Shown here: one piece after another, positions 1 through 64,000 of the stretch | How positions within the stretch are numbered: the first letter of the stretch is position 1 | Layout: the number at the start of each line of letters is the position of its first letter | Virus record (IMG/VR): IMGVR_UViG_3300025598_000023 | Coordinates: 32,001 to 96,000 of that record | Reading direction: 5' to 3' (one strand) | Length of the DNA stretch: 64,000 bases | Source of the DNA: a virus | Translations under genes and position numbers: made by a program | Notes under the pieces: model-generated | Database searches by the model: none | Told to the model about the DNA's origin: nothing | Seen by the model: only the letters and a program-made list of their open reading frames with translations

Positions 1-3000
1 AATCGTGACAATAGCGGGTATGACCATCATCCACACAGTTATGGTATGTGGTTTGTGCCACCTGACATTGGTGTAAAAGTTCTTTGCACATTTGCTAATG
101 GTAATCCATTTGATGGTTACTGGTTTGGTTGTATTCCTGAATGGCCTAATATGTATAATATGCCTGGTTTGGCTGGTGCATTAGATGGTTCAATACCAGC
201 ACCAGTAACAAATGGTTATACAGATAATTTAACACCTGGCACATTGTCTAATATTGGTCCACTCAAGGACCAAAATGGTAATAATATTCGTATAGCTCAT
301 GATTATCAAAAAAAGATATGGGATAAGCAAAATCTAACCAATGACCCAGATCGTGGACCTGGTACAAGCAGTGCGTTCCGTGAAACACCAAGCAGTGTTT
401 TTGGTATTTCTACGCCAGGTCAACCTATAAACCCCAATGATCCACAGTTTTTTACAAATAAAAATGGTGACCAAGAGTATGGCGTAAGTGGTCGCAAAGG
501 CGGTCATACACTGGTTATGGACGATGGTGATGCAAACGTCAAAAACGCAATGTTTAGATTGCGTAGTGCCAATGGTCATATGATTTTGATGAATGACACT
601 AAAGATTTCATTTACATTATCAATAGTAAAGGCACAGCTTGGGTAGAAATTAATGCTGCTGGCGATATCAATGTTTATGCGCAAAGCAATCTTAATATTG
701 AAGCTAAAGGTGGTATGCAATTAGAAACACAAGGCGCACTTAAACTACATGGTAAGACTGTAGATATCGTAAGTGATGGCGCTTTTAACATGCAAGGCAC
801 AGATATTAATATTTTAGGCAGTGGCAGCACAAAAGTTACAGGCAAATCATCGCTGCATCTAAAAGGCATGAATACATATCTTACTGGAGATAGTTGTATT
901 CAAATTAAAAGTGATGGTCACATTGACCTTAAAGGCGCATGTCACACAATTAATACAGCAGATGCTAATAAAGCCACCGAAGCAAGCGGCGCATCACAGC
1001 CAAGCAATATGCCAACTGCTGAACCTTGGACTGGTCATAATAGTCCAACTGCACCCACAAGTCAACCAGCATACGGTCAACAACAAGGTTTACCACCATC
1101 AAATGGTTCAAATAGTACAAGTGCAGGTCAATTTGGTGCTGCTAATAATTTCGGTAGTAGCAATGTTCAACAAAGCTATGGTCCAATGACTAATAATATA
1201 CCGCCTGTAACATATTCAAATTATGGTTATAACTCTGCAGGTGCTGGCAGCATTGCTGGCAGTTACACTGATTTAAATTCTACACCAGGCACAAGTTATC
1301 TTGTAAGTGGTGCTATTGCAGGTGCAGTAGCAGGCATTGTTTTTGGAAGTGGAGCTAGCTTTGATGTATCAGATATATCAACAGGCAGCAGCAATCCAAA
1401 ATATAGCACTGGTGAGGCACAAAATAATCCTGGTAATTTACCTTATAACAATAGTGATTCTTATGCAGTTGGTTTTGCTAATGGTCTAGCAGTTTACACT
1501 AAACCTGAATCAGGTATTGCAGCGTTGGCTAAACTTTTCCAAGGTTACAATACAAGTACATCAGTGACTTGTATTGATTTAATAACTAAGTTCTTAAACG
1601 CACAAAGTAGCAGTGATCCAAATGTAATTAATATGACACGTTATATGCAAACAAATTTAGGTATCAACAGCAAAGACCATGTTGCATTAACTGATCCAAC
1701 TACGCTACTTGGTTGGGTATCTACTGTAATAAAATATGTGCAAGGACGCCTTATCTATACATATGACCAAATTGTTAGTGGTTGTGCGATAAGTCTGAAT
1801 GAAAGTAATACTACATTCTTGAATGGTTTACAACCTATTACACAGCCTTGGCAAAACAATGGCGGCACTAACCAGTATAGTGGATTTGTTAATCCAGCAA
1901 CTACACCTAGTGTGGCAAATAAAGGCAGTAGTCCACTGCAACAAATTGCAAATCGTGTAATTACTAATCTTGTAGGTGGTGCAGCATTTGGTGTTGGAAA
2001 TGCTATTGGTCAAGCTCTAAATGGTCAACAGCAAACTGGGGGCGGCAGTTATGGATTTGTTGATTCACCAGTTAATAATATAGGAACAACTGCTGGTCAG
2101 ACTGCTTATACTAATTATTTGGGACAAAGTGTAGGCAGTGGTCAGTGCGTAGCACTTGTTCAAGCCGCAAGCGGAGTTGGTAATACAAGCACTTGGGTGC
2201 CAGGTAATAGCGTTCTAAATGGCACTACACAACCTGGAACAGTTATTGCTTGTGGATTTACTGGACCAGGCGGAACCTATGCTAACCAAAGCGGCGAATC
2301 GCATGCTGCTATTTTTTTAGGTTATCAGTATGATACAAATGGTAATATAAGCGGTATTCGTGTTCAAGACCAATGGGCTGGTCAGCCTTGTGGAACACGC
2401 ACTATAAGTATAGATCAAGCAAAAGCAGAAGGTGCACAAAACTTTAGCGAAGTTACACATGATGGCAGCACAGCAATTCAAGCTGCTGGCTCACCACAAG
2501 TAGTAACACAAAATCAAATTGATCAGATTAATGGTAACTCACCAACTTATAGTTCACAGTCACAAAATGTAAGTGGCAGTAGTCCAACAAGCGAATCAAA
2601 CGCTTATAATTATGATAACACTGGTTATCGTGATTTGAGCGCAACAGGCACAACTGGTCCAGTGCCACTACCACCAAGTAATCCTTCGGTTATAAGTGCT
2701 AACAGTCCTACTGCAAGTAACGGCACAATTGCTTATAATGGTGGTGCTACTGCAAGCGACAACGTGGCTGCAAGTGTTCCAAATTATCCAGTTACACCAC
2801 AAGGTGCTAATCCAGCAGATATTGCTGGTGGTGGTTTTGGTGCACCAAGCAGTGGCAGCGGCGGCGTAGCATATCAACAGATTACATCACTGCAAGGGTT
2901 GCAACGAGTTTATGATCCTACAACTGACAGTTACAATTTTATTGGTAAAACAAGCAATGGTTCTACTGTAAGTATAAGCCAATCAACAGTAGATCAGCTT

Positions 3001-3618
3001 ACAATACAAGGTCAAGATAAAGCAAGTCTCAATGAAATTGGTGTTGATGGACTTTATCAAATACAACAAAATAATGCAGCGGCTACAAGTTCAACTGATT
3101 ATAGTGGCGTTGTAAATCAAGGTGTCAGTTCTACACCTACCCCAAGCACTGATTATGTTCCACTTGATACAGGTATTGCGGCACAACAACATAATTATGC
3201 AAATGACACCAGTTATCTATATGACACCACTGCTCGTCGTGATCCAATTAGTAGTCCAGATGCTGCTGCATATGGTGACAAGTATAGCGCAACTGTTGTA
3301 AATGCTCCAACCAATACGCCTACAAATATAGCAGCAAATCCTGGTGATATTGCATCTGGAGGATACGGCACAGGTGATAATCAAAGTTCAACTGGCAGTG
3401 TAGTTGGCACAAAATCACCATCAACCAATACTGCACAAGCTACATCAAACCCTGGTGATTTAGCTGGCGGAGGTTTTGGAAGTGGCAGCAGTGGCGGCAC
3501 AACATCGGTTGCACCTATTACTGGTAATCAACCAGCGCCAGCAACGGGTGGTCAAACTGGTGCACAAAGCACACCAAGCGGCAGTGCATCTACTGGTGCT
3601 GCAGGTAAGAGTTGTTAA
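1..3618 (+). CDS. gp5/VgrG-like baseplate hub-spike protein (5' end outside window) with lysozyme-like and Tae2/BPSL0067-like amidase domains
   Basis: Frame open from base 1 (..HSYGMWFVPPDIGVKVLCTFANG..YWFGC, gp5 OB-fold-like); GHTLVMDD..LRSANGHMILMND..WVEI followed by beta-helix-like repeats; NNPGNL motif ~1420; GQCVALVQ..HAAIFLG..VQDQW ~2140-2376; sits before gp25/gp6-like genes. Confidence 0.8.
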   Translation, partial: NRDNSGYDHHPHSYGMWFVPPDIGVKVLCTFANGNPFDGYWFGCIPEWPNMYNMPGLAGALDGSIPAPVTNGYTDNLTPGTLSNIGPLKDQNGNNIRIAHDYQKKIWDKQNLTNDPDRGPGTSSAFRETPSSVFGISTPGQPINPNDPQFFTNKNGDQEYGVSGRKGGHTLVMDDGDANVKNAMFRLRSANGHMILMNDTKDFIYIINSKGTAWVEINAAGDINVYAQSNLNIEAKGGMQLETQGALKLHGKTVDIVSDGAFNMQGTDINILGSGSTKVTGKSSLHLKGMNTYLTGDSCIQIKSDGHIDLKGACHTINTADANKATEASGASQPSNMPTAEPWTGHNSPTAPTSQPAYGQQQGLPPSNGSNSTSAGQFGAANNFGSSNVQQSYGPMTNNIPPVTYSNYGYNSAGAGSIAGSYTDLNSTPGTSYLVSGAIAGAVAGIVFGSGASFDVSDISTGSSNPKYSTGEAQNNPGNLPYNNSDSYAVGFANGLAVYTKPESGIAALAKLFQGYNTSTSVTCIDLITKFLNAQSSSDPNVINMTRYMQTNLGINSKDHVALTDPTTLLGWVSTVIKYVQGRLIYTYDQIVSGCAISLNESNTTFLNGLQPITQPWQNNGGTNQYSGFVNPATTPSVANKGSSPLQQIANRVITNLVGGAAFGVGNAIGQALNGQQQTGGGSYGFVDSPVNNIGTTAGQTAYTNYLGQSVGSGQCVALVQAASGVGNTSTWVPGNSVLNGTTQPGTVIACGFTGPGGTYANQSGESHAAIFLGYQYDTNGNISGIRVQDQWAGQPCGTRTISIDQAKAEGAQNFSEVTHDGSTAIQAAGSPQVVTQNQIDQINGNSPTYSSQSQNVSGSSPTSESNAYNYDNTGYRDLSATGTTGPVPLPPSNPSVISANSPTASNGTIAYNGGATASDNVAASVPNYPVTPQGANPADIAGGGFGAPSSGSGGVAYQQITSLQGLQRVYDPTTDSYNFIGKTSNGSTVSISQSTVDQLTIQGQDKASLNEIGVDGLYQIQQNNAAATSSTDYSGVVNQGVSSTPTPSTDYVPLDTGIAAQQHNYANDTSYLYDTTARRDPISSPDAAAYGDKYSATVVNAPTNTPTNIAANPGDIASGGYGTGDNQSSTGSVVGTKSPSTNTAQATSNPGDLAGGGFGSGSSGGTTSVAPITGNQPAPATGGQTGAQSTPSGSASTGAAGKSC

Positions 3619-3621
3619 ATA
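3616..3621 (+). promoter_or_regulatory. TAAATA late-promoter-like motif
   Basis: TAAATA 5 nt before ATG 3627; motif recurs before virion genes and resembles T4 late TATAAATA. Confidence 0.55.
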
Positions 3622-3626
3622 CTGAC

Positions 3627-4013
3627 ATGGCATTGTATAAAGGTTATAGCAGCGTAAATCGTGATTTTGGACCGTTTAATATCACTGACAATGATTTAAT
3701 CGTTCAAGACCTATTGAACTATCTTAGTATTCGCAAAGGTGAAAAACTTCATAACCCAAATTTTGGCACAATTATTTGGAATAGGTTGTTTGATCCACTT
3801 ACGCCAGCACTAAAAAGTGAAATCAAGCAAGATATTGATCGTATCATTGCTTATGACCCACGCTTTAGTGTAGTAACACAAACTATAGTGCAAGAAAGTC
3901 CAGATGGTCAAGGATTAATTTTAAATTTTAGTTTGCGTTTTGCAACTGACAACAAGATTGCAGACCTTAATGTTTTATTCAATAAAACCAGTAATCAATT
4001 ATATGTGTTGTAA
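3627..4013 (+). CDS. gp25-like baseplate wedge subunit
   Basis: DLIVQDLLNYLSIRKGEKLHNPNFGTIIWNRLFDPLT..DPR is the GPW_gp25 pattern; start moved to ATG 3627. Confidence 0.85.
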   Translation: MALYKGYSSVNRDFGPFNITDNDLIVQDLLNYLSIRKGEKLHNPNFGTIIWNRLFDPLTPALKSEIKQDIDRIIAYDPRFSVVTQTIVQESPDGQGLILNFSLRFATDNKIADLNVLFNKTSNQLYVL

Positions 4014-4038
4014 TAATAGTCGCATATTATTTTACAAA

Positions 4039-4044
4039 TAAATA
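4039..4044 (+). promoter_or_regulatory. TAAATA late-promoter-like motif
   Basis: Intergenic ATAAATA followed by GAGG SD and ATG 4060. Confidence 0.6.
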
Positions 4045-4059
4045 CATTGAGGTTTTATA

Positions 4060-7000
4060 ATGGCAACTAATACTCGTCAAACCAACATTTTTGCGGCTGA
4101 AGACTGGAAAAAAATCTACACAACATTCAGTAACGCAGACTTTCAATCTTATGACTTTGAAACGCTACGCAAAGTTATGGTTGACTATATCAAAACCTAT
4201 TATGCAGAAGATTTCAATGACTTCATTGAAAGCAGCGAATATGTTGCACTATTAGATTTAATTGCATTTATGGGTCAAAGTGTTGCGTTCCGCACAGACC
4301 TTAATGCTCGTGAAAACTTTCTTGACACAGCAGAACGCCGTGATAGCGTCCTGAAACTAGTAAAACAATTAAATTATGTGCCTAACCGTAATGTTGCTGC
4401 AAGTGGTGTTTTAAAAATTAATAGTCTTAACACAACTGAAAATATTTTTGACATCAATGGTGCTAATTTAAGTCGTGTTACAGTAAATTGGAATGACGCA
4501 AATAATGCAAGTTGGGTTAGTCAGTTTACTCAAATATTAAACGCGGCAATTACAAAATCAACAAAAGTTGGTCAGCCATATGCAAGCAAAACAATCAATG
4601 GTATTAGAACAGAACAATACAATATTGCTATACCAAATACAATTTTGCCTATCTTTAATTTTTCTACAACAATTAATGATGTTGCAACTGATTTTGAAAT
4701 TGTAAGTGCAAACATTCTTAATACTGATACTATTACAGAATATGATCCTGGCAGTCGTGGTCAATTTGGTATTCTGTATCAAAACGATAGTCGTGGCAAT
4801 GCTAGTGCCAATACTGGATTTTTCCTATACTTCAAACAAGGTACACTAAACAGCACAGATTTTATTATTACAGAAAAAGTTGCTAATCGTGTATTTCCAA
4901 TTAATACAGCAAATATCAACAATAGTGATATTTGGATGTATGAAATTACAAATGGAACAATTGGTACACGTTGGACACAAGTTCCTGCAACCAGTAGTAG
5001 CAGTGCAATTTATAATAGTGTAGCACGTGGTGTTCGCACACTGTATAGTGTAGATACACGCATCAATGACCAAATTGATTTAATCTTTGGTGATGGCACA
5101 TTCAGTGATATTCCACTTGGCACTTATCGCACATATTATCGTGTAAGCAATGGCTTAACATATCGTATTACGCCAAGCGATATGAGCAGCATTACTGCTG
5201 CAATTCCATATATTGATAACACTGGCAAACCGCAAACTCTTACAATTAATGCAAGTTTACAATATACAGTAAGTAACAGTTCACGCCGTGATTTAACTAA
5301 CGAAATTAAACTTAAAGCACCACAGGCTTATTATAGTCAAAATCGTATGGTTAATGGTGAAGATTATAATACTTTCCCATACACAAGTTATAGTGACATT
5401 GTTAAAGTAAAAAGTGTAAATCGTTATGCAAGTGGTGTAAGTCGTGGTCTAGATATTACTGATCCAACTGGCAAATATACTTCAACTGATTTATATGGAC
5501 GTGATGGTGTTATCTATGAAGATGTTTTTGACCAAGCGTTTAATTTTACTTACACAAGTCGTAATGATGTAATCAATGTAATTGATACAAGAATATTACC
5601 AATTATTCAAGATTATCCAATGCGTCAATTTTATTTTGAAAATTATACACCATTGGATTTTACTACACTGCAACCAACTGTTTGGTCACGCAGCACTGAT
5701 GATACTACTACATCTACTGGATTCTTTTTAGATGCAAACAACACAGGAAATGGTCCACAACAAATTTCAACATCAACAACAAGTTATCGCAAATACTTGC
5801 AAGTAAACAGTTTGATTAAGTTTGTAGCACCAACAGGTCAATATTTTGATGCAACTAATACTCTTATTACTGGCACACCTACACTTACTAGTGATAGAAC
5901 TTATATCTGGGCAAGTATTCAAAGTATTACTGGAACTGGTGCTAGCAGTGTGCTTGTGGCTGGCCGCAATATTGGTGCAGTAACGCTAAGCGAAAGTATT
6001 CCAAGTAACGCAATTGTTAGCCAAGTATATGTGCCATTTGCTACTACTTTCCAATATACAACTACAAATACATTGGTAAGTTATATACTAAACAAAACTG
6101 AATTTGCTCTGATTTATGATTATACTAAAACTGCTGGTGTAAACGACCCTTGGACCATTATTCCAATTTCAAGTGTTAATACTATGAATGACTTTGATTT
6201 GGCTACACAATATTCTACAAGTGATACCAGTTGGTTAATACGTTTTAATACTGATGGTCAAAAATACACAGTAACATATCGCCAATTAAATTATGTTTTT
6301 GGTAGTGGTGGTCAAGTTAGTTTTATAAGCACTAACCCTACTCCTGTTTATGATGCAGCAACAAATACTCTTGTTCGTGATAATATCAGATTAACAACTG
6401 TAAACAGTAATATTACTAAAGATGTAAACATGAGTGTTTATAAAAATTATATTACTAGCGATGGCTATACTGATAGTAGTAGAATTTATGTAACTTATCC
6501 TACTAGTGCTACAAGTGGATTACCTACTGACCCAAACATTTTTACTGAATCTGCAAGTGCAAATCCTAATTACGTATTCTTTAAGTTATACACAGATAGC
6601 GACAATTTATTGCGTTGGCAGTTAGTTCCAGTTGGTGGAGTAGTATCAATTTACGCAACACTTGCAGATATTAATTATGTTCGCAATAATTTTCCATCTG
6701 GCACTGTATTTTATGCAACAACTGATGATACATTTTATCAAACCCAATCAACAAACGGCGTTATAAGTGTTGTAAGTGCAGATGGTTATTGGGAAGTTTA
6801 TTATGGACGCCAAGATTTAGTATTTGAGTACCAACACAATGCAGAAAATACTCGTCGCCTTGATCCTGCTGCCACCAATCTTATTGATACTTACATCCTT
6901 ACACGAAGCTATGATGAAAGTTATCGTAACTACGTTTATGACAATACTGGAACGGTTGCGAAACCCACTGACTTAGACAGTGTTCAGTTAAACAGTAGTT

Positions 7001-7452
7001 ATAGTGGATTGTTTAATTATAAAATGCTTAGTGATGAAATGGTTTTGAACGCTGGTGTTTATAAATTATTATTTGGTTCTAAGTCTGAATTACAATTACA
7101 AGCAAACTTCCAAGTAGTAAAAAATTCTTCAACTACACTAAGTGACACTGAAATTAAAACACGTGTGATTGATGCAATCAACACTTATTTTAGTTTAGAT
7201 AATTGGGATTTTGGTGATACTTTCTATTTTAGCGAATTGGCAGCATACCTACATCAACAGTTAAGCAGTTATATCAGTAGTATTATTTTAGTTCCTATTG
7301 ATACAAATAGTTATTTTGGTAGTCTTTATGAAATTCGTTGTCAACCAAATGAAATCTTTTTAAGTGCAGCAACTGTTGATAACGTGCAAATTGTTCAAAG
7401 TGTATTAAGCGGTATTAATACTGCTGGCGTAAATCTGTATACAGGATATTAA
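4060..7452 (+). CDS. gp6-like baseplate wedge subunit
   Basis: DFQSYDFETLRK..FNDFIESSEY..ENFLDTAERRDSVLKL..Y.P; FGDG.F; QNRMVNGEDY; C-terminal WDFGDTFYFSEL. Confidence 0.85.
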   Translation: MATNTRQTNIFAAEDWKKIYTTFSNADFQSYDFETLRKVMVDYIKTYYAEDFNDFIESSEYVALLDLIAFMGQSVAFRTDLNARENFLDTAERRDSVLKLVKQLNYVPNRNVAASGVLKINSLNTTENIFDINGANLSRVTVNWNDANNASWVSQFTQILNAAITKSTKVGQPYASKTINGIRTEQYNIAIPNTILPIFNFSTTINDVATDFEIVSANILNTDTITEYDPGSRGQFGILYQNDSRGNASANTGFFLYFKQGTLNSTDFIITEKVANRVFPINTANINNSDIWMYEITNGTIGTRWTQVPATSSSSAIYNSVARGVRTLYSVDTRINDQIDLIFGDGTFSDIPLGTYRTYYRVSNGLTYRITPSDMSSITAAIPYIDNTGKPQTLTINASLQYTVSNSSRRDLTNEIKLKAPQAYYSQNRMVNGEDYNTFPYTSYSDIVKVKSVNRYASGVSRGLDITDPTGKYTSTDLYGRDGVIYEDVFDQAFNFTYTSRNDVINVIDTRILPIIQDYPMRQFYFENYTPLDFTTLQPTVWSRSTDDTTTSTGFFLDANNTGNGPQQISTSTTSYRKYLQVNSLIKFVAPTGQYFDATNTLITGTPTLTSDRTYIWASIQSITGTGASSVLVAGRNIGAVTLSESIPSNAIVSQVYVPFATTFQYTTTNTLVSYILNKTEFALIYDYTKTAGVNDPWTIIPISSVNTMNDFDLATQYSTSDTSWLIRFNTDGQKYTVTYRQLNYVFGSGGQVSFISTNPTPVYDAATNTLVRDNIRLTTVNSNITKDVNMSVYKNYITSDGYTDSSRIYVTYPTSATSGLPTDPNIFTESASANPNYVFFKLYTDSDNLLRWQLVPVGGVVSIYATLADINYVRNNFPSGTVFYATTDDTFYQTQSTNGVISVVSADGYWEVYYGRQDLVFEYQHNAENTRRLDPAATNLIDTYILTRSYDESYRNYVYDNTGTVAKPTDLDSVQLNSSYSGLFNYKMLSDEMVLNAGVYKLLFGSKSELQLQANFQVVKNSSTTLSDTEIKTRVIDAINTYFSLDNWDFGDTFYFSELAAYLHQQLSSYISSIILVPIDTNSYFGSLYEIRCQPNEIFLSAATVDNVQIVQSVLSGINTAGVNLYTGY

Positions 7453-7455
7453 TAA

Positions 7456-10400
7456 ATGGCAAAACGTAAAAGTGAAAACTTTTTACCACAAGTTTTTAGA
7501 ACTTTAGGAAATAAGCGTTTCTTAAATGCCACAATGGACCCACTTATTCAGGAACCAAGCCTGAAAAAGATGTATGGTTATATTGGTCAACAAGACCAAA
7601 GTCCTGTGTATAGTACAAGTGATTATTATATAAACGAGAATGACAGCTATAGTCAATTCTACCAACTTGAACCAGGCGTAGTAATTAAGAAACGTCAGTT
7701 AGGCACAAACACATACAAAGTTAGTAATGTTTATAACTATGTGGATTTATTAAATCAAATTTCTGCTGATGGTGGTCTTAATAATAATCATGACCGTCTT
7801 TTTACAAATCGTTATTATAGTTATAACGGATTTGTAGACCTTGATAAACTTACAAACTATCGTCAATATTATTGGGTGCCTGGCGGTCCTATGCCTGTTG
7901 ATGTTACTGCTGATTTAACACCAACACAAAAAGATTTTTATTTTCATCGTGTAAGTTATGTTGCTAACAATCAAACTGAATTACAAAGTGCTGCACTTGG
8001 TGAAACTGGTTATAGTGTTGATGGATACAACAATGTTGTTAATCCAACTATCACTCTGGTTCGTGGTGGCAGTTATAATTTTTATGTAAATCAAACAACA
8101 CAATTTTGGATTCAAACAGAAATTGAAACAAGTGGTACAAGCACTGTCCAAAGTAATATTTCTACTCGTGATGTTCTTGGTGTATCAAATAATGGAACTG
8201 AAAGTGGTATTGTTACTTTTACTGTTCCACTAAGCACTGCACAGGATTATCTAATAAATTATCCTACTTTGGGACAAACTGTAGATATTATCGTTGATGA
8301 TATTACTTACGAAGAGCTACAAGGCGTTAACTATGATAACTTTGTTTTACAATACAGTTTAGATGGTGTGCGTAGTTTTGATGGCAAATATGTAGTCTTG
8401 ACAAGTAATACAGGCTGGGCGGATGTTGACTCTAGCCAATGGCACGGTGTTTGGCGCATTAATGTCGATCCAGTAACACGATTAATGAATTTAACTTACA
8501 TTGCTGCTTGGGATAACCTTTATAAAGTATTTGTGAATCAAGGTGATGTGTATGGTCACGTTTATGCTTATAAAAACAACGTTGGTGTAGTCACTAAGTT
8601 TCCAACTCTTAGCGCAGCACAAAATGTGCTTTATTATGTTGATGCAGAAAATCAACTAGTTTATGGAACTATACGTTTAGTTGACCCTACACCAAATAGT
8701 TTGCTTAATGTAAATGACATTATAGGTAAAACAAATTACACAAGCCCAAATGGTGTGCAATTTACAACAGGACTAAAAGTTAAATTTACTGGTCTTGTTG
8801 TGCCAAGTGAGTATCAAGGCAATGAATATATTGTAGAAGGTGTTGGCAGTAGTATTAAACTTGTCAAATACAGTGATTTGGTAACACCAGAAACTATTAA
8901 TACTAATTTGGGAAGTAGTTTTGGTAATAGTCGAGGTTTTGATGCTGATGGCACTGGATTTGATGGAACCACTAATAGTCCAGAAATTAAAGATTATATC
9001 ACAATTAATCGTGCAAGCGTAGACGGAAATAGTTGGAGTCGCAACAATCGTTGGTTCCATCGTGATGTGCTACAAGCAGCAGCAAATTACAACAACACAA
9101 ACTATGCATTTGATAGCAATCAACAAGCAAAGCGTCCAATTGTAGAATTTTTACCAAACCTTAAACTTTATAATTATGGTCAAAATTATCGTGGTTATAT
9201 TACTTGTTTTGATAATGTAACAACAAGTGCCTTTTCGCAAATTGAAGGTGTCAATAGTTATGCTGTGCCTAAAGGCACATATGATAGTAAAAACAATAGA
9301 TTCGTTTATAACAGTGATGGTATACAACTATTAAATGGTGTAACAGTTGTTTTTATTAATGATATTGATCCAACTGTTCGTGCTACTCTATATCAAGTTC
9401 AAAATAACAAAACTCGCACTGCTGCAACATATAATCCTATTACTATAGGTTATTCAGGTGCAGATTCAACTCAACTTTTTATTAATGAATTAGGCAATAT
9501 TACTTTGGGTCAACATGTTACTGGCACTGGTATTGCTCAAAATACTACTGTTTTAAATGTTGATACCGTTAATAATGTTGTTACAATCAGTAATCCTATC
9601 ACAAGCGAAATACCAATTGGTCAAACAATTTATTTTGATAATAGTTTTGACCAAATTCATCTGGTTCCAATTAAAACATTTAGCGATGGTGATACTGTTG
9701 TTGCTATGGAAGGTGTTAATAATCAAGGCAATATGTATTATTACGCAAATGGCACTTGGACACTTGCACAAATTCGCAATAGTCGTCCACAGGCTCCGCT
9801 ATTTGATATCGTGGATGCAAACAGTATAAGTTTAAGTGACCAAACAGCTTATCCAAGCAGTAATTTTACTGGTAGCCAATTATTTGGATATGCAGTCAAT
9901 TTAACTCCAAATGCAAAACGTGATAGTGAATTGGGTTTTGCTCTTGTTTATAAAAGTATAGGTAATTTGGGAGATATTGTATTCCAAAATTACTATGCAA
10001 CCGACACATTTGATTATAATTTAAATCAAATTGACACTGTAAAAAATGTAAACACAGGCTATGCTGCTGTAATTAATAGTTATAATAATTATAGTTTTGC
10101 TAATGGTTGGTTCCGTGTTAGCGATAAAACAAAACAATACATCACCAAAACTTATAATGCTACAGTTATACAACTTAATAATTTTGATTTGGGTGTTGTT
10201 TATAACAATAGCTACTATGAAAACAATATCTTTGTTTATGTTAATGGTGTTTTGCAATCACGTGACAAATATACGCTACAAACAAGTTCTATAACAAGTG
10301 TTGTTAAATTTACAAATGATGTAGTGATAGGTGATCGCATATTTGTTAAAATATATGGCACAAGTGCACAGTATAAGCAAACTTACACTATGCCTCGCAA

Positions 10401-13400
10401 TTTAACTAACAACAGTGAAAATTCAGAATTTACAACAATTACACTAGGCCAGGTTCGCAATCATTTGATTGAAGTTGGTAATAATCTACTTAATTTAGTG
10501 GGTGAACCAGCAGGCGCTAATAATTTCCGTGATTTGAATTTTAACTATGTTGGTGGAAAATTACTACAACATAGCTCAAGTTTGCGACCAGCGGCATTGC
10601 TGTTTGCAAATAGTGATGTTGATCCTGTTCAAATTATACGCTTCGCAGCAGATAGCTATACAAATTTTAAAAATCAGTTGCTTGATTACATAAACAATCG
10701 TGAATTTGCTGATCCAACTAACTATGCAGCTTGCTTAGATTCCGTTCTCAAAGAGTTTGTAAATTTAAGCATTATCAGTTCACCTTTTTATTATACCGAT
10801 ATGGCTGCAAGTGGAAATGATTATTTAAAAAACACATACACCGTTAACAATACAACATATCGCAGTTATAATTTAACCCAAGATTTTAGTGATAATAACA
10901 AAGGTTATCGTTCACTATTAGTATACTTAAATGGTGTTCTGTTATTGAAAAACATTGATTATGTAATTAACTCAAAAGTAATTACTATCAATGATAGCGT
11001 CACTATTTCACGCAATGATGTTATTGAAGTTGTAGAGTATAGCAGCACTGCAGGTTGTAATATACCAGCTACACCAACAAAATTAGGCATTTATCCTAAA
11101 TTTACTCCACAGATTACTGTAGATGATAGCTATGTTGTGCCTACTACTGTTATCATTGGACATGATGGCAGTATTACCACTGCTTATGGTGACTACCGTG
11201 ATAATATTTTATTAGAATTTGAAAAACGTGTATACAACAATATCACAGTCACCTATGCCAATAATACTGATTACGATTTGCCAAGTGTTGTGCCTGGTGC
11301 TTTTCGCAAAACTGATTATAGCCTTACTGAATGGACACAATTACTTACACCTGCATATTTGCGTTGGAGCACTATCAACAATGTAAATGTATTTGATAAT
11401 ACAACTACTACTGGAAATGAGTTTACTTGGAATTACAGTAGTGGTGTAGATAAGTTGTTTTACAATCCAGTGCCAGGTTACTGGCGTGGAATTTATAGCT
11501 ATTTTTATGATACTGATAGACCACATACACATCCATGGGAAATGTTGGGTTTTGCAGAAAAACCAACTTGGTGGGAATTGCGTTATGGACCAGCACCATA
11601 TAGTAGTGCTAACAATGTTTTATGGACTGATCTTGAATTAGGTTTTGTATATGGCGGAAATCCAAATTTAAGTTATATTAACAGTCGTTACAGCCGTCCT
11701 GGTCTAAGTCAAATTATTCCAGTAGATGAACATGGTAATCTTGTGCCGCCAAACTTAAGTGTCATTACAAATTATGATGTTGCTACAGCAAGTCAAAATT
11801 GGCAAGTAGGTGACCAAAGCCCACAAGAAACTGCTTGGCGTCGTAGTGTAGATTTTCCATTTGCTGTCATGATTGCATGGTGTTTAGCAAGACCAGCAGA
11901 ATGGTGTGCGTTAAAATATAATACTCGTGATTTGACATATGTTGCAGCACTAAATCAAATAATCAATACAAAGACAAATAATCGCACATTTGATTTTACT
12001 GCTACAAGTGCAAATGATTATATACCAGGTTACAATGTATGGTTGCGTGATTATCTTACAAGCAATAACCTTGATATAATTGAAAACTGGAATAATGTCG
12101 TTAACAACAGCACATTCAATCTTGTTTACAAGATGGGTGCTTATACTGATAAAAGTTATCTAACAGTTGTTGCAGATCAAGTTAGTCCACAAAGCACAAA
12201 TAGTAGTGTTATTATTCCACAAGAAAATTACCAAGTTAAAGTTACTAAAAGTGCGCCTGTAGCACGTGCAGTATATAGTGCGGTTGTTGTTCAAAAAGTA
12301 ACTAATGGTTTCCAAATTACTGGATTTGACAAAGAACGTCCTTACTTCTTGACAATACCAAGTCGTGTCAGCAGTAACAATTATGGAATTGCAGTTGGAA
12401 ATCAAACAGCCATTATCTATCTTGATGCAGCAGAAGGTATTGTTACATATCCTTATGGCACTATCTTTAATACTACACAACAAGTAGTAGACTTCTTAAT
12501 AAGTTATGGTCGTTATCTTGAATCACAAGGATTTAGTTTTAATGAATTTTTAAGTGATAATTCAACTAAAAGCGATTGGACACTTGCTGCAAAAGAATTT
12601 TTATTCTGGGAACAACAAGATTGGGGTGATAGCACAGTTATAAGTTTAACCCCAACTGGCACCAGTGTTAATTTTAATAGTCTGTTTGGTATCGTTGACA
12701 CTATCACTAACACAAACAATTACACTAAAATTATCAATAGTGATAATGTCACGCTTACTGGTCGTGATTATCGTGTGTATCGTGATGACAACAACTTTAG
12801 TGTAACGCTGAAAAATGCGCAAAAAGGTATACACTTACTGGATATTGCTATTGTTCAGTATGAGCATACACTTATTTTTGATAATAACACTGTGTTTAAT
12901 GATATTCTTTATGATGAACAAACAGGCAGTCGTCAATTCCGACTGCGTATTGATGGCAGCAAAACACAAGATTGGAATGGTTCACTTTATGCGCCTGGTT
13001 TCTTTGTTAATGTAAGCGATATACCACAATGGGCTGCTTATACTGATTATTACACAGGCGATATTGTTCTATTCAAAGACAAGTATTATGCAGCACAAAA
13101 GTTTATACCAGGCACACAAAAGTTTGCAACCAGTGACTGGTATCTCATTAACGGCGATTTACTGTCTAAAAACCTAATTCCAAATATGGCAAGTGGTGCT
13201 GCACAGTTTATTAATTTCCATGATCCTGATGCAACTGACTTAAACAGTGCAGCAGATGCACTAAGCAAGAGTGAAACTGGATTTAGTCCACGCCAATACT
13301 TCACAGATTTGGGATTAGATAATACAAGCCAATATAAATTTTATCTTGGTATGATAGCTCAAAAAGGAACACAAGCTGTTCTTAATGCTTATCTACGCAA

Positions 13401-16400
13401 TTATCAAAAGCGTATTGATAGTAACATTAAAGTTAATGAACAGTGGGCTATTAAACTTGACAATTATGGTGGCACAAACGATAATGATAAATTAGAATTT
13501 AATATTGGTAATGCAACAAGTATCAATAACCAATACTTGTTCCAATTTATTAATGACACAGATGTTAGAAGTGTTGAATATAATAGTGTAAAACCAAGCG
13601 ATTTGTTATACAAGCCTCGCAGCTATACTACTGAAATCTTTGCACTTACTGAGCCACGCAAGCAAATTATACCTACTGCTGGTCCAGTCAATACAAGTGA
13701 TGTATCTGCCACAGTTTTTGATATTAGCAAGATTTACAATATATCAGCACTAAGTTCAATTCTTGGCGAAGGCAGTAAAATATGGATTGCTGCCGATACT
13801 AGCAATCAATGGGGCGTTTATCGCTTAAGTTCTACTGCTCCGCTTACTGTAGTTTCAGTTACCCAAGTAAGTCCAACAGAATTACAATTTACTACTAATG
13901 TTGCGCATAATCTATCACAATTTGATTATATTATGCTTAAAAATGGCAAAGTTCTTGGAACTGTAAGCAGTGCAACTGTTGTAGATTTAAGTGGATTTTA
14001 CAAAGTAAGCAGCGCAACCAATAACACATTCAACGTTAAAATCATGAATAATATAAGCATTGGCACTGGCTCTTTAGCAGCGACTATGCTTAAGTTAATT
14101 AATGTTCGTTATTCTACAGGCAATGACTTTGCAAACTTTATTCCAGTTCGTGGTTGGAATAGTGGCGAAATTGTTTATATTGATAACGGACCAAATGGCT
14201 ATAATGTTCTACAGAATACAAACAATTGGGCATATGCACAAACTAAAAGCCCAACATACACTGTTCCAAGTGACAACTATGGCAGTAGTGTAAAAATTAA
14301 TCATAGCCAAGGTTTTGCAATAGTTGGTGCGCCAAATAAAAATACAAGTGGCAGTGCTTTCATCTATGGCAAGCGTCAAGACAATACTTGGCAAGAAATT
14401 GGTATTCTAACTCCTGATAGTCGTGTCCGTGGTTTTGGTAGTAACGTTGATATTAATACTAACGATATAGCGTTTTTAAGTGCACCAACCACAAATAAAG
14501 GTGTAGTTTATACTGCTAATGTAAGCAGCCAGCAAATACAATTAACACAAGCTATTCACTATGATAATCTATATGTCATAAGTGCTGGTATTTCTCAAAG
14601 TAATGCATATTTGTTAATAAGCAATGTTAATGTTTTTGATGCTACCGCTAACATTGCTGTTCAAGCAAATTATAGCTTGGCTAATTTTGCTAATGGTATG
14701 GCAGTTGCCGTGCCTGGTGCAAACTCAACTATACAAATTGCAAATATTAGCTATGGATATCCATATCATAAGATTGGTTTAACTGCAAACTTAGCAACTC
14801 TTGGTCTTACTATCAGCGGTTCAACTAAGGTTGCAATTTACTCTAATGTAACACCACAAAGTCAGTTCGGATATAGCATTAGCGCAAGTGGCGATGGTAA
14901 TTGGTTGTATGTTGGCGAACCAACTACAAATAGTGTGTATGTTTACAAATATAATACTGTAGCACCCGTTACTTCATTGCGTCAAGGTGACGGTGTATCA
15001 ACCAGTTTCTCATATCCAAGTGGTGCTACTGGCAGTGAAAATGATGTTAAAGTATATGTTGATGGTGCGCTTAAGATTCCTTATCTTGATTATATTAAAA
15101 CACCAGGTCAAAATGCAATCACATTTGATGTAGCACCAACTGGTGGTTATGTAGCAAACGTGCTTACAACAAGTGGCGGTGTTGGCTATTATTATGGCAA
15201 TACAAGTGTTACGTTTAGTCCACCTTTAAGTGGTGTGACTGCTACAGGTAATGTTTGGATTTACCCAAACACAGCAATTGGTGGTGTGATTATCACAAAT
15301 CCTGGTAAAGGATATGGTTCTTTAGCACCTACTGCAACTATTAGTAGCACAAGTGGCAGCGGTGCTATTCTTACACCTGTACTCTACAATGCAAACATTG
15401 CAATTGTTTATGAAAGCCATTGGACAGAGACAAATAGAATTGTCACTGATGACCCACAAGTCGGTGGTTTTGGAACAAGTGTAAGCACAAACTATGATGG
15501 CAGTGTTGTTGTAATTGGTGCAGCTAATAGCAGTGCAACATTTAGTTCAACATATAACAATGCAGGTAAAACTTATATCTATGACCGCACTGCGGAAGTA
15601 TTTGTTGCTGATGGTGCTACAACCACATTCCAATTAAGCAATGCATTAGCTAATTTAACAACTATTACTACACCTACTCTTACTACAAATCCAACTATAT
15701 TTGTAGATGGTGTAATTGCACAACCCACAGTCAATTATAGCACAAATTCAATTACTTTTGGTAATGCGCCTGCACGTGGTAGCACTATCACTGTTCAGAC
15801 AAACCAATTCATTAATACTAAAATTGGCACAACTGATGTTGGACAACAAAATAGCAATTATGGAACTGCTGTTAAAATTAGTAGCGATGGTAGCAGTGTG
15901 TTCTCATCAGCTACTGGTTATGGTTTAAGTTCAAGTCAGAATGGTGTTGTTTTCTATCTGCTTAACATACCACAAAAGTATGGCACTGCAATAGGTAGTA
16001 AATCAAACTTTACAATGACAGCTAACAATGCTGTGCGTATAAATGACCAATTAGTTACATTTACTGGTGGTAGTGTAACACAAACTGTCAATGATATCAA
16101 TGCGGCAAATATTCCACATGTTACTGCTTCTGTATTGTCTAACAATGCAATCTCAATCACTACAACTGATGTTAACAGTGCAGCAAAATTGCGTCTGCGC
16201 AATGAAGTAGGTGATCCATTAAACACTATGGGTATTGTTCAATGGCACACAATTCAACGTTTGAACAACCCTATTGCACAAGACACAGCACACTTTGGTG
16301 AAATCTTAAGTTTAAGTCCAGATGGCAATAGTTTGGTTGTTGGCAGCACATTAAGTAACACCAAAGCAAAAACAACATTTGATAACAATACTACAACATT

Positions 16401-19400
16401 TGATATCAATAATATCAAATTTATTGATACAGTGTATCGCAGTGGTGCTGCACACATCTATGAATACCAAACACTAAGTGATGAAAACTATTCAAGCTAT
16501 GGAAGTTATGCATATGGAACATTAATTAATGACCAATTTGCAAACAGCTTTGACCGTTATTCAACTGGTGTTGATATTAGCGATAACTTTATTTTAGTTG
16601 GTGCTCCACAAGCAAAAATACTTGGAAACCAAACAGGCGCACTATATGTCTATTACAATCCTAATGCTCAACCAATTTGGCAAAGCATACGCAGCGGTGG
16701 TGTAGATTATGATAGTCGTAAGATTGACCGTGCTTACATTTATAATAGCACAACTGCAAAACTTATTGCAGATTTGCCAGTTTATGATTTAACAAATGGC
16801 TATTTGCCAAATGAAAGTGAGACATATCTTGATTTTGTTATCAACTATGATCCAGCAGTTTATAACAAGGTTCCAACTACAATTAGCTTTAACTATGATC
16901 GTAAAAATGCTTGGGGCAAAGAAAAAGTTGGAAAACTTTGGTGGGATATTAATAGTATAAAATACTATGACAACACACAAGGCTCTACACTTGATAGATT
17001 TAACTATTGGGGATTAGCTTTTCCAGCAAGCACAGTTAATGTGTATGAATGGATTGAAAGTAGTGTTCCGCCAAGTCAATATGTTGGCTCAAGTGCAAAC
17101 AATACTCCACTTTACACTATTAATGAAGTGTATAGTTCACATGTAGAGATTGATAGTGCAACTGGTTTGGCTGTTACAAAGTATTACTTCTGGGTAAAAA
17201 ATAGCACACTAAGTTCTGGTTCACGACCAAGTGCATTGGAAATTCAAGGTCAAATCAGCCTACCTCGTGCAAGCAGTGAACCATTTGCAGCAGTAATATC
17301 ACCAAATGCAATTGCACTATTCAATGCTAAAAATCTAATCAGCATTGATACCAATATGGTTATTGAATATAAAGATGTTCTGAAACCACAGCTAACTCAT
17401 GCCGAATGGACTATGTTTGATGATGGCACAGATTTAGGTGTGGCATATGAGTTCTTGAATAAACTTAATGATAGTCTAACTGGTCAAGATAGTAGCGGTA
17501 GAATTGTTCCTGATCCAAAACTTCCTATTGGTCAACGTTATGGCATGGATGTAAAACTACGTCAAAGTTTATTCAAAGATCAATATACTGGACGCAAGCT
17601 GTTTGTTGAAAATGTAAATCAAGTTTGCACAACATATCCAATGGTTCTTACTCGTGGAGCAGCAATTGCAGCATTGGACAGTTATGATCCAATTCCAGAT
17701 TCAACTCATTATAAAACTGTAGTAGCTAATATTACTGAATTGGGTTATCTTGATACCAATACATATCTTGCTGGTGACCAAGTTCTTGTTTTAAGCGATA
17801 GCAACAGCTATAATAACGGTTGGAGTTTATATAGACTAAATGTTGTATTCCCTAATACTAGAACATGGGAAATTATACAAGTTCAAACTTATAACTTAAA
17901 CAATTATTGGAGTTATGCTGATTGGTATAGCAATCAATATAATCCACAAGCACAACCAAAATATACTGTTACAACAGAAAATGATATTAGCAATTTACAA
18001 CTTAATGTTGGTGATATCATTTATGTTACTAACAGTTCTAATGGAGGTTGGAAACTTGTTCTTGTGACAATTAATAGTCTAGAACTATTAGCTCAGCAAA
18101 ATGCTACAATACAATTTAATACTAATTTGTATGATCTAGTTGCTGCAAACCAAGGATTCCAAACAAGTAGTTTCCAAAGTGTTGGATTTGATAGCGATAG
18201 CAATTTAGAATTTAATAAAATATTCAATATTATTCGTGATGAATTATTAATCAATGAATATCGCAGCAACTTTAAAGATTTAGTAAAACTCATGATTGAT
18301 ACGATTGCTACACAGCATCAGCAAACAGATTGGTTAATGAAGACCAGTCTAGTTGATTTGTATCATCGTGTTCGTGGTTTGGATCAATTACCAGTTTACC
18401 TTCCACAGCCAGAAACTACTGTCACAAGTTTCTTTAGTGAAGTAAAACCATATCACACTAAGCTAAAACAATATATTGCAACATATGATAATACTGATTC
18501 TATTGATGTTGCATACAACAATGTAACTGATTTTGATTTACAACCATATAAAAACAGTGTTGTAAACAAATATCGCAGTCCACAATTAGGCAATAGCTTG
18601 GATACTAACGCTTTAGAAACACAAAGTGTTTATCAACCATGGCTAAACAACCATTCTTATGGCGTTAAACGTGTTGATACAGTCACTGGCGGAGTTGGTT
18701 ATGATGCAAATACCACAGTAACTATTGTTGGTGATGGCACTGGTGCAACAGCACAAGCGTATGTTGTCAATGGCAGTGTTTACACAATTACTGTTACTAA
18801 TAGCGGTGTAGGCTACACTTATGCAAAAGCATATATTTTTGGTGTTGGAACTGGTGCAACAGCTACTGTGATTCTTGGCAATGGATTGGCTCGTACAACA
18901 AACACAATTATTAAGTATGACCGATATACATATTTTAATAATATTCAAGATTGGGCTGCTAATACTTCCTATACTGTAAACACGGTAGTAGTGTATAATG
19001 CTCAACCATACCGTGTTATTACTGCTCATACAAGCGGAACTACATTTGATTCAACTAAGTTTGTGCAACTTGTAGTAAAAGTTTGGTATCCAGAAACACA
19101 ATATGCACTCAATGATGTAGTCATTTATAAAAATACAAGTTATACAGTCAATGAAACATTTACAAGTGCTCTTACATTTGATACAGCCAATTTGACAGCG
19201 TATAACGGTCTATGGCTTGATAATGCATGTGACCGTGTTTGGGCATACTATGCCCCAAAAAGCGGTATGGCTGGTCGCGATTTAGCGCAAGTTATGACTG
19301 GAATGGAGTATAGTGGCAATCAAATTATTGGTCCTAACTTTAATCAAACACCAGGTTATGATGTAAACAATTACGACTACATAGCTTATGATTATGAAAC

Positions 19401-21453
19401 ATTTAACGTAGAAAATGTTGCAGACGTTTATGGTTCACAAGCAGAAGACACATACATTCAAAGTTTGTTTACTGACACTGGTTTAGGATTGCGACCAGAA
19501 GATATTAATATTGTTGGCGGTGATTTCTATGATGCTTACAGCAGCCATGCACCAGAAGAATTTGTGCCTGGTCAAGTATTAGATACACTTGATATTAAAG
19601 TAACTACCACTCCTATTGCAAATGGCGGACCAGATATTAAAATCTTTACTGTAAATTATCAAGGTTTAAAAACATTTAGTTTTGATAAAGCAATAACTGG
19701 TGTTGACTATCCAGTTGGTGGTATTGAAAAGTTTTATATCGTTGACCATTTACAAGGTCCACTTGCTGAATCTGTTAATTATAGTGTAAACTGGCAAAAT
19801 AAAACTATCAGTCTAAACTACACACCACAGAGCGGAACTTATTTTTATTCCATGATGATTGGCTCAAACGGTGTAAATCCAGTATATGATCAAGATTATT
19901 ATGGTGATGGTGTTCAAACTGATTTTGCTGTAAACGGTTGGACTCTAAACACAGTTAAGCAAGCATATGTTAAAGTAAATGGTATAGCTGTATCTAATTG
20001 GAGTTTAGTGAATATTACACAGAATGGTGTTGGAACTCTGGCAGTTCGTTTTGCAACACCTCCACATGTTAATGATTATATTCAAGTTCATTTATATAAT
20101 GTTGCACTTGGAACTCGTGCGTATAGCGAATGGTATGAGCAAACATTTACTGTGCCAAATGCAAGTTATCCAAGTGGATATAATTTTACTTTAGCCAATC
20201 CAGAAATATACTCACAGCCAATCTCTGCTTATGCTATTGTAAGATTGAATAATAGTGACTTATTACCACCACAACAAAGTTATTATATTGGGGATGGTAT
20301 CACAACAAACTATAGTTTAACAAACAGTTGGACAGAAACAATTGCAAATATTGTTGATACAGAAATTATGGTTTTGGTTAATAAGGTTCTACTTACACGT
20401 AATATTGATTACACTGTGTATCATGATCCACTTAATATTGCAACACCTGTAATACAATTCACAACTGCACCAGCAAGCGGAACTTCAATTGTAATAAGTG
20501 ATGCAAGCCAATGTGATTTTAGAATTTATGATGGAAATCAACTTTGGATTAGCCAAAACGTTGTAATACCACAAAATAGTGTAATTACTGTTTTATCTCA
20601 AGGCAATCACGATGCAAATAATCAATATACCAAGTTGTTTAGTGGTAGCACAAGCAATAATAGCTTCTTGGATAACGGTTTAGATAGTGGTGGATTTGAT
20701 GCTCTTGGTTTTGATAATGAACTTTCTAATTTGATTGGACAAGTTTACTATACATTGCCTACTGCTGTATCAAATATAAATCAAATCTATATAACTTTGA
20801 AAACACCTAATACAACTGGTGGTAAACCATTGTTACCATATACAGATTATGTGTTAGTAAACCCAACAACTATCGTATTAAGTAGCACACTTAATATCAG
20901 TGGCGCAAGTGTTATTGCGGTTCGTATTTTTGGTAATCCAATACGTGAACATAACGTAGAATTTAGAATATTCAAAGATATGCGTGATACTACTCGTTAT
21001 TATGCGGTGAAAAATAATAAAACAATTCTGTCTGCAAATTTAATGCCAAGCGACAGTTGGGTTTATGTTGAAAACGTGGATGTATTACAGAATCCAGAAC
21101 CATCAACAAATACTGCTGGTGTTGTTATTATTAATGGTGAACGTATTACATATGGCGTTATTGACACTATAAACAAGCGTTTAGGAAACTTGCGCCGTGG
21201 CACGGCTGGCACAGGATTGTATAATAACCATGTTGCTGGCAGTGTTGTATATGATAGTGGCAACTTATTAGAAATTCCAAATAGTCGTGAAACTTACACA
21301 GTGGCAACTAACCCAACATATATAACAAATGGAAACATTTCACTTTATGTTGCTGCCAATAGCACAATACGACAAAGCCACATGTTTGTAAATTTGGGTG
21401 AAAGTATTCAAACAAGTAACACACCATATGCACAATTTATTAGGGCACAGTAA
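7456..21453 (+). CDS. Giant (4665 aa) baseplate wedge / gp7-like multidomain virion protein
   Basis: Follows gp6; DLDKLTNYRQYYW and VKPYHTK motifs typical of jumbo-phage wedge proteins; FG-GAP-like repeats, CBM5/12-like repeats, GDGxxTxF repeats; C-terminal INGERITY..LRRGTAGT. Confidence 0.75.
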   Translation: MAKRKSENFLPQVFRTLGNKRFLNATMDPLIQEPSLKKMYGYIGQQDQSPVYSTSDYYINENDSYSQFYQLEPGVVIKKRQLGTNTYKVSNVYNYVDLLNQISADGGLNNNHDRLFTNRYYSYNGFVDLDKLTNYRQYYWVPGGPMPVDVTADLTPTQKDFYFHRVSYVANNQTELQSAALGETGYSVDGYNNVVNPTITLVRGGSYNFYVNQTTQFWIQTEIETSGTSTVQSNISTRDVLGVSNNGTESGIVTFTVPLSTAQDYLINYPTLGQTVDIIVDDITYEELQGVNYDNFVLQYSLDGVRSFDGKYVVLTSNTGWADVDSSQWHGVWRINVDPVTRLMNLTYIAAWDNLYKVFVNQGDVYGHVYAYKNNVGVVTKFPTLSAAQNVLYYVDAENQLVYGTIRLVDPTPNSLLNVNDIIGKTNYTSPNGVQFTTGLKVKFTGLVVPSEYQGNEYIVEGVGSSIKLVKYSDLVTPETINTNLGSSFGNSRGFDADGTGFDGTTNSPEIKDYITINRASVDGNSWSRNNRWFHRDVLQAAANYNNTNYAFDSNQQAKRPIVEFLPNLKLYNYGQNYRGYITCFDNVTTSAFSQIEGVNSYAVPKGTYDSKNNRFVYNSDGIQLLNGVTVVFINDIDPTVRATLYQVQNNKTRTAATYNPITIGYSGADSTQLFINELGNITLGQHVTGTGIAQNTTVLNVDTVNNVVTISNPITSEIPIGQTIYFDNSFDQIHLVPIKTFSDGDTVVAMEGVNNQGNMYYYANGTWTLAQIRNSRPQAPLFDIVDANSISLSDQTAYPSSNFTGSQLFGYAVNLTPNAKRDSELGFALVYKSIGNLGDIVFQNYYATDTFDYNLNQIDTVKNVNTGYAAVINSYNNYSFANGWFRVSDKTKQYITKTYNATVIQLNNFDLGVVYNNSYYENNIFVYVNGVLQSRDKYTLQTSSITSVVKFTNDVVIGDRIFVKIYGTSAQYKQTYTMPRNLTNNSENSEFTTITLGQVRNHLIEVGNNLLNLVGEPAGANNFRDLNFNYVGGKLLQHSSSLRPAALLFANSDVDPVQIIRFAADSYTNFKNQLLDYINNREFADPTNYAACLDSVLKEFVNLSIISSPFYYTDMAASGNDYLKNTYTVNNTTYRSYNLTQDFSDNNKGYRSLLVYLNGVLLLKNIDYVINSKVITINDSVTISRNDVIEVVEYSSTAGCNIPATPTKLGIYPKFTPQITVDDSYVVPTTVIIGHDGSITTAYGDYRDNILLEFEKRVYNNITVTYANNTDYDLPSVVPGAFRKTDYSLTEWTQLLTPAYLRWSTINNVNVFDNTTTTGNEFTWNYSSGVDKLFYNPVPGYWRGIYSYFYDTDRPHTHPWEMLGFAEKPTWWELRYGPAPYSSANNVLWTDLELGFVYGGNPNLSYINSRYSRPGLSQIIPVDEHGNLVPPNLSVITNYDVATASQNWQVGDQSPQETAWRRSVDFPFAVMIAWCLARPAEWCALKYNTRDLTYVAALNQIINTKTNNRTFDFTATSANDYIPGYNVWLRDYLTSNNLDIIENWNNVVNNSTFNLVYKMGAYTDKSYLTVVADQVSPQSTNSSVIIPQENYQVKVTKSAPVARAVYSAVVVQKVTNGFQITGFDKERPYFLTIPSRVSSNNYGIAVGNQTAIIYLDAAEGIVTYPYGTIFNTTQQVVDFLISYGRYLESQGFSFNEFLSDNSTKSDWTLAAKEFLFWEQQDWGDSTVISLTPTGTSVNFNSLFGIVDTITNTNNYTKIINSDNVTLTGRDYRVYRDDNNFSVTLKNAQKGIHLLDIAIVQYEHTLIFDNNTVFNDILYDEQTGSRQFRLRIDGSKTQDWNGSLYAPGFFVNVSDIPQWAAYTDYYTGDIVLFKDKYYAAQKFIPGTQKFATSDWYLINGDLLSKNLIPNMASGAAQFINFHDPDATDLNSAADALSKSETGFSPRQYFTDLGLDNTSQYKFYLGMIAQKGTQAVLNAYLRNYQKRIDSNIKVNEQWAIKLDNYGGTNDNDKLEFNIGNATSINNQYLFQFINDTDVRSVEYNSVKPSDLLYKPRSYTTEIFALTEPRKQIIPTAGPVNTSDVSATVFDISKIYNISALSSILGEGSKIWIAADTSNQWGVYRLSSTAPLTVVSVTQVSPTELQFTTNVAHNLSQFDYIMLKNGKVLGTVSSATVVDLSGFYKVSSATNNTFNVKIMNNISIGTGSLAATMLKLINVRYSTGNDFANFIPVRGWNSGEIVYIDNGPNGYNVLQNTNNWAYAQTKSPTYTVPSDNYGSSVKINHSQGFAIVGAPNKNTSGSAFIYGKRQDNTWQEIGILTPDSRVRGFGSNVDINTNDIAFLSAPTTNKGVVYTANVSSQQIQLTQAIHYDNLYVISAGISQSNAYLLISNVNVFDATANIAVQANYSLANFANGMAVAVPGANSTIQIANISYGYPYHKIGLTANLATLGLTISGSTKVAIYSNVTPQSQFGYSISASGDGNWLYVGEPTTNSVYVYKYNTVAPVTSLRQGDGVSTSFSYPSGATGSENDVKVYVDGALKIPYLDYIKTPGQNAITFDVAPTGGYVANVLTTSGGVGYYYGNTSVTFSPPLSGVTATGNVWIYPNTAIGGVIITNPGKGYGSLAPTATISSTSGSGAILTPVLYNANIAIVYESHWTETNRIVTDDPQVGGFGTSVSTNYDGSVVVIGAANSSATFSSTYNNAGKTYIYDRTAEVFVADGATTTFQLSNALANLTTITTPTLTTNPTIFVDGVIAQPTVNYSTNSITFGNAPARGSTITVQTNQFINTKIGTTDVGQQNSNYGTAVKISSDGSSVFSSATGYGLSSSQNGVVFYLLNIPQKYGTAIGSKSNFTMTANNAVRINDQLVTFTGGSVTQTVNDINAANIPHVTASVLSNNAISITTTDVNSAAKLRLRNEVGDPLNTMGIVQWHTIQRLNNPIAQDTAHFGEILSLSPDGNSLVVGSTLSNTKAKTTFDNNTTTFDINNIKFIDTVYRSGAAHIYEYQTLSDENYSSYGSYAYGTLINDQFANSFDRYSTGVDISDNFILVGAPQAKILGNQTGALYVYYNPNAQPIWQSIRSGGVDYDSRKIDRAYIYNSTTAKLIADLPVYDLTNGYLPNESETYLDFVINYDPAVYNKVPTTISFNYDRKNAWGKEKVGKLWWDINSIKYYDNTQGSTLDRFNYWGLAFPASTVNVYEWIESSVPPSQYVGSSANNTPLYTINEVYSSHVEIDSATGLAVTKYYFWVKNSTLSSGSRPSALEIQGQISLPRASSEPFAAVISPNAIALFNAKNLISIDTNMVIEYKDVLKPQLTHAEWTMFDDGTDLGVAYEFLNKLNDSLTGQDSSGRIVPDPKLPIGQRYGMDVKLRQSLFKDQYTGRKLFVENVNQVCTTYPMVLTRGAAIAALDSYDPIPDSTHYKTVVANITELGYLDTNTYLAGDQVLVLSDSNSYNNGWSLYRLNVVFPNTRTWEIIQVQTYNLNNYWSYADWYSNQYNPQAQPKYTVTTENDISNLQLNVGDIIYVTNSSNGGWKLVLVTINSLELLAQQNATIQFNTNLYDLVAANQGFQTSSFQSVGFDSDSNLEFNKIFNIIRDELLINEYRSNFKDLVKLMIDTIATQHQQTDWLMKTSLVDLYHRVRGLDQLPVYLPQPETTVTSFFSEVKPYHTKLKQYIATYDNTDSIDVAYNNVTDFDLQPYKNSVVNKYRSPQLGNSLDTNALETQSVYQPWLNNHSYGVKRVDTVTGGVGYDANTTVTIVGDGTGATAQAYVVNGSVYTITVTNSGVGYTYAKAYIFGVGTGATATVILGNGLARTTNTIIKYDRYTYFNNIQDWAANTSYTVNTVVVYNAQPYRVITAHTSGTTFDSTKFVQLVVKVWYPETQYALNDVVIYKNTSYTVNETFTSALTFDTANLTAYNGLWLDNACDRVWAYYAPKSGMAGRDLAQVMTGMEYSGNQIIGPNFNQTPGYDVNNYDYIAYDYETFNVENVADVYGSQAEDTYIQSLFTDTGLGLRPEDINIVGGDFYDAYSSHAPEEFVPGQVLDTLDIKVTTTPIANGGPDIKIFTVNYQGLKTFSFDKAITGVDYPVGGIEKFYIVDHLQGPLAESVNYSVNWQNKTISLNYTPQSGTYFYSMMIGSNGVNPVYDQDYYGDGVQTDFAVNGWTLNTVKQAYVKVNGIAVSNWSLVNITQNGVGTLAVRFATPPHVNDYIQVHLYNVALGTRAYSEWYEQTFTVPNASYPSGYNFTLANPEIYSQPISAYAIVRLNNSDLLPPQQSYYIGDGITTNYSLTNSWTETIANIVDTEIMVLVNKVLLTRNIDYTVYHDPLNIATPVIQFTTAPASGTSIVISDASQCDFRIYDGNQLWISQNVVIPQNSVITVLSQGNHDANNQYTKLFSGSTSNNSFLDNGLDSGGFDALGFDNELSNLIGQVYYTLPTAVSNINQIYITLKTPNTTGGKPLLPYTDYVLVNPTTIVLSSTLNISGASVIAVRIFGNPIREHNVEFRIFKDMRDTTRYYAVKNNKTILSANLMPSDSWVYVENVDVLQNPEPSTNTAGVVIINGERITYGVIDTINKRLGNLRRGTAGTGLYNNHVAGSVVYDSGNLLEIPNSRETYTVATNPTYITNGNISLYVAANSTIRQSHMFVNLGESIQTSNTPYAQFIRAQ

Positions 21454-21480
21454 TGAAAAAACCAGAGATTATTAAACCAA

Positions 21481-21486
21481 TAAATA
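21481..21486 (+). promoter_or_regulatory. TAAATA late-promoter-like motif
   Basis: ATAAATA 30 nt upstream of in-frame ATG 21516. Confidence 0.5.
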
Positions 21487-21515
21487 CTAATAATACAAAA
21501 ATCGGAAGTGAAAAG

Positions 21516-22136
21516 ATGAATCGTCCTAATGAAACAAGTGGTATTGCACTAAGTGGTCATATTAAAATCTTTGATCCGCAAAGTGGCGAAGTGTTTGTGA
21601 ACAAGCGCAATGCAATTCACTATGAAAACTTCTCACTTGCACTTGCTCAAAGTATAAGCAACCAACAACAAGGTTGGATAAGTGAGATGGCATTTGGTAA
21701 TGGTGGTACAAGCGTTGACCCAACTGGTGTAATTACATACCTTCCAACTAATACTACTGGTAGTAATAGTGCTCTGTACAACCAAACTTATTATAAAGTA
21801 GTTGATAATTATAGCAATTATAATACTGACCCCACAAGAAATAATATTAGTATTCGCCACACCAGTGGCACTGTTTATAGCGATATTTTTGTAACTTGCA
21901 CACTGGATTATGGTGAGCCAAGTGGTCAGCAAGCATTTGACAATACTACAAATTTTAATGATACTTTTGTATTTGATGAACTTGGACTTAAAGCATGGAA
22001 TGGCGTTGCAGTCGATCAAGGTATGTTGCTAACTCATGTTATTTTCCACCCAATACAAAAAAGTCTCAACCGTTTAATTCAAATTGATTATACGGTTCGT
22101 ATTCAAACTCTAACTAACTTGACTTCACAGGTATAA
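21516..22136 (+). CDS. Conserved baseplate/tail structural protein
   Basis: GHIKIFD..KRNAIHYEN..MAFGNGGT..FDELGL..LLTHVIFHPIQKSLNRLIQIDYTVRI; start may be 21453, but 21516 lies downstream of TAAATA. Confidence 0.7.
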   Translation: MNRPNETSGIALSGHIKIFDPQSGEVFVNKRNAIHYENFSLALAQSISNQQQGWISEMAFGNGGTSVDPTGVITYLPTNTTGSNSALYNQTYYKVVDNYSNYNTDPTRNNISIRHTSGTVYSDIFVTCTLDYGEPSGQQAFDNTTNFNDTFVFDELGLKAWNGVAVDQGMLLTHVIFHPIQKSLNRLIQIDYTVRIQTLTNLTSQV

Positions 22137-22138
22137 TC

Positions 22139-23092
22139 ATGACATTTTACATTAACTATACTAACGGTGCAAATTTAGCAGCAATAAGTGATGGAACAAT
22201 TAATACAAGTGCAACTAGTATTACACTTATTGGAAAGAATTTTCCAACTTATGGACAATTATTAAACCAAAATTTAGTTAGTATGTTAGAGAATTTTGCA
22301 AATACAACAAGTCCAAATAATCCATTAGTTGGACAAATTTGGTATAATTCAAGCAATACAAGTTTGCAATTTTATCGTAGTGGTGCTACTAGTAATTTCT
22401 GGCAGTATATTCCAAATATTACATATAGTGCATCTACACCTGAAAGTCCACAGCAAAATGATATTTGGTGGGACAGCACAAATCAACAGTTGAAATATTA
22501 TGACCAAATGAATTGGATTACAATTGGTCCACAAACTACTAATGATGGACTAAATCGTGTAAGTGGAACTAATAGTTTTATTGTTCAGATCGGTGGCAAT
22601 AACGTCTTTACTGTTGATGCTTATGGTCGTTTGAATGCTGCATATAATCCAGTTGTTCAAATGCTTGGAGCATCAAGCCCAACTACAAGCAGTGGATTAA
22701 CATCTCCTACTACATTTACAAACACAACGATGTATCTAAACATTGGTAACTTTTTTAATTCATCTACTGGTATTTTTACTTGTCCAGTCTCTGGAATTTA
22801 TCAAGTAAGTGCTAGTATATCAACTATTGGCAATCCATCCAGTCCAAACAGCCAACTTAACACAAAGATTAGTTGGTGGAAAAACCAAGCTGATAGTGGT
22901 ATTTTGAGTGCATCTATTACTGAAAATGTAGTAACAAGTGGTGGTGGTAGTGTAAGCACAAAAATACCACTTAATGCTTTTGGTTATCTACAATGCAGTG
23001 CTGGTGATTTACTACAATGTGTTTGGTATGGTGATGTTGGTGACCAAGTAGATAATGCTACTCTAAACCTGAGCATAAGATTAGTTCAATAA
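22139..23092 (+). CDS. Tail-fibre-like protein with C-terminal C1q-like domain
   Basis: N-terminal TSITLIGKNFPTYGQLLNQNL..LENFA..P..GQIW module shared with the next two genes; NIGNFFNSSTGIFTCPVSGIYQVS is a C1q signature. Confidence 0.7.
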   Translation: MTFYINYTNGANLAAISDGTINTSATSITLIGKNFPTYGQLLNQNLVSMLENFANTTSPNNPLVGQIWYNSSNTSLQFYRSGATSNFWQYIPNITYSASTPESPQQNDIWWDSTNQQLKYYDQMNWITIGPQTTNDGLNRVSGTNSFIVQIGGNNVFTVDAYGRLNAAYNPVVQMLGASSPTTSSGLTSPTTFTNTTMYLNIGNFFNSSTGIFTCPVSGIYQVSASISTIGNPSSPNSQLNTKISWWKNQADSGILSASITENVVTSGGGSVSTKIPLNAFGYLQCSAGDLLQCVWYGDVGDQVDNATLNLSIRLVQ

Positions 23093-23096
23093 CCAA

Positions 23097-23102
23097 TAAA
23101 TA
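23097..23102 (+). promoter_or_regulatory. TAAATA late-promoter-like motif
   Basis: Intergenic ATAAATA upstream of ATG 23122. Confidence 0.6.
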
Positions 23103-23121
23103 ATAATGTTGGGAAGTTGCA

Positions 23122-24750
23122 ATGTCTTATAGCGTTAAAAATTCAGCACAAACAGTTACATACACAGTTGCAGATGGCGCAGCTAATACAAATGCTATAA
23201 GTTTAACATTTCTTGGAAAAAATGAAACCAATTACGGAACATATCTAAATCAAAACTTTTTATGGTTATTAGAAAACTTTAGTAATACAAGTTCTAATCC
23301 ACCAAACTATCCTGTGCAAGGTCAATTGTGGTGGGACAGCACTCATAAGTTTTTGAATGTATATGACGGTGTTAACTGGAATACAGTTTATGGCAATATT
23401 GCAAACTTAAATGTCAATAATAGTGCAAGTTTTAGCACAATTACTGCTGCCACAATAGGTAATAGTGGAACCATCTATACAGGTTTGAGTGCAAATCTTG
23501 TTGGCGGAGTTACAAGTGTTGGACAAAATTTTAATGCTAATCCTGTAAGCACAGACGCTGGCAGAATATTTGGGGTTTATAATCTTAACTACATGCCAGG
23601 CGCTAGTTATAGCCCTTCTGATAATCGTATTTTTGATTTTGGAGTTACTACTGGTAATATTGCATATGTTAGAACAAATGGTTCTAATGGAGTACAATGG
23701 TATGCGGCTGGTAATGGAACAAGTTTTAATAATGCAGTGCTCCCAATTAGTAACGCGAGTATAAACCTTGGCAGTACAACTAATTACTGGAATAACATTT
23801 ATGGTGCTAATGTTTATGGTGTAAATGTTAACGCAGCCAATGGAACATTTCTTACAAGTTTGGGTGTTGGAACAAATTCGCCGCTGTATACACTTGACGT
23901 AAAGAGTCCAAGTGGCGAGTACCGAACTGCTATTTTTGAAACAGCAAGCACACTTGGTCCATCAGTTCAAATTAAAGGTAGTAAAATTTACGAACTAAGA
24001 AGCACTGATACTGGTGCAAGTGAAGGTGCTGGATTATTTTTTATCTATGATAAAGATAATAATGTTTCTCGCTTTACTGTGAATAGTAACGGTTATATAG
24101 GTATCGGTGGAGTAACATCACCAACTGCACCATTAGATGTAAATGGTAATATTACTGCACGTGCTGCAAATATCTATGCAGCAAATCAAATTGCAAATAC
24201 TGCAATATACAGTGCATCATATTATTGGGCAAATGGCACACCATTTGTAAGTTCAAATTATGGCAACACACAAGTTGCTGGTTATCTTGGTGTTGTTGCA
24301 ACAAGTATTGTTCCTTCTGTTAGCAACACTTATACTTTAGGTAGTTCAACAAATTGGTGGACTACAGCCTATACGCAAAGCGTACAGGCAAAATACGCTG
24401 ACTTGGCTGAAAAATACTTACCTGATGCTGATTATGAAGTTGGCACCGTAATGATGGTTGGTGGCGTCAATGAAGTAACACAGCACGATGGCAGCAACGT
24501 TCGTGCTATTGGAGTTATAAGTGAATATCCAGCTTATACGATGAATAGTGATCAAGAAGGCGGTGTATACATTGCACTTAAAGGTCGTGTGCCCGTTAGA
24601 GCTATCGGTCCTATTAAAAAAGGTCAAGCACTTATTGGAACTGCTCATGGTTTAGCAATCGCGCAAACAGATGACAGCCAGTGGATGTTTGCAATATCAC
24701 TACAAGACTTGAATGATAGTGTAGGCATAGTAGAAGCTGTAATACTTTAA
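23122..24750 (+). CDS. Tail fibre with C-terminal intramolecular chaperone/autocleavage (peptidase G2-like) domain
   Basis: Shared N-terminal module; GIGxxSPxxxLDV fibre repeats; YADLAEKY..GTVM..VIS..PAYxMN..IALKGRVPV. Confidence 0.75.
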   Translation: MSYSVKNSAQTVTYTVADGAANTNAISLTFLGKNETNYGTYLNQNFLWLLENFSNTSSNPPNYPVQGQLWWDSTHKFLNVYDGVNWNTVYGNIANLNVNNSASFSTITAATIGNSGTIYTGLSANLVGGVTSVGQNFNANPVSTDAGRIFGVYNLNYMPGASYSPSDNRIFDFGVTTGNIAYVRTNGSNGVQWYAAGNGTSFNNAVLPISNASINLGSTTNYWNNIYGANVYGVNVNAANGTFLTSLGVGTNSPLYTLDVKSPSGEYRTAIFETASTLGPSVQIKGSKIYELRSTDTGASEGAGLFFIYDKDNNVSRFTVNSNGYIGIGGVTSPTAPLDVNGNITARAANIYAANQIANTAIYSASYYWANGTPFVSSNYGNTQVAGYLGVVATSIVPSVSNTYTLGSSTNWWTTAYTQSVQAKYADLAEKYLPDADYEVGTVMMVGGVNEVTQHDGSNVRAIGVISEYPAYTMNSDQEGGVYIALKGRVPVRAIGPIKKGQALIGTAHGLAIAQTDDSQWMFAISLQDLNDSVGIVEAVIL

Positions 24751-24751
24751 C

Positions 24752-24757
24752 TAAATA
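24752..24757 (+). promoter_or_regulatory. TAAATA late-promoter-like motif
   Basis: Intergenic CTAAATA upstream of ATG 24779. Confidence 0.6.
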
Positions 24758-24778
24758 TATTTAAAGTGGGTTTTTGCA

Positions 24779-25975
24779 ATGTCTTATACATTAACAGTAG
24801 TTAATCACACACCAATTACGATTCAAAACGGCTCAACCGATAATACAACAAGTTTAACTTTGGTTGGTAAAAATTATCCGAATTATGGTCAACTACTACA
24901 ACAAGATTTAATTAATTTGCTACAAAATTGGGCTGGTTCAAGTCAGCCCGTGAGTGCAGTAACAGGTCAACTTTGGTGGAATACAACATCAAATTCTCTA
25001 CAAATCTATACTGGATCAGCTTTTAAAACAGTTGGTGGTGCCACTGTAAGTGCTACAGCACCTACTGCAACTCCAATACAAGGTGATTTTTGGTTCAAGA
25101 GCGATGACCAGACTGTTTATGTCTATAATGGCAGCAGTTGGGCATTAGTGGGACCAAGTTATACAAGTGCACAGCAGTATACTACTTCAATTGGTATGAC
25201 TATTACTGATAATACTAGTTCAAGTCATACTGTTTTGGCTTACTTTGTGGGTAACTACCTTACTGGTATTCTAAGCAAAGACCCTGCATTTACACCAGTA
25301 AATGGTGTAACTACAGATGGAAAGACCATAAGCACTTTGTCAACAAGTGGTTTTAGCACTATATTACCTGGTTATAATATCAATACTACAATCTTTGGTG
25401 GTTCAACTCCACCACTAAGTGGATTGCTTGTAACTAATGCACAACCTTATATTACAAGCCTTGGAAATTTAACTTCACTTAATGTTAATGGCACGTCTAC
25501 TTTTACAGGTTCTATTCTTCCAAGTACAAGTAATGCTTATACATTGGGTAGTTCAACATATTGGTGGGCAACTGCTTATACCCAAAGTATTCAGGCAAAG
25601 TATGCTGACTTGGCAGAAAATTATTTAAGTGATGATTTGTATGAGCCAGGCACAGTAGTTGAATTTGGCGGTGATGCAGAAATTACAATTTCTACCACAA
25701 TAGGCGGAACAAATGTTGCTGGCGTTATCTCTACAAAACCAGCTTATCTTATGAATCAGAATGATAATCCATTTATGTTACCAGTTGCTCTACAAGGACG
25801 TGTTCCATGTAAAGTAGTTGGACCAGTAACTAAAGGTGACCTTTTAGTAAGTAATGGTTCAGGAGCAGCAATGGCTACTGCAGAACCAAAAGTAGGTAGT
25901 GTAATTGGCAAAGCATTGCAATCAATAGCTGATACAAATATTCAAACAATAGAAGTGGTGGTTGGGGTAAGATAA
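24779..25975 (+). CDS. Tail fibre with C-terminal intramolecular chaperone/autocleavage domain
   Basis: Shared N-terminal module; TNAQPYITSLGNLTSL repeat; YADLAENY..GTVV.FGG..VISTKPAYLMN..VALQGRVPCKV. Confidence 0.75.
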   Translation: MSYTLTVVNHTPITIQNGSTDNTTSLTLVGKNYPNYGQLLQQDLINLLQNWAGSSQPVSAVTGQLWWNTTSNSLQIYTGSAFKTVGGATVSATAPTATPIQGDFWFKSDDQTVYVYNGSSWALVGPSYTSAQQYTTSIGMTITDNTSSSHTVLAYFVGNYLTGILSKDPAFTPVNGVTTDGKTISTLSTSGFSTILPGYNINTTIFGGSTPPLSGLLVTNAQPYITSLGNLTSLNVNGTSTFTGSILPSTSNAYTLGSSTYWWATAYTQSIQAKYADLAENYLSDDLYEPGTVVEFGGDAEITISTTIGGTNVAGVISTKPAYLMNQNDNPFMLPVALQGRVPCKVVGPVTKGDLLVSNGSGAAMATAEPKVGSVIGKALQSIADTNIQTIEVVVGVR

Positions 25976-26370
25976 TGTCTACATTAGCAATTGCAAATTA
26001 TACAGAAGATTCTTATGATACAAATTTACTTGTTGTAATTGATGGTGACAAAAGTGGTGTTGCACTTGCAACACAATCACACGACCCACGTGTTTTGGGT
26101 GTAACTACTGATTTAACAAATGCTGAATTAGTTTTAGGTGAATTTGGTAATGATGGAACATTACCTATGATTGCTGTTGGTGGCAAAGTTCAACTTTATG
26201 TTCAAGGACCAGTAAATCGTGGTGATTGTATTGTTACAAGCAACCAACCTGGTATTGGTCAAAAACTTGATCCTACAAAGTGGGTACCTGGTTGTATCGT
26301 TGGTAAAACACTTGATAATATTGATGATTCAAGTGTAAGTTTAGTAACAGTGGTGGTTGGTTTACACTAA
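25975..26370 (+). CDS. Stand-alone fibre chaperone-like (peptidase G2/IMC-like) domain
   Basis: RVLGV..IAVGGKVQLYVQGPVNRGDCIVTS..IVGKTL..VVVG parallels the C-termini of the two upstream fibres but lacks ADLAE; TAATG overlap with previous gene. Confidence 0.6.
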   Translation: MSTLAIANYTEDSYDTNLLVVIDGDKSGVALATQSHDPRVLGVTTDLTNAELVLGEFGNDGTLPMIAVGGKVQLYVQGPVNRGDCIVTSNQPGIGQKLDPTKWVPGCIVGKTLDNIDDSSVSLVTVVVGLH

Positions 26371-26373
26371 ATA
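26368..26373 (+). promoter_or_regulatory. TAAATA late-promoter-like motif
   Basis: CTAAATA overlapping the previous stop, upstream of ATG 26392. Confidence 0.55.
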
Positions 26374-26391
26374 TACTGTGGGAAATAGAAT

Positions 26392-27297
26392 ATGACTTAT
26401 GCTAGTGGTGGTTTAATTCAGGCAAGTGATTATAATGGTTTTGCAACCAGTGTAAACCAATTATGGGGCACTGGTAGCGGTAGCTATGGTTATGGTCAAA
26501 GCACAACTATCTCACAATCACAAACTGCTGGCACTGTTGTTCCTGCTTCTGATTGGGCAACACTTATTGCTCGTATGAGCACTATGCAACAACATCAGTA
26601 TAATAATACGACTGGCATTCCTTCACAACCAAGCAGCGGTGGTATTGTAACTTATCTTAGTCAGATTTCTACAGCTATCACGAGTTTGCAAAATAACCGC
26701 TTCCAATCATATACATCAACAATAAGTCCTGTTATAGCAAGCACAACCAATTCATCATCTTGGTATACAAGCAGTGTGAAAACATTTACTATAGCTTTTG
26801 GCAGCGATAACCAAGCTCGATATTTCTTTAATTGTGGTGGATACATTAAAATTGATTCCAGTGGTAATAGTATAACCAGTCCAAACGGTGGAACTGCGTG
26901 GAATAGTTTTGTTAATACTGGATTTAATAATTATTTTCTTTTTGCTACAAGTTCTCAACATAGCGGAACTGTTGGAACTTATACTCGTAGCACTTATTTA
27001 AGTGCAAGCGGGTTTTATAATTTAACAAGCACACCTACATCATTTTTGACAATGACGGAAACTGGAACTGGTAACACAAACTACAACGCTAACTCTATTG
27101 ATTTAAAATATAGTTATAATGGAAGTGGAACAATTACTGTAACATTAACACTAACGGATAATGATACAAATCCATTTGGTTACACAAATACTGGTTCAAC
27201 TAATGCTTTTATTCAATATTGGTATCCTGAAACTACGTACATATCTAATACGTGGGGTTCTACTACAACTGTTAATACCGTAAATACCCAAAGTTAA
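26392..27297 (+). CDS. Virion structural protein (tail/baseplate-associated)
   Basis: MTYASGGLIQASDYN..GSYGYGQ..ARYFFNCGG; S/T/G-rich; end of late module. Confidence 0.6.
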   Translation: MTYASGGLIQASDYNGFATSVNQLWGTGSGSYGYGQSTTISQSQTAGTVVPASDWATLIARMSTMQQHQYNNTTGIPSQPSSGGIVTYLSQISTAITSLQNNRFQSYTSTISPVIASTTNSSSWYTSSVKTFTIAFGSDNQARYFFNCGGYIKIDSSGNSITSPNGGTAWNSFVNTGFNNYFLFATSSQHSGTVGTYTRSTYLSASGFYNLTSTPTSFLTMTETGTGNTNYNANSIDLKYSYNGSGTITVTLTLTDNDTNPFGYTNTGSTNAFIQYWYPETTYISNTWGSTTTVNTVNTQS

Positions 27298-27298
27298 T

Positions 27299-27327
27299 TT
27301 GACATTACTATTAACATTTGATAAAAT
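27299..27327 (+). promoter_or_regulatory. sigma70-type promoter for the GT/radical SAM operon
   Basis: TTGACA-N17-TAAAAT with extended -10 TG; ATG 27334 lies 7 nt after the -10 (leaderless geometry). Confidence 0.8.
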
Positions 27328-27333
27328 TATCAC

Positions 27334-27654
27334 ATGACTCCAGAAGAACTGCGTGAACGGGCTATTGAAGCCTACAATCGTGATTTAGCAAAACAAAATA
27401 TTCTAACTGCCATGGAATCACGCATGACAGTAAATTATAATGATGGCGTATTCATCGTAACACAAGAACTTATAAGTTTCTTACATGCTTGGCAAGATGA
27501 ATTGATTTATATGCTTGATGCGTATGATGTTCCAATCCAAGTTGATGCCAACTATCTTAAAAAACTTTGCAAGCAACGCTGGCATGAAGTTATGAATGAA
27601 TTTGCGTTAGAATACGAAGAGTATAAAAAGATTCGTAATGCAAAACAACTCTAA
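27334..27654 (+). CDS. Hypothetical protein, first gene of modification operon
   Basis: 106-aa ORF overlapping the next gene. Confidence 0.7.
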   Translation: MTPEELRERAIEAYNRDLAKQNILTAMESRMTVNYNDGVFIVTQELISFLHAWQDELIYMLDAYDVPIQVDANYLKKLCKQRWHEVMNEFALEYEEYKKIRNAKQL

Positions 27655-28387
27655 AGGTTGTATCATATTTGCATACAACACAGATACTACTGACTATTTT
27701 AGTCAAGCAGTAGCGGCTGCTGACAGGGTAGAGCATTATCTTAACATACCTACAACTATTTTTACAAACGAACCAAGAACTTGTAAACACAATGTCATAC
27801 TTACGGAAACACCAGAAACCAATTATAAACTTAAAAAACTTTGGCTCAATCGTAGCCGAACACGTGCTTTTGAACTTTCACCGTATGATAAGACGCTAGT
27901 AATTGATAGTGATTACTTTTTATGCACCGATAATCTAAACTATCACTTGCAAAGTTCTAAACAATTTTTAATAGCAAGTGAAGTTTATGAACCACTTACT
28001 GGCAAACGCACAGTCTATAATCTTGGTAAAACACAAATACCTATGATGTGGGCAACGGTAATGATTTTTGATAAGAGTGATGAAGCACGATGCATATTTG
28101 AGTGTGCAAGTTATGCTGAAAAACATTATAATTATTATAGTGATTTCTATGGTTTTAAACGACATCCAATACGCAACGACTATATTTTTACAATAGCCTG
28201 TCATCTTATGGGTGGTTATGGCAGCAAGTCATATGCACTACAAAATTATCCACTTGTAAATTGTTATGATATGGCATATCATAGTTGGGATAATAATAAG
28301 TTAGTTTACAAATACGATAGCGGTAAAGTTTATGGCAATCGGTTACAAAATATGGATTTGCATCTTATGAACAAGGATCAACTATGA
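27638..28387 (+). CDS. GT-A fold glycosyltransferase-like protein (DxD)
   Basis: GCIIFAYN..AFELSPYDKTLVIDSDY..WATVMIFDK..RNDYIFTIA. Confidence 0.65.
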   Translation: MQNNSKGCIIFAYNTDTTDYFSQAVAAADRVEHYLNIPTTIFTNEPRTCKHNVILTETPETNYKLKKLWLNRSRTRAFELSPYDKTLVIDSDYFLCTDNLNYHLQSSKQFLIASEVYEPLTGKRTVYNLGKTQIPMMWATVMIFDKSDEARCIFECASYAEKHYNYYSDFYGFKRHPIRNDYIFTIACHLMGGYGSKSYALQNYPLVNCYDMAYHSWDNNKLVYKYDSGKVYGNRLQNMDLHLMNKDQL

Positions 28388-29229
28388 GTCGAGGATTTTT
28401 ATGCATTGCACAGAATAGTGGTGAAACAGATTATTTGCGCATGGCATATCTACAAGCATTAAGTTGCAAGATAACACAATATGCACATCGTAATAGTTTT
28501 AGTGTTATTGTTGATCGTGAAACTGCTGATTGTCTTGAACAAAAACACATTGATGTATTTGATAATATCATTGTTTTAAAAAATGATCTTGCACAAAACA
28601 GCAAGGTAAAAATGCAGAATGAATGTCAAGTTTTTAAGTATAGTCCTTATAAACAAACAATTAAAACCGAAGCAGATATGCTTTTTACGTCTAATTATGA
28701 TTTTATTTGGGATCATTGGGCTTTTGACAAGTTCCACTTTTGCACCCATGTTTATACATATGATGGACATTTAATCAAAGACCGTAGTCAGCGTCAATTG
28801 TTTGATGATAGTTTATTGCCTGATGTGTATAGTGCTTGGACATACTTTACATATGACTTGGAATGCAAAGAATTTTATGATACAATGCGTTTAATTATAG
28901 ATGATTGGGATTATTATCGTGACAGTTATCTTGTAAATTGTCGCTATGATGAACCACGAACCGATGAAGTATATGCGCTGGCTTGTAAAATATTAGATAT
29001 ACCTTATAAAGGAAGCGGTTATGGTTTCTTACATATGAAACCAAAATTACAAAGACTTGGATTACATCAGTCATGGACTGAACAGTTAGATTTAGATGTC
29101 AACGCAGACTTAAATGTAACTATTGGTGGTTATAGACAAAATAAACCGCTGCATTATGTAGAAAAAACCTTTGTTACAGACGAATTGTTAAGTAGATATG
29201 AATATGGATATAAGCGAACAAGAGATTAA
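28384..29229 (+). CDS. GT-A fold glycosyltransferase-like protein (paralog of previous)
   Basis: RGFLCIAQN..YLRMAY..SPYKQTIKTEADML..DVYSAWTYF..FLHMKP..LHYVEK; ATGA overlap. Confidence 0.6.
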   Translation: MSRGFLCIAQNSGETDYLRMAYLQALSCKITQYAHRNSFSVIVDRETADCLEQKHIDVFDNIIVLKNDLAQNSKVKMQNECQVFKYSPYKQTIKTEADMLFTSNYDFIWDHWAFDKFHFCTHVYTYDGHLIKDRSQRQLFDDSLLPDVYSAWTYFTYDLECKEFYDTMRLIIDDWDYYRDSYLVNCRYDEPRTDEVYALACKILDIPYKGSGYGFLHMKPKLQRLGLHQSWTEQLDLDVNADLNVTIGGYRQNKPLHYVEKTFVTDELLSRYEYGYKRTRD

Positions 29230-29428
29230 AGCGTGGTGGGATGAGTTTGAACGTGAACTTGCTACTATGGTTAAACCAAATGATCCAAATCCACCGCCAA
29301 AACCAAGTATGGAACCACCTAGACTACCTTCTTGGAAACGTGGCAACACATATTACACATTGGCAAATGACCGCCAGTTTCCTGTAGAACCCGAACACCC
29401 TAACGCCGTAGGCTGGAATTATGACTGA
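29198..29428 (+). CDS. Small Pro-rich hypothetical protein
   Basis: 76-aa ORF that fills the gap and overlaps both neighbours. Confidence 0.5.
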   Translation: MNMDISEQEIKAWWDEFERELATMVKPNDPNPPPKPSMEPPRLPSWKRGNTYYTLANDRQFPVEPEHPNAVGWNYD

Positions 29429-30359
29429 ATTAATTGATATAAGTGAGTTAGATTGTATTTTTTTGAGTTACAAAGAACCAAATGCTGATAGTAATTGGGC
29501 ATATTTGCGTTCTTTTGTCCCGTGGGCTAAACGTGTGCATGGCATAGAAGGCAGTGATGCAGCGCATAAAGCTGCCGCTGCTGTTAGTGAAACCGAACGT
29601 TTTATTTTGATTGATGGTGATAATCAACCAAATCCAGAGTTTTTTAATCAACAGTTGCGCATTAATCAAACAAATGACCGTTGCGTATTTCGTTGGCGCG
29701 CTAGGAATGTAATAAACGGTCTTTGTTATGGCAACGGTGGGATCAGCAGTTGGACAAAAACTTTTGTAAACAATATGCGAACACATGAAGCCAGTGAAGG
29801 CGATGCCGACACTGTTGTAGAATTTTGCTTTGATGACAACTATTGGGCTATGCATGATGTTTGGAGTACTACTATTCCTAATGGTAGTCCACAACAAGCA
29901 TGGCAAGCTGGATTCCGCGAAGGAGTTAAACTTTGTCTTGACCGTGGTCGTCGTCCTACACCAGAAGAATTTGAAAGTGTTACATGGGTAGGCAATAGAA
30001 CTAATCTTGTTATTTGGTGCACAGTTGGCGCAGATGTAGATTATGGAAAACATGCCATTCTTGGTGCAAGACAAGGTGCTTATAAAACCATGTTTGATGA
30101 TAGTTGGGATTATACTGAAGTGCGTGATTTTAATAAACTTGACAAATTATGGAATAATAGTTTAGAATATAGCGATAAAGAAAGTGAAGGATTTGCTCGT
30201 ATTTTGCGCAACCGTTTAAACCTTGATATTGCAACATACAATGCAGAACAAAGCAAATGGTTTAAAAAGCATCAGCGAACATACCAGAATATTGATATTA
30301 TGTTACCAGAAAGAGACGTAGGAAATGTCATCAAAAGCGCAGCTAGACAACTCTGGTGA
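29421..30359 (+). CDS. Glycosyltransferase-like protein (GT-A, DxD)
   Basis: IFLSYKEPNA..KRVHGIEGSDAAHKAAA..RFILIDGDN..YGNGG..AWQAGFREGVKL. Confidence 0.65.
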   Translation: MTELIDISELDCIFLSYKEPNADSNWAYLRSFVPWAKRVHGIEGSDAAHKAAAAVSETERFILIDGDNQPNPEFFNQQLRINQTNDRCVFRWRARNVINGLCYGNGGISSWTKTFVNNMRTHEASEGDADTVVEFCFDDNYWAMHDVWSTTIPNGSPQQAWQAGFREGVKLCLDRGRRPTPEEFESVTWVGNRTNLVIWCTVGADVDYGKHAILGARQGAYKTMFDDSWDYTEVRDFNKLDKLWNNSLEYSDKESEGFARILRNRLNLDIATYNAEQSKWFKKHQRTYQNIDIMLPERDVGNVIKSAARQLW

Positions 30360-31764
30360 TGTCGCCACAGTAAATGTGGACAACACTCTTAAAAGTGATT
30401 TTTTATCTGCTGCTGAAAAGATGCAGTCAAAACTTGGTCATGCCCTTTGTCTTGCAAAGTGGCAACAAACTAGTTTGCATCTAACAACTGGTCATACAAA
30501 TAGTTGTTACCATCCACCACTACACAGGATTAATGTAGATGATCTCACCGATAACCCCAGTGCGCTACACAACACTGAATACAAAAAAGCGCAAAGACAG
30601 CGAATGTTACGTGGCGAACGTCCAGAAGAGTGCAGTTATTGTTGGCGAGTCGAAGCAACAGGAAACCTTAGTGATAGACACTACCGCAGTGGAGAGCCGT
30701 GGGCTGCCGATCATTACGATACAATTATTGCTAGCGACCCTAATACTTGGAATGTTAATCCTGCTTATGTAGAAGTTAATTTTAGCAATGTATGTAACTT
30801 ACAGTGCAGTTATTGCTCGCCACAATTTAGCAGTGCGTGGCAAAAGGAAATAAATGAGCACGGTGCTTATCCTACTTCTAACCTTCATAATAGTCCTACT
30901 TACTTTGGGGGTGATCGTAAACCTATACCGAATCGTGAAGTTAATCCTTATGTTGATGCGTTTTGGAGATGGTGGCCAGAACTCTACCCAAATCTAAAAC
31001 ATTTCCGTATGACAGGTGGTGAACCGTTGTTAGATAAAAACACATACCGTGTTTTTGATTATGTGTTAGATAATCCTAAAAAAGATTTGCATCTTAATGT
31101 CACTAGTAACTTTAGTCAAGATGAATATGTATTTGACAAATATCTAACTTACGTCAAACATATGTGTGGCAATGGTGTATTAGAACACTTTATGCAATTT
31201 GTTAGTATTGATGGTTATGGTGAACGTGGTGAATATGGTCGTCATGGTTTAGATTTTGAACTCATGAAAAGGAATGTAGAACGGTTTTTGACAGAAGTTC
31301 CTAGCCGCAATAGCGTGACATTTATTATTACAATGAATGTTTTAAATGTAACAAGCATACGTGAATTGCTGCAATGGATTACTGAATTGCGCAGCAAATA
31401 CAGCACGACCTATCAACGTATTTGGTTTGATACACCTATTTTGCGTGAACCAGCTTGGCAATGTATTGATATACTACCTGAAAGTTATGCTTGGTTTTTA
31501 CAGAACGTTGTTCATTGGATGCAACCACAAACTGAAACAGTAGATACTCGATTCAATGGATTTAAAGATTATGAAGTTGTGAAACTACAGCGTGTTGTAG
31601 ATTGGATGCACGAACATCGTCGTGAAGATAAAAAAACTATGGCAGACTTTTATCGCTTCTTTAATGAACATGATTCTCGTCGCAAAACTAATTTCTTAAA
31701 AATCTTTCCAGAAATGAGTGATTGGTATAACACTTGTAAATATTGGGCTGATAGCAATGTATAA
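30325..31764 (+). CDS. Radical SAM protein with N-terminal twitch domain (1)
   Basis: CLAKW..SCYHP..CSYCW, then CNLQCSYC and TGGEP. Confidence 0.9.
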   Translation: MSSKAQLDNSGDVATVNVDNTLKSDFLSAAEKMQSKLGHALCLAKWQQTSLHLTTGHTNSCYHPPLHRINVDDLTDNPSALHNTEYKKAQRQRMLRGERPEECSYCWRVEATGNLSDRHYRSGEPWAADHYDTIIASDPNTWNVNPAYVEVNFSNVCNLQCSYCSPQFSSAWQKEINEHGAYPTSNLHNSPTYFGGDRKPIPNREVNPYVDAFWRWWPELYPNLKHFRMTGGEPLLDKNTYRVFDYVLDNPKKDLHLNVTSNFSQDEYVFDKYLTYVKHMCGNGVLEHFMQFVSIDGYGERGEYGRHGLDFELMKRNVERFLTEVPSRNSVTFIITMNVLNVTSIRELLQWITELRSKYSTTYQRIWFDTPILREPAWQCIDILPESYAWFLQNVVHWMQPQTETVDTRFNGFKDYEVVKLQRVVDWMHEHRREDKKTMADFYRFFNEHDSRRKTNFLKIFPEMSDWYNTCKYWADSNV

Positions 31765-32785
31765 ATTTCCACTTTGGCATTGGCACATTGAAAATAGTAG
31801 TATTTGTAGCTTGCGTTGTCCTCGCTGCCCTCGCGCAGAAATTCCCGATACACTTGTTCAAACTAGTCTTGGTTTAGATTTTTTTAAGAAGAATTTTAAT
31901 CCAGAATTTATGCAAGACGTTTGGCAAATTAGTTTTTGTGGTGATGATGGAGACCCAATTTATGGTAAGGAATTTTTAGAAGTAGTTGAATATTTAAAAA
32001 CTACAAAACCTAATTTAAGTTTACGCATTGTTACTAATGGAAGTTTTAGGAACGAATCTTGGTGGAAAAAACTTTCTCATAACTTGAATCAATATGATGA
32101 AATTCATTTTAGTTTGGATGGATGGGATCAAGAAAGCAACGAAAAATACCGTGTCAATAGTGATTGGGATAGTATAACAACTGCTATAAAAACTGTCAGA
32201 GAAAATAGTAATATTATAATGACTTGGGCTGCAATTGCTTTTAAATTTAATCAGTATGATATTATTACTATGAAAGATTTAGCCGTTAAATGGAATTTTG
32301 ATATATTTCAACTTACCTACAGCACAAAGTTTGGTAGTAAGTATCCTAATTATAATACCGATGGAAAAGACGAGCTTGAACCAAATTCACAATTCATTGC
32401 AAAGGGACATAGGTTTAGTCGTGAAATAACGAATCTCACTGATAGAAAAATACTAGACAATGGTAAAAACCAAATAAATTTAGATTTATATCAAAACATT
32501 AATAATGTTAACGATATAATTCCACTTTGTAAGATTGGTAATAAAGGTCTTTATATTAGTAGTGAAGGATATTTTTATCCATGTTGTTGGATGGCAAATA
32601 GGTATAATCATACACGTTGGCAAGAGTTTCGTCAGCCACAATATAACTTGAACAAAAGAAACATAAGTGATATATTAGGCGATGAAATGTGGGACAATTT
32701 TTTTAATAATTTAAACAATTATGATGAATGTAAAAATAAATGCTGTTCACAAAATTTTAATGAGGGATATGCGACATCGTGGTAA
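31757..32785 (+). CDS. Radical SAM protein with C-terminal twitch/SPASM domain (2)
   Basis: CSLRCPRC, GDDGDP, TNGS, FSLDG; C-terminal PLC..GYFYPCCW..CKNKC; start moved to ATG 31757. Confidence 0.88.
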   Translation: MYKFPLWHWHIENSSICSLRCPRCPRAEIPDTLVQTSLGLDFFKKNFNPEFMQDVWQISFCGDDGDPIYGKEFLEVVEYLKTTKPNLSLRIVTNGSFRNESWWKKLSHNLNQYDEIHFSLDGWDQESNEKYRVNSDWDSITTAIKTVRENSNIIMTWAAIAFKFNQYDIITMKDLAVKWNFDIFQLTYSTKFGSKYPNYNTDGKDELEPNSQFIAKGHRFSREITNLTDRKILDNGKNQINLDLYQNINNVNDIIPLCKIGNKGLYISSEGYFYPCCWMANRYNHTRWQEFRQPQYNLNKRNISDILGDEMWDNFFNNLNNYDECKNKCCSQNFNEGYATSW

Positions 32786-34140
32786 GAAGCAAACGTCCAG
32801 ATGAATCTTTTTTAGAATATAAGCAGCGTATTCTTGATACTAAAAGTGCATCATTCTGTGGTGCTAAGTGGTATAATGCTACAATTTGGCTAGGTAGTGG
32901 GCAAACTACAAGCTGTCATCACCCACTGCCGCATCAAGTAAGTGTAGAACAAGTTTTGGCTAACCCTGCTGCATTGCATAATACTCCAGAAAAGAAACAA
33001 CAACGATTACAAATGCAAAAAGGTGAGCGTCCAAGTGGTTGCGAATATTGCTGGCGTATTGAAGATTCATCTCCTACTGCCATCAGTGACCGTCCTTATA
33101 AAAGCATGCTATATAGTGAAGAAGAACTAAACACTGCATTTAATACACTGTATAAATTAGATGTTAATCTTCGAACATTGGAGATAGCCTTTGACCGCAC
33201 TTGTAACTTTGCTTGCAGCTATTGCAATCCCGCTTTTAGCACTACTTGGGTTAAAGACATTAAAGTTAATGGACCATATACCAATCTGGTTAGTGATGGC
33301 CGCAATCATTTTACCCATCTACATGATAGTTCTCAGTTATATGGTTTCACTGACACTAATCCATATGTAGAAGCATTTTTTAAGTGGTGGGAAAGTGATC
33401 TACATAAGACACTACGTGAATTGCGTATTACTGGTGGCGAACCACTTATGAGTGGTCATACTTGGAAACTACTTGATTGGTTTAAATTAAATCGTGGCAA
33501 AAGTGAAACAAAACTAGCTATCAACAGCAATCTTGGCATGGATAATAAAAAGTTAAATGAATTTATTGAAGCTGTTCGTGATATTCCACACGTAGAAGTT
33601 TATACAAGCTGCGAGGCATTTGGTAGTGCAGCAGAATATATTCGTGATGGTTTAGATTATAACCAATGGTTTGATAATCTTGTTGCACTGCATAGCAGCG
33701 GTGTAGTTAAACAATTGCATGTTATGGCAACTATCAATGGTTTATGTTTGATGTCGCTTCCTAAATTCTTAAAACACATGATGGATTTTAAGATAGGACG
33801 AGGAAAAAGTTCTTTAACTTTTACGCTCAATATTTTACGTTTTCCTAGTTTCCAAAGTCCAACTGTTATGCCACACAATGTTCGTGAAAATTGTGCAGTT
33901 GAATTAGAAAAATTTTTAAATAGTTACGAACATAGTAATTATTTGCATCAAATGGAAATTGAACATATCAAAAGATTAATTGAATACCTTCGCAAAGTTG
34001 AAACACCTCACGAAGGTGCAAGTAATAAAAATGTGTTAGAAAAAGATTTTAAAAATTTTTATGAACAATATGATGTTCGTCGTAATAAAAATTTTATAAA
34101 AACATTTGCAGAATTGGAAAATTGGTATAGTGGCTTATAA
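32779..34140 (+). CDS. Radical SAM protein with N-terminal twitch domain (3)
   Basis: CGAKW..SCHHP..CEYCW; CNFACSYC; TGGEP. Confidence 0.9.
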   Translation: MVRSKRPDESFLEYKQRILDTKSASFCGAKWYNATIWLGSGQTTSCHHPLPHQVSVEQVLANPAALHNTPEKKQQRLQMQKGERPSGCEYCWRIEDSSPTAISDRPYKSMLYSEEELNTAFNTLYKLDVNLRTLEIAFDRTCNFACSYCNPAFSTTWVKDIKVNGPYTNLVSDGRNHFTHLHDSSQLYGFTDTNPYVEAFFKWWESDLHKTLRELRITGGEPLMSGHTWKLLDWFKLNRGKSETKLAINSNLGMDNKKLNEFIEAVRDIPHVEVYTSCEAFGSAAEYIRDGLDYNQWFDNLVALHSSGVVKQLHVMATINGLCLMSLPKFLKHMMDFKIGRGKSSLTFTLNILRFPSFQSPTVMPHNVRENCAVELEKFLNSYEHSNYLHQMEIEHIKRLIEYLRKVETPHEGASNKNVLEKDFKNFYEQYDVRRNKNFIKTFAELENWYSGL

Positions 34141-35419
34141 TTATAACGGTAAAGAACCAATCAAGATTGAAGTTGACCAATTAAGTAATAAGCACAAAGA
34201 GCTTATTTTTGAAAATAAAACATTTTGCATGTATCCGTGGATTCATCTACATGCCTTTCCAACTGGTGAAGCATATCCTTGTTGTAATACAGAGATGAGT
34301 GAAACTGTTGGTAATACACGTTATGATACTCTTGAAGAAATATGGCATAGCGCACCTATGCGTGATATTCGTAGTAAAATGCTTGCTGGTGAACATGTAA
34401 AAGGTTGCAACCGTTGTTATGAACAAGAACAAAACGGTTTCTTTAGTATGCGTATGAGTGCCAATAAACATTTTGGGCATCATATTACTTTAACTGACAA
34501 TCCTACACCACCAATGAAAATGATTTATTGGGATATCAGATTTTCTAACTTATGTAACTTAAAATGTCGTAGTTGTGGTCATATCTTTAGTAGTAACTGG
34601 TATGATGATCAGGTTAAGTTATTAGAATTAGAACAAGCTACTGCTGAAAGTTGGAAAACAAGAAATACAAGAATAAATTTTGCTGGAAAAACCGAAGATG
34701 ATATTTGGGAACAGCTAGAACCACAGATTGATAATCTTGAACAAGTATATTTTGCTGGTGGTGAACCACTTATTATGGAAGAACATTATCGTCTTCTCAA
34801 TGAACTGATTAAACGTGGTCGTAGTGATGTACGATTAATTTATAATACTAATTTTAGTCAGCTTACTTACAAGAAAACAAATGTGTTAGAATTGTGGCGT
34901 GAGTTTAATAGTGTCAGTGTTGGAGCAAGTCTTGATGCTATGGGTGCTCATGCTGAATATATTCGCAAAGGAACCAAGTGGTCGCAAGTTGAACAAAATC
35001 GTGAGCAAATGTTAAAGATTTGTCCTAATGTAGATTTTTACATAAGTCCTACCCTAAGCATTATGAACGCTCTGCACTTGCCTAAATTTCATCGTGAATG
35101 GGTGAATCGTGGCTTTTTAAAACCACAGGATTTAAATATTAATATACTACAAGACCCACCACATTATCGTATTGACGCATTGCCATTCCAGTATAAAGTA
35201 GATATACAAGAATTATATCTAGAGCATATTAAATGGTTAAAACCTCAAGATAAATTAACTCGTGCAACAATTGGTTTTGAAAGTGCAATTAACTTTATGA
35301 TGGCAGATGATAAATCAGATTTGTTGCCAAAATTTATTCAAAAAACCGCGCAACTAGATAAAATAAGAAATGAAAATATATTAGATGCAATTCCAGAGTT
35401 AGGGTATTTGTATGAATAA
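34130..35419 (+). CDS. Radical SAM protein with N-terminal twitch domain (4)
   Basis: CMYPW..PCC..CNRC; CNLKCRSC; AGGEP; YNTN; likely GTG start 34130. Confidence 0.9.
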   Translation: MAYNYNGKEPIKIEVDQLSNKHKELIFENKTFCMYPWIHLHAFPTGEAYPCCNTEMSETVGNTRYDTLEEIWHSAPMRDIRSKMLAGEHVKGCNRCYEQEQNGFFSMRMSANKHFGHHITLTDNPTPPMKMIYWDIRFSNLCNLKCRSCGHIFSSNWYDDQVKLLELEQATAESWKTRNTRINFAGKTEDDIWEQLEPQIDNLEQVYFAGGEPLIMEEHYRLLNELIKRGRSDVRLIYNTNFSQLTYKKTNVLELWREFNSVSVGASLDAMGAHAEYIRKGTKWSQVEQNREQMLKICPNVDFYISPTLSIMNALHLPKFHREWVNRGFLKPQDLNINILQDPPHYRIDALPFQYKVDIQELYLEHIKWLKPQDKLTRATIGFESAINFMMADDKSDLLPKFIQKTAQLDKIRNENILDAIPELGYLYE

Positions 35420-36611
35420 TATTTGTATATTGCCTTGGATTAGTATAGAAACAACACCACTTGGACAAATGCGAGTTTGTTGTTTAGCAAATGAAAATAT
35501 TAAAGATACGAATGGCAAAGATTTGCTCATTGAAAACACAACACTATCATCTGCTTTTGTAAGTGAATATATGAATGATCTTCGTAAGTCTTTTATAAAT
35601 GGTGAAAAACCATCTGTGTGCAATCGTTGTTGGAGCGAAGAAGAAAGTGGACGAACTAGTAAGCGACAAAATAGTTACAATCGTCTTGGTAATCTTGTAA
35701 AGCATATTGATTTTAGTAATCCAAATAGTGGTGATTTAATATTTCTTGATTTAAAATTAGGAAACATTTGTAATCTTAAATGCAGAATTTGTGGTAGTTT
35801 TAGTAGTTCAAAGTGGGCGCAAGAAGAAATAGAAATTAATAAAGAATATCTTACTGAATATCATAGACCAGCAAAAGAGTTCTTAAGACAAGGACAATGG
35901 CCTCGACAAGTTTCTGCTTTTTGGAATGATTTAGATGTTTTGCTGCCACACATCCGCTATTTGGAATTTACAGGTGGTGAACCATTTTTAATCACCGAAC
36001 ATTTTGACTTTTTGCGTCAAGCTATAAATCTTGGTGTTGCAAAAAATATTGAAATTCATTATAACACTAATGGAACACAGTTTCCTGAAGATGCAATAGA
36101 TATATGGAAACAATTTAAACTTGTAGAAATCGCACTTAGCATTGATGATATGGGTGCAAGATTTGAATATCAACGTTATGGTGCTAAGTGGGATATTGTT
36201 GAAAAAAATTTAAAAAACTTTAGAGACTTGCGAGATAAAAATAAGAATATTGTGCTACAATTATGTTTAACTGTAAACGCATTAAATTTTTATTATATAG
36301 ATGAAATATTAAATTGGGTTCCGCATCAAATGTTTAATTACCATTATCTTAATGTAGTTCATGATCCACCACATTTTTGTATTAAGAACCTTAATGATGA
36401 TGCAAAAGAAATGATAACAAGAAAAATTTCTCAAGCAAATATTCCATCTATATTTGTTGATGAAATTAAAAATTTATTGCAATTTATGAATAGTGGAACT
36501 GGCACAGATTGTTCATATCTGATACAAGTATTACGTGATAGTGATAAATTTCGCAAACAACATCTTGCAGATCATCATCCAGAGTTGGCGGCAGCGATTG
36601 GTTATGAATGA
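35412..36611 (+). CDS. Radical SAM protein with N-terminal twitch domain (5)
   Basis: CILPW..VCC..CNRC; CNLKCRIC; TGGEP; YNTNG. Confidence 0.9.
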   Translation: MNNICILPWISIETTPLGQMRVCCLANENIKDTNGKDLLIENTTLSSAFVSEYMNDLRKSFINGEKPSVCNRCWSEEESGRTSKRQNSYNRLGNLVKHIDFSNPNSGDLIFLDLKLGNICNLKCRICGSFSSSKWAQEEIEINKEYLTEYHRPAKEFLRQGQWPRQVSAFWNDLDVLLPHIRYLEFTGGEPFLITEHFDFLRQAINLGVAKNIEIHYNTNGTQFPEDAIDIWKQFKLVEIALSIDDMGARFEYQRYGAKWDIVEKNLKNFRDLRDKNKNIVLQLCLTVNALNFYYIDEILNWVPHQMFNYHYLNVVHDPPHFCIKNLNDDAKEMITRKISQANIPSIFVDEIKNLLQFMNSGTGTDCSYLIQVLRDSDKFRKQHLADHHPELAAAIGYE

Positions 36612-37908
36612 TTTTTGTGTAGCACCGTGGACACATACATATATCTCACCTCAAGGTGAACGCCGTTTATGCTGTGCATCACGTGAACCTGCACAGAACT
36701 TTAAACAATATATTGATACCGCTGGTGGTAATGGACAATTTAATCCGCTTACATTAAAGGAATGGTGGAATGGTGAACATATTAGGGAAATTAGAAAACA
36801 ATGGTTGTCTGGTGAAGTTCCTTCTGCATGTGAAGTCTGTGATAAGAAGTTACTTAATACCTCTGTTTATCGCGATTACTTTGGTCACTTGTTTGGTCAT
36901 ATTAGATCAGATATACAAGCTAATACTGATGCTGATGGTTATACAACTTTAGAACCAATCTCATGGGACTATCGTTATAGTAATGTATGCAACTTCAAAT
37001 GTCGCATGTGTGGCGATATGTTAAGCAGCGCGTGGGAAGTTGAAGTTCGCAAAAATTCTATGGTTGATTTGTCTAATCCAAAGAATTATTGGATGCAACC
37101 AAAGAACCGCCATGCTATCCGTGATTTTACTCGTGATGTTGTAATACCAGAATTTAAACAAGCCATTGAAAACAAAAGTGTGCGCGAAATTTACTGGGTA
37201 GGTGGCGAACCACTACTTTATGATGAGCACTGGACATTCATGCGCCGTATAATTGAATTGGGGTATGCAGATCAAGTTCGTGTGCGATATAATACTAATT
37301 TAAGTTATTGCAAAGATTCGCAAGGAACACTTTGGGATTTATTGCAACACTTTCCGCATTGGGAAATATGTGCAAGTTTAGATGGAACAGGAGCGATTGG
37401 TGAATATATTAGAACTGGCCTTGACTATGATATGTTTTTACAAAATTTTAGACACGGTGTTGAACAATCAAAACATCCTCGTCAGATGCGTATCGACTTT
37501 ACTCTTACTACCCCTGGGTTATTTGATTTGGAAAATATCATCGCTCTTGCTGATGAACTGAATGTTGAATTATTAAGTAAGGTAGTATTTGCTTTCTCGC
37601 CTGACATACTAATAAGCCCCTTGGCACTACCTAGAATGGTGCTAGAACCACTTTTAGATGGTATACAGAAGCGTATTAAACCGCTCATTACTCGTCGCAC
37701 ACAAAGTTTATGGGATGTTCTAGAACATCTTAAAACTCGTCCTACATTTGCAGAACAGTTTTCTGATACCTATAAACGTGAGGCAATTCGTGGTAAAACG
37801 CATCTTTTAAAATTGGAATCTATTCGCAAAGATGCTAAAATAAAAATGGAAGATATTCTATCAAGTGAACCAACTGTTCTATCATGGTGGAATTCTATTG
37901 GTGAATAA
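36604..37908 (+). CDS. Radical SAM protein with N-terminal twitch domain (6)
   Basis: CVAPW..LCC..CEVC; CNFKCRMC; VGGEP; start moved to ATG 36604. Confidence 0.9.
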   Translation: MNDFCVAPWTHTYISPQGERRLCCASREPAQNFKQYIDTAGGNGQFNPLTLKEWWNGEHIREIRKQWLSGEVPSACEVCDKKLLNTSVYRDYFGHLFGHIRSDIQANTDADGYTTLEPISWDYRYSNVCNFKCRMCGDMLSSAWEVEVRKNSMVDLSNPKNYWMQPKNRHAIRDFTRDVVIPEFKQAIENKSVREIYWVGGEPLLYDEHWTFMRRIIELGYADQVRVRYNTNLSYCKDSQGTLWDLLQHFPHWEICASLDGTGAIGEYIRTGLDYDMFLQNFRHGVEQSKHPRQMRIDFTLTTPGLFDLENIIALADELNVELLSKVVFAFSPDILISPLALPRMVLEPLLDGIQKRIKPLITRRTQSLWDVLEHLKTRPTFAEQFSDTYKREAIRGKTHLLKLESIRKDAKIKMEDILSSEPTVLSWWNSIGE

Positions 37909-38122
37909 CATGATAGAAGATTGTGGTAAGTGCTATGAATGTCTTAAAAGTAAAACGATTAAGATGCGTTTTAAAGATGATAGTTATTATGATATGCCTA
38001 TAGTTAATACTCGCATGATACTTTGCGTGGAATGTGGCAATAAGCGTTGCCCACATGCTACCGACCATCGTTTTACGTGCACTGGAAGTAATGAGCCAGG
38101 TCAAATAGGAAGCCGATACTAA
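37901..38122 (+). CDS. Small Cys-rich (zinc-finger-like) phage protein
   Basis: CGKCYEC..CVECGNKRCPHATDHRFTCTGSNEPGQ; start GTG 37901 or ATG 37910; TAATG coupling to next gene. Confidence 0.65.
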   Translation: MNNMIEDCGKCYECLKSKTIKMRFKDDSYYDMPIVNTRMILCVECGNKRCPHATDHRFTCTGSNEPGQIGSRY

Positions 38123-39228
38123 TGACTGTTATAATGACCCTTCGCAATCCTTTAAATAAAGAAGATTTATTGCCTGTAATTATTGAACCTAATGAAACAC
38201 AGTTAGCAGTAGATTGGATGGCTGCATTAAAAGTAGAACTACAGCGCAATAGTATTTTAGAAAAGAATTATTGTTGGCACGGTTGGCCAAATGGCGCAAG
38301 AAACCTAGAGTATCTTACTAGTGAATTAAGTCGTCATGCGTTAAACATTTGGAAGTATAATGAACTCGGCATATGGCAAAGTGCTGGTTTAGCTAATATA
38401 AAAATTGAAACTGTTTATACACCAGAAACAGTTATGTTGCCATTAACTGAAGTAAAAAACAGTGGTGGTCCAAATCATGATGTTATGAATATCGTGCATA
38501 ATTACTTTGAACATTTACAAGGCACGGTTGAAAATTTAAGTCCATATTACAAACTAGCTCCACCAAATATCAAATATAGTATAAGACAACTAAACAATCT
38601 TTGCCATGAAATTGAAACACTATGTTTAAGTTTGCGAAAGCAGAAACATAATCCAGATTGGGTTCGTCCAAGCCAAATAACAACATTTCTGAATACCGTT
38701 CGTTATAATTTAACAGATGAACATCGCAATGGGTTTATAACTAATGGTTATGACCGTAAATTTGCTCATGTTTATATGCATTGGACACAAATTGGTAAAA
38801 CGCTAATGGAGGTATTCCGTGATGAAGGTGCTCCCATTTTAGATCAAGCTACATGCGATGCCATCACACATTTGCAATATTACAGTGGAGAGTTTGATAT
38901 TGAGTGGGGTCGTGATGTTTGTTATGGAAAACATGATTGGCATACACGCGAGATTGATGCTTTTAATAAATGGTTGCGGCGTGAAGGTTACAATCCAACT
39001 GATACATCACTAAGTCTTGGTTATCTGGAACTTGGTTCTATAAATTTAGAAAAAAGTTTTGGAACAACTGATATTACAAAGATTTGGGATATAATGGGTA
39101 ACTATCTTGACATATATAGTCTTGAAGTTGATGGACAAACCGCTGTTTACGATTACATTTGGAGTGATGAAGATCACGAACAACGCCAAATTAATTATTT
39201 GATGCCTGGTTACAATAGTCATGTTTGA
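38122..39228 (+). CDS. Hypothetical protein (368 aa) in modification operon
   Basis: Long coupled ORF with His/acidic motifs (HNYFEH, NNLCHEIE, HVYMHW); family not recognised. Confidence 0.75.
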   Translation: MTVIMTLRNPLNKEDLLPVIIEPNETQLAVDWMAALKVELQRNSILEKNYCWHGWPNGARNLEYLTSELSRHALNIWKYNELGIWQSAGLANIKIETVYTPETVMLPLTEVKNSGGPNHDVMNIVHNYFEHLQGTVENLSPYYKLAPPNIKYSIRQLNNLCHEIETLCLSLRKQKHNPDWVRPSQITTFLNTVRYNLTDEHRNGFITNGYDRKFAHVYMHWTQIGKTLMEVFRDEGAPILDQATCDAITHLQYYSGEFDIEWGRDVCYGKHDWHTREIDAFNKWLRREGYNPTDTSLSLGYLELGSINLEKSFGTTDITKIWDIMGNYLDIYSLEVDGQTAVYDYIWSDEDHEQRQINYLMPGYNSHV

Positions 39229-42127
39229 TACCTATTGGTATGATTATGCAGATTGCAATGATATTAAAGAATTAATTGCCAAAGCAATTGCTTCCAGTCG
39301 CACCGAATATATTTGGCTGCGTCATCGTGCAGTAGATTATACTAATTTTAATTTACGATTTATTCCACCGCGACATCAATCAAACATGTTGCATGCTTGG
39401 GCAAGTCATGATAATCCAAAATGTTACACAACGTGGTTAATACCAATTGAAAATTATGGTGAGATATTTTATCACGATGGTATATTACCTATTGTACAAC
39501 AACCAACTTGGACAACAAGCGAACAAGTATTATATGATGGTTTTAATTTTAATTGGTACCCTGATGTATGGGATTGGGATAAACAACATCACTTTGCAAT
39601 GGATGGCACTACTCAATTATCTTACACAAGTGTAGGAAATGGCAATGAAGTAAAATATCATATTAGCAACTTGCGTTTTAAATCTATAGGTGTTTGGTAT
39701 GATACAGATATTATAGATGATTCACCTTATGAATGGAATTGGATTGCAGATAATCGTATTGACTATACCGATTTTAATTGGAACTGGTTGCCTGATAGAT
39801 GGGATGCAGATAAAATACATGAATTTTGTATGTGGGGCGCGGAACAATTATCTTATACACGATTAATGCGTCGAAATTGTAAAAAAGAAAAAGTCTATCA
39901 CTCCTCATATCTTACTTTTAAGAATATTCCTAAATTGCATCAATTAGAATCTATAGATAGCGAGTGGATTTGGATTATTGACGAGCGTATAGATTATAGC
40001 AACTTTAATTTTAATTGGTTGCCGCCAGCGTGGGATATTAACAAAACACATGCGTTTGTCATGAGTGGCACAACACAACTTGCCTATACTTTTTTACACA
40101 ATACAAAGCATGCAAGCAAACAAATAAAGTATCATATAACAGATTTAAAATTTGATGCTACAAAACAAAATGATGAATGGGTTTGGGAAACAGATGAACG
40201 CATAGATTATAGTCATTTTGATTTTGATTGGTTACCAGATGCATGGGATGCAAATAAAACTCATGCTTTTGCTATGCATGGAACCGAACAGTTGTGCTAT
40301 ACTTTTTTACGCAATACAAAAGTTGAAAGTGTTGAAACAAAATATCATAAAACAGATTTGCGATTCAAAAGTGATATTGAAAATGATGAATGGGTTTGGA
40401 TTAAAGACGATAGAATAGATTATAGTGATTTTGATTTTGATTGGTTACCTGATGCGTGGGATGCCGATAAAACACACGTATTTTGTATGGCTGGCACAAA
40501 ACATCTAGGATATACTAAACTTATAAACACCAATATTAAAAATCCCAAAATAATTTATCACAGCAGTAATTTAAAATTTTTACCACAAGTGCGTCCAGTC
40601 ATTTATTGGCAAGATTACACTAATAGTTTTAATTTAGAAACGTTTAAATCATTAGCAATGGGAAGTGAATGGACATGGATTGCTGATCGTCGCATTGATT
40701 ATAGCGATTGGGACTTTGATTGGTTACCTGATGGATGGGATACGAATTATATTCATTGTTTTACAATGAAAGACAAAGAACAATTAAGTTATACTATTCT
40801 TATTCACAGAGATGCAATTACAAATTTCGTAGATTACAAATATCACACAGCACAGCTACAGTTCAATGATACACATGCTGACATGTGTTTAATTAACACG
40901 AACTCATTTGATAATACTATTACGCAAGACTTTCAAGTTCGTTTAATTACAACAATGGAAGAAGCAATCAAAGCTGCTGTTGCAAAAAGTAAACGTGAAT
41001 GGTTATGGCTTTATAGTGATTGTTGTGAATATGATGGTTTTGATTGGTCATGGTTGCCAGACCTTGATCAACGTGAACAAGTGCATTGTTGGCCAAGTGG
41101 AACTTGTGAAAAAGGCGATACATTTTTAATACACGTTCCAAGTTTTAATCCTAATAAAATTAAGTATAATTTTGAACATAGTGCAGTTATCAGAAAAAAA
41201 TGGACACTTGTCAATTATAAAGAGGACAATTTAGCCCAAGCCTTACAATACAAAAGCAGTGCAATATACACTATTTTTTGCAAGGAGACTATAGGTAATA
41301 TTCCTGATGTTTGTTTATGGGATAAGCGACCTATAATATCTTTAAACAATTCCAATAGTTCAAGTTTAGTGCCTCGTGATTGTATAGTAAAAAAAGAAAT
41401 ATACGAGTATCCGCATCTTATGAAAATATCAGAAGATATAAAAACACAATATGATATTGTTTTTATAAGTTATGACGAAGTTCAAGCAGATGAAAATTAT
41501 GTTAAATTATTAGAATCATATCCACATGCCAAACGAGTGCATGGTGTAGAAGGAATGGAAAATGCATTGGCTGCTGCAGCTAAATGTAGCAATACTGACT
41601 ATTTTTATGCTGTTTTTGCTAAAACAAAATTATATGAAAGTTGGGATTTTACAACCGAACCAGATTACTGGCGTGATCCTCGCAACTATATCTTTTATGC
41701 TATTAATACATCAAATGATTTGGTATACGGTGAAATGGGAATTGTTTTGTATAACAAAAAATTCTTACTTACTGCGCCATCTTACGATGAATTAGGAATA
41801 GATTTTACTATGAGTTTTCCAGTTCAGGTAATTCCACAAATTAGTGCCTATGGAGAATTTGCCACTGACCCTTATCGTGCATGGAGAACTGCTTTTCGTG
41901 AAACATGTAAGTTAGCATACTTTAATAGCCAAAAATCATGCATTGAAACTCAATATCGTATTAACCAATGGAAAACTTATGCTCATGGTGAACATGCAGA
42001 AGACGTTTTAAGAGGTGCCAATGATGGATATCAATATTTTATTGAAAATAGTGACGATTTGTCAGCACTTAAGAAAACATTTCGTTGGGATTGGCTCAAG
42101 AATTATTATAATTCCAAATACAACTAA
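39221..42127 (+). CDS. Repeat-rich protein with C-terminal glycosyltransferase-like domain
   Basis: Six strong ~70-aa WxWxxDxRIDYxxFxFxWLPDxWD repeats plus degenerate copies; C-terminal IVFISYDE..KRVHGVEG..AWRTAFRETCKL paralogous to 29421-30359. Confidence 0.75.
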   Translation: MFDTYWYDYADCNDIKELIAKAIASSRTEYIWLRHRAVDYTNFNLRFIPPRHQSNMLHAWASHDNPKCYTTWLIPIENYGEIFYHDGILPIVQQPTWTTSEQVLYDGFNFNWYPDVWDWDKQHHFAMDGTTQLSYTSVGNGNEVKYHISNLRFKSIGVWYDTDIIDDSPYEWNWIADNRIDYTDFNWNWLPDRWDADKIHEFCMWGAEQLSYTRLMRRNCKKEKVYHSSYLTFKNIPKLHQLESIDSEWIWIIDERIDYSNFNFNWLPPAWDINKTHAFVMSGTTQLAYTFLHNTKHASKQIKYHITDLKFDATKQNDEWVWETDERIDYSHFDFDWLPDAWDANKTHAFAMHGTEQLCYTFLRNTKVESVETKYHKTDLRFKSDIENDEWVWIKDDRIDYSDFDFDWLPDAWDADKTHVFCMAGTKHLGYTKLINTNIKNPKIIYHSSNLKFLPQVRPVIYWQDYTNSFNLETFKSLAMGSEWTWIADRRIDYSDWDFDWLPDGWDTNYIHCFTMKDKEQLSYTILIHRDAITNFVDYKYHTAQLQFNDTHADMCLINTNSFDNTITQDFQVRLITTMEEAIKAAVAKSKREWLWLYSDCCEYDGFDWSWLPDLDQREQVHCWPSGTCEKGDTFLIHVPSFNPNKIKYNFEHSAVIRKKWTLVNYKEDNLAQALQYKSSAIYTIFCKETIGNIPDVCLWDKRPIISLNNSNSSSLVPRDCIVKKEIYEYPHLMKISEDIKTQYDIVFISYDEVQADENYVKLLESYPHAKRVHGVEGMENALAAAAKCSNTDYFYAVFAKTKLYESWDFTTEPDYWRDPRNYIFYAINTSNDLVYGEMGIVLYNKKFLLTAPSYDELGIDFTMSFPVQVIPQISAYGEFATDPYRAWRTAFRETCKLAYFNSQKSCIETQYRINQWKTYAHGEHAEDVLRGANDGYQYFIENSDDLSALKKTFRWDWLKNYYNSKYN
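39501..40864 (+). repeat. Intragenic tandem repeat, ~210-280 bp units
   Basis: TGATGAATGGGTTTGG..GATTATAGT.ATTTTGATTTTGATTGGTTACC at 40171 and 40384 (213 bp apart); six protein-level units. Confidence 0.85.
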
Positions 42128-43175
42128 CAATATATTCAAGTTCACTTTGTTTAAGTTGCGCAAAAACTGGCAAACTCAAACAAGTGGCTGCTAATTCTTC
42201 ACTACTTGGCAATTGTAATAAACTTTTATAAACTGGTTGCTGATGTAATGCTAAAGGAAATTGTAGTCCAGTTTCAATTCCATGTTCTGCTAGATACTGA
42301 CGTAAAACATCTCTGCTAGGTGAAACAATTACAAATTGATTCCATACATGATCGCTATACGGATTGGTAAGAGGTAATATAATTCCGCTGCCTGCAAGAT
42401 TTTCCAAATAATATCTTGCATTAATATCACGTTGTTTATTCCACTTTTTAAGAAATGGAATTTTTGCAGTAACTATTGCTGCTTGCATAGCATCAAGCCG
42501 TTCATTGTATCCAATGCCAGTATGAATATACTTTTCTGTTCGAGCATGGTCTCTGTAGTATCTAATCTTTTCGCATACCTCAACGGAGCCAGTAACAGCG
42601 CCAGCGTCTCCCATTGCACTTAAATTTTTACCAGGATAAAAACTATAACAAGTTGCATATACAAAATCATTGACATCAACTAGAGTGTTATAACATACTG
42701 CGCTTTGTGCTGCATCACGAATAAGCGGAATACCAACGCTTACGCTGCGCAGTTTTTCAATATCAATAGTTTGCCCATATAAATCAACAAATATTATAGC
42801 TTTTGTTTTTTCTGTAATTGCTGTGGCAACAGCATCAATATTAATTGTATAGTATTGATCTATATCAACAAAGATTGGAGTAGCACCAAGTTGGCTTACG
42901 ACTTCTGCGGTGCTCATAAAACTCATTGCTGGCACAATTACTTCATCGCCGCTGCCAATCCCCAAACTCAACAAAGATAAAAATAGTGCACTTGTTCCAC
43001 TGCTGGTTCCAGCACAATCTTTATTATCGGTATAATTTGCCCATGCAACTTCAAATTGTTTAACTGCATCTCCGCCAATAAAATTACTATTGGCAATACA
43101 ATTTCTTATAGCATTATCTATTTCATATTGACATTCTTTATATTCTGCATACAAGTTTGCATATGGTATTTTCAT
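42096..43175 (-). CDS. DegT/DnrJ/EryC1/StrS sugar aminotransferase, DesV/FdtB-like (C3)
   Basis: MKIPYANL..SGTSAL..GDEVIVP..DAAQS..SFYPGKNLSAMGDAGAV..NERLDAMQAA..LSLP; ATGA overlap with the DesII-like stop. Confidence 0.88.
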   Translation of the reverse strand: MKIPYANLYAEYKECQYEIDNAIRNCIANSNFIGGDAVKQFEVAWANYTDNKDCAGTSSGTSALFLSLLSLGIGSGDEVIVPAMSFMSTAEVVSQLGATPIFVDIDQYYTINIDAVATAITEKTKAIIFVDLYGQTIDIEKLRSVSVGIPLIRDAAQSAVCYNTLVDVNDFVYATCYSFYPGKNLSAMGDAGAVTGSVEVCEKIRYYRDHARTEKYIHTGIGYNERLDAMQAAIVTAKIPFLKKWNKQRDINARYYLENLAGSGIILPLTNPYSDHVWNQFVIVSPSRDVLRQYLAEHGIETGLQFPLALHQQPVYKSLLQLPSSEELAATCLSLPVFAQLKQSELEYIVSCIWNYNNS

Positions 43176-44545
43176 CCTCGTATCCTTACTGGTCCAATTG
43201 ACCAATCAATGCCATATTCTGCGTCATCTCGTGCTTGATTGATTAATAAACTTATTACATGGTCAAAAGCATCAAGAAATCCAACATCCTGTGGCAATGC
43301 ACGAATTTTCTTTTTATTGTTTACGAAAACTTTTGTAACTTCTTCAACTGATGAACCTGCGATATTTCCAATAATGTAACGATCACTGCCTGGTCTATCT
43401 AAAAATCCACTTTCGTGATAAACATAAACATTGCCTTTTACATCTACGGCAACTGAAACTTGTGGAAAACTTTCTGGAATAATTTCATCCCAATTAATCA
43501 TCCGCAAACTACCTACATTTTTATTATATTTTAACGGCTCAAGCGCATAACCTAAATCAAAATGGGTAGACCAGTTTTTTTTAAAATCATCAATAAGTTT
43601 GAATATATCCATTAACTCGCCGCGCTCGGCATCACTTATTGTACGAATATTTTGACTAAAATCTTCACGCAGTGTAACAAAATCTATTGGTGTTGCGCAT
43701 TGCTCGTTAATATAATTTATAATTTTTAAGAGTTCTTTAACATCATTTGCATGTCCTGGCAAAATAATCCAGTTTATACCAACTTTTGTTTTGGCAGCAC
43801 GTTTTTTAAATTCAATAATATTATTAATAATATGTGCAAAACTCTGGCGATTCTTTGTAACAGCATAAGCAGTGTCTTCACTAACGCCATATAAACTAAA
43901 TCTAACGGCTTCTAAATCTAACATACCAGGATGTTTATCAAGATAACGAGCAGTCATCATATTACCATTAGTATACAACTGCATATTATATCCACGTTGT
44001 GCACCATGCGTTATTATATCACCAAGGTATGGGTTTGTTAGTGGTTCAAGACCGCCGCTTATGCGAAATCTATCTTGCCAATTAACATCTGTTTGTGGGT
44101 CTTGGTCAATAATTTGATAAAAATAATCACGACCAATTTCTGCATATTTGTTTTCATATTTTGCAACAGGATTGCGTCCACAAAAACCGCAATAAAACAT
44201 ACAACTCAAACCAGTGTATAAACCAATACGATTTGGATACATCCAACGTCTTTCAATAGCAGATTGCAAAGTGTTGGTTTTTAACAATGGCATAATGGTG
44301 TTAGTCCAATATTTTGTTCCTACCCCATTATGCAAAATTCTATGCTGAGCATCATCGCTATTGCGAATTTCCTCATTAATTTTTTTATGATATTCAAGAT
44401 TAAAATTATATAACTTAGCAATGCTTCTTTGACTAATAAAAGGATCATCAGCAAGCATTTGTATAACTTTTTCTGCATCATCAGATAATGCATGATTTTC
44501 TATAATATCAGTTGTGGTATCTTTGTGTTTATAACCAAGTCTCAT
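43172..44545 (-). CDS. desII: DesII-like radical SAM NDP-4-amino-4,6-dideoxyhexose ammonia-lyase
   Basis: YWTNTIMPL, YPNRIGLYTGLSCMFYCGFC, SGGLEPLTNP, YTNG, RFSLYG, IDFVTLREDFS, DLGYAL, PQVSVAVDVKGNVYVYHESGF, RYIIG and FLDAFDHV occur in the same order as the Streptomyces DesII motifs I recall. Confidence 0.85.
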   Translation of the reverse strand: MRLGYKHKDTTTDIIENHALSDDAEKVIQMLADDPFISQRSIAKLYNFNLEYHKKINEEIRNSDDAQHRILHNGVGTKYWTNTIMPLLKTNTLQSAIERRWMYPNRIGLYTGLSCMFYCGFCGRNPVAKYENKYAEIGRDYFYQIIDQDPQTDVNWQDRFRISGGLEPLTNPYLGDIITHGAQRGYNMQLYTNGNMMTARYLDKHPGMLDLEAVRFSLYGVSEDTAYAVTKNRQSFAHIINNIIEFKKRAAKTKVGINWIILPGHANDVKELLKIINYINEQCATPIDFVTLREDFSQNIRTISDAERGELMDIFKLIDDFKKNWSTHFDLGYALEPLKYNKNVGSLRMINWDEIIPESFPQVSVAVDVKGNVYVYHESGFLDRPGSDRYIIGNIAGSSVEEVTKVFVNNKKKIRALPQDVGFLDAFDHVISLLINQARDDAEYGIDWSIGPVRIRG

Positions 44546-45657
44546 TATAATGAATTTATCACAGTTTGTATAACTGTGTCAACTTGTTCATCAGTTAAGT
44601 GCCAGTGACTTGGTAAACTTATAATACGTTCGTTATTAGTAATATATTCTGCATGTGGACACAATTGATAACCATAAGATTTTACAAATGGTTCACGATT
44701 AAGTGGTCTTGAATAATGGCTACTATATTCTATGTCGGCAGCCTTTAATGCTGCCTTGACACTATCTTGACGTAATGGTGCTATGCTAAATGAATAATAA
44801 TTCCATGTTCCCCATTGTTGTCGCAATGGTAAATCTAATGCTTTAGCATAATTTATAAATTCATTATAATAACGTTTGCAAATTGAAAGTTTTCTTGGTA
44901 AATGATCTTCATAGTAAGGAACTTTTGCTACAAGCGTAGACGCTTGTGTTGATAACATACGAAAGTTAAGACCAGGCAATTCTATTTGACCATAAGGACC
45001 ACCTTCAATTTTACCCATTGTGCATGTGCCATTTAATATAGATGGATGAATTGTTTTACTTACGATAGCACCACCGCCACTGCCGCCAAGATTCTTGAGT
45101 GGATTAAAACTTAAACAAATAGCATCAGCAATAGTTTGGTCATATTCGTTTGAACATAATCCAAAACTATGAGCAGCATCAATAATCCATTTTATATTAT
45201 GGTCATCGCACCATTTGCGAACACGGGTTAGATCAACGCCTTGACCATATAAATCAACAGTGATAAGAGTGCTTATTTCTTCACCATACTTGGCATACAT
45301 TTCATCAAGTAGTTCAATATCCAACAACCAACTACTATCAATATCAACAAAGGTTGGGATACAACCTACTGCCATGACTGCTTGTGCAGTAGCTGCATAT
45401 GTTAGTGCTGGCAACAACACTCTACTACCGCACTTTGTATATAGTGCCATAAGTGCAGCTATAAGTGAACTGGTTCCGCTATTAGTAAGTTCAACATGAG
45501 CATTATTATACTTTACACGAATATATCGTGCAACAGCATCGTGTGCATTACCACTATAAAATTGCCCACTTTTAAAAGCAGATTGCATACCACCAAGTAT
45601 GTAACCTTTACAATCTTCGTATTGTTCTTTAAGATTGTAATAATTTATTGATGCCAT
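44545..45657 (-). CDS. DegT/DnrJ/EryC1/StrS sugar aminotransferase (divergent; DesI-role candidate)
   Basis: NSGTSSL..LPALTYAATAQAV..VDLYG..IDAAHSFG..SFNPLKNLGG..ISLP. Confidence 0.85.
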   Translation of the reverse strand: MASINYYNLKEQYEDCKGYILGGMQSAFKSGQFYSGNAHDAVARYIRVKYNNAHVELTNSGTSSLIAALMALYTKCGSRVLLPALTYAATAQAVMAVGCIPTFVDIDSSWLLDIELLDEMYAKYGEEISTLITVDLYGQGVDLTRVRKWCDDHNIKWIIDAAHSFGLCSNEYDQTIADAICLSFNPLKNLGGSGGGAIVSKTIHPSILNGTCTMGKIEGGPYGQIELPGLNFRMLSTQASTLVAKVPYYEDHLPRKLSICKRYYNEFINYAKALDLPLRQQWGTWNYYSFSIAPLRQDSVKAALKAADIEYSSHYSRPLNREPFVKSYGYQLCPHAEYITNNERIISLPSHWHLTDEQVDTVIQTVINSL

Positions 45658-46507
45658 CTTCTAAACTTGTCTTTGGCGTGTAGCCAAGATATTGCACAGC
45701 ACGGCGAGTATCAAGCGCACCACGTTTTGGCATATCAAATGGTATGCCATCACCATATATAATTTTGCTTTGTGTTTTTGTCCAATCTCTTATTACATTG
45801 ATAGCATCTTGTAGTGTTCTTGCGCTTCCATAACTTACATTAGCTATAAAATTATGTGTGTCAAATAGTGCAGCATTTGTGATAGCCTGTGCTACATCTT
45901 CTACATATGTAAAATCTAATGTAGCATGTGGATCATCTACGTGGATTGTTTCTTGATTAAGAGCAGCTTTTATCCATTTAGAGATGACACGATTGCCATC
46001 ATCACGGTTACCATATACAGCAGTAGGACGAATGATTACCCATTTCTGTGCAATAATTCTAACAAGTTCTTCGCACATTTTTTTAGCCCTACCATAATCA
46101 TTGATAGGTTTAAGTGGTGTATCCTCTGCGATAGAGTCTTTCCAGTCACCATATACCATACTGCTGCTTATATAAACCATTTTTGCATTAGGGTATGTTG
46201 TTAATAGATGAATAGTGCTTTGAACTGTATTGCGCCAAGCAGACAAGTTGTCTTTGGAAAAAGTTGCTTGATTTGGTTCACCAGCGAGATGGATAATAAC
46301 ATCGACATCTTGAATAACAGTTTTGCTGCAATCAGCATTGATCCAATCATCATATGCAAATTCCATATAACGACCACGTTCCAAATATAAATCAGTAGTA
46401 ATATATCGTAAATCATCAATAATTGTAACACGATGATTAGCATCTATTAGACGTTTTACAACATGATGACCAATAAATCCAAATCCACCTGTAACTAATA
46501 CATGCAT
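45629..46507 (-). CDS. NAD-dependent NDP-sugar epimerase/dehydratase (extended SDR)
   Basis: MHVLVTGGFGFIG, IIHLAG, ISSSMVYG, YGRAK, RPTAVYG, DFTYVED; start moved to ATG 46507. Confidence 0.88.
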   Translation of the reverse strand: MHVLVTGGFGFIGHHVVKRLIDANHRVTIIDDLRYITTDLYLERGRYMEFAYDDWINADCSKTVIQDVDVIIHLAGEPNQATFSKDNLSAWRNTVQSTIHLLTTYPNAKMVYISSSMVYGDWKDSIAEDTPLKPINDYGRAKKMCEELVRIIAQKWVIIRPTAVYGNRDDGNRVISKWIKAALNQETIHVDDPHATLDFTYVEDVAQAITNAALFDTHNFIANVSYGSARTLQDAINVIRDWTKTQSKIIYGDGIPFDMPKRGALDTRRAVQYLGYTPKTSLEDGINKLLQS

Positions 46508-46508
46508 A

Positions 46509-47351
46509 TTACACCGCCATTTCTGCTTTGATTGTTGAATGAGATTGATAATTTTGTAAAATAATATTATCCATTTTTGCTGTCCAAATATCTGCAACAT
46601 TACTTAAATCTAATGTAGGATATGGATATGGTTCACGACCTAATAATTCTATAACTTGTGGGACATGATTGTTGTAGATATGAACATCGCCAAATGTAAG
46701 AATAAGTTCGCCAACTTCTGCACCAATTGTTTTGGCAATAAGATGTGTGAGTAGAGCATAACTTGCAATATTAAAAGGCACACCCAAAAACAAATCTGCG
46801 CTACGTTGATACATTTGGCAACTTAAAATATTTCTACGAATATAAAACTGCGCAAACATGTGGCAAGGTGGCAGAGCCATCTGATTTAATTCACCTGGAT
46901 TCCATGCAGTAATAATATGGCGGCGACCGTTGGGATCATTCTGCAAACCATCAATAAGATTTTTTAATTGATCTACTTCGACACCATCAGCACTACGCCA
47001 GTGACGCCACTGTACACCATATACACGACCCAGATCGCCATTATAAGAAGAATTTGGAAGCCAATAATCTGCGTTAGCATTTGCAGTCCAGATTGTTTTC
47101 TTGCTTTCATCTCGTGTTCCATATAGAATTTCTGCCAATCTTCTTTCATCACCGCTGCCTTCAATAAACCATAATAGTTCACTAACTACACTTTTCCAAG
47201 CAAGTTTTTTAGTCGTGATTGCTGGAAAACCATCTTGTAAGTTAAACCGTAACTGTTCACCAAATAAACTAATGGTTCCAACACCAGTTCTGTCTATAAC
47301 TTGCGGTCCAGTTAGTATAATTTTTTTACATAATTCATTGTAATTTTGCAC
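46509..47351 (-). CDS. thyA: Thymidylate synthase
   Basis: DRTGVGT, ELLWFI, GRVYGVQWR, MALPPCH, YQRSADLFLGVPFNIASY, DVHIY; likely GTG start 47351. Confidence 0.95.
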   Translation of the reverse strand: MQNYNELCKKIILTGPQVIDRTGVGTISLFGEQLRFNLQDGFPAITTKKLAWKSVVSELLWFIEGSGDERRLAEILYGTRDESKKTIWTANANADYWLPNSSYNGDLGRVYGVQWRHWRSADGVEVDQLKNLIDGLQNDPNGRRHIITAWNPGELNQMALPPCHMFAQFYIRRNILSCQMYQRSADLFLGVPFNIASYALLTHLIAKTIGAEVGELILTFGDVHIYNNHVPQVIELLGREPYPYPTLDLSNVADIWTAKMDNIILQNYQSHSTIKAEMAV

Positions 47352-47838
47352 GACGAGTCCATACTGAAAATATTTTATTCTTTCCATATGATTCATATTG
47401 CATATTGAAAGATTTTAATAACTCTACCACATCTATGCTAACATCGCAATTAAATTCGTCATAAAATGTTGTAAGATATAATTGCTTAAAAAGATGACTT
47501 GTACTTTCAATTAGTTTTGGACCACCAATTATCCATATATCTTTTTTAGGATGTTGTAATTGCAATACTTCTAAACTTTGTTCAATTGCTGCACCTGCTA
47601 TTACATCATGCGCTTTTGGGAAGTTTTCTACGGATTGATTAGTTACTACTGCACAATGACGATCTGGTAGTGGCTTTGGCATTTTTGGGTCTAGCCAAGT
47701 ATTACTACCCATTACAACTACATGACCACGTGTATTGCTACTGAACCACTCCATATCTTGTTTATCATGTGGCCATGGTAGAGTTCCATCTTTGCCCATT
47801 CCACCATTTAAGTCTACTGCAAAGATGGCTTTTATCAT
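47335..47838 (-). CDS. folA: Dihydrofolate reductase
   Basis: AIFAVDLNGGMGKDGTLPW..DMEWF..VVMGSNTW..KPLPDR..WIIGG. Confidence 0.92.
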   Translation of the reverse strand: MIKAIFAVDLNGGMGKDGTLPWPHDKQDMEWFSSNTRGHVVVMGSNTWLDPKMPKPLPDRHCAVVTNQSVENFPKAHDVIAGAAIEQSLEVLQLQHPKKDIWIIGGPKLIESTSHLFKQLYLTTFYDEFNCDVSIDVVELLKSFNMQYESYGKNKIFSVWTRRAKLQ

Positions 47839-48143
47839 TAGTCTAATAATTTGTTTGTTTCTGTTTCAACTTCTTCGGCAATTGCGGTAATATTCAAATG
47901 AAAATCAACACAATCAATGTCATCGGCATTTAATTCAAGATATGCTTCAATTAGTGTTTCAATTTCTTGAAATTCCATACCCTTTTCAAGCATGACTTTA
48001 ATGTCAAAACTATGTGATTGACCATCACTAAAAGATGCGTTAATTGATTTAATAAAACGAATGGGAACATCCGAAATTTCTACTGAAGAAATTAAATGTT
48101 CCCATCTGTTAAAAAATTCATCACTAAAATTAGTATCAGACAC
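47838..48143 (-). CDS. Acidic hypothetical protein
   Basis: 101-aa ORF coupled to DHFR start. Confidence 0.65.
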   Translation of the reverse strand: MSDTNFSDEFFNRWEHLISSVEISDVPIRFIKSINASFSDGQSHSFDIKVMLEKGMEFQEIETLIEAYLELNADDIDCVDFHLNITAIAEEVETETNKLLD

Positions 48144-48843
48144 TGGTCTTGGTCTTAGCAGTCTTGGCTGTTGCTTTCTTTGTAGTAGCCTTTACGACTA
48201 CTGGCTTAGCACTTTGTAGTTCATTAAGCTGCTTCTGCATGCCCTGCATGGTCTTCATCATTTCCATCATAACAGCAGTCATATCTGGCGTAGCGGGTTG
48301 TGCTGATACAGGTGCAACGACAGGTGTTTCAACAGCATTAAGTTTAGCATTTTCTGCTTCAAGATTAATACCAAGTTCATTGGGACGCACACTGTCACTA
48401 ACTACTGCATCTGTTGTTGCAGTCTTTGCAGGATCAGCAAATCCTTGTTGATTTTCCATACGTTCTAGACGTGAAACAGCTTCTGGTCCCTTACCAACTT
48501 GATTTAAAAGTTTAGTAAGCTCATCAAGTCGGATACTGCTTTTGCTATTTGGAGTAACTAAAACATTTGCTGCTGGCACACGTTTTAGATAGTTTTCTGC
48601 ACTTAATGCTTGCAACATATTTTGACCATCTGCCATCATGCGGCGTTCTAGAATATCACGAAACTCATATGCTTGTTGACCTTCGTCACTCTCTAAAACT
48701 CTCATGACATCATCATGATATTTGCTTGGCATGATTTCACTATAAATTACTGCTGCCATATGTTCATCTTCACCAGGTAGCTGGCGTTGAACAATGATAA
48801 CTTTTTTATTGTTGACACTTCCTACGTGTTTAAAAAAACTCAT
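48136..48843 (-). CDS. Hypothetical protein with Lys/Ala/Thr-rich tail
   Basis: 235-aa coupled ORF. Confidence 0.7.
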   Translation of the reverse strand: MSFFKHVGSVNNKKVIIVQRQLPGEDEHMAAVIYSEIMPSKYHDDVMRVLESDEGQQAYEFRDILERRMMADGQNMLQALSAENYLKRVPAANVLVTPNSKSSIRLDELTKLLNQVGKGPEAVSRLERMENQQGFADPAKTATTDAVVSDSVRPNELGINLEAENAKLNAVETPVVAPVSAQPATPDMTAVMMEMMKTMQGMQKQLNELQSAKPVVVKATTKKATAKTAKTKTSV

Positions 48844-49061
48844 TGATTTACTTCCTCTGTAGATGTTTCTGGTGCTGGCTGAGGATTATTAGCAACAATA
48901 AAGGCTTTAACTTTATCGTATACTGCACCTACACTTGAAAGTTCTTCTGCACGAAAAGCACCACGCTGTGCAACTGTTTCTACAATCTGAACCAAGAAAG
49001 CAATATCATTGATTGTTACGCTTGGTGGTGTTGCAGGAACATTAGTAGTTTCGTCTGTCAT
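48840..49061 (-). CDS. Small hypothetical protein
   Basis: GGAG SD; ETVAQRGAFRAEELSSVGAVYDK. Confidence 0.7.
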   Translation of the reverse strand: MTDETTNVPATPPSVTINDIAFLVQIVETVAQRGAFRAEELSSVGAVYDKVKAFIVANNPQPAPETSTEEVNQ

Positions 49062-49079
49062 TATAATCTCCGTTTTTAT

Positions 49080-49085
49080 TATTTA
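49080..49085 (-). promoter_or_regulatory. TAAATA late-promoter-like motif
   Basis: Minus-strand TAAATA just downstream of the terminator and upstream of ATG 49061; heads the run ending in thyA and the sugar genes. Confidence 0.55.
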
Positions 49086-49092
49086 ATATAAT

Positions 49093-49123
49093 AAAAAAGG
49101 CTCCGAAAATTTTTCGGAGCCTT
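49093..49123 (-). terminator. Intrinsic terminator after vWA gene
   Basis: AAGGCTCCGAAAA-t-TTTTCGGAGCCTT inverted repeat with minus-strand U6 tail. Confidence 0.85.
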
Positions 49124-49157
49124 ATAAGATTGGTGCAAGAAGGAACGTAAACCAATC

Positions 49158-50414
49158 TTAATCTTCATAATAGGCATGAACACCAAACGGCGGTTCAATA
49201 GTCTTGTTATACTTGTTATGGATAATCCATACAGTATCACAATAATTTTCATCACCCCAAGAACCAAAGGGTTCACCGTCAGTAAACACGATAAAAAGTT
49301 TAGGTTCAACGCCTTCGTGTTGCATCCACCGCCAATTTACATCAAAGTCAGTTCCGCCAAAACCTTTTGGTTCATAGTTTATAAGTTCATCACCATCAGC
49401 AGTAGTATATTCTTGTGGGTTATGAACTTGTGTATCAAAGCACCAAATCTTAATCTTGTAATCATCATAAGATTGCATGATACCATTGATTTCACTAAAA
49501 AAAGCAGTCAATTGTTCTTGACCAATTGAACCGCTAGTATCGATAGCAATGCAAACATCAATAGCTTGATCCTTACGCATGTTAGGCAGAACAAACCCTT
49601 GCGAGAACATTTTCTTGTTAGGAATAGTCCAAGTGTAATCATTCTTAACAGTAGATTGGATTTGTTGTGTAATGAGTTCACGCCAGTTGATTTTAGGCTG
49701 TGTGAGTTCATTAATCATACGCTTGACATTGCCAGGACAATCGCCAGCGCCAGCACTTTGTGCTGCTGCAAGCATAGCTTCCTTAAACTCGTCTTTAATC
49801 TTTTGGCGTTCTTCTTGTGAAAGTGTAGGACGGCCCTTACCTTCTTTATCACCGTCTTTGTCTTCACCGCCATTGCCATCTTTTTCAGGATCAAGATGGT
49901 CATCAAGCATTTGGTCAAGCAAATCTTCAATGTTAATTTTCTGTGCATTCTTGATCAAGTCTTCATAAACTTGTTCAAAGTTCCAATCATCATACTTGCG
50001 ATCATAAAGAATAGGAAGAACAGTAATACGTTGACCAAGGTTATACTTGATGCAGTCAGCATTTACCACATAGTCCATTGCAATGTTTGCAAGGTCTTTC
50101 TGTTTGCCAATACCACGGTTCATGTGGTCGTAAGCGCAATGAAGCAACTCATGGCAGAACAAAAACATCATTTGATTGGTAGGAAGTTTGAGGATAAAGT
50201 CACTGTTGTAATAAAAGTGACGACCATCAGTAGCCGCAGTGGTCAGCCAGCTATCAGCATTGACCAGTTTGAGCCGCATGGCAAGATTTCCAAAAAACGG
50301 TTGTTTAATTACAAGGGCAATACGAGCCTTGAGAATTGCTTGACGTGCATCATAGTCGACCTTTGGGTCAACCGTATCGGACAGTTTGCCAGCACCTTGT
50401 TTCATCTTAGCCAT
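49158..50414 (-). CDS. Metallopeptidase-like + vWA domain protein (DUF2201-like), MoxR partner
   Basis: TAATDG, CHELLH (HExxH), acidic linker, IAIDTSGSI MIDAS, GGTDF, FTDG. Confidence 0.85.
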   Translation of the reverse strand: MAKMKQGAGKLSDTVDPKVDYDARQAILKARIALVIKQPFFGNLAMRLKLVNADSWLTTAATDGRHFYYNSDFILKLPTNQMMFLFCHELLHCAYDHMNRGIGKQKDLANIAMDYVVNADCIKYNLGQRITVLPILYDRKYDDWNFEQVYEDLIKNAQKINIEDLLDQMLDDHLDPEKDGNGGEDKDGDKEGKGRPTLSQEERQKIKDEFKEAMLAAAQSAGAGDCPGNVKRMINELTQPKINWRELITQQIQSTVKNDYTWTIPNKKMFSQGFVLPNMRKDQAIDVCIAIDTSGSIGQEQLTAFFSEINGIMQSYDDYKIKIWCFDTQVHNPQEYTTADGDELINYEPKGFGGTDFDVNWRWMQHEGVEPKLFIVFTDGEPFGSWGDENYCDTVWIIHNKYNKTIEPPFGVHAYYED

Positions 50415-50439
50415 AATCGTTCTCCAATTTCTATAATCT

Positions 50440-50467
50440 ATAATACCACATTATTGGGGGTTGTCAA
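50440..50467 (-). promoter_or_regulatory. sigma70-type early promoter
   Basis: TTGACA-N16-TATTAT with extended TG, then ATTATAG and GGAGAA SD. Confidence 0.75.
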
Positions 50468-50478
50468 GCATTATTTTT

Positions 50479-50892
50479 TCAAGAAAAAGCCATTATTTGT
50501 TCGAAAATATTGGTTTTATTTAAATTTAAGTCAATATATCCATTAAAACCAACATAATTTGTTGCAATTTTACTTTGGTTTTCACAATTTATTACTATAT
50601 TTTGCTGTAAATATACTTCATTTATTGGAAACATATCTAATTTAATACTGCAAATTTTAACAAATTTATCAGCAATAATTTTATTGTCTTCAATAATTGT
50701 GTCATTTTTCATATCTTTTCCACTAAAATCTATTTTAATTTTTTTGGGAAGATTTACAAATAAACTTTGTTCTACAAACTTTTCACCCGTGGGATTTATC
50801 ACAATATCATCGCCAATAAATTTTACAGTCATTGTTTTATTTTTGACATAGCCAAATTCAAACAAAAATTTTATTTCTACATTATCAAACAT
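50479..50892 (-). CDS. AT-rich hypothetical protein
   Basis: 137-aa ORF overlapping the end of the B12-radical SAM gene. Confidence 0.6.
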   Translation of the reverse strand: MFDNVEIKFLFEFGYVKNKTMTVKFIGDDIVINPTGEKFVEQSLFVNLPKKIKIDFSGKDMKNDTIIEDNKIIADKFVKICSIKLDMFPINEVYLQQNIVINCENQSKIATNYVGFNGYIDLNLNKTNIFEQIMAFS

Positions 50893-52342
50893 TGTTTTTA
50901 ATTAAACTTTCTAGCACAAAATGATTATCAAGGTTATCAACAACATTGTAACCTAGTTTTTTACTGTAATTCATAAGGTCAATCGTCCATTGCGCCCTTA
51001 TTTTTGGTGTACTATTAATAGACGGATTTATCCATTCATTTGGCAAGGGACCAATTTTTGTTATTCCTAATTTTTCTTTATTATTATCTAAAAAAGTATT
51101 TGGGAAAATACCTAATGTCCCACCCCATTGAATTACCAGTGTGTCTTTATACTCAATATGAGTTGCTAACCAATTTTTTATATAGTTAATATGTGTTTGT
51201 GTTTCAGTAATGTATCCAACGATATTAAGTAAAGTAATTTTTATGTTATATTTTTTAGCTTGTTTTAAATAAAAATCTATAGATTCATTAGTAAATTTTT
51301 TACCCATGGCGTATCTAATATCTTCATTTAGATTTTCAACTCCAACACTTAAAACATTTGCACCAGACTTAGCTATTAACTCCCATTCATGTTCACTGCT
51401 TTGAGATATATTTCTAAAAATAAAATATCCAGACCAACTAAAAGAATTATTTGGATTTTTTGTATTATAATTTGCCAATAACTTTAAAAATTTTAAAAAT
51501 TCTTTTTGATTGCCATTAGTCAAACTGTCTTGAAATTTAAAATTTCTTATATTATATTTTTTGTTTTGAATTAACATTTCATTGAATATTTCTTCTGCTT
51601 CTCTCCAGTGAAAGTTTTTCCAATTAGAAATGTAATCACAAAAAGTGCACTTTCTTACACATCCTCTGCTGCCTACTAAAGGCAATATTCTTTTTCTATA
51701 ATTTGCAAAATTATAATCGTCATAATCAGGATACGGTAAACTTCTAACTTCTTCCCTACTCAGTTCTTGCCATGATGGTGTATTAATTCCATTATAATCA
51801 TTGTTACCATTTAAAAGTTCAATAAGTGAACGTTCACCATCGCCGCGAATATGCCAATCAGCTAATTTTTCATTTAGCATAAAATTTACAAATTCACTTG
51901 GACCAGTAAAGGTATCTAAACAGCCAGCACCGCCAATTAATATTTTGATTTTGGGATTGAGTTTTTTAATATAGTATGCTATCCATTTTCCACTTTGCTG
52001 ACAAACATAAGAAAATAGACTTAACCCCACATATTTTGGTTTATAAGAAATAATTTTAGTAGCAATATTTTTAAACAAATTATGTAAAAAATTTGCTGCC
52101 TCATTATCAGCAACACCATCAAAGAAAAATTTTATCAATTCATCTTTTAAAGGATGAATTGTTATTATATTAAATATTTCTATATTAAGATCGATTGCTA
52201 AACAGCTATAACCACATTTTTCAATTATTGGTTTTAGTGCTGCTGGTGCCATCAACGGCAAATTAGTATCAATCCAGGGCACAGTGGTTATAATAAAATC
52301 TATCTTTTTATTTTCGGAATTATCTAAACATTCAATTTTCAT
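50885..52342 (-). CDS. Cobalamin-binding radical SAM protein (class B methyltransferase-like)
   Basis: PLMAPAALK..IDLNI..VGLSLFS..ILIGG..GDGE..LPYPDYDD..GSRGCVRKCTFCD..GVE..VGYITET. Confidence 0.85.
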   Translation of the reverse strand: MKIECLDNSENKKIDFIITTVPWIDTNLPLMAPAALKPIIEKCGYSCLAIDLNIEIFNIITIHPLKDELIKFFFDGVADNEAANFLHNLFKNIATKIISYKPKYVGLSLFSYVCQQSGKWIAYYIKKLNPKIKILIGGAGCLDTFTGPSEFVNFMLNEKLADWHIRGDGERSLIELLNGNNDYNGINTPSWQELSREEVRSLPYPDYDDYNFANYRKRILPLVGSRGCVRKCTFCDYISNWKNFHWREAEEIFNEMLIQNKKYNIRNFKFQDSLTNGNQKEFLKFLKLLANYNTKNPNNSFSWSGYFIFRNISQSSEHEWELIAKSGANVLSVGVENLNEDIRYAMGKKFTNESIDFYLKQAKKYNIKITLLNIVGYITETQTHINYIKNWLATHIEYKDTLVIQWGGTLGIFPNTFLDNNKEKLGITKIGPLPNEWINPSINSTPKIRAQWTIDLMNYSKKLGYNVVDNLDNHFVLESLIKNNV

Positions 52343-52346
52343 TTCT

Positions 52347-52352
52347 TATTTA
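52347..52352 (-). promoter_or_regulatory. TAAATA late-promoter-like motif
   Basis: TAAATA 4 nt before ATG 52342. Confidence 0.5.
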
Positions 52353-52357
52353 CACAC

Positions 52358-52396
52358 TAAAATAGGGGAGAAGTGCTGTGAACACCACCCCCCTAT
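52358..52396 (-). terminator. Probable intrinsic terminator after MoxR gene
   Basis: Minus strand ATAGGGG..CCCCTAT stem followed by TTT. Confidence 0.55.
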
Positions 52397-52398
52397 AG

Positions 52399-52436
52399 TC
52401 TCGCCCTCACTGTGATGGAGAACGATAGGGGCGAGA
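52399..52436 (-). ncRNA. Candidate regulatory hairpin RNA with anti-SD loop
   Basis: 8-bp stem TCTCGCCC/GGGCGAGA enclosing UAUCGUUCUCCAUCA, complementary to four RBS regions in this window. Confidence 0.4.
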
Positions 52437-53561
52437 TTAACGCAATGCAGACATGATGAAGTCACCATTCTTAGCGTGGAATTCTTTATAGTTTGCCAGT
52501 TTACTTGTTTTCATTGGCAGACTATAAACACGGACAAGAGTAGCAATCATCATAACTTGCAATTCTGTATCCATGTGATCAAGGAAGAAACGGATAACAT
52601 TATCAATTTCACCATGCCAAGCAGTGTAGTCGGCATCTTTCATCTTGTCACCGCCGCGACGAACACAGCTATCCTTGAGTTCATAGCAGCATGAGACTGT
52701 AAGAGAATACTTTGCACCAATGTCTTTAGCTTTGAGTTCCTTGATTTTACCAGCAAGAATATCGCTTGGATTTGGCATTTGGCTTGCAACCTTGCGATGT
52801 GCAGAGAATTTAAGTGCAACACCTTCACCAACCGTGCCCGCAACAAGGTCATTCAATTCGGTATCACCAAGGTCTTCTTGCAAAAGGTCGCTAACAAACG
52901 ACCAAGAACGAGGCGTAGCGAATGATGCACCGCTTGAACGTGGGTCAAAGTTGAACAAATCACCTTTGTTACAGGTCACGTAAGCCACAACATCAGGGCT
53001 GATACCATGGTTCAATGCCCATTCATTCCACGACTCAAAGTCAACACGCAAGTTCAAGTGAACAAAACGGTTAGCAAGTGGCGATGGCATACGATACACG
53101 ACACCACGGTCAGTATCACGGTTACCAGCGGCAACGATAACAACATTGTCAGGAAGTTCATAAGTGCCGACACGACGATTAAGAACCAATTGATATGCGG
53201 CAGCTTGAGTTGCAGGTGCAGCAGAGTTCATTTCGTCGAGGAAAAGCACCACAACAGGATACTTTGCGGCTTCCTCGGCAGTAGGCAAATCAGGCGGTGC
53301 ATTCCACATCGCATTACCCACGGTAGGATTGTAGTAGAGAACACCCTTAAGATCGGAAGGGTCCATAAGTGCAAGACGCAAGTCATACAACTTGCCGCCC
53401 ATGCTTTCGCAAATATCAGCAACCAATTCAGACTTGCCGATACCAGGCGCACCCCACAAGAAGATTGGGCGCTTACGCTTCATACATACCATAATTTCAC
53501 GCTTAGCAGATGCAAGCGTAACTGTCCGCACTTCGGACACAGCATCATTAACTTTAGCCAT
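52437..53561 (-). CDS. MoxR-like AAA+ ATPase
   Basis: WGAPGIGKS Walker A; LFLDEMNSA Walker B; AAGNR; PLANRFVH; ATPRSW. Confidence 0.9.
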   Translation of the reverse strand: MAKVNDAVSEVRTVTLASAKREIMVCMKRKRPIFLWGAPGIGKSELVADICESMGGKLYDLRLALMDPSDLKGVLYYNPTVGNAMWNAPPDLPTAEEAAKYPVVVLFLDEMNSAAPATQAAAYQLVLNRRVGTYELPDNVVIVAAGNRDTDRGVVYRMPSPLANRFVHLNLRVDFESWNEWALNHGISPDVVAYVTCNKGDLFNFDPRSSGASFATPRSWSFVSDLLQEDLGDTELNDLVAGTVGEGVALKFSAHRKVASQMPNPSDILAGKIKELKAKDIGAKYSLTVSCCYELKDSCVRRGGDKMKDADYTAWHGEIDNVIRFFLDHMDTELQVMMIATLVRVYSLPMKTSKLANYKEFHAKNGDFIMSALR

Positions 53562-53591
53562 TTGTTTTCTCCATCAGTTGACTATAATATT

Positions 53592-53619
53592 AATATAACA
53601 GATTATTCTTGGTTGTCAA
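53592..53619 (-). promoter_or_regulatory. sigma70-type early promoter
   Basis: TTGACA-N16-TATATT (TGT extended), ATTATAG, GGAGAA SD. Confidence 0.75.
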
Positions 53620-54295
53620 GCACTTTTTTTGTCTCTAAAAGTGGCTGAACCTTCATTTTAATCCGCACATAATGCAGACGTGTTTTGCTGTCCTCATCAT
53701 GTTTATGGATGCGGGCTGTCAAAATAATGACACTTCCACGCTCAAATTTTTCGGCAAACGGAAATAACACAAGGCAGTTATCTTCTGTCAGTCCAGTATG
53801 ATACCACTTGTTATAATTATAGCTAAAAACTGCCGAAATAATGGTGATTTTTCCTTCAAAATTATCACCTACTTTGCCAAAATGTCGGCTATTTGCTTGC
53901 AAAGTATTAATTTCATCACGTGCATTTTCACGAGCAATAGCATTTTTATATGAGCTTGGAACACTAGCAATTAGTGCTAAAGTCTTGTAATCATTAGCTA
54001 AAAATTCTTTCTGTTCAGTCAATAGAACCAAATTTCGCCAATAATCGTGCAATGTGCCGCCAATAAGTTCAAACATTTTACCATCAAGATATTCAATAAT
54101 TTGTTCAGCACTTTCAATATCTTGTGGCAAAGCATTAACGTGTTCAATTTCAGGATTAAGGATATCACGCATCAATGCACCGTTGCTTTCCTCCCCCTTT
54201 TCTTTGTCAGCTTCATAGCGTTTGATATAACGACCATTAATTCGTTGTGCCGCACAAGCAGCAGAAATAGCGTCTTTTAAGGTAATATTAGTCAT
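53603..54295 (-). CDS. Hypothetical protein, possible C-terminal OB-fold
   Basis: 230 aa; C-terminal beta-rich G.VG..TRLHYV pattern; ATGA-coupled to the ArfA-like ORF. Confidence 0.65.
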   Translation of the reverse strand: MTNITLKDAISAACAAQRINGRYIKRYEADKEKGEESNGALMRDILNPEIEHVNALPQDIESAEQIIEYLDGKMFELIGGTLHDYWRNLVLLTEQKEFLANDYKTLALIASVPSSYKNAIARENARDEINTLQANSRHFGKVGDNFEGKITIISAVFSYNYNKWYHTGLTEDNCLVLFPFAEKFERGSVIILTARIHKHDEDSKTRLHYVRIKMKVQPLLETKKVLDNQE

Positions 54296-54408
54296 TTTGC
54301 ACCTTTATGCTTGTTTTTACGGCTATAGCTACCCTTGCCCTTACGGGGGGTGACAATTTTTTGACGATATTTGGGGTCCGCAAGTGACTTTGCAATAAGG
54401 CTACGCAT
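54292..54408 (-). CDS. ArfA-like alternative ribosome-rescue peptide (38 aa, not in ORF track)
   Basis: Hand-translated MRSLIAKSLADPKYRQKIVTPRKGKGSYSRKNKHKGAK*; own promoter, GGAGAA SD, ATGA overlap with next gene; matches the ArfA core LxDPxFRQ..KGKGSYxRKxKH. Confidence 0.7.
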   Translation of the reverse strand: MRSLIAKSLADPKYRQKIVTPRKGKGSYSRKNKHKGAK

Positions 54409-54432
54409 CGCTAGTTCTCCATCTATAATGCT

Positions 54433-54460
54433 AATTTAGCATATTTTTGGGATTTGTCAA
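54433..54460 (-). promoter_or_regulatory. sigma70-type early promoter
   Basis: TTGACA-N16-TAAATT (TGC extended), ATTATAG, GGAGAA SD. Confidence 0.72.
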
Positions 54461-54837
54461 CCTAAAATTTCAATAGCTTGGCGTAAATTTCCATCGCACA
54501 TAGCCAAAATTGTGGATAATTCTGTATCCATTAGGAATAATTCCCCACTGCTCATTTTCAAAAACCACGGGAATTTATGATATCGATCCATTAATACTAG
54601 TTCTTTACCATTTATTTGATACTTTTTCTTATCAATAAAGTGCTTATGAAAAGTATAACCAGCATTTGTTAATAGTTCAAATGAAGTATTGTTTAGCCTA
54701 AACCCAAAGTTTTTATTATTATGATACCAATATAGAACATAGATGTTTTTTAAATTAGGATTTGGTATAGGCGCGTCTGCACCGTGAGCAAAGTGGTATA
54801 ATTCGTGTGTCCAATCAGTTTTTGATTTATCTATCAT
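54457..54837 (-). CDS. Hypothetical protein
   Basis: 126-aa coupled ORF. Confidence 0.65.
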   Translation of the reverse strand: MIDKSKTDWTHELYHFAHGADAPIPNPNLKNIYVLYWYHNNKNFGFRLNNTSFELLTNAGYTFHKHFIDKKKYQINGKELVLMDRYHKFPWFLKMSSGELFLMDTELSTILAMCDGNLRQAIEILG

Positions 54838-55127
54838 TTTGTGGGATAAACAGCAGCACCACTGTTCAATAGCACAACACTAAAACGGTTTGTCTTGAAT
54901 TGTGCATTTAACTTTTTACATAAATTGATTGCATGACCAGGATTTGAAAAACTAGACTTCTTATACTTTGGTCCGCTATATTGTGCTAACATACTGGTAG
55001 TTTTAAGATTTACTGGTTTATTATCCAAGAAAATTGCCCAAATGCCTTCACTAGCCAGAACTTGCTCTGACTTATATGTTTGCTTATTTGTAATTTCAAG
55101 CAGTACTTGAGGCTTCGGTCTTGACAT
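54834..55127 (-). CDS. Conserved jumbo-phage hypothetical protein
   Basis: MSRPKP..GPKYKKSSFSNPGHAINL..KLN motif recalled from large myoviruses. Confidence 0.7.
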   Translation of the reverse strand: MSRPKPQVLLEITNKQTYKSEQVLASEGIWAIFLDNKPVNLKTTSMLAQYSGPKYKKSSFSNPGHAINLCKKLNAQFKTNRFSVVLLNSGAAVYPTK

Positions 55128-55146
55128 AGTTGATAATCTTACAGTA

Positions 55147-55152
55147 TATTTA
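55147..55152 (-). promoter_or_regulatory. TAAATA late-promoter-like motif
   Basis: Intergenic minus-strand ATAAATA upstream of ATG 55127. Confidence 0.55.
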
Positions 55153-55168
55153 TCGGTTCGAATCGATC

Positions 55169-55390
55169 TTAAAAATCTTTCCCTACCATTTCTACTTGAA
55201 TAACATTACTGTTTAATAGATTTTCTTCTAATTCAGCAACTTTACTTTCAAGTTGCAAAACATAACCGAGCAAATCTACGAGTTCACTTTGCACTTTTCG
55301 CAATTCATCATTATCAATAACTTGTTTACCAACAGCCATAGTAACACGATTATTAAATTCACGAATATAATGGGTATTAGGCGGTCTCAC
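55169..55390 (-). CDS. Small coiled-coil hypothetical protein
   Basis: 73-aa ORF overlapping the upstream gene. Confidence 0.6.
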   Translation of the reverse strand: MRPPNTHYIREFNNRVTMAVGKQVIDNDELRKVQSELVDLLGYVLQLESKVAELEENLLNSNVIQVEMVGKDF

Positions 55391-55853
55391 TATTGCAAAT
55401 CCTTAAACGTTCTTGTTGTTCGAGTTTAGTCTTGAATGGACCCTCATACTCATATCGTTGTAATGTAATAAGTTTTGGTGTAAATTCTGGGACATACACT
55501 TTGTTATATTTTATGATATAATATCCAGCACAAAAGTATGAACTACTTTTGCTGTTTTTAGTATAGATAGGAAGTTTAAGTTTTACATTCCATAAGATAT
55601 TGTGTGGCGTATGGTTTGTGGGAAAGTCATAAACCATGTTTTCTACAGTAGTTTTTGCTTCACGACTACGACGAACAAACGTAATTCCCTTTTCAGCAAT
55701 CATTTGTTGCATGTCTGGAAAAATTTCTACACTATCTTCCATAGTGCAGCGAACACCACTTGTTGTTTGCGCAATGTTTCCAATGCGCTCGCCACGATCA
55801 TTTTCAATAATCCAAAAACGATTTTCTACGATGTTTTTAGCTTTGAGACTCAT
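55377..55853 (-). CDS. Conserved hypothetical protein
   Basis: LPIYTKNSKSSSYFCAGYY..PKLITLQRY..GPFKT. Confidence 0.7.
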   Translation of the reverse strand: MSLKAKNIVENRFWIIENDRGERIGNIAQTTSGVRCTMEDSVEIFPDMQQMIAEKGITFVRRSREAKTTVENMVYDFPTNHTPHNILWNVKLKLPIYTKNSKSSSYFCAGYYIIKYNKVYVPEFTPKLITLQRYEYEGPFKTKLEQQERLRICNSETA

Positions 55854-56055
55854 TTTCTGTAATCCTTATGACAGTATTCGAAAGTTTATCATATTTGCTA
55901 CGCATTTCCAAATATGAAATCCATCCAAGCGTAGCAGCAATATAAATTCCAGTTTCTTTGTAATCAGTAAAAAATGAATTTACAGTTAAAATTCCAAAAG
56001 CTACAAGCATCATCCAAGGTATAACAACATCAAAAATTTTTAAAAATTTATCCAT
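55837..56055 (-). CDS. Small membrane protein (2 TM)
   Basis: GGAG SD before ATG 56055; two hydrophobic segments. Confidence 0.55.
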   Translation of the reverse strand: MDKFLKIFDVVIPWMMLVAFGILTVNSFFTDYKETGIYIAATLGWISYLEMRSKYDKLSNTVIRITENESQS

Positions 56056-57046
56056 AAGAAGTCTCCATAAGAGGTTTAGCCAAAATATCGGCAATGGGTT
56101 GAACATTTTCAGAAAGTTTTACAAGTTCCCATTTACTGCAGAACTTGATTAGTTGACTGCCAATTTGACGATTGCTCTTGGGCTGAACTTGTAACAGTGC
56201 AGCATCAATAGCATCACGTATTTCTTGTGGTTGTGCAGTCAAATCTACAAGGATACGGTTTTCTTCATACCGATCAAGCACACGGTGTTCTACGCCTTCA
56301 TGATCTACCCAACGCTGTAGCATCATGTTATTCCATGCCCAACCACGTTTTTCACGGTCGGCAAAGGCTTCTACAAGACCAACTTTTTTGGTGCTGCCTT
56401 TAGTGCGAACACCAGGATAAGCAGTCATAATATTATCAGTTGGATCACCACGCATGCATTTTTCAAATAGTACAAACTTAGGGTCACCAACTGTTTTGGG
56501 TGCTTTAGTTTTACTATCAACAACTACTTTCCCGTTATCGTCAAAATAACCTTGCAAAGTAATATGTTGATTTGTCAACCCATTGTAAATGCTGACATTT
56601 TCAGCAAGCAGTTGGTGGAAGTCACTGTCATTGCTTAGTATAATATGTTCATCTTGTGGATGAAGTGCAATCCAACGAGCAATAATATCATCGGCTTCTG
56701 CACGTGCAACCTTGATTACACTGCAATTTGTTTTGTCATTAACCCAATTAGTAAAGTCCTCATAGGCTTTCCAAAACTCTGCATCTTCTTCTGCTTCACG
56801 TGCAGTCATTTTACTTTTAATAACCGCACGATTTGCTTTATAAGTGCCTTTGTGATCCTTGCGCCAACTACGGCTTTCAAGGGCAAAAATAACATGGTCA
56901 GGCTTATGCAACCGATTTACCTTTTGAATAACGTTAAAGGTAATATGCAGTGCAAGCCCAATTTTCTGCCAAGTATCCGTTCCACGATTTGTGGAGTGAC
57001 GGGCACGTGAGAACAGATTAGCTGTATCAACGAGAAGATATTTCAT
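56048..57046 (-). CDS. rnh: T4 RNase H-like 5'-3' exonuclease
   Basis: LLVDTANL, SWRK..YKANR, EADDIIA, SNDSDFHQL, GDPTDNI. Confidence 0.88.
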   Translation of the reverse strand: MKYLLVDTANLFSRARHSTNRGTDTWQKIGLALHITFNVIQKVNRLHKPDHVIFALESRSWRKDHKGTYKANRAVIKSKMTAREAEEDAEFWKAYEDFTNWVNDKTNCSVIKVARAEADDIIARWIALHPQDEHIILSNDSDFHQLLAENVSIYNGLTNQHITLQGYFDDNGKVVVDSKTKAPKTVGDPKFVLFEKCMRGDPTDNIMTAYPGVRTKGSTKKVGLVEAFADREKRGWAWNNMMLQRWVDHEGVEHRVLDRYEENRILVDLTAQPQEIRDAIDAALLQVQPKSNRQIGSQLIKFCSKWELVKLSENVQPIADILAKPLMETSYG

Positions 57047-57052
57047 AATACC

Positions 57053-57081
57053 AATATAATATCTGGAGTTTATTTTGTCAA
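57053..57081 (-). promoter_or_regulatory. sigma70-type promoter (leaderless geometry)
   Basis: TTGACA-N17-TATATT; ATG 57046 lies 7 nt after the -10; no SD. Confidence 0.72.
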
Positions 57082-57084
57082 GGG

Positions 57085-57525
57085 TTATTTAAATTCACTT
57101 AAACCATTACCGATATCGGTTCTAGTGACATAACGGGTATTATCCAAATTAGGTGGATTTTGCTCATTGGTTCGTATGATATTACGTGCCACATCATTAA
57201 GCCATGCATCTACAAGGTCTTCGGGATTAACACCACGGTAGCCAGCAGAACGCAACATTTCAATAAATTCTGCGTTCCAATCTAACTCCATGCTACCCAT
57301 GCTTGGATTTTGTGGATCAAAGTCAAATCCAAGCACAGTAACACGTGGTTCTACTTTTTTAGGTTCTTCTTTTTTAACTCGTGGATTGCGAGTTTTTTTA
57401 GGTTTTGGTTCACTGCTAGTTTTAGTAACGGCTGATGGTGCGCTTTCTGTAATTACAGAAGAGGCGTCAGCGGTTTTGTTAATTTCATTATTTGATTTAC
57501 CAAATAGTTTGTCGAATATTCCCAT
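57085..57525 (-). CDS. Conserved hypothetical protein
   Basis: MGIFDKLFGK amphipathic N-terminus; EPRV..ELDWNAEFI..GY.G..VDAW. Confidence 0.7.
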   Translation of the reverse strand: MGIFDKLFGKSNNEINKTADASSVITESAPSAVTKTSSEPKPKKTRNPRVKKEEPKKVEPRVTVLGFDFDPQNPSMGSMELDWNAEFIEMLRSAGYRGVNPEDLVDAWLNDVARNIIRTNEQNPPNLDNTRYVTRTDIGNGLSEFK

Positions 57526-57533
57526 GTTTCACC

Positions 57534-57845
57534 TTATTGGTTTGGCACACGATAACAGTGGCGTTCCACACCAAGAAAATTACCATAGCGGTCAAAAACT
57601 TGCTCACGGCGACACTCTGTGTGATAATAATTTTCATCATCATAACGAGGCTGATTTGCAATAGCACCGCCAACAATTCCACCGATAATAAGACCACCAA
57701 TAAGTGGTGCAACCCAATTACCACCACCGCCACTATGATAGCCAGGACGTGGACCTTCATAACGACGATCACGCCATTGTGCATTTGCTGACGTTGCAGA
57801 AATTAATGTAGTAGCTGCGAGTAGGATAGCTAATGTCTTACGCAT
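57534..57845 (-). CDS. Secreted glycine-zipper protein (alphaproteobacterial type)
   Basis: Signal peptide MRKTLAILLAATTLISATSANA; GGLIIGGIVGGAIA; C-terminal C..C pair; GGAGAA SD before ATG 57845. Confidence 0.7.
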   Translation of the reverse strand: MRKTLAILLAATTLISATSANAQWRDRRYEGPRPGYHSGGGGNWVAPLIGGLIIGGIVGGAIANQPRYDDENYYHTECRREQVFDRYGNFLGVERHCYRVPNQ

Positions 57846-57870
57846 TTGGGTTCTCCAATGAACTATAACC

Positions 57871-57898
57871 AATATAACATATTTATGGGGTTTGTCAA
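57871..57898 (-). promoter_or_regulatory. sigma70-type early promoter
   Basis: TTGACA-N16-TATATT (TGT extended), TTATAG, GGAGAA SD. Confidence 0.75.
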
Positions 57899-57901
57899 GA
57901 G

Positions 57902-58135
57902 TTAATTTAAGTATGGACGGTATTTTGCTTCAAAATCTGCAATATAGCGTTTTGCACTGGATTTTAGGACAATTTTCTCATCTTCCATGCCTTCTGGCAT
58001 TTCTGTTCCAAGATACTCATATAATTCACGTGCTTCAACATAATTTTTACCATTTTGAGTTTCTTGTTGAATATATTTCAAGATCAAATATTCTATTTCT
58101 TCTTCTGTTAGATCAAATTCTTCTTGGCTATCCAT
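57902..58135 (-). CDS. Small acidic hypothetical protein
   Basis: 77-aa ORF in coupled run. Confidence 0.55.
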   Translation of the reverse strand: MDSQEEFDLTEEEIEYLILKYIQQETQNGKNYVEARELYEYLGTEMPEGMEDEKIVLKSSAKRYIADFEAKYRPYLN

Positions 58136-58388
58136 TTGCGACCTGCAATAATGTTATGTAAATTTTCCATGCTTCTTCAAGCGATGGGTGTTGTTTTTGA
58201 AGTGTTTTTTGTTTTGCATAAGGAATGTTAAAAAATAAACTATCGTCACAATCTGGAAGTGCGTTGTCGACCCAAACTAACAAACCTTGTTTGCGAGCAT
58301 TAGCAAAGTTTTGCCAACCTACACTATCCCGTGGAATAGCCCGTCCTGTATCATACTCAAAATCATATTCGTATTGAGTGCTGCTCAC
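58128..58388 (-). CDS. Hypothetical protein
   Basis: 86-aa ORF in coupled run. Confidence 0.55.
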   Translation of the reverse strand: MSSTQYEYDFEYDTGRAIPRDSVGWQNFANARKQGLLVWVDNALPDCDDSLFFNIPYAKQKTLQKQHPSLEEAWKIYITLLQVANG

Positions 58389-58681
58389 CTATTACTTATC
58401 ACATATAGAGTAATGATTTCACTTAATCGTTCACCGAAATTTTCACCCTCGTTGATAACATGCAGTTCATTCATATAACGATCTTTACGATCATCATATC
58501 GTTGAAACTCTAAAATATAACCACCATTGGCAACATGCAATTTCATATTGATACCATTAGCATCAATTCTATCTGGATTGCGTAATTTATTACTTTCAAC
58601 GGTCAGTATGTTACTTTCTTGGTTAGCTGTATCCCAAGCCTTTTTTGTTTGTTTAAGGAACCATCGATCAAACCATTTCAT
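58385..58681 (-). CDS. Hypothetical protein
   Basis: 98-aa ORF, ANGGYILEF..YD motif, coupled at both ends. Confidence 0.65.
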   Translation of the reverse strand: MKWFDRWFLKQTKKAWDTANQESNILTVESNKLRNPDRIDANGINMKLHVANGGYILEFQRYDDRKDRYMNELHVINEGENFGERLSEIITLYVISNR

Positions 58682-58986
58682 ACTTCTAAACCATCCTTTG
58701 GAAAAAATTTTAACTTCATAGCAGCATAAGTTCCCGCTTCTTCATTTTTAAAAATTATTTGAACTTTGTCTAAACCACAAGTTGAAAAAAAGAAATCTTC
58801 GTTATATTTGTAACCCGCTTCACCTAACGCATTACTAATAATACAAGCAGCCTCTACATCACGATAATTTGCATTAAGCGCACCACCTTCTACATAATCA
58901 CCTGGTCCAAATGAATAACTATTTGATACAGGTCGCTGTGTTAGTGATGAACTTGGAAAATCAAGTATTAAGGGTTTTTTTGACAT
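58678..58986 (-). CDS. Hypothetical protein
   Basis: 102-aa coupled ORF. Confidence 0.6.
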   Translation of the reverse strand: MSKKPLILDFPSSSLTQRPVSNSYSFGPGDYVEGGALNANYRDVEAACIISNALGEAGYKYNEDFFFSTCGLDKVQIIFKNEEAGTYAAMKLKFFPKDGLEV

Positions 58987-59252
58987 TGATATAATAACAT
59001 AAAATAACTTGTATTTTCTTCATTTGTAAACAAAACACTTACATTCTGATTATCATAATATTGATCTGTCCAATAATAATCAACACCATGTTTTAACCCG
59101 TGTTCTTGAAATAATTCTTTTAGTAGATACATGGTTTGTGTTCGTTCGTTCCAAGTTTTAGATTTATATTTTTCATCTGTAGTTTTTATTGGAAACTTTG
59201 CTGTATTTTTATTTAAAGTTTCTTCATAACTATGGTATGTAGGCACTGGCAA
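58968..59252 (-). CDS. Hypothetical protein (possible paralog of next gene downstream)
   Basis: 94-aa ORF sharing a GxKxxxD..FxNEE pattern. Confidence 0.5.
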   Translation of the reverse strand: MPVPTYHSYEETLNKNTAKFPIKTTDEKYKSKTWNERTQTMYLLKELFQEHGLKHGVDYYWTDQYYDNQNVSVLFTNEENTSYFMLLYQCQKNP

Positions 59253-59263
59253 AGTTCCACTAA

Positions 59264-59485
59264 TTAGTGAGCGTTTCCGATTTGTTTTTCGTCAAAGAGT
59301 CGTGCATCCACATCCCAATTGTTTGGGATTTTTTCACCACGCCGCACTCGTTCAAATTGCGAGTACGCGTGAGTGTTACGCTTATAAAGATCGGCTTCGT
59401 TAAAAACAAAGCCATATTCCACACAAAAAGCCTTGAAATTATCAAGGTCGTTAAAAACACGATTTACATTCTGGTTCTTAATCAT
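59264..59485 (-). CDS. Small conserved hypothetical protein
   Basis: VFNDLDNFKAFCVEYGFVFNEADLY. Confidence 0.65.
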   Translation of the reverse strand: MIKNQNVNRVFNDLDNFKAFCVEYGFVFNEADLYKRNTHAYSQFERVRRGEKIPNNWDVDARLFDEKQIGNAH

Positions 59486-59542
59486 TTACATTTCCGTTGT
59501 ATTAGAGTTACATGATATGGACTTGCCAGTGCCACAATTCCC

Positions 59543-59570
59543 AATATACAGCAAACTTATGGTTTGTCAA
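59543..59570 (-). promoter_or_regulatory. sigma70-type promoter
   Basis: TTGACA-N16-TATATT. Confidence 0.65.
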
Positions 59571-59892
59571 CTACTTTTTTATCGTTATTTTCCAATAACT
59601 TATTAAAGTGATCGATTGCCGCTTGAAGTTTAGGAATATCTTCCCTAGCCACAAGCACATCATCCCAAACTAAATCTGCACCAAAAATATACTTTAGCGC
59701 AGCCCAAACTCGCTTGTAAAATGGACGGTAATTTACAGCCTGAATATTAACAATAAAGTCTGGCGTATATGGCATTTCATTGCCCCAATCATACACTTGG
59801 ACAACAATAGTATGTTCAGCACTACTGCATTCACACGAAAGAAATACTTTTAGGTCGTCGTGCTTTACTGTAATATCTTCAATATTGCTCAT
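59557..59892 (-). CDS. Hypothetical protein
   Basis: CECSSAEH..FYKRVWAALKYIFG; coupled to clamp gene. Confidence 0.65.
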   Translation of the reverse strand: MSNIEDITVKHDDLKVFLSCECSSAEHTIVVQVYDWGNEMPYTPDFIVNIQAVNYRPFYKRVWAALKYIFGADLVWDDVLVAREDIPKLQAAIDHFNKLLENNDKKVVDKP

Positions 59893-60620
59893 TATTTTGC
59901 CTTTGCTGGCAGTAGATACTCATATGTAATTAAACCACTATTGACAACAACCTTGGCAACACCATCATCACTGAACTCAACAGTCTTGTCACCTTGCAGA
60001 TTAAGAATGCTGATAAACAATCCAACTGGCCAAGCCCAACCTTTTGTTAATGTTCCCGTAACATCACTTTGGAATACAAAATTACCAGCATGTGTAGAAA
60101 CATCACCAAAGAAGAATTTTAAGTTGGTGCCTTCTGTTTTGGCAACAAACATCTTTTCTTCACTATTTGCCTGCGACTGGAACTTGAGGCGTTGAATGCT
60201 ACCAACTGATGGTTCAAATGTAATACCAAAGTTTGCACCACGGAACTTAACAGTTTTCAACTTTTCATTAATAACTTCTGTAGTCATAAAACGATAGTCG
60301 TTCTTAAAATCACCACCAGCGTTTTCAAAGTGAATACCAACAGGAGTTTGTGCGCCATTGCGTTGTTCACGCTTAAGTTCAATTGTTGCGTCACTTGCAT
60401 ATTCTGGAATATTAAGCACAGTGTTTAACTTGCTCAAGTTTGGCATACCAAAAATACCAGCAAAATCTGGATTTACTTCATTAAATTTAGCATTAAGAAT
60501 TACTGAACGGTCTTCGGTAACGCTTTCAATTTTAGTTTCATTGGCATCGCCAGTGACCTTAACTACATCAATTCCAGTAGGAAGTGTGTGTTGAACAATA
60601 TCTGTGAGAAAGTCTTTCAT
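59892..60620 (-). CDS. Putative sliding clamp (gp45-like DNA polymerase accessory protein)
   Basis: 242 aa, two-domain beta-rich pattern, C-terminal YEYLLPA, next to DNA polymerase. Confidence 0.55.
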   Translation of the reverse strand: MKDFLTDIVQHTLPTGIDVVKVTGDANETKIESVTEDRSVILNAKFNEVNPDFAGIFGMPNLSKLNTVLNIPEYASDATIELKREQRNGAQTPVGIHFENAGGDFKNDYRFMTTEVINEKLKTVKFRGANFGITFEPSVGSIQRLKFQSQANSEEKMFVAKTEGTNLKFFFGDVSTHAGNFVFQSDVTGTLTKGWAWPVGLFISILNLQGDKTVEFSDDGVAKVVVNSGLITYEYLLPAKAK

Positions 60621-60640
60621 TGATTTTTCCTTTGATTTTT

Positions 60641-60669
60641 AATATAACAAAATACGAGTTAGTTGTCAA
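60641..60669 (-). promoter_or_regulatory. sigma70-type promoter
   Basis: TTGACA-N17-TATATT (TGT extended), AAGGA SD. Confidence 0.72.
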
Positions 60670-61504
60670 TAATTTCTGCATACCCACCCTTAATTTTGTG
60701 TCGCAATTCCGTAGTGCCTGGTCTTTTTACTACAATATAACTACTTCTGGAAGGTTGGATTTTATAATTTTCAACTTGATACCCAAAATCTTCAAGATTT
60801 GCAATTAACTCTTTATAATCAATAGCACCAAAATTACAACCAAGATTGTATTCAATTGCCCAAAATTCATCGTGAGGTATAAAGTTAAAAACAAATCTGC
60901 CACCTTTATAGAGGTAATTAAAAATTGAACGTGCCCAATTTAAAATATAGTTTTGGTCAGTATAATAAAACTCATTAAAACAATATATAAGACCAAAAGA
61001 TTCTGTAGGTAATTCAGATAGATCAAAATCTTCTACTGTGTATTTTCTAAGTCTACGTGTTGCATAAAATTCATTATTAAGAGATTGCGCAGCAAAATCA
61101 TTTATTTCTTTGTAACGGTCTACTATATAAAGAGGTTCACTTGCAACTACATACGGTAAAAATTGTCCTGTGCCAGGAAATAGTTCCATAGTGGGAATAT
61201 TATTTCCAACATAACCTACAATTATTTTAGACAAATTTTCAACATCAATTTCATGCAGTGCATTTCTTTGCACAAAATCTAATCTTGTTTCAGGTGTTTT
61301 TTGAAGTAAATCATCAGTTAACAATCTACTTTTTGCCAACATGCGAAGTTTGCTATAAAGTAGAGTATCATCTAATTCAAACAATAATTTGTCGAATGCA
61401 CGAAGAGTGTTTTTGTAATTGGCATGAGCAGTTGCATAACTCGCATAAAAATTACGATTTTTTACAATTTCTTCATACATTTTGTAAGATTGAAGGTCAT
61501 CCAT
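60659..61504 (-). CDS. Class I SAM-dependent methyltransferase-like protein
   Basis: MELFPGTGQF (motif I-like), YIVD, LPTESFGLIYC, LYKGGRFVF. Confidence 0.55.
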   Translation of the reverse strand: MDDLQSYKMYEEIVKNRNFYASYATAHANYKNTLRAFDKLLFELDDTLLYSKLRMLAKSRLLTDDLLQKTPETRLDFVQRNALHEIDVENLSKIIVGYVGNNIPTMELFPGTGQFLPYVVASEPLYIVDRYKEINDFAAQSLNNEFYATRRLRKYTVEDFDLSELPTESFGLIYCFNEFYYTDQNYILNWARSIFNYLYKGGRFVFNFIPHDEFWAIEYNLGCNFGAIDYKELIANLEDFGYQVENYKIQPSRSSYIVVKRPGTTELRHKIKGGYAEIIDN

Positions 61505-61507
61505 ATC

Positions 61508-64000
61508 TTATTCCTCAAAATCAAATAAATTAGTAAATGTATTGCTGATGTTTGTTGCGTTAGTAATATCCCAACCAAGAACATCAAGAAGATTTTCTAC
61601 TTTTTGTGTTACAATAGTATCTTCCATTTCATCACTATCAAATGGCATTTCTTTAAACCATTTTGGAATACGAGTTTCATCTGTTGGATAACCAATGCTT
61701 GTAAGTCCAAGTGGATTATCTTTTAACTTACAAACAATAGTTTTCATACCGTCAACAATCTCAATACTGCGAGTATCGCTGTGCATTCTGCGAAGATTAT
61801 TCCAATTAATCGCCGCACGAACGTGACCTGGCATATTTGCTTTGCCTTGTTTCTTTTCTAAATCGCCATAATAAGTTAGTTTATTAACGCGCTTTGGTGT
61901 GCCCTTTTCCCAACTTGGTAATTCTTTAAACTTTGTTTTAAAAGTGCGCACTTCTTCAATGATCTGCTCGCGTTCTGCACCGTCAAGAACTTTCTTCAAG
62001 ATATCGGACAAGAAATCTTGTACAAGTTTAGGTGTATCGCTGCGTTTAAGGTCAAGACCCATAGCTTTAACTTTGCCAGTCTTGCCTTCAACATCAAGTC
62101 GCTTGCCTTCCAAATCAAAAATTAACACAGCATAACGTTTTTTGGTAATAAACAGTCCTTTACTAGCAATAAGTTCACGACCACCTTTAATGATAGAACC
62201 AAGTTCTGGCGTAGTGTGAAATGCTTCATACATAAATTTTGGGAATGTCATATTGACTTGTTCACCAATACTGTCATAAAGCTGAATACAAATCTCTTTA
62301 TTCCATTCCATGCGACCAGAAGCTACATCATCTTTAATAACTGGCCAAGCACTAAAATACACAGAGTCAGTATCGCCATATATGATTGCTTTGCCAACGT
62401 GATCTGCTTCACCAGTGATAAGTTGATTAACGGTAGCATCCATATGTTTTGCAATTGTGCGACCGCATAAAGTGGTGCTTTGTCCAATGCGTTGGTCAAA
62501 GAAACGACAACCTGCGTTTAGAATAGCACCATACAAACTGTTCAAGTTAATCTTTTTAACCAACTGACGTTTATCCCAGAAAGCAATTTCTTTTGGATCG
62601 GTTGCTTCTTTCTTTTTAGCTTGTAATTCTTTACGCTCACTATACCAACGTTCAAGCAAACTTGGCACAACGCCTTGTCGTTCAAGGTTAAAGATTGTGC
62701 CATTTGCACTTAACGCCCATGGTGCATAATTGTCAAAAATCATATCATATATTTGTGCAGCACTATAAACTTCACTGTTACCATTTTCCCAATCAATAGT
62801 AATTTCTGTTCCAATTTCACGGTTCATAACAGCACTATATTCTAAAGTTGCGAATAGACCTTCCCATGCGCCAGCAAATGATTTGCCTTCATCCATGCGT
62901 TGTTTAAGTAGTGCTTCTGTCATAATAGGTCGTAACTGACCAACAACGGTCTCTGGACCCATATTAAGTGCACGAATTGTTGATGGATACAGCGAGTTAA
63001 TATCAATAGCACCAATCCAATCATTTAATCCTTTTTTGGGATAAGCAACATACGCACCAGCAACTTGGCTATTGACTTCTTCATCACGTGAACGGCGATT
63101 AGGAACTACCATACCACGACGATGTGCTTCGTTGATAATTGCTTGTTCTGTGACCGCAACCGCGCCCATTGTAGTTTGTAGCAACACAGTATTATCGTGC
63201 GCAATTTCATTTGCCAAATCAAGAAATCGTAGTTTTTTATCTAACTTATTGAGCAGTGCAACGTCTTGTCGTGAATACTGAATAAATGTTTCAAAGTCGC
63301 GGTTATATAACTGGTCAAGTGTGCCTTCATAAGCAGTCTTGCGTTCATTTAACTCATATTCACCAATAGCATCAAGACTATAACTATGGCGTTCTTCATA
63401 TGTATATTTGCGATACAGTTCCATATAATCCATGTGAACACGACCAACCAAGTCATATGTTGAACTTGTCTTTCCATATTTTTCATATTCACGTACTTTT
63501 GGAAACTGGTCCCACAAGCAAAAACGGCGGGTGTCATCTTTACTTAAAATGCGTGTTACACGATTGATAGTGTATGGAATATCAAAACCTTCACTGTTCC
63601 AACCACTTAACACATCTGCATCTTCGATAAGTTCAAGAAATGTTAGCAGCATTTCTCGTTCACTATCAAACATAAAAGTATTTTCAAAGATGCTTGCTAC
63701 TTTATTCGCATCTTCCATAGACATGGCACTTGGTGGCAGTGCTAATGTGATAAGTTGGTCTAACCAATCCAGATAAACTGTAATTGCAGTAATTTTTGTA
63801 AAGGGATCATCTGGTGTGCTGTAGCCTTTTTGCGGATCAAAATCCGTTTCAATATCGAAGAAGGCTGTTTGTAGCTGTGGCGAATCACTGCCAAGATAAT
63901 TTTCTGCCAAACATCTAAAAATAGGATTGATATCGCTTTCAAATATTTGGTGTTTACCTTGTCGCAGATTTAGTTCCTTGCGGAAATCCTTACTACTGCG
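61508..64000 (-). CDS. Family B DNA polymerase (gp43-like; 5' end outside window)
   Basis: FFDIETD, GWNSEGFDIPY, DINSLYPS, KKINLNSLYG, YGDTDS, KKRY; frame open to base 64000. Confidence 0.95.
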   Translation of the reverse strand, partial: RSSKDFRKELNLRQGKHQIFESDINPIFRCLAENYLGSDSPQLQTAFFDIETDFDPQKGYSTPDDPFTKITAITVYLDWLDQLITLALPPSAMSMEDANKVASIFENTFMFDSEREMLLTFLELIEDADVLSGWNSEGFDIPYTINRVTRILSKDDTRRFCLWDQFPKVREYEKYGKTSSTYDLVGRVHMDYMELYRKYTYEERHSYSLDAIGEYELNERKTAYEGTLDQLYNRDFETFIQYSRQDVALLNKLDKKLRFLDLANEIAHDNTVLLQTTMGAVAVTEQAIINEAHRRGMVVPNRRSRDEEVNSQVAGAYVAYPKKGLNDWIGAIDINSLYPSTIRALNMGPETVVGQLRPIMTEALLKQRMDEGKSFAGAWEGLFATLEYSAVMNREIGTEITIDWENGNSEVYSAAQIYDMIFDNYAPWALSANGTIFNLERQGVVPSLLERWYSERKELQAKKKEATDPKEIAFWDKRQLVKKINLNSLYGAILNAGCRFFDQRIGQSTTLCGRTIAKHMDATVNQLITGEADHVGKAIIYGDTDSVYFSAWPVIKDDVASGRMEWNKEICIQLYDSIGEQVNMTFPKFMYEAFHTTPELGSIIKGGRELIASKGLFITKKRYAVLIFDLEGKRLDVEGKTGKVKAMGLDLKRSDTPKLVQDFLSDILKKVLDGAEREQIIEEVRTFKTKFKELPSWEKGTPKRVNKLTYYGDLEKKQGKANMPGHVRAAINWNNLRRMHSDTRSIEIVDGMKTIVCKLKDNPLGLTSIGYPTDETRIPKWFKEMPFDSDEMEDTIVTQKVENLLDVLGWDITNATNISNTFTNLFDFEE

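What the first reader, a model, noticed from the sequence alone, without database searches (positions are those of the whole stretch)
27299..47838. ~20 kb candidate glycan-building system: 4 GT-like genes, 6 radical SAMs and an unusual-sugar pathway next to the tail module
Seen: a gap-free (+) operon of GT-like and radical SAM genes meets head-on a (-) operon for nucleotide-sugar synthesis, immediately after the tail-fibre genes. Known: twitch-type radical SAMs such as BtrN are sugar/cyclitol dehydrogenases, and DegT enzymes aminate ketosugars. Inference: donor synthesis, tailoring and transfer form one system that attaches a complex glycan. Possible acceptors are the very Ser/Thr/Asn-rich virion proteins next door, phage DNA (anti-restriction/CRISPR), or the host surface (superinfection exclusion). 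No base-hydroxymethylase is visible in the window, which weakly favours protein or envelope glycosylation.
Basis: partly seen in the sequence, partly recalled or inferred. Interest (0 to 1): 0.85.

Follow-up and report, generated by a model that had tools for sequence, protein, structure and literature searches.

The report
Phage radical-SAM sugar-tailoring gene module
An uncultured T4-like giant phage carries, just behind its tail-fibre genes, a separately promoted operon of sugar-transferase-like proteins and six iron-sulfur radical enzymes that faces a desosamine-type amino-sugar pathway; the module is real and common in environmental phages, but what it decorates is still unknown.

Summary
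The window is part of a 111-kb fragment of a T4-like jumbo phage. After the fibre genes comes a tightly packed + strand operon. It holds a 106-aa protein, two GT8-like paralogues, a 312-aa protein of a very large phage-only family, five N-terminal-twitch radical SAM enzymes (NF033640), one SPASM radical SAM, a 368-aa protein and a 968-aa repeat protein. It converges on DegT, a DesII homologue, DegT and a GalE-like SDR. ThyA and DHFR at the right end are ordinary nucleotide genes. That makes seven radical SAMs, not six, and only two of the four "GT-like" genes have independent support.

The head of the operon (two GT8-like genes plus the 312-aa gene) recurs in 80 of 80 further phage contigs and in the cultured Ralstonia phage RsoM2USA. 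It is followed by 0-7 twitch radical SAMs and swappable sugar enzymes. A conserved sigma-70-type promoter starts the operon.

The best reading is one soluble system that builds and edits an unusual amino-deoxy-sugar glycan. The acceptor is unproven: virion protein is favoured, host envelope is possible, DNA is unlikely. This scan had already followed up the same module on other DNA. New here is the DesII plus DegT insertion.

The parts
27299..27327 (+). Sigma-70-type promoter TTGACA-N17-(TG)-TAAAAT. The ATG of the first gene lies 6 nt after the -10 box, so the transcript is possibly leaderless.
   Evidence: 11 of 12 match with an extended -10. The -35 and TGnTAnAAT boxes are invariant in 8 relatives while the spacer diverges.
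27334..27654 (+). 106-aa protein, first gene of the operon, function unknown
   Evidence: No family hit. Conserved at 51-98% in relatives and present in about 70 of 80 wider loci and in RsoM2USA ORF354.
27638..28387 (+). GT8-like (GT-A) protein a, 249 aa, with a DSD motif
   Evidence: Paralogue of the next gene. Profile A9 hits glycogenin-1/-2 at E 0.002-0.09. Invariant D92, D181, H242, K246.
28384..29229 (+). GT8-like (GT-A) protein b, 281 aa
   Evidence: Exactly two such genes occur in 80 of 80 wider loci.
29198..29428 (+). Small conserved ORF of 76 aa (100-120 aa in more distant relatives)
   Evidence: Conserved position and sequence in relatives. No family hit.
29421..30359 (+). 312-aa protein of a very large phage-only family. 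It has a predicted beta-alpha-beta N-terminus and an IDGDN motif. It is a possible GT-A, but this is unproven.
   Evidence: More than 7,900 homologues, none with a Pfam hit. AF2 model poor, pLDDT 40. Only a weak Atlas lead to PF00535. No PDB hit.
30325..31764 (+). N_Twi radical SAM no. 1. Its orthologue is the only N_Twi gene in RsoM2USA.
   Evidence: NF033640 at 348 bits. CxxxCxxC plus 4 N-terminal Cys. RsoM2USA ORF349 is 34% identical.
31718..32785 (+). Radical SAM with a C-terminal SPASM domain, variably present
   Evidence: PF04055 plus PF13186. Absent from L016, L017, L018 and L021.
32779..34140 (+). N_Twi radical SAM no. 2
   Evidence: NF033640 at 305 bits.
34106..35419 (+). N_Twi radical SAM no. 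3
   Evidence: NF033640 at 407 bits.
35412..36611 (+). N_Twi radical SAM no. 4
   Evidence: NF033640 at 347 bits.
36535..37908 (+). N_Twi radical SAM no. 5
   Evidence: NF033640 at 284 bits.
38122..39228 (+). 368-aa partner protein of unknown function. The confident model shows a cyclophilin-like barrel with an inserted helical bundle.
   Evidence: AF2 pLDDT 95. No Foldseek PDB match. VIA Z 7-8.8 to cyclophilins. One family member, P0241, is fused to an N_Twi radical SAM.
39221..42127 (+). 968-aa protein: eight ~72-aa aromatic-rich repeats followed by a C-terminal domain homologous to the 312-aa protein but without its DGD motif
   Evidence: Homologues range from 511 to 1,652 aa.
42096..43205 (-). 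DegT-family sugar aminotransferase a, which travels with DesII
   Evidence: PF01041 at 286 bits. 61% identical to the DegT next to DesII in L009/L010. Absent from G001 and G002.
43172..44545 (-). DesII-like radical SAM (NDP-4-amino-4,6-dideoxyhexose deaminase type)
   Evidence: TIGR04426 at 328 bits, below the cut-off of 450. E 1e-66 to solved DesII. CxxxCxxC at residue 115.
44545..45657 (-). DegT-family sugar aminotransferase b, the ancestral partner of the SDR
   Evidence: PF01041 at 177 bits. 90% identical in G002 and 43% in G001.
45629..46600 (-). GalE-like extended SDR. The real start is probably Met32.
   Evidence: PF01370 at 129 bits. It has SSS...YGRAK and no Thr-Asp-Glu dehydratase triad.
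46509..47838 (-). Thymidylate synthase and DHFR. They are neighbours in the same - strand transcription unit, not part of the glycan system.
   Evidence: NF002497 at 342 bits (cut-off 327) and TIGR03284 at 333 bits. PF00186 for DHFR.
49099..49121 (-). Intrinsic terminator hairpin (GGCTCCG...CGGAGCC plus a T run) that marks the upstream end of the - strand unit running down to 42096
   Evidence: Read directly from the sequence.

Best explanation
The + operon and the convergent - strand sugar genes form one soluble, cytoplasmic glycan-building and glycan-editing module.

Proposed steps, all inferred rather than shown:
1. A host NDP-hexose is taken up by the phage SDR and DegT-b and turned into an NDP-amino-deoxyhexose.
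2. In this phage, an inserted two-gene cassette (DesII plus DegT-a) carries that sugar on, desosamine-style, by radical deamination to a keto sugar and re-amination to a 3-amino-3,4,6-trideoxyhexose-type donor.
3. The two GT8-like transferases, and perhaps the 312-aa family proteins, attach sugars to an acceptor.
4. The five old, mutually divergent N_Twi radical SAM enzymes, the SPASM enzyme and the 368-aa partner then edit the product by C-H chemistry such as epimerisation, oxidation, deoxygenation or cross-linking.

The most likely acceptor is a phage protein, namely the Ser/Thr/Asn-rich fibres or the giant protein encoded just upstream. This is the weakest step.

What is shown: the identities of the enzyme families, their intactness, their conserved linkage and the conserved promoter.
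For: Linkage: the same gene order (fibres, 106-aa gene, two GT8-like genes, small ORF, 312-aa gene, N_Twi genes, 368-aa gene, repeat protein, then the convergent DegT/SDR/ThyA) is seen in 8 close relatives and in G001, G002 and G004. In 80 more distant IMG/VR loci, 80 of 80 have exactly two GT8-like genes, 46 of 46 full-flank loci have fibre homologues, and 45 of 46 have 1-7 N_Twi genes. The cultured phage RsoM2USA has the minimal form, ORF354-348, downstream of the virion proteins ORF361/359/356 (PMC8504454).

Glycan-type diversification: the sugar arm varies between relatives (DegT+SDR; SDR+DegT+203-aa gene; DegT+DesII+SDR; DegT+DesII+DegT+SDR). The variable slot after the 312-aa gene holds RmlC, UDP-glucose dehydrogenase, GDP-mannose dehydratase, SDR, carbamoyl-, sulfo-, FkbM methyl- and hexapeptide acyl-transferases.

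Intactness: all radical SAMs keep CxxxCxxC, and the N_Twi genes keep their 4 N-terminal Cys. The paralogues are only 22-29% identical to each other but 72-93% conserved across the close relatives (no. 4 falls to 54-56% in some), so each is under its own constraint.

Other points: no protein has a transmembrane segment. The operon has its own promoter, conserved in 8 relatives.
Against: No product or acceptor is known.

Two of the four 'GT-like' proteins have no demonstrable fold. The GT8 assignment rests on borderline E-values, with no Pfam hit.

The SDR lacks the 4,6-dehydratase triad. No nucleotidyltransferase is found in this fragment or in the complete relative, so the donor route is incomplete on paper.

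N_Twi arrays occur in bacteria without any of the phage GT-like, 312-aa or 368-aa genes. In one MAG they are fused to TPR repeats, which points to protein rather than sugar substrates.

The early-type promoter does not fit a simple 'late, with the virion genes' picture.

The adjacency to fibres could be inherited gene order at the late/early junction rather than a functional link.
Confidence: 0.5

Rival explanations
1. The chemistry is the same but the target is different. The module remodels the host envelope (LPS core, O-antigen or capsule precursors at the inner leaflet) early in infection. This would block superinfection or stop progeny from sticking to debris.
For: The sigma-70-type, early-looking promoter is conserved in 8 relatives. 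GT8 includes LPS-core transferases such as WaaJ and WaaO. This is the published reading for GT8 genes in the pelagimyophage host-recognition cluster (PMC7029224).
Against: The module has no membrane protein, flippase, polymerase, ligase or lipid-carrier transferase. It is far more conserved than the fibres, although hosts and their surfaces must differ widely between freshwater or marine phages and a Ralstonia phage. No experiment supports it.
Confidence: 0.2
2. The radical SAM array is a protein-modifying machine and not a sugar editor. The N_Twi enzymes, with the 368-aa partner, would install cross-links, epimerised residues or other C-H modifications. The targets would be a phage protein such as the 8 x 72-aa aromatic repeats of the 968-aa protein, or the fibres. 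The GT-like genes would act separately.
For: Dozens of N_Twi enzymes are fused to TPR protein-binding repeats in one MAG. The 368-aa family is fused to an N_Twi enzyme in P0241 and models as a cyclophilin-like barrel. Bacterial N_Twi arrays lack the GT-like genes. The repeat protein is aromatic-rich with variable copy number.
Against: No RRE-type domain and no conserved short precursor are present, and the 85-aa ORF at 37865-38122 is not conserved. The N_Twi count varies from 0 to 7 inside an otherwise fixed GT-like frame, and N_Twi genes sit among sugar-nucleotide enzymes. RsoM2USA has N_Twi no. 1 but neither the 368-aa nor the repeat protein. The cyclophilin match is only middling in Z.
Confidence: 0.15
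3. The two arms are unrelated neighbours. The - strand SDR/DegT/DesII genes would be an independent auxiliary metabolic cassette at the end of a nucleotide-metabolism operon. The + operon would do something else.
For: The arms lie on opposite strands in different transcription units. The - unit starts after a terminator at 49099-49121 and also carries ThyA and DHFR. DesII is absent from the complete relative G001.
Against: An SDR plus DegT cassette occupies exactly this convergence point in every relative whose flank reaches it, including distant ones such as L142 and L009-L011. In other relatives the SDRs and other sugar-nucleotide enzymes lie inside the + operon itself.
Confidence: 0.1
4. 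The module hypermodifies phage DNA with an unusual sugar to evade restriction or CRISPR.
For: The operon has an early-type promoter. It lies next to thyA and DHFR. Phage GTs that glycosylate DNA are well known (cited in PMC12619734).
Against: ThyA passes thymidylate-synthase equivalog cut-offs and is paired with DHFR. The complete 338-kb relative has only this one TS-family gene, so no dCMP or dUMP hydroxymethylase of that family exists to create the attachment point. No DNA-binding or base-flipping domain was detected.
Confidence: 0.05

Closest known systems
NCBIfam NF033640, N_Twi_rSAM (twitch domain-containing radical SAM protein)
   Same: Five genes here, and a sixth elsewhere in the contig, score 222-407 bits against a cut-off of 170. 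They have the N-terminal 4-Cys twitch and the CxxxCxxC core.
   Different: The family is catalogued but has no characterised member (no paper found). The nearest solved radical SAMs (BlsE, GDGT-MAS, viperin, SkfB) match only the core, at E 1e-5 or weaker.
Desosamine pathway DesI/DesII/DesV of Streptomyces venezuelae (DesII structures 8HZV/8HZY)
   Same: A DesII homologue (E 1e-66 over residues 72-453) is flanked by two DegT-family aminotransferases and sits next to an SDR.
   Different: It scores below the DesII equivalog cut-off (328 against 450 bits). There is no DesVI-type N,N-dimethyltransferase, no nucleotidyltransferase, and the SDR is GalE-like without the dehydratase triad. It is encoded by a phage. 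No homologue was found among 50,697 phage records, and only 5 related loci were found by close-relative pattern search in IMG/VR.
Host-recognition cluster of pelagimyophages and cyanomyophages (PMC7029224)
   Same: After a giant VrlC-like protein come tail fibres, GT8-type glycosyltransferases and radical SAM cassettes that differ between close relatives.
   Different: That paper describes the region only by annotation and reads it as host O-chain modification. It does not resolve the conserved GT8-pair/312-aa/N_Twi architecture, the promoter or the sugar arm.
Ralstonia phage RsoM2USA ORF354-348 (MG752970.1; PMC8504454)
   Same: It has the same order: 106-like, two GT8-like, a small ORF, 312-like, N_Twi no. 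1-like, then a second 312-like gene. These lie downstream of the giant protein and other proteins found in virions.
   Different: It has only one radical SAM, no 368-aa or repeat protein, and 29-39% identity. All the genes are annotated as hypothetical and none has been tested.
Phage-encoded virion glycosylation in mycobacteriophages, and capsid/fibril glycosylation clusters of giant viruses
   Same: Virus-encoded transferases and sugar-nucleotide enzymes, placed by structural genes, decorate virion proteins (Freeman et al. 2023, as cited in PMC12619734; otherwise from general knowledge).
   Different: Those systems contain no radical SAM arrays. The transferase families were not compared here. 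Virion glycosylation is untested for this module.
GT8 retaining glycosyltransferases (glycogenin, LgtC, WaaJ/WaaO)
   Same: The profile of the 249-aa/281-aa family aligns to the N-terminal nucleotide-binding half of glycogenin, including the DxD region. An invariant Asp, a later invariant His and a Lys fit a metal site.
   Different: There is no Pfam PF01501 hit. hhalign against WaaJ/WaaO is not significant. The fold was not modelled.

Membership tests
N_Twi_rSAM (NF033640) | HMM score above the curated cut-off of 170 bits | tested here: met
   348, 305, 407, 347 and 284 bits for the five + strand genes. A sixth gene at G000 97334-98392 scores 222 bits.
N_Twi_rSAM (NF033640) | CxxxCxxC radical SAM motif preceded by an N-terminal Cys-rich twitch domain | tested here: met
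   CxxxCxxC lies at residues 120-157, with four or five Cys upstream in each paralogue. PF13186 matches the N-terminus of nos. 3 and 5.
N_Twi_rSAM (NF033640) | Known substrate or reaction | not testable with these tools
   No characterised member was found.
DesII (TIGR04426, dTDP-4-amino-4,6-dideoxy-D-glucose ammonia-lyase) | Equivalog score of at least 450 bits | tested here: not met
   328 bits. It is therefore filed as a DesII homologue, not as DesII itself.
DesII (TIGR04426, dTDP-4-amino-4,6-dideoxy-D-glucose ammonia-lyase) | Full-length homology to structurally solved DesII, and a radical SAM motif | tested here: met
   E 1e-66 over residues 72-453 to 8HZV/8HZY. CMFYCGFC at residue 115.
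Desosamine-type pathway (DesI-DesII-DesV) | Two DegT-family aminotransferases flanking the radical SAM deaminase | tested here: met
   PF01041 at 286 and 177 bits on either side. Which one acts at C4 and which at C3 is not resolved.
Desosamine-type pathway (DesI-DesII-DesV) | NDP-hexose 4,6-dehydratase and nucleotidyltransferase supplying the 4-keto-6-deoxy precursor | tested here: not met
   The SDR has SSS...YGRAK (GalE-like) and no T-D-E triad. PF00483 is absent from G000 and from the complete relative G001. Host enzymes, or one of the other SDRs seen in G001, would be needed.
GT8 glycosyltransferase (PF01501) | Pfam gathering-score match | tested here: not met
   No hit for the 249-aa or 281-aa proteins, or anywhere in G000.
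GT8 glycosyltransferase (PF01501) | Remote homology to solved GT8 enzymes, and a DxD metal motif | tested here: inconclusive
   Profile A9 gives 19 glycogenin entries as its top hits at E 0.002-0.38. The nearest named Atlas clusters are PF01501/PF03407 at 0.95. The 249-aa protein has DSD but the 281-aa protein has EAD at that position. hhalign against WaaJ/WaaO is negative.
GT-A/GT2-like transferase (312-aa family and the C-terminus of the 968-aa protein) | Recognisable GT-A fold or family match | tested here: inconclusive
   No Pfam, NCBIfam or PDB hit. AF2 pLDDT 40 with a shallow alignment. Atlas gives only a lead at 0.87 to a cluster where 21% of members carry PF00535. The DGD motif is missing from the 968-aa paralogue.
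Phage DNA glycosylation (T4-type) | A dCMP or dUMP hydroxymethylase of the thymidylate-synthase family to create the sugar attachment point | tested here: not met
   The only TS-family gene passes thymidylate synthase equivalog cut-offs. There is one such gene per genome, including the complete G001.
RiPP radical SAM maturase systems | A conserved short precursor gene and an RRE-type recognition domain | tested here: not met
   The 85-aa ORF at 37865-38122 is absent from relatives. No peptide-maturase model scores near its cut-off. RRE domains were not searched for specifically.

The most novel reading that the evidence does not exclude
The N_Twi radical SAM enzymes, working with the 368-aa cyclophilin-like partner, carry out a so-far undescribed radical editing of a macromolecule-bound substrate. 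That substrate would be either a protein-linked glycan or the aromatic 72-aa repeats of the 968-aa protein or the fibres. The number and type of paralogues (0-7 per phage), together with the swappable amino-sugar cassette (here extended by DesII), would set a phage 'glyco-serotype' on the virion surface.
Probability: 0.15. Interest if true: 0.9.

Novelty: new variant of a known kind. Interest (0 to 1): 0.62.

Why it matters
Virus-encoded glycosylation is known, but no such system with an array of radical SAM enzymes has been characterised. The NF033640 family has no known reaction, although it is abundant in aquatic jumbo phages and in some bacteria.

This window shows three things. The module is a fixed frame with a swappable sugar cassette. 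One such swap brings a desosamine-type DesII step into a phage. A cultured Ralstonia phage carries the minimal frame, so the acceptor question can now be tested directly.

If the product sits on the virion, it would be a new layer of phage surface diversity relevant to host range, adsorption and immune or defence recognition. If it sits on the host, it would be a new superinfection-exclusion chemistry.

Tried and rejected
- Megablast of the whole interval against 50,697 phage records found no match.
- tblastn of DesII and of the 368-aa protein against phages found none.
- Pfam, PHROG and NCBIfam gave nothing for the 106-, 249-, 281-, 312-, 368- and 968-aa proteins.
- Shallow profiles against PDB gave nothing.
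- AF2 of the 312-aa protein with 7 sequences failed (pLDDT 40). A 35-sequence profile against PDB also gave nothing.
- hhalign of the GT8-like family against E. coli WaaJ/WaaO was not significant.
- The 368-aa model had no Foldseek match in PDB. BFVD returned only uncharacterised phage proteins.
- Profiles of the GT-like, 312-aa and 368-aa families found nothing next to bacterial N_Twi arrays. Pfam content of the bacterial neighbourhoods was mixed, with only a modest glycan signal.
- I considered ThyA as a hidden base hydroxymethylase and rejected it.
- I considered the 85-aa Cys-rich ORF as a RiPP precursor and rejected it because it is not conserved.

Full report
**Setting.** The window is bases 32001-96000 of a 111-kb IMG/VR virus record that CheckV rates 33% complete. 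It has a T4-type baseplate hub and wedge, a 4,665-aa giant protein, tail-fibre-like proteins and a family-B DNA polymerase. These mark it as a T4-like jumbo phage. A relative of 338 kb with terminal repeats is complete. No cultured phage matches the interval at the DNA level.

**Gene map.**
- The + strand carries, with overlapping or abutting junctions:
  - a 106-aa ORF (27334)
  - a 249-aa ORF and a 281-aa ORF
  - a 76-aa ORF
  - a 312-aa ORF
  - N_Twi radical SAM no. 1
  - a radical SAM with a C-terminal SPASM domain
  - N_Twi nos. 2-5
  - a non-conserved 85-aa ORF
  - a 368-aa ORF
  - a 968-aa ORF ending at 42127
- The - strand carries DegT-a (42096-43205), a DesII homologue, DegT-b, an SDR, thymidylate synthase and DHFR.
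- The two arms overlap by 32 nt.
- The interval therefore holds seven radical SAM genes. The whole fragment holds ten.

**Which assignments hold.**
- The five N_Twi genes score 284-407 bits against a cut-off of 170. All keep CxxxCxxC and four N-terminal cysteines.
- The N_Twi paralogues are only 22-29% identical to one another. Each is 72-93% conserved across the close relatives, with no. 4 falling to 54-56% in some. They are old paralogues under separate constraint.
- The DesII homologue matches the solved DesII structures at E 1e-66. It is below the equivalog cut-off (328 against 450 bits).
- Both DegT genes are clear.
- The SDR has a GalE-like SSS...YGRAK centre and lacks the Thr-Asp-Glu triad of 4,6-dehydratases.
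- No nucleotidyltransferase is present in this fragment or in the complete relative, so host NDP-sugars must feed the pathway.
- ThyA passes two thymidylate-synthase equivalog cut-offs and overlaps DHFR. The complete relative has only this one TS-family gene.

**The 'GT-like' genes.**
- The 249-aa and 281-aa proteins are paralogues (hhalign 91%).
- A 65-sequence profile of their family puts 19 glycogenin (GT8) entries at the top of the PDB list, at E 0.002-0.38. The match covers the nucleotide-binding half with the DxD region.
- The protein atlas independently names PF01501/PF03407 clusters as the nearest annotated neighbours.
- Pfam itself gives no hit, and a profile comparison with E. coli WaaJ/WaaO is negative. 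I therefore call them GT8-like, probable.
- The 312-aa protein belongs to a very large family: more than 7,900 hits, all 'hypothetical', on contigs up to about 370 kb.
- The last 240 residues of the 968-aa protein are its paralogue (97.6%).
- The fold of the 312-aa family remains unknown. The AF2 model was poor and a deeper profile found nothing in PDB.
- The 968-aa protein starts with eight ~72-aa aromatic-rich repeats. Homologues range from 511 to 1,652 aa.

**Synteny test.**
- Eight close relatives keep the whole + operon directly behind the fibre genes.
- Searching IMG/VR with the 312-aa family profile gave 493 confirmed hits, of which the best 80 were examined:
  - 80 of 80 have exactly two GT8-like genes
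  - 46 of 46 loci with full flanks have fibre homologues upstream
  - 45 of 46 have between one and seven N_Twi genes
- Three loci have no N_Twi gene and go straight from the 312-aa gene to a second 312-domain gene and the convergent DegT/SDR/ThyA.
- The slot between the fixed head and the convergence point is therefore variable. In relatives it also holds RmlC, UDP-glucose dehydrogenase, GDP-mannose dehydratase, SDRs, carbamoyl-, sulfo-, FkbM methyl- and hexapeptide acyl-transferases, an Asp/Asn hydroxylase and B12-radical SAMs.
- The cultured Ralstonia jumbo phage RsoM2USA carries the minimal frame (ORF354-348, 29-39% identity). It lies downstream of ORF361, 359 and 356, which were found in its virions.

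**The sugar arm is a swappable cassette.**
- G001 and G002 have only DegT-b plus SDR.
- G004 has SDR, a different DegT and a 203-aa gene.
- L009/L010 have DegT-a, DesII and SDR.
- The window has DegT-a, DesII, DegT-b and SDR.
- DesII plus DegT-a thus looks like a two-gene insertion between the repeat-protein gene and the ancestral DegT-b.
- DesII homologues are rare in viruses: none among 50,697 phage records, and five loci in IMG/VR by close-relative search.

**Regulation.**
- A TTGACA-N17-TGnTAnAAT promoter sits in the 36-nt gap before the first gene. Both boxes are invariant in eight relatives while the spacer varies. The ATG follows the -10 box by 6-7 nt with no Shine-Dalgarno sequence, which suggests a leaderless early transcript (the timing is inferred).
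- The fibre genes upstream instead carry xTAAATA boxes.
- The - arm belongs to a unit that begins after a clean terminator at 49099-49121.
- No protein of either arm has a transmembrane segment.

**Accessory proteins and bacterial relatives.**
- The 368-aa family has 552 clusters at 50% identity. It folds confidently (pLDDT 95) into something Foldseek cannot place. VIA-align gives middling matches (Z 7-8.8) to cyclophilin-like barrels with an inserted helical bundle.
- One member of the 368-aa family is fused to an N_Twi enzyme.
- In bacteria, N_Twi genes also form arrays. A Bacteriovoracaceae MAG has eight in a row, including 39-52% identical counterparts of each phage paralogue.
- An 'Elusimicrobia' MAG has dozens of N_Twi genes fused to TPR repeats.
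- These bacterial arrays lack the phage GT-like, 312-aa and 368-aa genes, and their neighbourhoods show only a modest glycan signal.

**Reading.**
- Shown: the families, their intactness, their linkage and the promoter.
- Inferred: a host NDP-hexose is converted by the SDR and DegT-b into an amino-deoxy sugar. Here DesII and DegT-a extend it to a 3-amino-3,4,6-trideoxyhexose-type donor. The GT8-like enzymes, and perhaps the 312-aa family, transfer sugars. The radical SAMs edit the product.
- The acceptor is open. I favour a virion protein for three reasons. The module is always placed by the fibres. All its enzymes are soluble. Glycogenin-type GT8 enzymes and other viruses provide precedent for protein glycosylation. 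Probability is roughly 0.35-0.4.
- Host-envelope remodelling fits the early promoter, at about 0.2.
- A protein-directed role of the radical SAMs is kept alive by the TPR and 368-aa fusions, at about 0.15.
- DNA modification is unlikely, at about 0.05.

**Known and new.**
- The literature notes GT8 genes and radical SAM cassettes in the host-recognition cluster of pelagimyophages, and T4-like marine genomes with 12 radical SAMs. It gives no mechanism (PMC7029224, PMC5332604).
- After finishing my own analysis I looked up this scan's notes. The same module has already been followed up on several other genomes with the same conclusion.
- Specific to this window are the DesII plus DegT-a insertion, the SPASM enzyme and the eight-repeat form of the 968-aa protein.
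- I rate it a new variant of a known kind (virus-encoded glycosylation), of good but not first-time interest.

Noticed in passing
window 1-64000: The T4 late-promoter octamer TATAAATA does not occur at all on either strand (0 found, 11 +/- 3 expected from shuffles). Structural genes instead have AATAAATA, ACTAAATA or CTAAATA boxes 20-30 nt before their start codons (at 4038, 23096, 24751 and 26367).
   Followed up: partly
window 7456-21453 (+): A single 4,665-aa ORF (VrlC-like giant structural protein, Ser+Thr+Asn 28%) lies between the baseplate wedge gene and the fibre genes. RsoM2USA ORF361, a virion protein, is a distant homologue (22% identity).
   Followed up: partly
window 50885-52342 (-): A 485-aa B12-binding-type radical SAM (weak matches to PhpK-type and RiPP C-methyltransferase models) lies outside the finding. 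A 32% identical copy sits among N_Twi genes on contig L022, which is binned as Flavobacterium but is probably phage.
   Followed up: no
L023-L037, L062, L067 (MAG CAIRTQ01, 'Elusimicrobia' bin): Dozens of tandem genes encode 540-1,130-aa proteins in which long N-terminal TPR arrays are fused to an N_Twi radical SAM domain. This is an extreme paralogue expansion of unknown meaning.
   Followed up: partly
L028 6049-18045 (Bacteriovoracaceae UBA6144): Eight N_Twi radical SAM genes lie in a row next to rplU and obgE. They include 39-52% identical counterparts of each of the five phage paralogues, which suggests the array moves as a unit between bacteria and phages.
   Followed up: partly
window 37865-38122 (+): An 85-aa ORF with 7 Cys overlaps the 3' end of N_Twi no. 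5. That gene is about 25 aa longer here than in relatives. The ORF is not conserved, so it may be a local frame artefact.
   Followed up: partly
window 49158-50414 (-): A 418-aa protein matches PHROG 1314 ('HNH endonuclease'). It is 88-92% conserved in relatives, unusually high for a homing nuclease, so the label may be wrong.
   Followed up: no
G001:C1 42400-50676 and 314395-315114: The complete 338-kb relative has four further SDR epimerase/dehydratase-family genes away from the module. One scores 238 bits and could be the missing 4,6-dehydratase.
   Followed up: no

What the first reader, a model, noticed from the sequence alone, without database searches (positions are those of the whole stretch)
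42096..46507. Phage-encoded desosamine-type deoxy-aminosugar pathway built around a full-length DesII homolog
Seen: four coupled genes, SDR - DegT aminotransferase - radical SAM - DegT aminotransferase. The radical SAM carries, in order over its whole length, the motifs I recall from Streptomyces venezuelae DesII (YWxNTxxPL, GLYxGxxCMFxCxFC, SGGLEPLTNP, RxSLYG, DFVxxREDxS, DxGYAL, PQVxVxVD..VYxYxExGF, RYIxG, FxDxFDxV). The last gene has the SFYPGKNL signature of DesV/FdtB-type C3 aminotransferases. Known: in desosamine synthesis DesI aminates C4, DesII deaminates to the 3-keto-4,6-dideoxy sugar, and DesV re-aminates C3; DesII is characterised from actinomycete antibiotic clusters. Inference: the phage makes an NDP-3-amino-3,4,6-trideoxyhexose, with gene order following the chemistry, placed directly downstream of thyA/DHFR (dTTP supply). 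I know of no description of this in a virus.
Basis: partly seen in the sequence, partly recalled or inferred. Interest (0 to 1): 0.93.

Follow-up and report, generated by a model that had tools for sequence, protein, structure and literature searches.

The report
DesII-like sugar cassette in a jumbo phage
A freshwater jumbo phage carries a true but divergent relative of the antibiotic-pathway radical enzyme DesII, paired with a C3 sugar aminotransferase as a two-gene add-on behind a conserved phage sugar-amination pair, so it probably makes a rare 3-amino-deoxy sugar, though not by a copy of the desosamine pathway.

Summary
Four tightly coupled minus-strand genes (SDR, DegT, radical SAM, DegT) lie at 46507-42096. 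The radical SAM is a full-length DesII homolog: E 1e-66 to the DesII crystal structure, 328 bits to TIGR04426, with the cluster, SAM and E408/D456-equivalent residues conserved.

- **Radical SAM:** it scores below the DesII equivalog cut-off of 450. It lies in a clade of uncultured sequences (the two with sequenced context are phage-like) outside the actinomycete DesII clade (AU p 0.0002).
- **SDR:** it lacks the acid residues of 4,6-dehydratases (invariant SSSMVYG) and resembles 4-epimerases.
- **First DegT:** it is not DesI-like. It belongs to a DegT clade seen only in viral or uncultured contigs.
- **Second DegT:** it groups with C3 aminotransferases (QdtB, DesV).

Twenty related phage contigs, including a complete 338-kb genome, carry ThyA-SDR-DegT1 without the radical SAM or DegT2. 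The nearest relative (85% nt) lacks exactly those two genes. The cassette is therefore a mosaic: a conserved SDR-DegT1 pair plus a DesII/DesV-like plug-in.

The most likely product is an NDP-3-amino-3,4-dideoxy(6-deoxy?) sugar. Substrate, nucleotide carrier and acceptor are unknown. No phage DesII was found in 50,697 phage genomes or in the searched literature.

The parts
45629..46507 (-). Extended SDR (292 aa from the ATG at 46507). It is epimerase/reductase-like and is not a 4,6-dehydratase.
   Evidence: PF01370 129 bits. No NCBIfam equivalog is reached; TIGR01181 scores 88 against a cut-off of 365. It has TGGFGFIG, SSSMVYG and YGRAK but no Asp/Glu after the catalytic Ser/Thr. The motif is invariant in 27 phage orthologues. 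Best PDB hits are UDP-GlcA and UDP-hexose 4-epimerases at about 90 bits.
44545..45657 (-). DegT-1, a PLP sugar aminotransferase of a DegT clade seen only in viral or uncultured contigs. Its regiochemistry is unknown.
   Evidence: PF01041 177 bits. The SFNPLK lysine and DAAHS motif are present. All PDB hits score 109 bits or less, with DesI at 53. Its family has about 75 clusters at 37-91% identity, many on 200-355 kb contigs, then identity drops to 27% or less. It forms a clade with 99* support on the DegT tree. It is paired with the SDR in 20 viral contigs.
43172..44545 (-). DesII-like radical SAM enzyme (457 aa).
   Evidence: TIGR04426 327.9 bits, E 1e-97, cut-off 450. PDB 8HZV DesII E 1e-66. 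Conserved residues: C115/C119/C122, GGLE, R215/S217/Y219, E378 (DesII E408) and D425 (DesII D456). It sits in a 13-row clade of uncultured sequences (99* support) separate from the actinomycete DesII clade.
42096..43175 (-). DegT-2, a QdtB/DesV-like sugar C3 aminotransferase. Its ATG at 43175 overlaps the rSAM stop codon.
   Evidence: PF01041 286 bits. PDB scores: QdtB 247.5, DesV 222, WlaRG 195, WbpE 184; against ArnB 114-128, Per 111 and DesI 81. It carries the SFYPGK lysine motif. It is 61% identical to the only DegT next to the rSAM in L002. It scores about 220 bits to the actinomycete DegT copies labelled DesV-like here (by their higher score to DegT-2) and about 80 to the copies next to the rSAM, labelled DesI-like.
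42096..44542 (-). Two-gene indel (rSAM + DegT-2), absent from the closest relative.
   Evidence: blastn shows L168 collinear with the window at 85.5% nt from 50449 to 44542. Homology resumes only at 41415. L168-L187 have DegT-1 abutting the convergent p968 gene.
46509..47838 (-). ThyA (46509-47396) and DHFR (47335-47838), the conserved upstream backbone genes.
   Evidence: NF002497 342.5 bits, above cut-off; PF00186 86.5 bits. The same order occurs in L002, L088 and L168-L187.
39221..42127 (+). Convergent 968-aa phage protein of unknown function. Its C-terminal ~240 residues abut the indel and are not alignable with L168 at the DNA level.
   Evidence: No Pfam, NCBIfam or PHROG hit. The ESM Atlas neighbours are all viral hypothetical proteins. 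blastn shows a gap at 44542-41415.

Best explanation
The block is an NDP-sugar tailoring cassette of an uncultured freshwater jumbo phage, assembled from two modules. Module A is SDR + DegT-1. It is backbone-conserved in this phage group and is inferred to turn a common or 4-keto NDP-sugar into an NDP-amino sugar, most plausibly a 4-amino sugar. Module B is the DesII-like radical SAM + DegT-2, a variably present plug-in. In module B the radical SAM enzyme abstracts H from the carbinol carbon next to the amine and eliminates ammonia, as DesII does, giving an NDP-3-keto-4-deoxy sugar. DegT-2, a C3 aminotransferase, then re-aminates it to an NDP-3-amino-3,4-dideoxy sugar; this would be 3,4,6-trideoxy if the precursor is 6-deoxy. 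Shown here: gene identities, conserved catalytic residues, coupling, modularity and clade placement. Inferred: substrate, regiochemistry of DegT-1, the nucleotide carrier, 6-deoxy status, and that the sugar is afterwards transferred to a phage or host glycan. No N,N-dimethyltransferase was seen in the cassette, so desosamine itself is not predicted.
For: - The rSAM matches DesII over its full length. E408 and the essential D456 of DesII (mutagenesis in PMC11434129) are conserved as E378 and D425. D425 is invariant and E378 nearly invariant across 16 diverse family members.
- DegT-2 scores with C3 aminotransferases more than 50 bits above any C4 enzyme. It is translationally coupled to the rSAM by an ATGA overlap.
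- An rSAM plus DegT-2-type pair recurs in all phage-clade loci (window, L088, L002/L003/L089) and in L090.
- A DegT lies within 3 kb of the rSAM in 4 of 4 phage-clade loci and 42 of 46 actinomycete loci. The figures are 0 of 18 for Pelagibacteraceae and 3 of 75 for other metagenome loci. The phage clade thus shares DesII's aminotransferase context.
- Module B sits directly after DegT-1 in the window and in L088. It is missing at exactly that point in the 85%-identical L168. That fits an add-on that consumes module A's product.
- A complete relative encodes a bona fide 4,6-dehydratase elsewhere (PF16363 457 bits). A 4-keto-6-deoxy precursor could therefore be phage-made outside the recovered third of this genome.
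Against: - The rSAM is below the DesII equivalog cut-off and lies outside the characterised clade. Most of its nearer relatives have no aminotransferase neighbour, and many are fused to GFO_IDH_MocA oxidoreductases. The family's chemistry is therefore not uniform.
- DegT-1 is, if anything, closer to C3-type than to C4-type aminotransferases, so a 4-amino product is an assumption.
- L002-type phages have SDR-rSAM-DegT2 with no DegT-1 adjacent. A second DegT lies about 20 kb away in one of them but is only 24% identical to DegT-1.
- The SDR is not a dehydratase. No nucleotidyltransferase, 4,6-dehydratase or Pfam-recognisable glycosyltransferase lies in the 111-kb record.
- No biochemical data exist for any member of the phage clade.
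Confidence: 0.5

Rival explanations
1. Module B works independently of DegT-1 on a hydroxylated NDP-sugar. The DesII-like enzyme acts as a radical C3 dehydrogenase, as DesII does on TDP-quinovose, or as a 4-dehydratase, as DesII partly does on TDP-fucose. The SDR sets the C4 configuration or reduces a 4-keto group. DegT-2 then makes a 3-amino-3-deoxy or 3-amino-3,4-dideoxy sugar. DegT-1 makes a second, separate amino sugar.
For: L002/L003/L089 and L090 have SDR + rSAM + one DegT-2-type gene and no DegT-1. In L002 the order SDR-rSAM-DegT2 would follow this chemistry. DesII's dehydrogenase and partial dehydratase side activities are documented (PMC11434129). The SDR is epimerase/reductase-like. 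SDR-DegT1 functions without the rSAM in 20 contigs.
Against: Dehydrogenation by DesII is a non-physiological side reaction and consumes SAM stoichiometrically. The E/D pair proposed to handle the 4-ammonium group is retained. In the window and in L088 the rSAM was inserted directly behind DegT-1 and overlaps it (TAATG), which suggests coupled use.
Confidence: 0.25
2. The DesII-like enzyme of this clade does not act on a nucleotide sugar of the desosamine type at all. Its substrate might be a cyclitol or aminoglycoside-like compound, a sugar already attached to a glycan or protein, or a nucleoside. The DegT neighbours would serve that other pathway.
For: The clade is distant from characterised DesII. 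Most family members lack DegT neighbours. DegT enzymes also act on scyllo-inosose and on glucose-6-phosphate (PDB hits 7b0d and NtdA). The region is flanked by six further radical SAM genes of unknown function.
Against: The rSAM aligns with DesII over its whole length, including the N- and C-terminal domains outside the radical SAM core. The best DegT-2 matches are NDP-sugar C3 aminotransferases. The adjacent SDR is of the extended nucleotide-sugar type.
Confidence: 0.12
3. One reading: a complete, inherited desosamine-type pathway (DesIV-like SDR, DesI, DesII, DesV) fed by ThyA/DHFR-derived dTTP.
For: Gene order SDR-AT-rSAM-AT next to ThyA/DHFR. DesII and DesV similarity.
Against: The SDR lacks dehydratase residues. 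DegT-1 is not DesI-like. The four genes have different evolutionary histories. ThyA/DHFR adjacency is independent of the rSAM. No RmlA-like gene occurs even in a complete relative.
Confidence: 0.05

Closest known systems
DesII (dTDP-4-amino-4,6-dideoxy-D-glucose ammonia-lyase, Streptomyces venezuelae; PDB 8HZV/8HZY; TIGR04426)
   Same: Three-domain architecture over the full length. It shares CX3CX2C, GGLE, the ribose motif, the beta-6 motif, and the E408 and D456 equivalents. It neighbours a C3 aminotransferase and follows an aminotransferase gene.
   Different: About 35% identity. It scores 328 bits against the 450-bit equivalog cut-off. It lies in a separate clade (AU p 0.0002). It is encoded by a phage. 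The upstream aminotransferase is not DesI-like, and there is no DesIV, DesVI or DesVII context.
QdtB / DesV / FdtB / WlaRG C3 sugar aminotransferases
   Same: DegT-2 gives its best PDB scores to these enzymes (195-248 bits). It has the SFYPGK lysine motif and has the same length.
   Different: It forms its own clade of viral and uncultured sequences, next to but not inside the actinomycete copies labelled DesV-like here. The substrate is unknown.
Two-gene oxidise/dehydrate-then-aminate modules (PglF/PglE, PseB/PseC, ArnA/ArnB)
   Same: SDR + DegT-1 form an adjacent, overlapping, conserved pair in 20 or more phage contigs.
   Different: The SDR has neither the dehydratase nor the decarboxylase acid residues (SSSMVYG). 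It is most similar to 4-epimerases. From established knowledge of these families, each has an acidic residue after the catalytic Thr.
Virus-encoded nucleotide-sugar pathways (giant-virus viosamine, bacillosamine and rhamnose pathways; cyanophage LPS gene clusters; mycobacteriophage virion glycosylation). These are cited from my own knowledge, not checked here.
   Same: A virus carries its own sugar-tailoring enzymes, probably to decorate a glycan.
   Different: None of these is known to me to use a DesII-type radical SAM lyase. None was found in the searched literature or in 50,697 phage genomes.

Membership tests
DesII equivalog (TIGR04426, EC 4.3.1.30) | Radical SAM CX3CX2C cluster plus the GGE, ribose and beta-6 SAM-binding motifs | tested here: met
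   C115/C119/C122, SGGLE, R215-S217-Y219 and REDF align to DesII C141/145/148, G187-E190, R238/S240/Y242 and D323/Y324, with Y replaced by F.
DesII equivalog (TIGR04426, EC 4.3.1.30) | Full-length match to the family profile at or above the curated cut-off (450 bits) | tested here: not met
   327.9 bits, E 1e-97, covering positions 35-460 of 468. The whole-record search gave 327.6 bits.
DesII equivalog (TIGR04426, EC 4.3.1.30) | Active-site acid pair E408 / D456 (D456A is inactive) | tested here: met
   E378 and D425 align to them. D is invariant and E nearly invariant in alignment A1.
DesII equivalog (TIGR04426, EC 4.3.1.30) | Monophyly with characterised actinomycete DesII | tested here: not met
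   The actinomycete clade has 100* support. The window sits in a 99* clade of uncultured sequences, separated from it by several starred branches. The AU test rejects joining the two clades: delta lnL 138, p 0.0002; the group was named after the tree was seen.
DesII equivalog (TIGR04426, EC 4.3.1.30) | Genomic pairing with a DesI-type C4 aminotransferase and a DesV-type C3 aminotransferase | tested here: inconclusive
   The C3-type partner is present (DegT-2). The upstream partner DegT-1 is not DesI-like: TIGR04427 72.6 vs 650 bits, and a separate clade.
DesII equivalog (TIGR04426, EC 4.3.1.30) | SAM-dependent deamination of TDP-4-amino-4,6-dideoxy-D-glucose | not testable with these tools
   This needs anaerobic enzymology.
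C3 sugar aminotransferases (QdtB/DesV type), for DegT-2 | DegT fold, PLP lysine, and closest similarity to characterised C3 enzymes | tested here: met
   PF01041 286 bits. SFYPGK motif present. QdtB 247.5, DesV 222, WlaRG 195 and WbpE 184 bits, against 128 bits or less for C4 enzymes.
DesI (TIGR04427), for DegT-1 | Score above the cut-off, or a place in the DesI clade | tested here: not met
   72.6 bits against a cut-off of 650. PDB DesI 53 bits. On the tree it is a separate clade of viral and uncultured sequences.
NDP-hexose 4,6-dehydratase (RmlB/DesIV/Gmd), for the SDR | Catalytic Thr followed by Asp/Glu (TDE, TSE or TDK), and a family-level score | tested here: not met
   The motif is SSSMVYG in all 27 orthologues. 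TIGR01181 scores 88 against 365. The requirement for the acid residue comes from established knowledge of these enzymes.
Extended SDR nucleotide-sugar enzymes | GxxGxxG Rossmann motif, Ser/Thr-Tyr-Lys triad, C-terminal substrate domain | tested here: met
   TGGFGFIG, SSS and YGRAK are present. PF01370 and PF16363 matches cover the whole protein.

The most novel reading that the evidence does not exclude
A clade of DesII-like radical SAM lyases found so far only in viral or uncultured contigs, always paired with a C3 aminotransferase, acts as a mobile two-gene plug-in. It converts the amino sugar made by a conserved jumbo-phage SDR-DegT pair into a rare 3-amino-3,4-dideoxy (or 3,4,6-trideoxy) sugar. 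It sits beside the hypervariable C-terminus of a large virion-type protein and is gained or lost between phages that are 85% identical. It would therefore diversify a phage-made glycan in an arms race. This would be the first radical-SAM deoxysugar step shown in a virus, and an entry point to the uncharacterised DesII-like enzymes of SAR11, Thaumarchaeota and other abundant aquatic microbes.
Probability: 0.35. Interest if true: 0.75.

Novelty: new variant of a known kind. Interest (0 to 1): 0.6.

Why it matters
DesII chemistry, the radical removal of a sugar C4 substituent, has been studied almost only in actinomycete antibiotic clusters.

This analysis shows three things:
- **Distribution.** The family is widespread and mostly uncharacterised outside actinomycetes. 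It occurs in Pelagibacteraceae, Thaumarchaeota, Acidobacteriota and others, and many members are fused to GFO_IDH_MocA oxidoreductases.
- **Phage lineage.** One lineage sits in freshwater jumbo phages and keeps the DesII-like aminotransferase context.
- **Natural comparison.** In those phages it behaves as a presence/absence module between near-identical genomes. That sets up a natural experiment on what a rare amino-deoxy sugar does for a phage.

If the chemistry is confirmed, it would extend radical SAM deoxysugar biosynthesis to viruses. It would also supply new enzymes, small and from low-GC genomes, for glycodiversification work.

Tried and rejected
The contexts of the many close homologs on 100-350 kb contigs (P0049, P0056, P0293 and others) could not be fetched. 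Contexts come only from the search for related loci and the genome search.
- **INPHARED searches.** blastn and tblastn of the cassette and the rSAM against INPHARED phages gave no match.
- **Literature.** Searches for DesII + phage, bacteriophage + radical SAM + aminotransferase + nucleotide sugar, jumbo phage + radical SAM + glycosyltransferase, desosamine + virus, and EC 4.3.1.30 returned nothing relevant.
- **Glycosyltransferase candidates.** An AlphaFold2 single-sequence model of the GT-like ORF 27638-28387 failed (pLDDT 32), so no fold search was run. Pfam at E up to 1 found nothing credible for the GT-like ORFs, p368, p235 or the L002 neighbours. The ESM Atlas gave only a weak GT8/Nucleotid_trans lead for 28384-29229 (0.95, fewer than 170 shared features). 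It gave viral hypotheticals for p968.
- **Missing pathway genes.** No NTP_transferase, second SDR or GT2 was found in the 111-kb record. This is a fragment (33% complete), so absence is not shown for the phage.
- **Expression.** No RNA holder was listed among the sequencing runs. This says nothing about expression.
- **Rejected: cellular contamination or a chimeric contig.** The region is collinear with 20 or more viral contigs and a complete relative with direct terminal repeats. Independent contigs bridge all junctions.
- **Rejected: DNA hypermodification through a ThyA-like hydroxymethylase.** ThyA passes the thymidylate synthase equivalog cut-off and is paired with DHFR.
- **Not run: complex prediction.** No binding claim is made.

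Full report
**Setting**

The window is bases 32001-96000 of a 111,324-bp IMG/VR virus record that CheckV rates 33% complete. Several features mark it as phage:
- a T4-type DNA polymerase, 44-49% identical to those of 350-490 kb jumbo phages such as Atu_ph07, Phosso and fHe-Yen9-04;
- tail-fibre-like proteins;
- a 4665-aa ORF.

The region around the finding is collinear with more than 20 IMG/VR contigs. One of them is a complete 338,435-bp genome with direct terminal repeats. The stretch occurs in at least 12 freshwater metagenome runs. Contigs from runs other than the likely source bridge every gene junction without differences. This is a real freshwater jumbo phage.

**The observation**

Four minus-strand ORFs are present as described. 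Pfam assigns them as follows:

| Gene | Coordinates | Pfam family |
|---|---|---|
| SDR | 46507-45629 | Epimerase |
| DegT-1 | 45657-44545 | DegT_DnrJ_EryC1 |
| radical SAM | 44545-43172 | Radical_SAM |
| DegT-2 | 43175-42096 | DegT_DnrJ_EryC1 |

The genes are packed for co-translation:
- ThyA stop, then one base, then the SDR ATG;
- a TAATG overlap between DegT-1 and the rSAM;
- an ATGA overlap with an upstream GAGG between the rSAM and DegT-2.

ThyA passes the thymidylate synthase equivalog cut-off, and DHFR precedes it.

**The radical SAM enzyme**

It is the only protein here with a specific family signal. TIGR04426 (rSAM_desII) scores 327.9 bits, E 1e-97, over positions 35-460 of 468. The next family scores 40 bits. 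phmmer against the PDB finds only DesII (8HZV, 8HZY) at E 1e-66.

The DesII structure paper (PMC11434129) names the functional residues. All of them align:
- cluster cysteines C141/C145/C148;
- the GGE motif;
- R238/S240/Y242;
- D323/Y324 (Y is replaced by F here);
- the proposed base E408 (E378 here);
- D456, whose alanine mutant is inactive (D425 here).

In an alignment of 16 diverse relatives, D425 is invariant and E378 nearly invariant.

The score is nevertheless below the curated equivalog cut-off of 450. A maximum-likelihood tree of 89 sequences puts all actinomycete sequences in one 100%-supported clade. The window falls in a 99%-supported clade of 13 uncultured sequences. That clade is nested among sequences from Thaumarchaeota, Pelagibacteraceae and other non-actinomycetes. 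An AU test rejects joining the window's clade with the actinomycete clade (delta lnL 138, p 0.0002; the group was chosen after seeing the tree).

The family is small: about 50 clusters at E < 1e-30 among 1.84 billion representatives. Many members are fusions of an N-terminal GFO_IDH_MocA oxidoreductase with the DesII-like domain.

**The two aminotransferases**

DegT-2 scores 248 bits to QdtB, 222 to DesV, 195 to WlaRG and 184 to WbpE. All of these are C3 aminotransferases. It scores 128 bits or less to C4 enzymes: ArnB, perosamine synthase, PglE and DesI (81). Against actinomycete loci it scores about 220 bits to the DegT copies labelled DesV-like here (by their higher score to DegT-2). It scores about 80 bits to the copy directly upstream of DesII, labelled DesI-like. 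It carries the SFYPGK lysine motif. A C3 role is well supported by similarity.

DegT-1 keeps the PLP lysine (SFNPLK) and the DAAHS motif but is divergent:
- it scores 109 bits or less to any solved structure, with DesI at only 53;
- the DesI model gives 72.6 bits against a cut-off of 650;
- its relatives form a closed family of about 75 clusters at 37-91% identity, many on 200-355 kb contigs, after which identity falls to 27% or less;
- on a DegT tree it forms a separate clade of viral and uncultured sequences with 99% support.

Its regiochemistry cannot be read from sequence.

**The SDR**

It is an extended SDR with TGGFGFIG, SSSMVYG and YGRAK, but it reaches no equivalog. dTDP-glucose 4,6-dehydratase scores 88 bits against a cut-off of 365. 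All 27 phage orthologues keep SSSM[V/A]YG. None has the acidic residue that follows the catalytic Thr in RmlB-, Gmd- or PglF-type dehydratases and in UXS/ArnA decarboxylases (established knowledge). The best solved relatives are UDP-glucuronate and UDP-hexose 4-epimerases, at about 90 bits. It is therefore not the DesIV equivalent.

The 111-kb record holds no nucleotidyltransferase, no other SDR and no GT2. The complete relative also lacks PF00483. It does have a second sugar island with a true 4,6-dehydratase (PF16363, 457 bits), a sugar C-methyltransferase (Methyltransf_14) and further SDRs. An equivalent island may lie in the missing two-thirds of this genome.

**Modularity**

This is the main new result.

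- **Backbone without the rSAM.** Twenty viral contigs (L168-L187) share the order AAA ATPase, DUF2201, p235, p101, DHFR, ThyA, SDR, DegT-1. These are followed by the convergent genes p968, p368 and the N-twitch radical SAM genes. None of these contigs has a DesII-like gene or a DegT-2.
- **Complete relative.** The complete 338-kb relative has one DegT only and no TIGR04426 match.
- **Nearest relative.** L168 has a DegT-1 that is 90% identical. It aligns with the window at 85.5% nucleotide identity from 50449 down to 44542, the DegT-1 stop. Homology resumes only at 41415, inside p968. The rSAM + DegT-2 pair (44542-42096) is thus an indel. It lies next to the non-alignable C-terminus of p968.
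- **Same arrangement elsewhere.** L088 (rSAM 85% identical) has the same four-gene order as the window.
- **Arrangement without DegT-1.** L002/L003/L089 (63% identical) have DHFR, ThyA, SDR, rSAM, DegT-2 with no DegT-1. A carbamoyltransferase lies nearby. One of these contigs has another DegT about 20 kb away, but it is only 24% identical to DegT-1.
- **A further variant.** L090 (43% identical) has SDR, a DegT-2-like gene, then the rSAM.

The four genes are therefore a mosaic of two units. One is a backbone SDR-DegT1 pair. The other is an accessory rSAM-DegT2 pair. ThyA/DHFR adjacency is backbone synteny that does not depend on the rSAM.

**Context across the family**

A DegT gene lies within 3 kb of the DesII-like gene in the following shares of loci:

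| Group | Loci with a DegT within 3 kb |
|---|---|
| Actinomycetes | 42 of 46 |
| Phage clade | 4 of 4 |
| Pelagibacteraceae | 0 of 18 |
| Other named bacteria and archaea | 1 of 16 |
| Other metagenome loci | 3 of 75 |

The phage clade is phylogenetically remote from DesII but shares its aminotransferase partnership. Most of its nearer relatives do not.

**Mechanism**

The best-supported reading (about 0.5) has three steps:
1. Module A makes an NDP-amino sugar.
2. The DesII-like enzyme removes that amine by radical elimination and leaves a 3-keto-4-deoxy sugar.
3. DegT-2 installs a C3 amine.

The product would be a 3-amino-3,4-dideoxy sugar, or 3,4,6-trideoxy if the precursor is 6-deoxy. No N,N-dimethyltransferase was seen in the cassette, so desosamine itself is not predicted.

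The main rival (about 0.25) uses DesII's documented side activities, dehydrogenation of TDP-quinovose and partial dehydration of TDP-fucose. Under it, the rSAM acts on a hydroxylated sugar prepared by the SDR. That would explain the L002-type loci without DegT-1.

A non-NDP-sugar substrate (about 0.12) cannot be excluded. The literal desosamine-pathway model with a dehydratase SDR and a dTTP link is contradicted (about 0.05).

The acceptor of the sugar is unknown. GT-like ORFs lie 14-18 kb away but have only a weak language-model lead. Earlier scan notes (e1-6036139, e1-6036147) propose a 20-kb glycan system there. I could not confirm the glycosyltransferases.

**Novelty**

No DesII-like gene was found by tblastn in 50,697 phage records. 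No paper in the library links DesII or desosamine biosynthesis with phages or viruses. Virus-encoded sugar pathways are known in general (my own knowledge). The enzyme family is also known. I therefore rate this a new variant of a known kind, with moderate to high interest.

Noticed in passing
window 30325-37908 (+): Six consecutive radical SAM genes. Five are paralogues of NF033640 (N-terminal twitch domain rSAM, 284-407 bits, above the cut-off of 170) and one is a SPASM rSAM (31718-32785). The last two are conserved in the related phage contigs L168-L187. Their function is unknown.
   Followed up: partly
window 50449-52359 (-): A B12-binding radical SAM gene (50885-52342; PhpK / RiPP C-methyltransferase-like, about 75 bits) and a 137-aa ORF form a second indel. 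The block is absent from both L168 and L088, where the flanks join within about 25 bases.
   Followed up: partly
window 41415-42127 (+), C-terminus of the 968-aa ORF: The last ~240 residues of p968 have no DNA-level homology to the 85%-identical relative L168 and directly abut the rSAM-DegT2 indel. This is a local hypervariable spot, as expected for a receptor-binding or surface protein. p968 homologues range from about 510 to 1345 aa among relatives.
   Followed up: partly
L193 (G004:C1:40000-53000): The complete 338-kb relative has a second sugar island. It holds a true 4,6-dehydratase (PF16363, 457 bits), a Methyltransf_14 sugar C-methyltransferase, two further SDRs and several ORFs without a family.
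   Followed up: partly
L014-L059, L094-L167 and representatives P0127-P0153: DesII-like radical SAM genes are common in Pelagibacteraceae single-cell genomes, a Prochlorococcus SAG, Thaumarchaeota, Acidobacteriota and others, mostly without any DegT neighbour. Many representatives are 750-905-aa fusions with an N-terminal GFO_IDH_MocA oxidoreductase. This is a large uncharacterised branch of the family.
   Followed up: partly
L004 (IMGVR_UViG_3300043399_000788): Another viral contig has ThyA, then two DesII-like paralogues (497 and 412 aa), a convergent DegT, a sulfotransferase and further radical SAM genes.
   Followed up: no
L002 12354-13850 (-): A NodU/CmcH-type carbamoyltransferase (PF02543 + PF16861) lies just beyond the SDR-rSAM-DegT2 genes of the 63%-identical phage lineage. 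This suggests O-carbamoylation of a sugar there.
   Followed up: no
window 7456-21453 (+): A single 4665-aa ORF lies in the structural region, with ORFs of 1130 and at least 1190 aa before it.
   Followed up: no
window 27638-30359 (+): Three ORFs (249, 281 and 312 aa) have DxD-like motifs and no Pfam match. The 281-aa one has a weak ESM Atlas lead to GT8/Nucleotid_trans families. They are candidate glycosyltransferases next to tail-fibre-like genes.
   Followed up: partly

What the first reader, a model, noticed from the sequence alone, without database searches (positions are those of the whole stretch)
52358..52436. Hairpin RNA in the MoxR 3' UTR whose loop is antisense to the RBS of four early genes
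Seen: directly after the MoxR stop, the minus transcript forms an 8-bp GC-rich stem (52399-52406/52429-52436) with a 22-nt loop containing UAUCGUUCUCCAUCA, followed by a terminator-like hairpin. The loop is perfectly complementary to the SD regions of vWA (UGGAGAACGAU, 11 nt, 50416-50426), MoxR (UGAUGGAGAA, 10 nt, 53567-53576), the ArfA-like gene (GAUGGAGAAC, 10 nt, 54414-54423) and the glycine-zipper gene (UGGAGAAC, 8 nt, 57850-57857). All four are driven by the 16-bp-spacer sigma70 promoters. Inference: a 3'UTR-derived sRNA that accumulates and silences a class of early mRNAs sharing a GGAGAA leader, a possible negative-feedback early-to-late switch.
Basis: partly seen in the sequence, partly recalled or inferred. 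Interest (0 to 1): 0.75.

Follow-up and report, generated by a model that had tools for sequence, protein, structure and literature searches.

The report
Phage mRNA tail masks own start
Just behind a phage ATPase (MoxR) gene sits a conserved RNA hairpin whose loop is the complement of that gene's own ribosome-binding site, and tail and start site have changed together across many related lake phages, so they very probably base-pair to restrain the gene's translation.

Summary
On the minus strand an 8-bp GC stem (52429-52436/52399-52406) with a 22-nt loop follows the MoxR stop codon. A terminator-like hairpin comes next. The loop is exactly complementary to four early-gene ribosome-binding sites (11, 10, 10 and 8 nt).

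The evidence points mainly to self-targeting, not to a general shut-off of early genes.
- In about 60 close relatives (85-95% MoxR identity) the hairpin is nearly invariant, while synonymous sites and the terminator vary freely. Its loop usually matches MoxR's own leader over 12 nt.
- In more distant MoxR lineages (52-69% identity) both the leader and the 3'UTR have different sequences, yet they remain complementary. Examples are TGGAGGTGCC, GAAAGGAGTA, CTCACAGGAA, AACACAGCCC, AACACAGCCATG and AAACATAGCCAT.
- Own-leader matches of 10 nt or more occur in 8 of 46 lineages. The rate is 0.43% for mismatched leader/tail pairs (P about 3e-11) and 1 of 397 for other genes in the same loci.

Best reading: an anti-RBS element in the MoxR 3'UTR. 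It could act by 5'-3' fold-back, as in S. aureus icaR, or as an autoregulatory 3'UTR-derived sRNA, as with OppZ/CarZ. In this lineage the target motif sits in a repeated promoter-leader cassette, so 4-7 early genes could also be hit.

No RNA data exist. This scan has noted the same phenomenon on other phage genomes.

The parts
53592..53619 (-). MoxR promoter: TTGACA, 16-nt spacer, TATATT, with TG extension
   Evidence: 11 of 12 matches; conserved in relatives.
53562..53585 (-). Predicted MoxR 5' leader (about 24 nt, AUAGUCAACUGAUGGAGAAAACAA) containing the SD
   Evidence: Sequence. The start of transcription is inferred from the -10 position, not measured. The leader TTATAGTCAACTGATGGAGAA is nearly invariant in relatives while the promoter spacer varies.
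53567..53576 (-). MoxR RBS segment UGAUGGAGAA, complementary to the 3'UTR loop (10 nt here, 12 nt ACUGAUGGAGAA in most relatives)
52437..53561 (-). MoxR-like AAA+ ATPase gene (374 aa)
   Evidence: Pfam AAA, AAA_3 and AAA_5 above their cut-offs; bpMoxR below its cut-off.
52399..52436 (-). Hairpin 1: 8-bp stem (52429-52436 / 52399-52406) with a 22-nt loop (52407-52428)
   Evidence: Mean pairwise identity is 0.88 among 22 unique relatives, against 0.64 at third codon positions and 0.62 in the terminator.
52413..52426 (-). Anti-RBS core of the loop, AUCGUUCUCCAUCA. Positions 52413-52422 pair with the MoxR leader; 52416-52426 pair with the vWA leader.
   Evidence: Predicted net interaction with the MoxR leader is -10.8 kcal/mol after opening costs.
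52362..52396 (-). Hairpin 2: terminator-like GC-rich stem-loop (AUAGGGGGG...CUCCCCUAU)
   Evidence: The sequence varies freely while the stem pairing is kept in relatives, judged by eye. Not called as a terminator here because the U-run is short.
52357..52361 (-). Short U-run after hairpin 2 (UUUAG); 5-8 U in relatives
50416..50426 (-). vWA/DUF2201 gene leader UGGAGAACGAU, an 11-nt match to the loop (candidate secondary target)
   Evidence: The CGAU extension is not conserved in relatives.
54414..54423 (-). Leader of the 38-aa ArfA-like gene, GAUGGAGAAC, a 10-nt match (candidate secondary target)
   Evidence: Matches of 8-11 nt in relatives. In L034 the leader GATGGAGACG tracks the variant loop CGTCTCCATC. 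Pairing can extend to the start codon across a 4-nt bulge.
57850..57857 (-). Leader of the glycine-zipper-like secreted protein gene, UGGAGAAC, an 8-nt match (weakest candidate target)

Best explanation
The MoxR mRNA carries, right after its stop codon, an anti-RBS element. This is a GC-clamped hairpin whose loop base-pairs with the Shine-Dalgarno region of the same gene's 5' leader.

Once the 3'UTR has been made, pairing blocks 30S binding and limits MoxR synthesis. The pairing could happen in either of two ways: the full-length mRNA folds back on itself (icaR-like), or a stable tail fragment of hairpin plus terminator accumulates and acts on new MoxR messages (OppZ/CarZ-like negative feedback).

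In this phage lineage the MoxR leader belongs to a repeated promoter-leader cassette. The same loop can therefore also reach a handful of other early mRNAs (vWA, the ArfA-like gene, the glycine-zipper gene).

Shown: the sequences, their conservation, the covariation and the favourable predicted energies. Inferred: that both ends lie on one transcript, that the pairing represses translation, and whether it acts in cis or in trans.
For: 1. Structure and exact matches.

2. Purifying selection. Among relatives with 85-95% MoxR identity, the hairpin has 28 of 36 invariant columns over 20 unique sequences. Third codon positions have 6 of 50. The adjacent terminator changes freely.

3. The best match in most close relatives is MoxR's own leader, ACUGAUGGAGAA, 12 nt.

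4. Segment-level covariation:
- L087: leader TTGATGATGGAG with loop CTCCATCATCAA.
- Lineage B: TGGAGGTGCC or TTGGAGGTGC with GGCACCTCCA or GCACCTCCAA.
- L108: GAAAGGAGTA.
- L032: CTCACAGGAA.
- Clade F: GAACACAGCCC, AACACAGCCC, AACACAGCCATG and AAACATAGCCAT, each mirrored in its own 3'UTR.

5. Statistics. Own-leader matches of 10 nt or more occur in 8 of 46 lineages, against 9 of 2070 non-cognate pairs (binomial P about 3e-11). Seven lineages fall below the 1% quantile of non-cognate duplex energy.

6. Gene specificity. Only 1 of 397 other genes in the same loci has such a match to its own downstream region. In lineages B, E and F, MoxR's leader is the only match of 10 nt or more in the locus.

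7. The feature follows clades on the MoxR tree.

8. The leader segment always overlaps positions -21 to +3, and the antisense segment lies 2-35 nt after the stop. In lineages A, L087, B and L108 it sits in a predicted loop; in L032 and clade F it is largely or partly stem-paired.

9. Net predicted interaction energies are -7 to -15 kcal/mol after opening costs.

10. The mechanism has precedents: icaR (PMC3868564) and OppZ/CarZ (PMC7398697).
Against: - There are no RNA data of any kind. Transcript ends, the existence of a stable fragment and any effect on translation are all unmeasured.
- The element is absent from about half of the MoxR tree and from the cultured phages PA5oct, Phosso and Ecwhy_1. 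It is therefore not needed for MoxR as such.
- In L034 the MoxR leader did not follow the changed loop (8 nt left), while the ArfA-like leader did.
- In the window's own long-loop variant, MoxR pairing is 10 nt and the vWA leader pairs better, at 11 nt.
- Loop positions that do not pair with the MoxR leader (5' CAUCG) are also invariant. This suggests further constraints: other targets or a protein.
- The window's terminator has a weak U-run.
Confidence: 0.68

Rival explanations
1. A stable 3'UTR-derived sRNA acts mainly in trans on a class of early mRNAs that share the GGAGAA leader, giving a timed early shut-off. MoxR is only one of its targets.
For: - The loop matches four cassette leaders in the window.
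- In the complete 338-kb relative, all seven non-self copies of GATGGAGAA lie in the RBS leaders of promoter-cassette genes scattered over the genome. One of them gives a 12-nt match. The reversed control pattern occurs once.
- In L034 the best match is the ArfA-like leader, which changed together with the loop.
- The invariant loop 5' part can pair with the ArfA-like start region.
- The layout of hairpin plus terminator resembles known 3'UTR-derived sRNAs (PMC7398697).
Against: - In lineages B, E and F only MoxR's own leader matches.
- Several strong early promoters in the window lack the motif, so this is not a general early class.
- With the 8-mer core held fixed, the extra flank matches are only modestly significant (P 0.03-0.06).
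- The L034 event is a single lineage and could be chance (my estimate 0.1-0.25).
- No RNA evidence exists.
Confidence: 0.2
2. The 5'-3' pairing has a positive or protective role. It would shield the leader or SD from nucleases (for example a RegB-like GGAG-cutting enzyme, or 5'-end-dependent decay) or stabilise the mRNA, rather than repress translation.
For: - The B. subtilis hbs mRNA uses a 5'/3'-UTR interaction to control RNase access (PMC5737220, abstract).
- T4 RegB cuts GGAG in early SD regions, with consensus GGAGRAYARAA, and is blocked by secondary structure (PMC3014915).
- The GGAGAAC leaders here fit the first seven positions of that consensus.
Against: - No RegB family (PF10715) match was found in this fragment or in the complete 338-kb relative. 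The search's control genomes also gave no match, so this is weak evidence.
- In lineages E and F the paired segment lies largely outside GGAG.
- A duplex over the SD or start codon must compete with ribosome binding.
Confidence: 0.08
3. A DNA-level feature. The two segments would be inverted repeats flanking MoxR, serving a DNA-binding protein (an operator in both orientations) or a DNA inversion or mobility event, not RNA pairing.
For: Complementarity between two sites on one strand is the same thing as an inverted repeat in DNA. The 9-mer motif also recurs at other promoters, as an operator would.
Against: - The repeat sequence differs completely between lineages, whereas protein or recombinase sites would be conserved.
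- The left copy always overlaps the RBS or start codon, and the right copy lies within a predicted RNA hairpin just after the stop, in its loop in lineages A and B.
- None of 136 loci shows MoxR inverted relative to its promoter.
- Repeats of 10-12 bp are short for recombination.
Confidence: 0.03
4. Chance. The hairpin is only a 3' stabiliser next to the terminator, and the matches reflect ordinary CUCC/GGAG complementarity.
For: Pyrimidine-rich loops often contain CUCC. With the 8-mer held fixed, the within-genome excess is modest.
Against: - Cognate against non-cognate P is about 3e-11.
- Other genes show 1 of 397.
- Lineages E and F pair largely outside the SD core.
- Loop sequence, not just the stem, is conserved.
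Confidence: 0.01

Closest known systems
icaR mRNA of Staphylococcus aureus: the 3'UTR UCCCCUG motif pairs with the gene's own SD region (Ruiz de los Mozos et al. 2013, PMC3868564; abstract read)
   Same: An anti-SD segment in the 3'UTR is complementary to the SD region of the same mRNA. The expected outcome is a block of translation initiation.
   Different: - Here the element is in a phage gene, with a short 3'UTR (about 85 nt, against more than 100 nt for icaR).
- The antisense segment is longer (10-12 nt). In lineages A and B it sits in the loop of a GC-clamped hairpin 1-10 nt after the stop.
- It is kept by covariation across many lineages with different sequences.
- RNase III cleavage and the effect on translation are untested here.
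- This is a functional analogy; there is no homology.
OppZ and CarZ of Vibrio cholerae: autoregulatory 3'UTR-derived sRNAs (Hoyos et al. 2020, PMC7398697; abstract read)
   Same: A 3'-end element (stem-loop plus terminator) base-pairs with a translation start region of its own transcript, giving negative feedback.
   Different: OppZ and CarZ are RNase E-processed, Hfq-associated sRNAs shown by experiment. Here no processed RNA has been seen, the host is unknown, and cis fold-back is equally possible.
Phage P1 c4 and P4 CI immunity RNAs
   Same: Phage RNAs cut from the same transcription unit as their target, with exposed segments that pair with downstream RBS or leader sequences.
   Different: Those sit upstream of their targets in temperate-phage immunity regions and act on a neighbouring gene, with effects on transcription termination. 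This element sits in a 3'UTR of a T4-type lytic-looking jumbo phage and targets the gene in front of it.
T4 RegB/S1 inactivation of early mRNAs at GGAG (PMC3014915)
   Same: A phage device that acts on the SD regions of a subset of early mRNAs. The leader GGAGAAC resembles the RegB site consensus GGAGRAY.
   Different: RegB is a protein nuclease. No RegB homologue was found here. The present element is an RNA complement and is gene-specific in most lineages.

Membership tests
5'UTR-3'UTR anti-SD interaction of the icaR type (a functional class, not a sequence family) | The 3'UTR holds a segment complementary to the SD/RBS of the same gene | tested here: met
   10 nt in the window and 12 nt in most relatives. 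Eight of 46 lineages have 10 nt or more, against 0.43% of non-cognate pairs.
5'UTR-3'UTR anti-SD interaction of the icaR type (a functional class, not a sequence family) | Both segments lie on one transcript | tested here: inconclusive
   A promoter lies 30 nt upstream of the ATG and a terminator-like hairpin follows the element. The transcript ends are predicted only, and no RNA run was listed.
5'UTR-3'UTR anti-SD interaction of the icaR type (a functional class, not a sequence family) | Pairing blocks the initiation complex and lowers protein output; the duplex is cut by RNase III | not testable with these tools
   Needs toeprinting, reporter assays and RNase III assays.
Autoregulatory 3'UTR-derived sRNA (OppZ/CarZ type) | A stable short RNA is released from the mRNA 3' end (RNase E) and ends at an intrinsic terminator | not testable with these tools
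   No RNA holder was listed. The layout of hairpin plus terminator-like stem is compatible. The U-run is weak in the window and strong in relatives.
Autoregulatory 3'UTR-derived sRNA (OppZ/CarZ type) | The sRNA pairs with a translation start region of its own operon | tested here: met
Any curated RNA family (Rfam 15) | Match to a covariance model at or near its gathering score | tested here: not met
   A permissive scan of 48000-60000 gave only two far-sub-threshold chance hits elsewhere and none at 52358-52436.
Intrinsic (Rho-independent) terminator, for hairpin 2 | A GC-rich stem followed directly by a U-run | tested here: inconclusive
   The stem is strong. Only 3-4 U follow it in the window, so the scan did not call it. 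Relatives have 5-8 U.

The most novel reading that the evidence does not exclude
These uncultured T4-type jumbo phages may use private, programmable pairs of RBS tag and 3'UTR anti-tag as a built-in translational governor.

The message would be translated while it is being made. It would lock itself once the tail is transcribed, or once tail fragments accumulate. Because the antisense segment starts 2-35 nt after the stop codon, terminating ribosomes could re-open the lock, so that only actively translated messages stay on.

In lineage A the same tag has spread with a promoter-leader cassette. One tail could then co-govern a small early regulon that includes an ArfA-like ribosome-rescue peptide and the vWA partner of MoxR.
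Probability: 0.2. Interest if true: 0.85.

Novelty: new variant of a known kind. Interest (0 to 1): 0.68.

Why it matters
- Rarity. Pairing between a bacterial mRNA's 3'UTR and its own ribosome-binding site is known from very few cases. The icaR authors called theirs a singular example. I found no paper describing one in a phage.
- Strength of the evidence. Here evolution has repeated the test many times. Several phage lineages keep head and tail complementary with entirely different sequences. That is about as strong as sequence-only evidence for an RNA-RNA contact can be.
- A ready experiment. The lineages supply a natural set of orthogonal tag and anti-tag pairs that can be tested directly in reporter constructs.
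- Biology. The finding suggests that MoxR dosage matters to these phages.
- Annotation. Short phage 3'UTRs should be read as possible regulators, not only as terminators.

Tried and rejected
- INPHARED megablast of 50000-54500: no match. A protein search found no close cultured relative; the best was 46% identity (PA5oct group).
- PA5oct, Phosso and Ecwhy_1 were checked for a leader/3'UTR match. None has one; the longest complementary run is 4-5 nt.
- Rfam scan: nothing at the element.
- tRNA scan of the window: none.
- RNA sequencing runs: no RNA holder was listed for 52250-53700.
- IMG/VR pattern scan CTCGCCC..CTCCATC..GGGCGAG. Outside this phage clade there were only high-GC matches within what looks like coding sequence, which I took as chance. 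The lineage-A hairpin is therefore clade-specific.
- RegB (PF10715): no match in this fragment or in the complete 338-kb relative, but the control genomes gave no match either.
- A plus-strand ORF or promoter reading of the hairpin was rejected. The ATG seen in short-loop relatives is absent from the window. Indels of 1-4 nt between stop codon and stem also rule out a read-through or coding constraint.
- Extended pairing of the 'ACUAUA' linker with the leader's UAUAGU was rejected. It is not conserved among relatives, which have TTATA, ATAATA or ATAACG at that place.
- A loop-to-terminator pseudoknot (CAUCAC with GUGGUG) was rejected by eye: only 6 bp, and not conserved.
- Covariation in the lineage-A stem: none is available because the stem is invariant. 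The lineage-B stem shows one double and three single compensatory changes in five sequences.
- A fold-back contig end (L021/L037/L084) was judged an assembly artefact at the terminator palindrome.

Full report
**Setting.** The window is bases 32001-96000 of a single 111,324-bp virus contig. It has 35.7% G+C. CheckV estimates it at about 33% of a genome. Earlier notes of this scan call it a freshwater T4-type jumbo phage. On the minus strand lies a MoxR-like AAA+ ATPase gene (52437-53561). Its Pfam hits are AAA, AAA_3 and AAA_5 above their cut-offs, with bpMoxR below its cut-off. A radical-SAM/B12 gene follows at 50885-52342, then a small ORF, then a DUF2201 metallopeptidase/vWA gene at 49158-50414.

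**The observation.** After the TAA stop of MoxR, the minus strand reads U-CUCGCCC, the loop CUAUCGUUCUCCAUCACAGUGA, then GGGCGAG-A. A second GC-rich hairpin and a short U-run follow.
- RNAfold gives exactly these two hairpins, at -37 kcal/mol with z = -3.1.
- All four genes have TTGACA-16 nt-TAnnnT promoters with a TG extension.
- One correction: the 'TATAG' box next to the SD is not the -10 element. It lies at the predicted transcription start, so the leaders are only about 20-26 nt long.
- A second caveat: in this genome the second hairpin is followed by only 3-4 U, and the terminator scan did not call it.

**Is it more than chance within this genome?** I compared the loop with the RBS windows of 108 roughly called genes.
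- Three windows match over 10 nt or more. Fully shuffled loops average 0.03, and 0 of 400 reach three.
- With TTCTCC held fixed, P is about 0.0025.
- With the whole 8-mer GTTCTCCA held fixed, P is about 0.03.

The excess therefore survives removal of the SD core, but within one genome the signal is moderate. Much of it comes from an 8-mer shared by the four leaders.

**Close relatives.** A scan of IMG/VR with the MoxR protein gave 36 loci. A metagenome scan gave 80 more.
- In all relatives with 85-95% identity that reach past the stop codon, the hairpin is present and almost unchanged: stem CTCGCCC/GGGCGAG and loop (C)ATCGTTCTCCATCA(CA)GTGA.
- The neighbouring terminator hairpin meanwhile changes in sequence, length and even number, while its stem pairing is kept.
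- Mean pairwise identity is 0.88 in the hairpin, 0.64 at third codon positions of the last 50 MoxR codons and 0.62 in the terminator. Without the two variant loci, 28 of 36 hairpin columns are invariant, against 6 of 50 third positions.
- Indels of 1-4 nt between stop codon and stem exclude a coding or read-through constraint.
- The hairpin motif occurs nowhere else in IMG/VR except as high-GC matches that I took as chance. Rfam has nothing at this place.

**What the loop matches in the relatives.** The MoxR leader TTATAGTCAACTGATGGAGAA is itself nearly invariant, while the promoter spacer varies.
- The common short-loop form is complementary to that leader over 12 contiguous nt (ACUGAUGGAGAA). 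This is the longest match in most loci.
- The same loci hold 4-7 copies of a promoter-leader cassette: TTGACA..TATATT..TTATAGTCAAT-TGATGGAGA...
- In the complete 338-kb relative, GATGGAGAA occurs eight times: once in the hairpin and seven times in the RBS leaders of such cassette genes spread over the genome. The reversed control pattern occurs once.

This lineage thus has a small class of early genes whose leaders the loop can reach.

**The decisive result comes from the more distant lineages**. Each has a different leader and a different 3'UTR, and the two still mirror each other.

| Lineage | MoxR identity | Leader segment | Mirrored in the 3'UTR as |
|---|---|---|---|
| L087 | 83% | TTGATGATGGAG | loop CTCCATCATCAA in a different stem (TGCCCCC/GGGGGCA) |
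| B: L088, L091-L093 | 66-69% | TGGAGGTGCC | loop GGCACCTCCA |
| B: L089, L090 | 66-67% | TTGGAGGTGC | GCACCTCCAA |
| L108 | 57% | GAAAGGAGTA | TACTCCTTTC |
| L032, L033, L154 | 56% | CTCACAGGAA | TTCCTGTGAG, 2 nt after the stop |
| F: L116 | 55% | GAACACAGCCC | GGGCTGTGTTC |
| F: L136, L140, L145, L149 | 52-53% | AACACAGCCC | its complement |
| F: L144 | 52% | AACACAGCCATG | CATGGCTGTGTT |
| F: L132 | 53% | AAACATAGCCAT | ATGGCTATGTTT |

- Within clade F a one-base deletion and a C-to-T change in the leader are each matched in the tail.
- In all cases the leader segment lies between -21 and +3, and the antisense segment lies 2-35 nt after the stop.
- In lineages A, L087, B and L108 the antisense segment sits in a predicted loop. 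In L032 and clade F it is largely or partly stem-paired.

**Statistics across lineages.** 136 loci with a complete MoxR gene collapse to 92 unique leader/tail pairs and 46 lineages.
- Own-leader complementarity of 10 nt or more is found in 8 lineages, against 9 of 2070 non-cognate pairs (0.43%). The binomial P is about 3e-11.
- Seven lineages fall below the 1% quantile of non-cognate duplex energy, where 0.5 would be expected.
- As a control, 397 other genes in the same loci that have at least 40 nt of downstream spacer show such a match once.
- In lineages B, E and F, MoxR's own leader is the only match of 10 nt or more in the locus.
- On a MoxR protein tree the feature fills whole clades: A + L087 + L034 + B + L094 + L032; clade F with L127; and L108 with L101 and L107. 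It is absent from roughly the other half.
- The lineage-B stem shows one double and three single compensatory changes among five sequences.
- Predicted net interaction energies, counting the duplex plus the opening of both partners, are -7 to -15 kcal/mol.

**Interpretation.** The conserved principle is that the tail of the MoxR message is complementary to the ribosome-binding site of the same message. The simplest mechanism is occlusion of the RBS. This could occur within one molecule, as shown for icaR of S. aureus (PMC3868564). It could also occur through a tail fragment acting on other copies, as shown for OppZ and CarZ (PMC7398697). Sequence alone cannot separate the two.

Some observations in lineage A lean towards an added trans component:
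- In the window's long-loop variant the best match is the vWA leader (11 nt), not MoxR (10 nt).
- In the complete relative one cassette gene gives a 12-nt match.
- In L034 the changed loop (CGTCTCCATC) is matched by a changed ArfA-like leader (GATGGAGACG), while MoxR keeps GATGGAGA only. That is a single event, which could be chance at about 0.1-0.25 by my estimate.
- The invariant 5' part of the loop, which the MoxR leader does not use, can pair with the ArfA-like start codon region across a bulge.

**Rivals.**
- A DNA-level reading (operator or inversion repeats) does not fit. The repeat sequences differ between lineages. The left copy always overlaps the RBS, and the right copy lies within a predicted RNA hairpin just after the stop. 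No locus shows the gene inverted.
- A protective role against a RegB-like nuclease is conceivable for GGAGAAC leaders (PMC3014915). However, no RegB homologue was found (with uninformative controls), and lineages E and F pair largely outside GGAG.
- Pure chance is excluded by the cognate against non-cognate contrast.

**Limits.**
- No RNA evidence could be obtained.
- Transcript ends are predicted, not measured.
- Gene starts in the control set come from a crude caller.
- Lineages on a tree are not fully independent. The argument rests on at least five unrelated sequence solutions plus coupled changes within three of them, not on the P value alone.
- Cultured relatives lack the element, so a bench test needs synthetic constructs.

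**Relation to earlier notes of this scan.** After my own analysis I found that this scan had reported the same phenomenon on other phage genomes, with the same closest analogue. I treat these notes as agreement, not as evidence. One of them supplied the OppZ/CarZ comparison, which I then checked in the paper's abstract.

**Verdict.** The element is best described as a covarying, self-targeting anti-RBS element in the 3'UTR of phage MoxR genes, with probable spill-over onto a few early genes in this lineage. It is a new variant of a known but rare kind of regulation.

Noticed in passing
window 50479-52352: A radical-SAM/B12-binding gene (485 aa) and a small ORF sit between the MoxR terminator and the vWA promoter. 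In most relatives the vWA promoter cassette follows the terminator directly, so this is a lineage-specific insertion. Its start is preceded by TAAATA, not by an SD or a sigma70-type promoter.
   Followed up: partly
window 57046-57081 (minus strand): The 5'-3' exonuclease gene has a strong TTGACA-17-TATATT promoter whose -10 element ends only 7 nt before the ATG (TATATTGGTATTATG). It is probably a leaderless or near-leaderless mRNA.
   Followed up: no
window 50467, 53619, 54460, 57898 (promoter starts, minus strand); L001-L035: A repeated promoter-leader cassette carries a conserved TTATAG at the predicted transcription start. The reason for this conservation is unknown. It recurs 4-7 times per 13 kb in relatives and in at least seven places in the complete 338-kb relative.
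   Followed up: partly
window 54292-54408 (minus strand): A 38-codon ORF, MRSLIAKSLADPKYRQKIVTPRKGKGSYSRKNKHKGAK, has its own early promoter. Its leader is one of the best matches to the loop.
   Followed up: partly
window 57534-57845 (minus strand): A 103-aa protein with what looks by eye like a signal peptide and a glycine-rich segment (GGLIIGGIVGGAIA). No Pfam match was found for a slightly longer version of this ORF.
   Followed up: no
L021 / L037 / L084 (same contig), about 7130-7245: The contig ends in a fold-back: hairpin, terminator, then the reverse complement of the hairpin and of the MoxR 3' end. This is most likely an assembly artefact at the terminator palindrome.
   Followed up: no
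L116, L136, L144, L132: first 45 nt after the MoxR stop: In clade F the antisense segment sits at the tip of the terminator stem and is itself paired with a short copy of the leader (for example ACACAG..CTGTGT). The tail thus holds both a leader mimic and the anti-leader, and all three sites change together in L132.
   Followed up: partly
window 7456-21453 (plus strand): A single 4665-codon ORF, one of the largest in the contig. It was not examined here.
   Followed up: no
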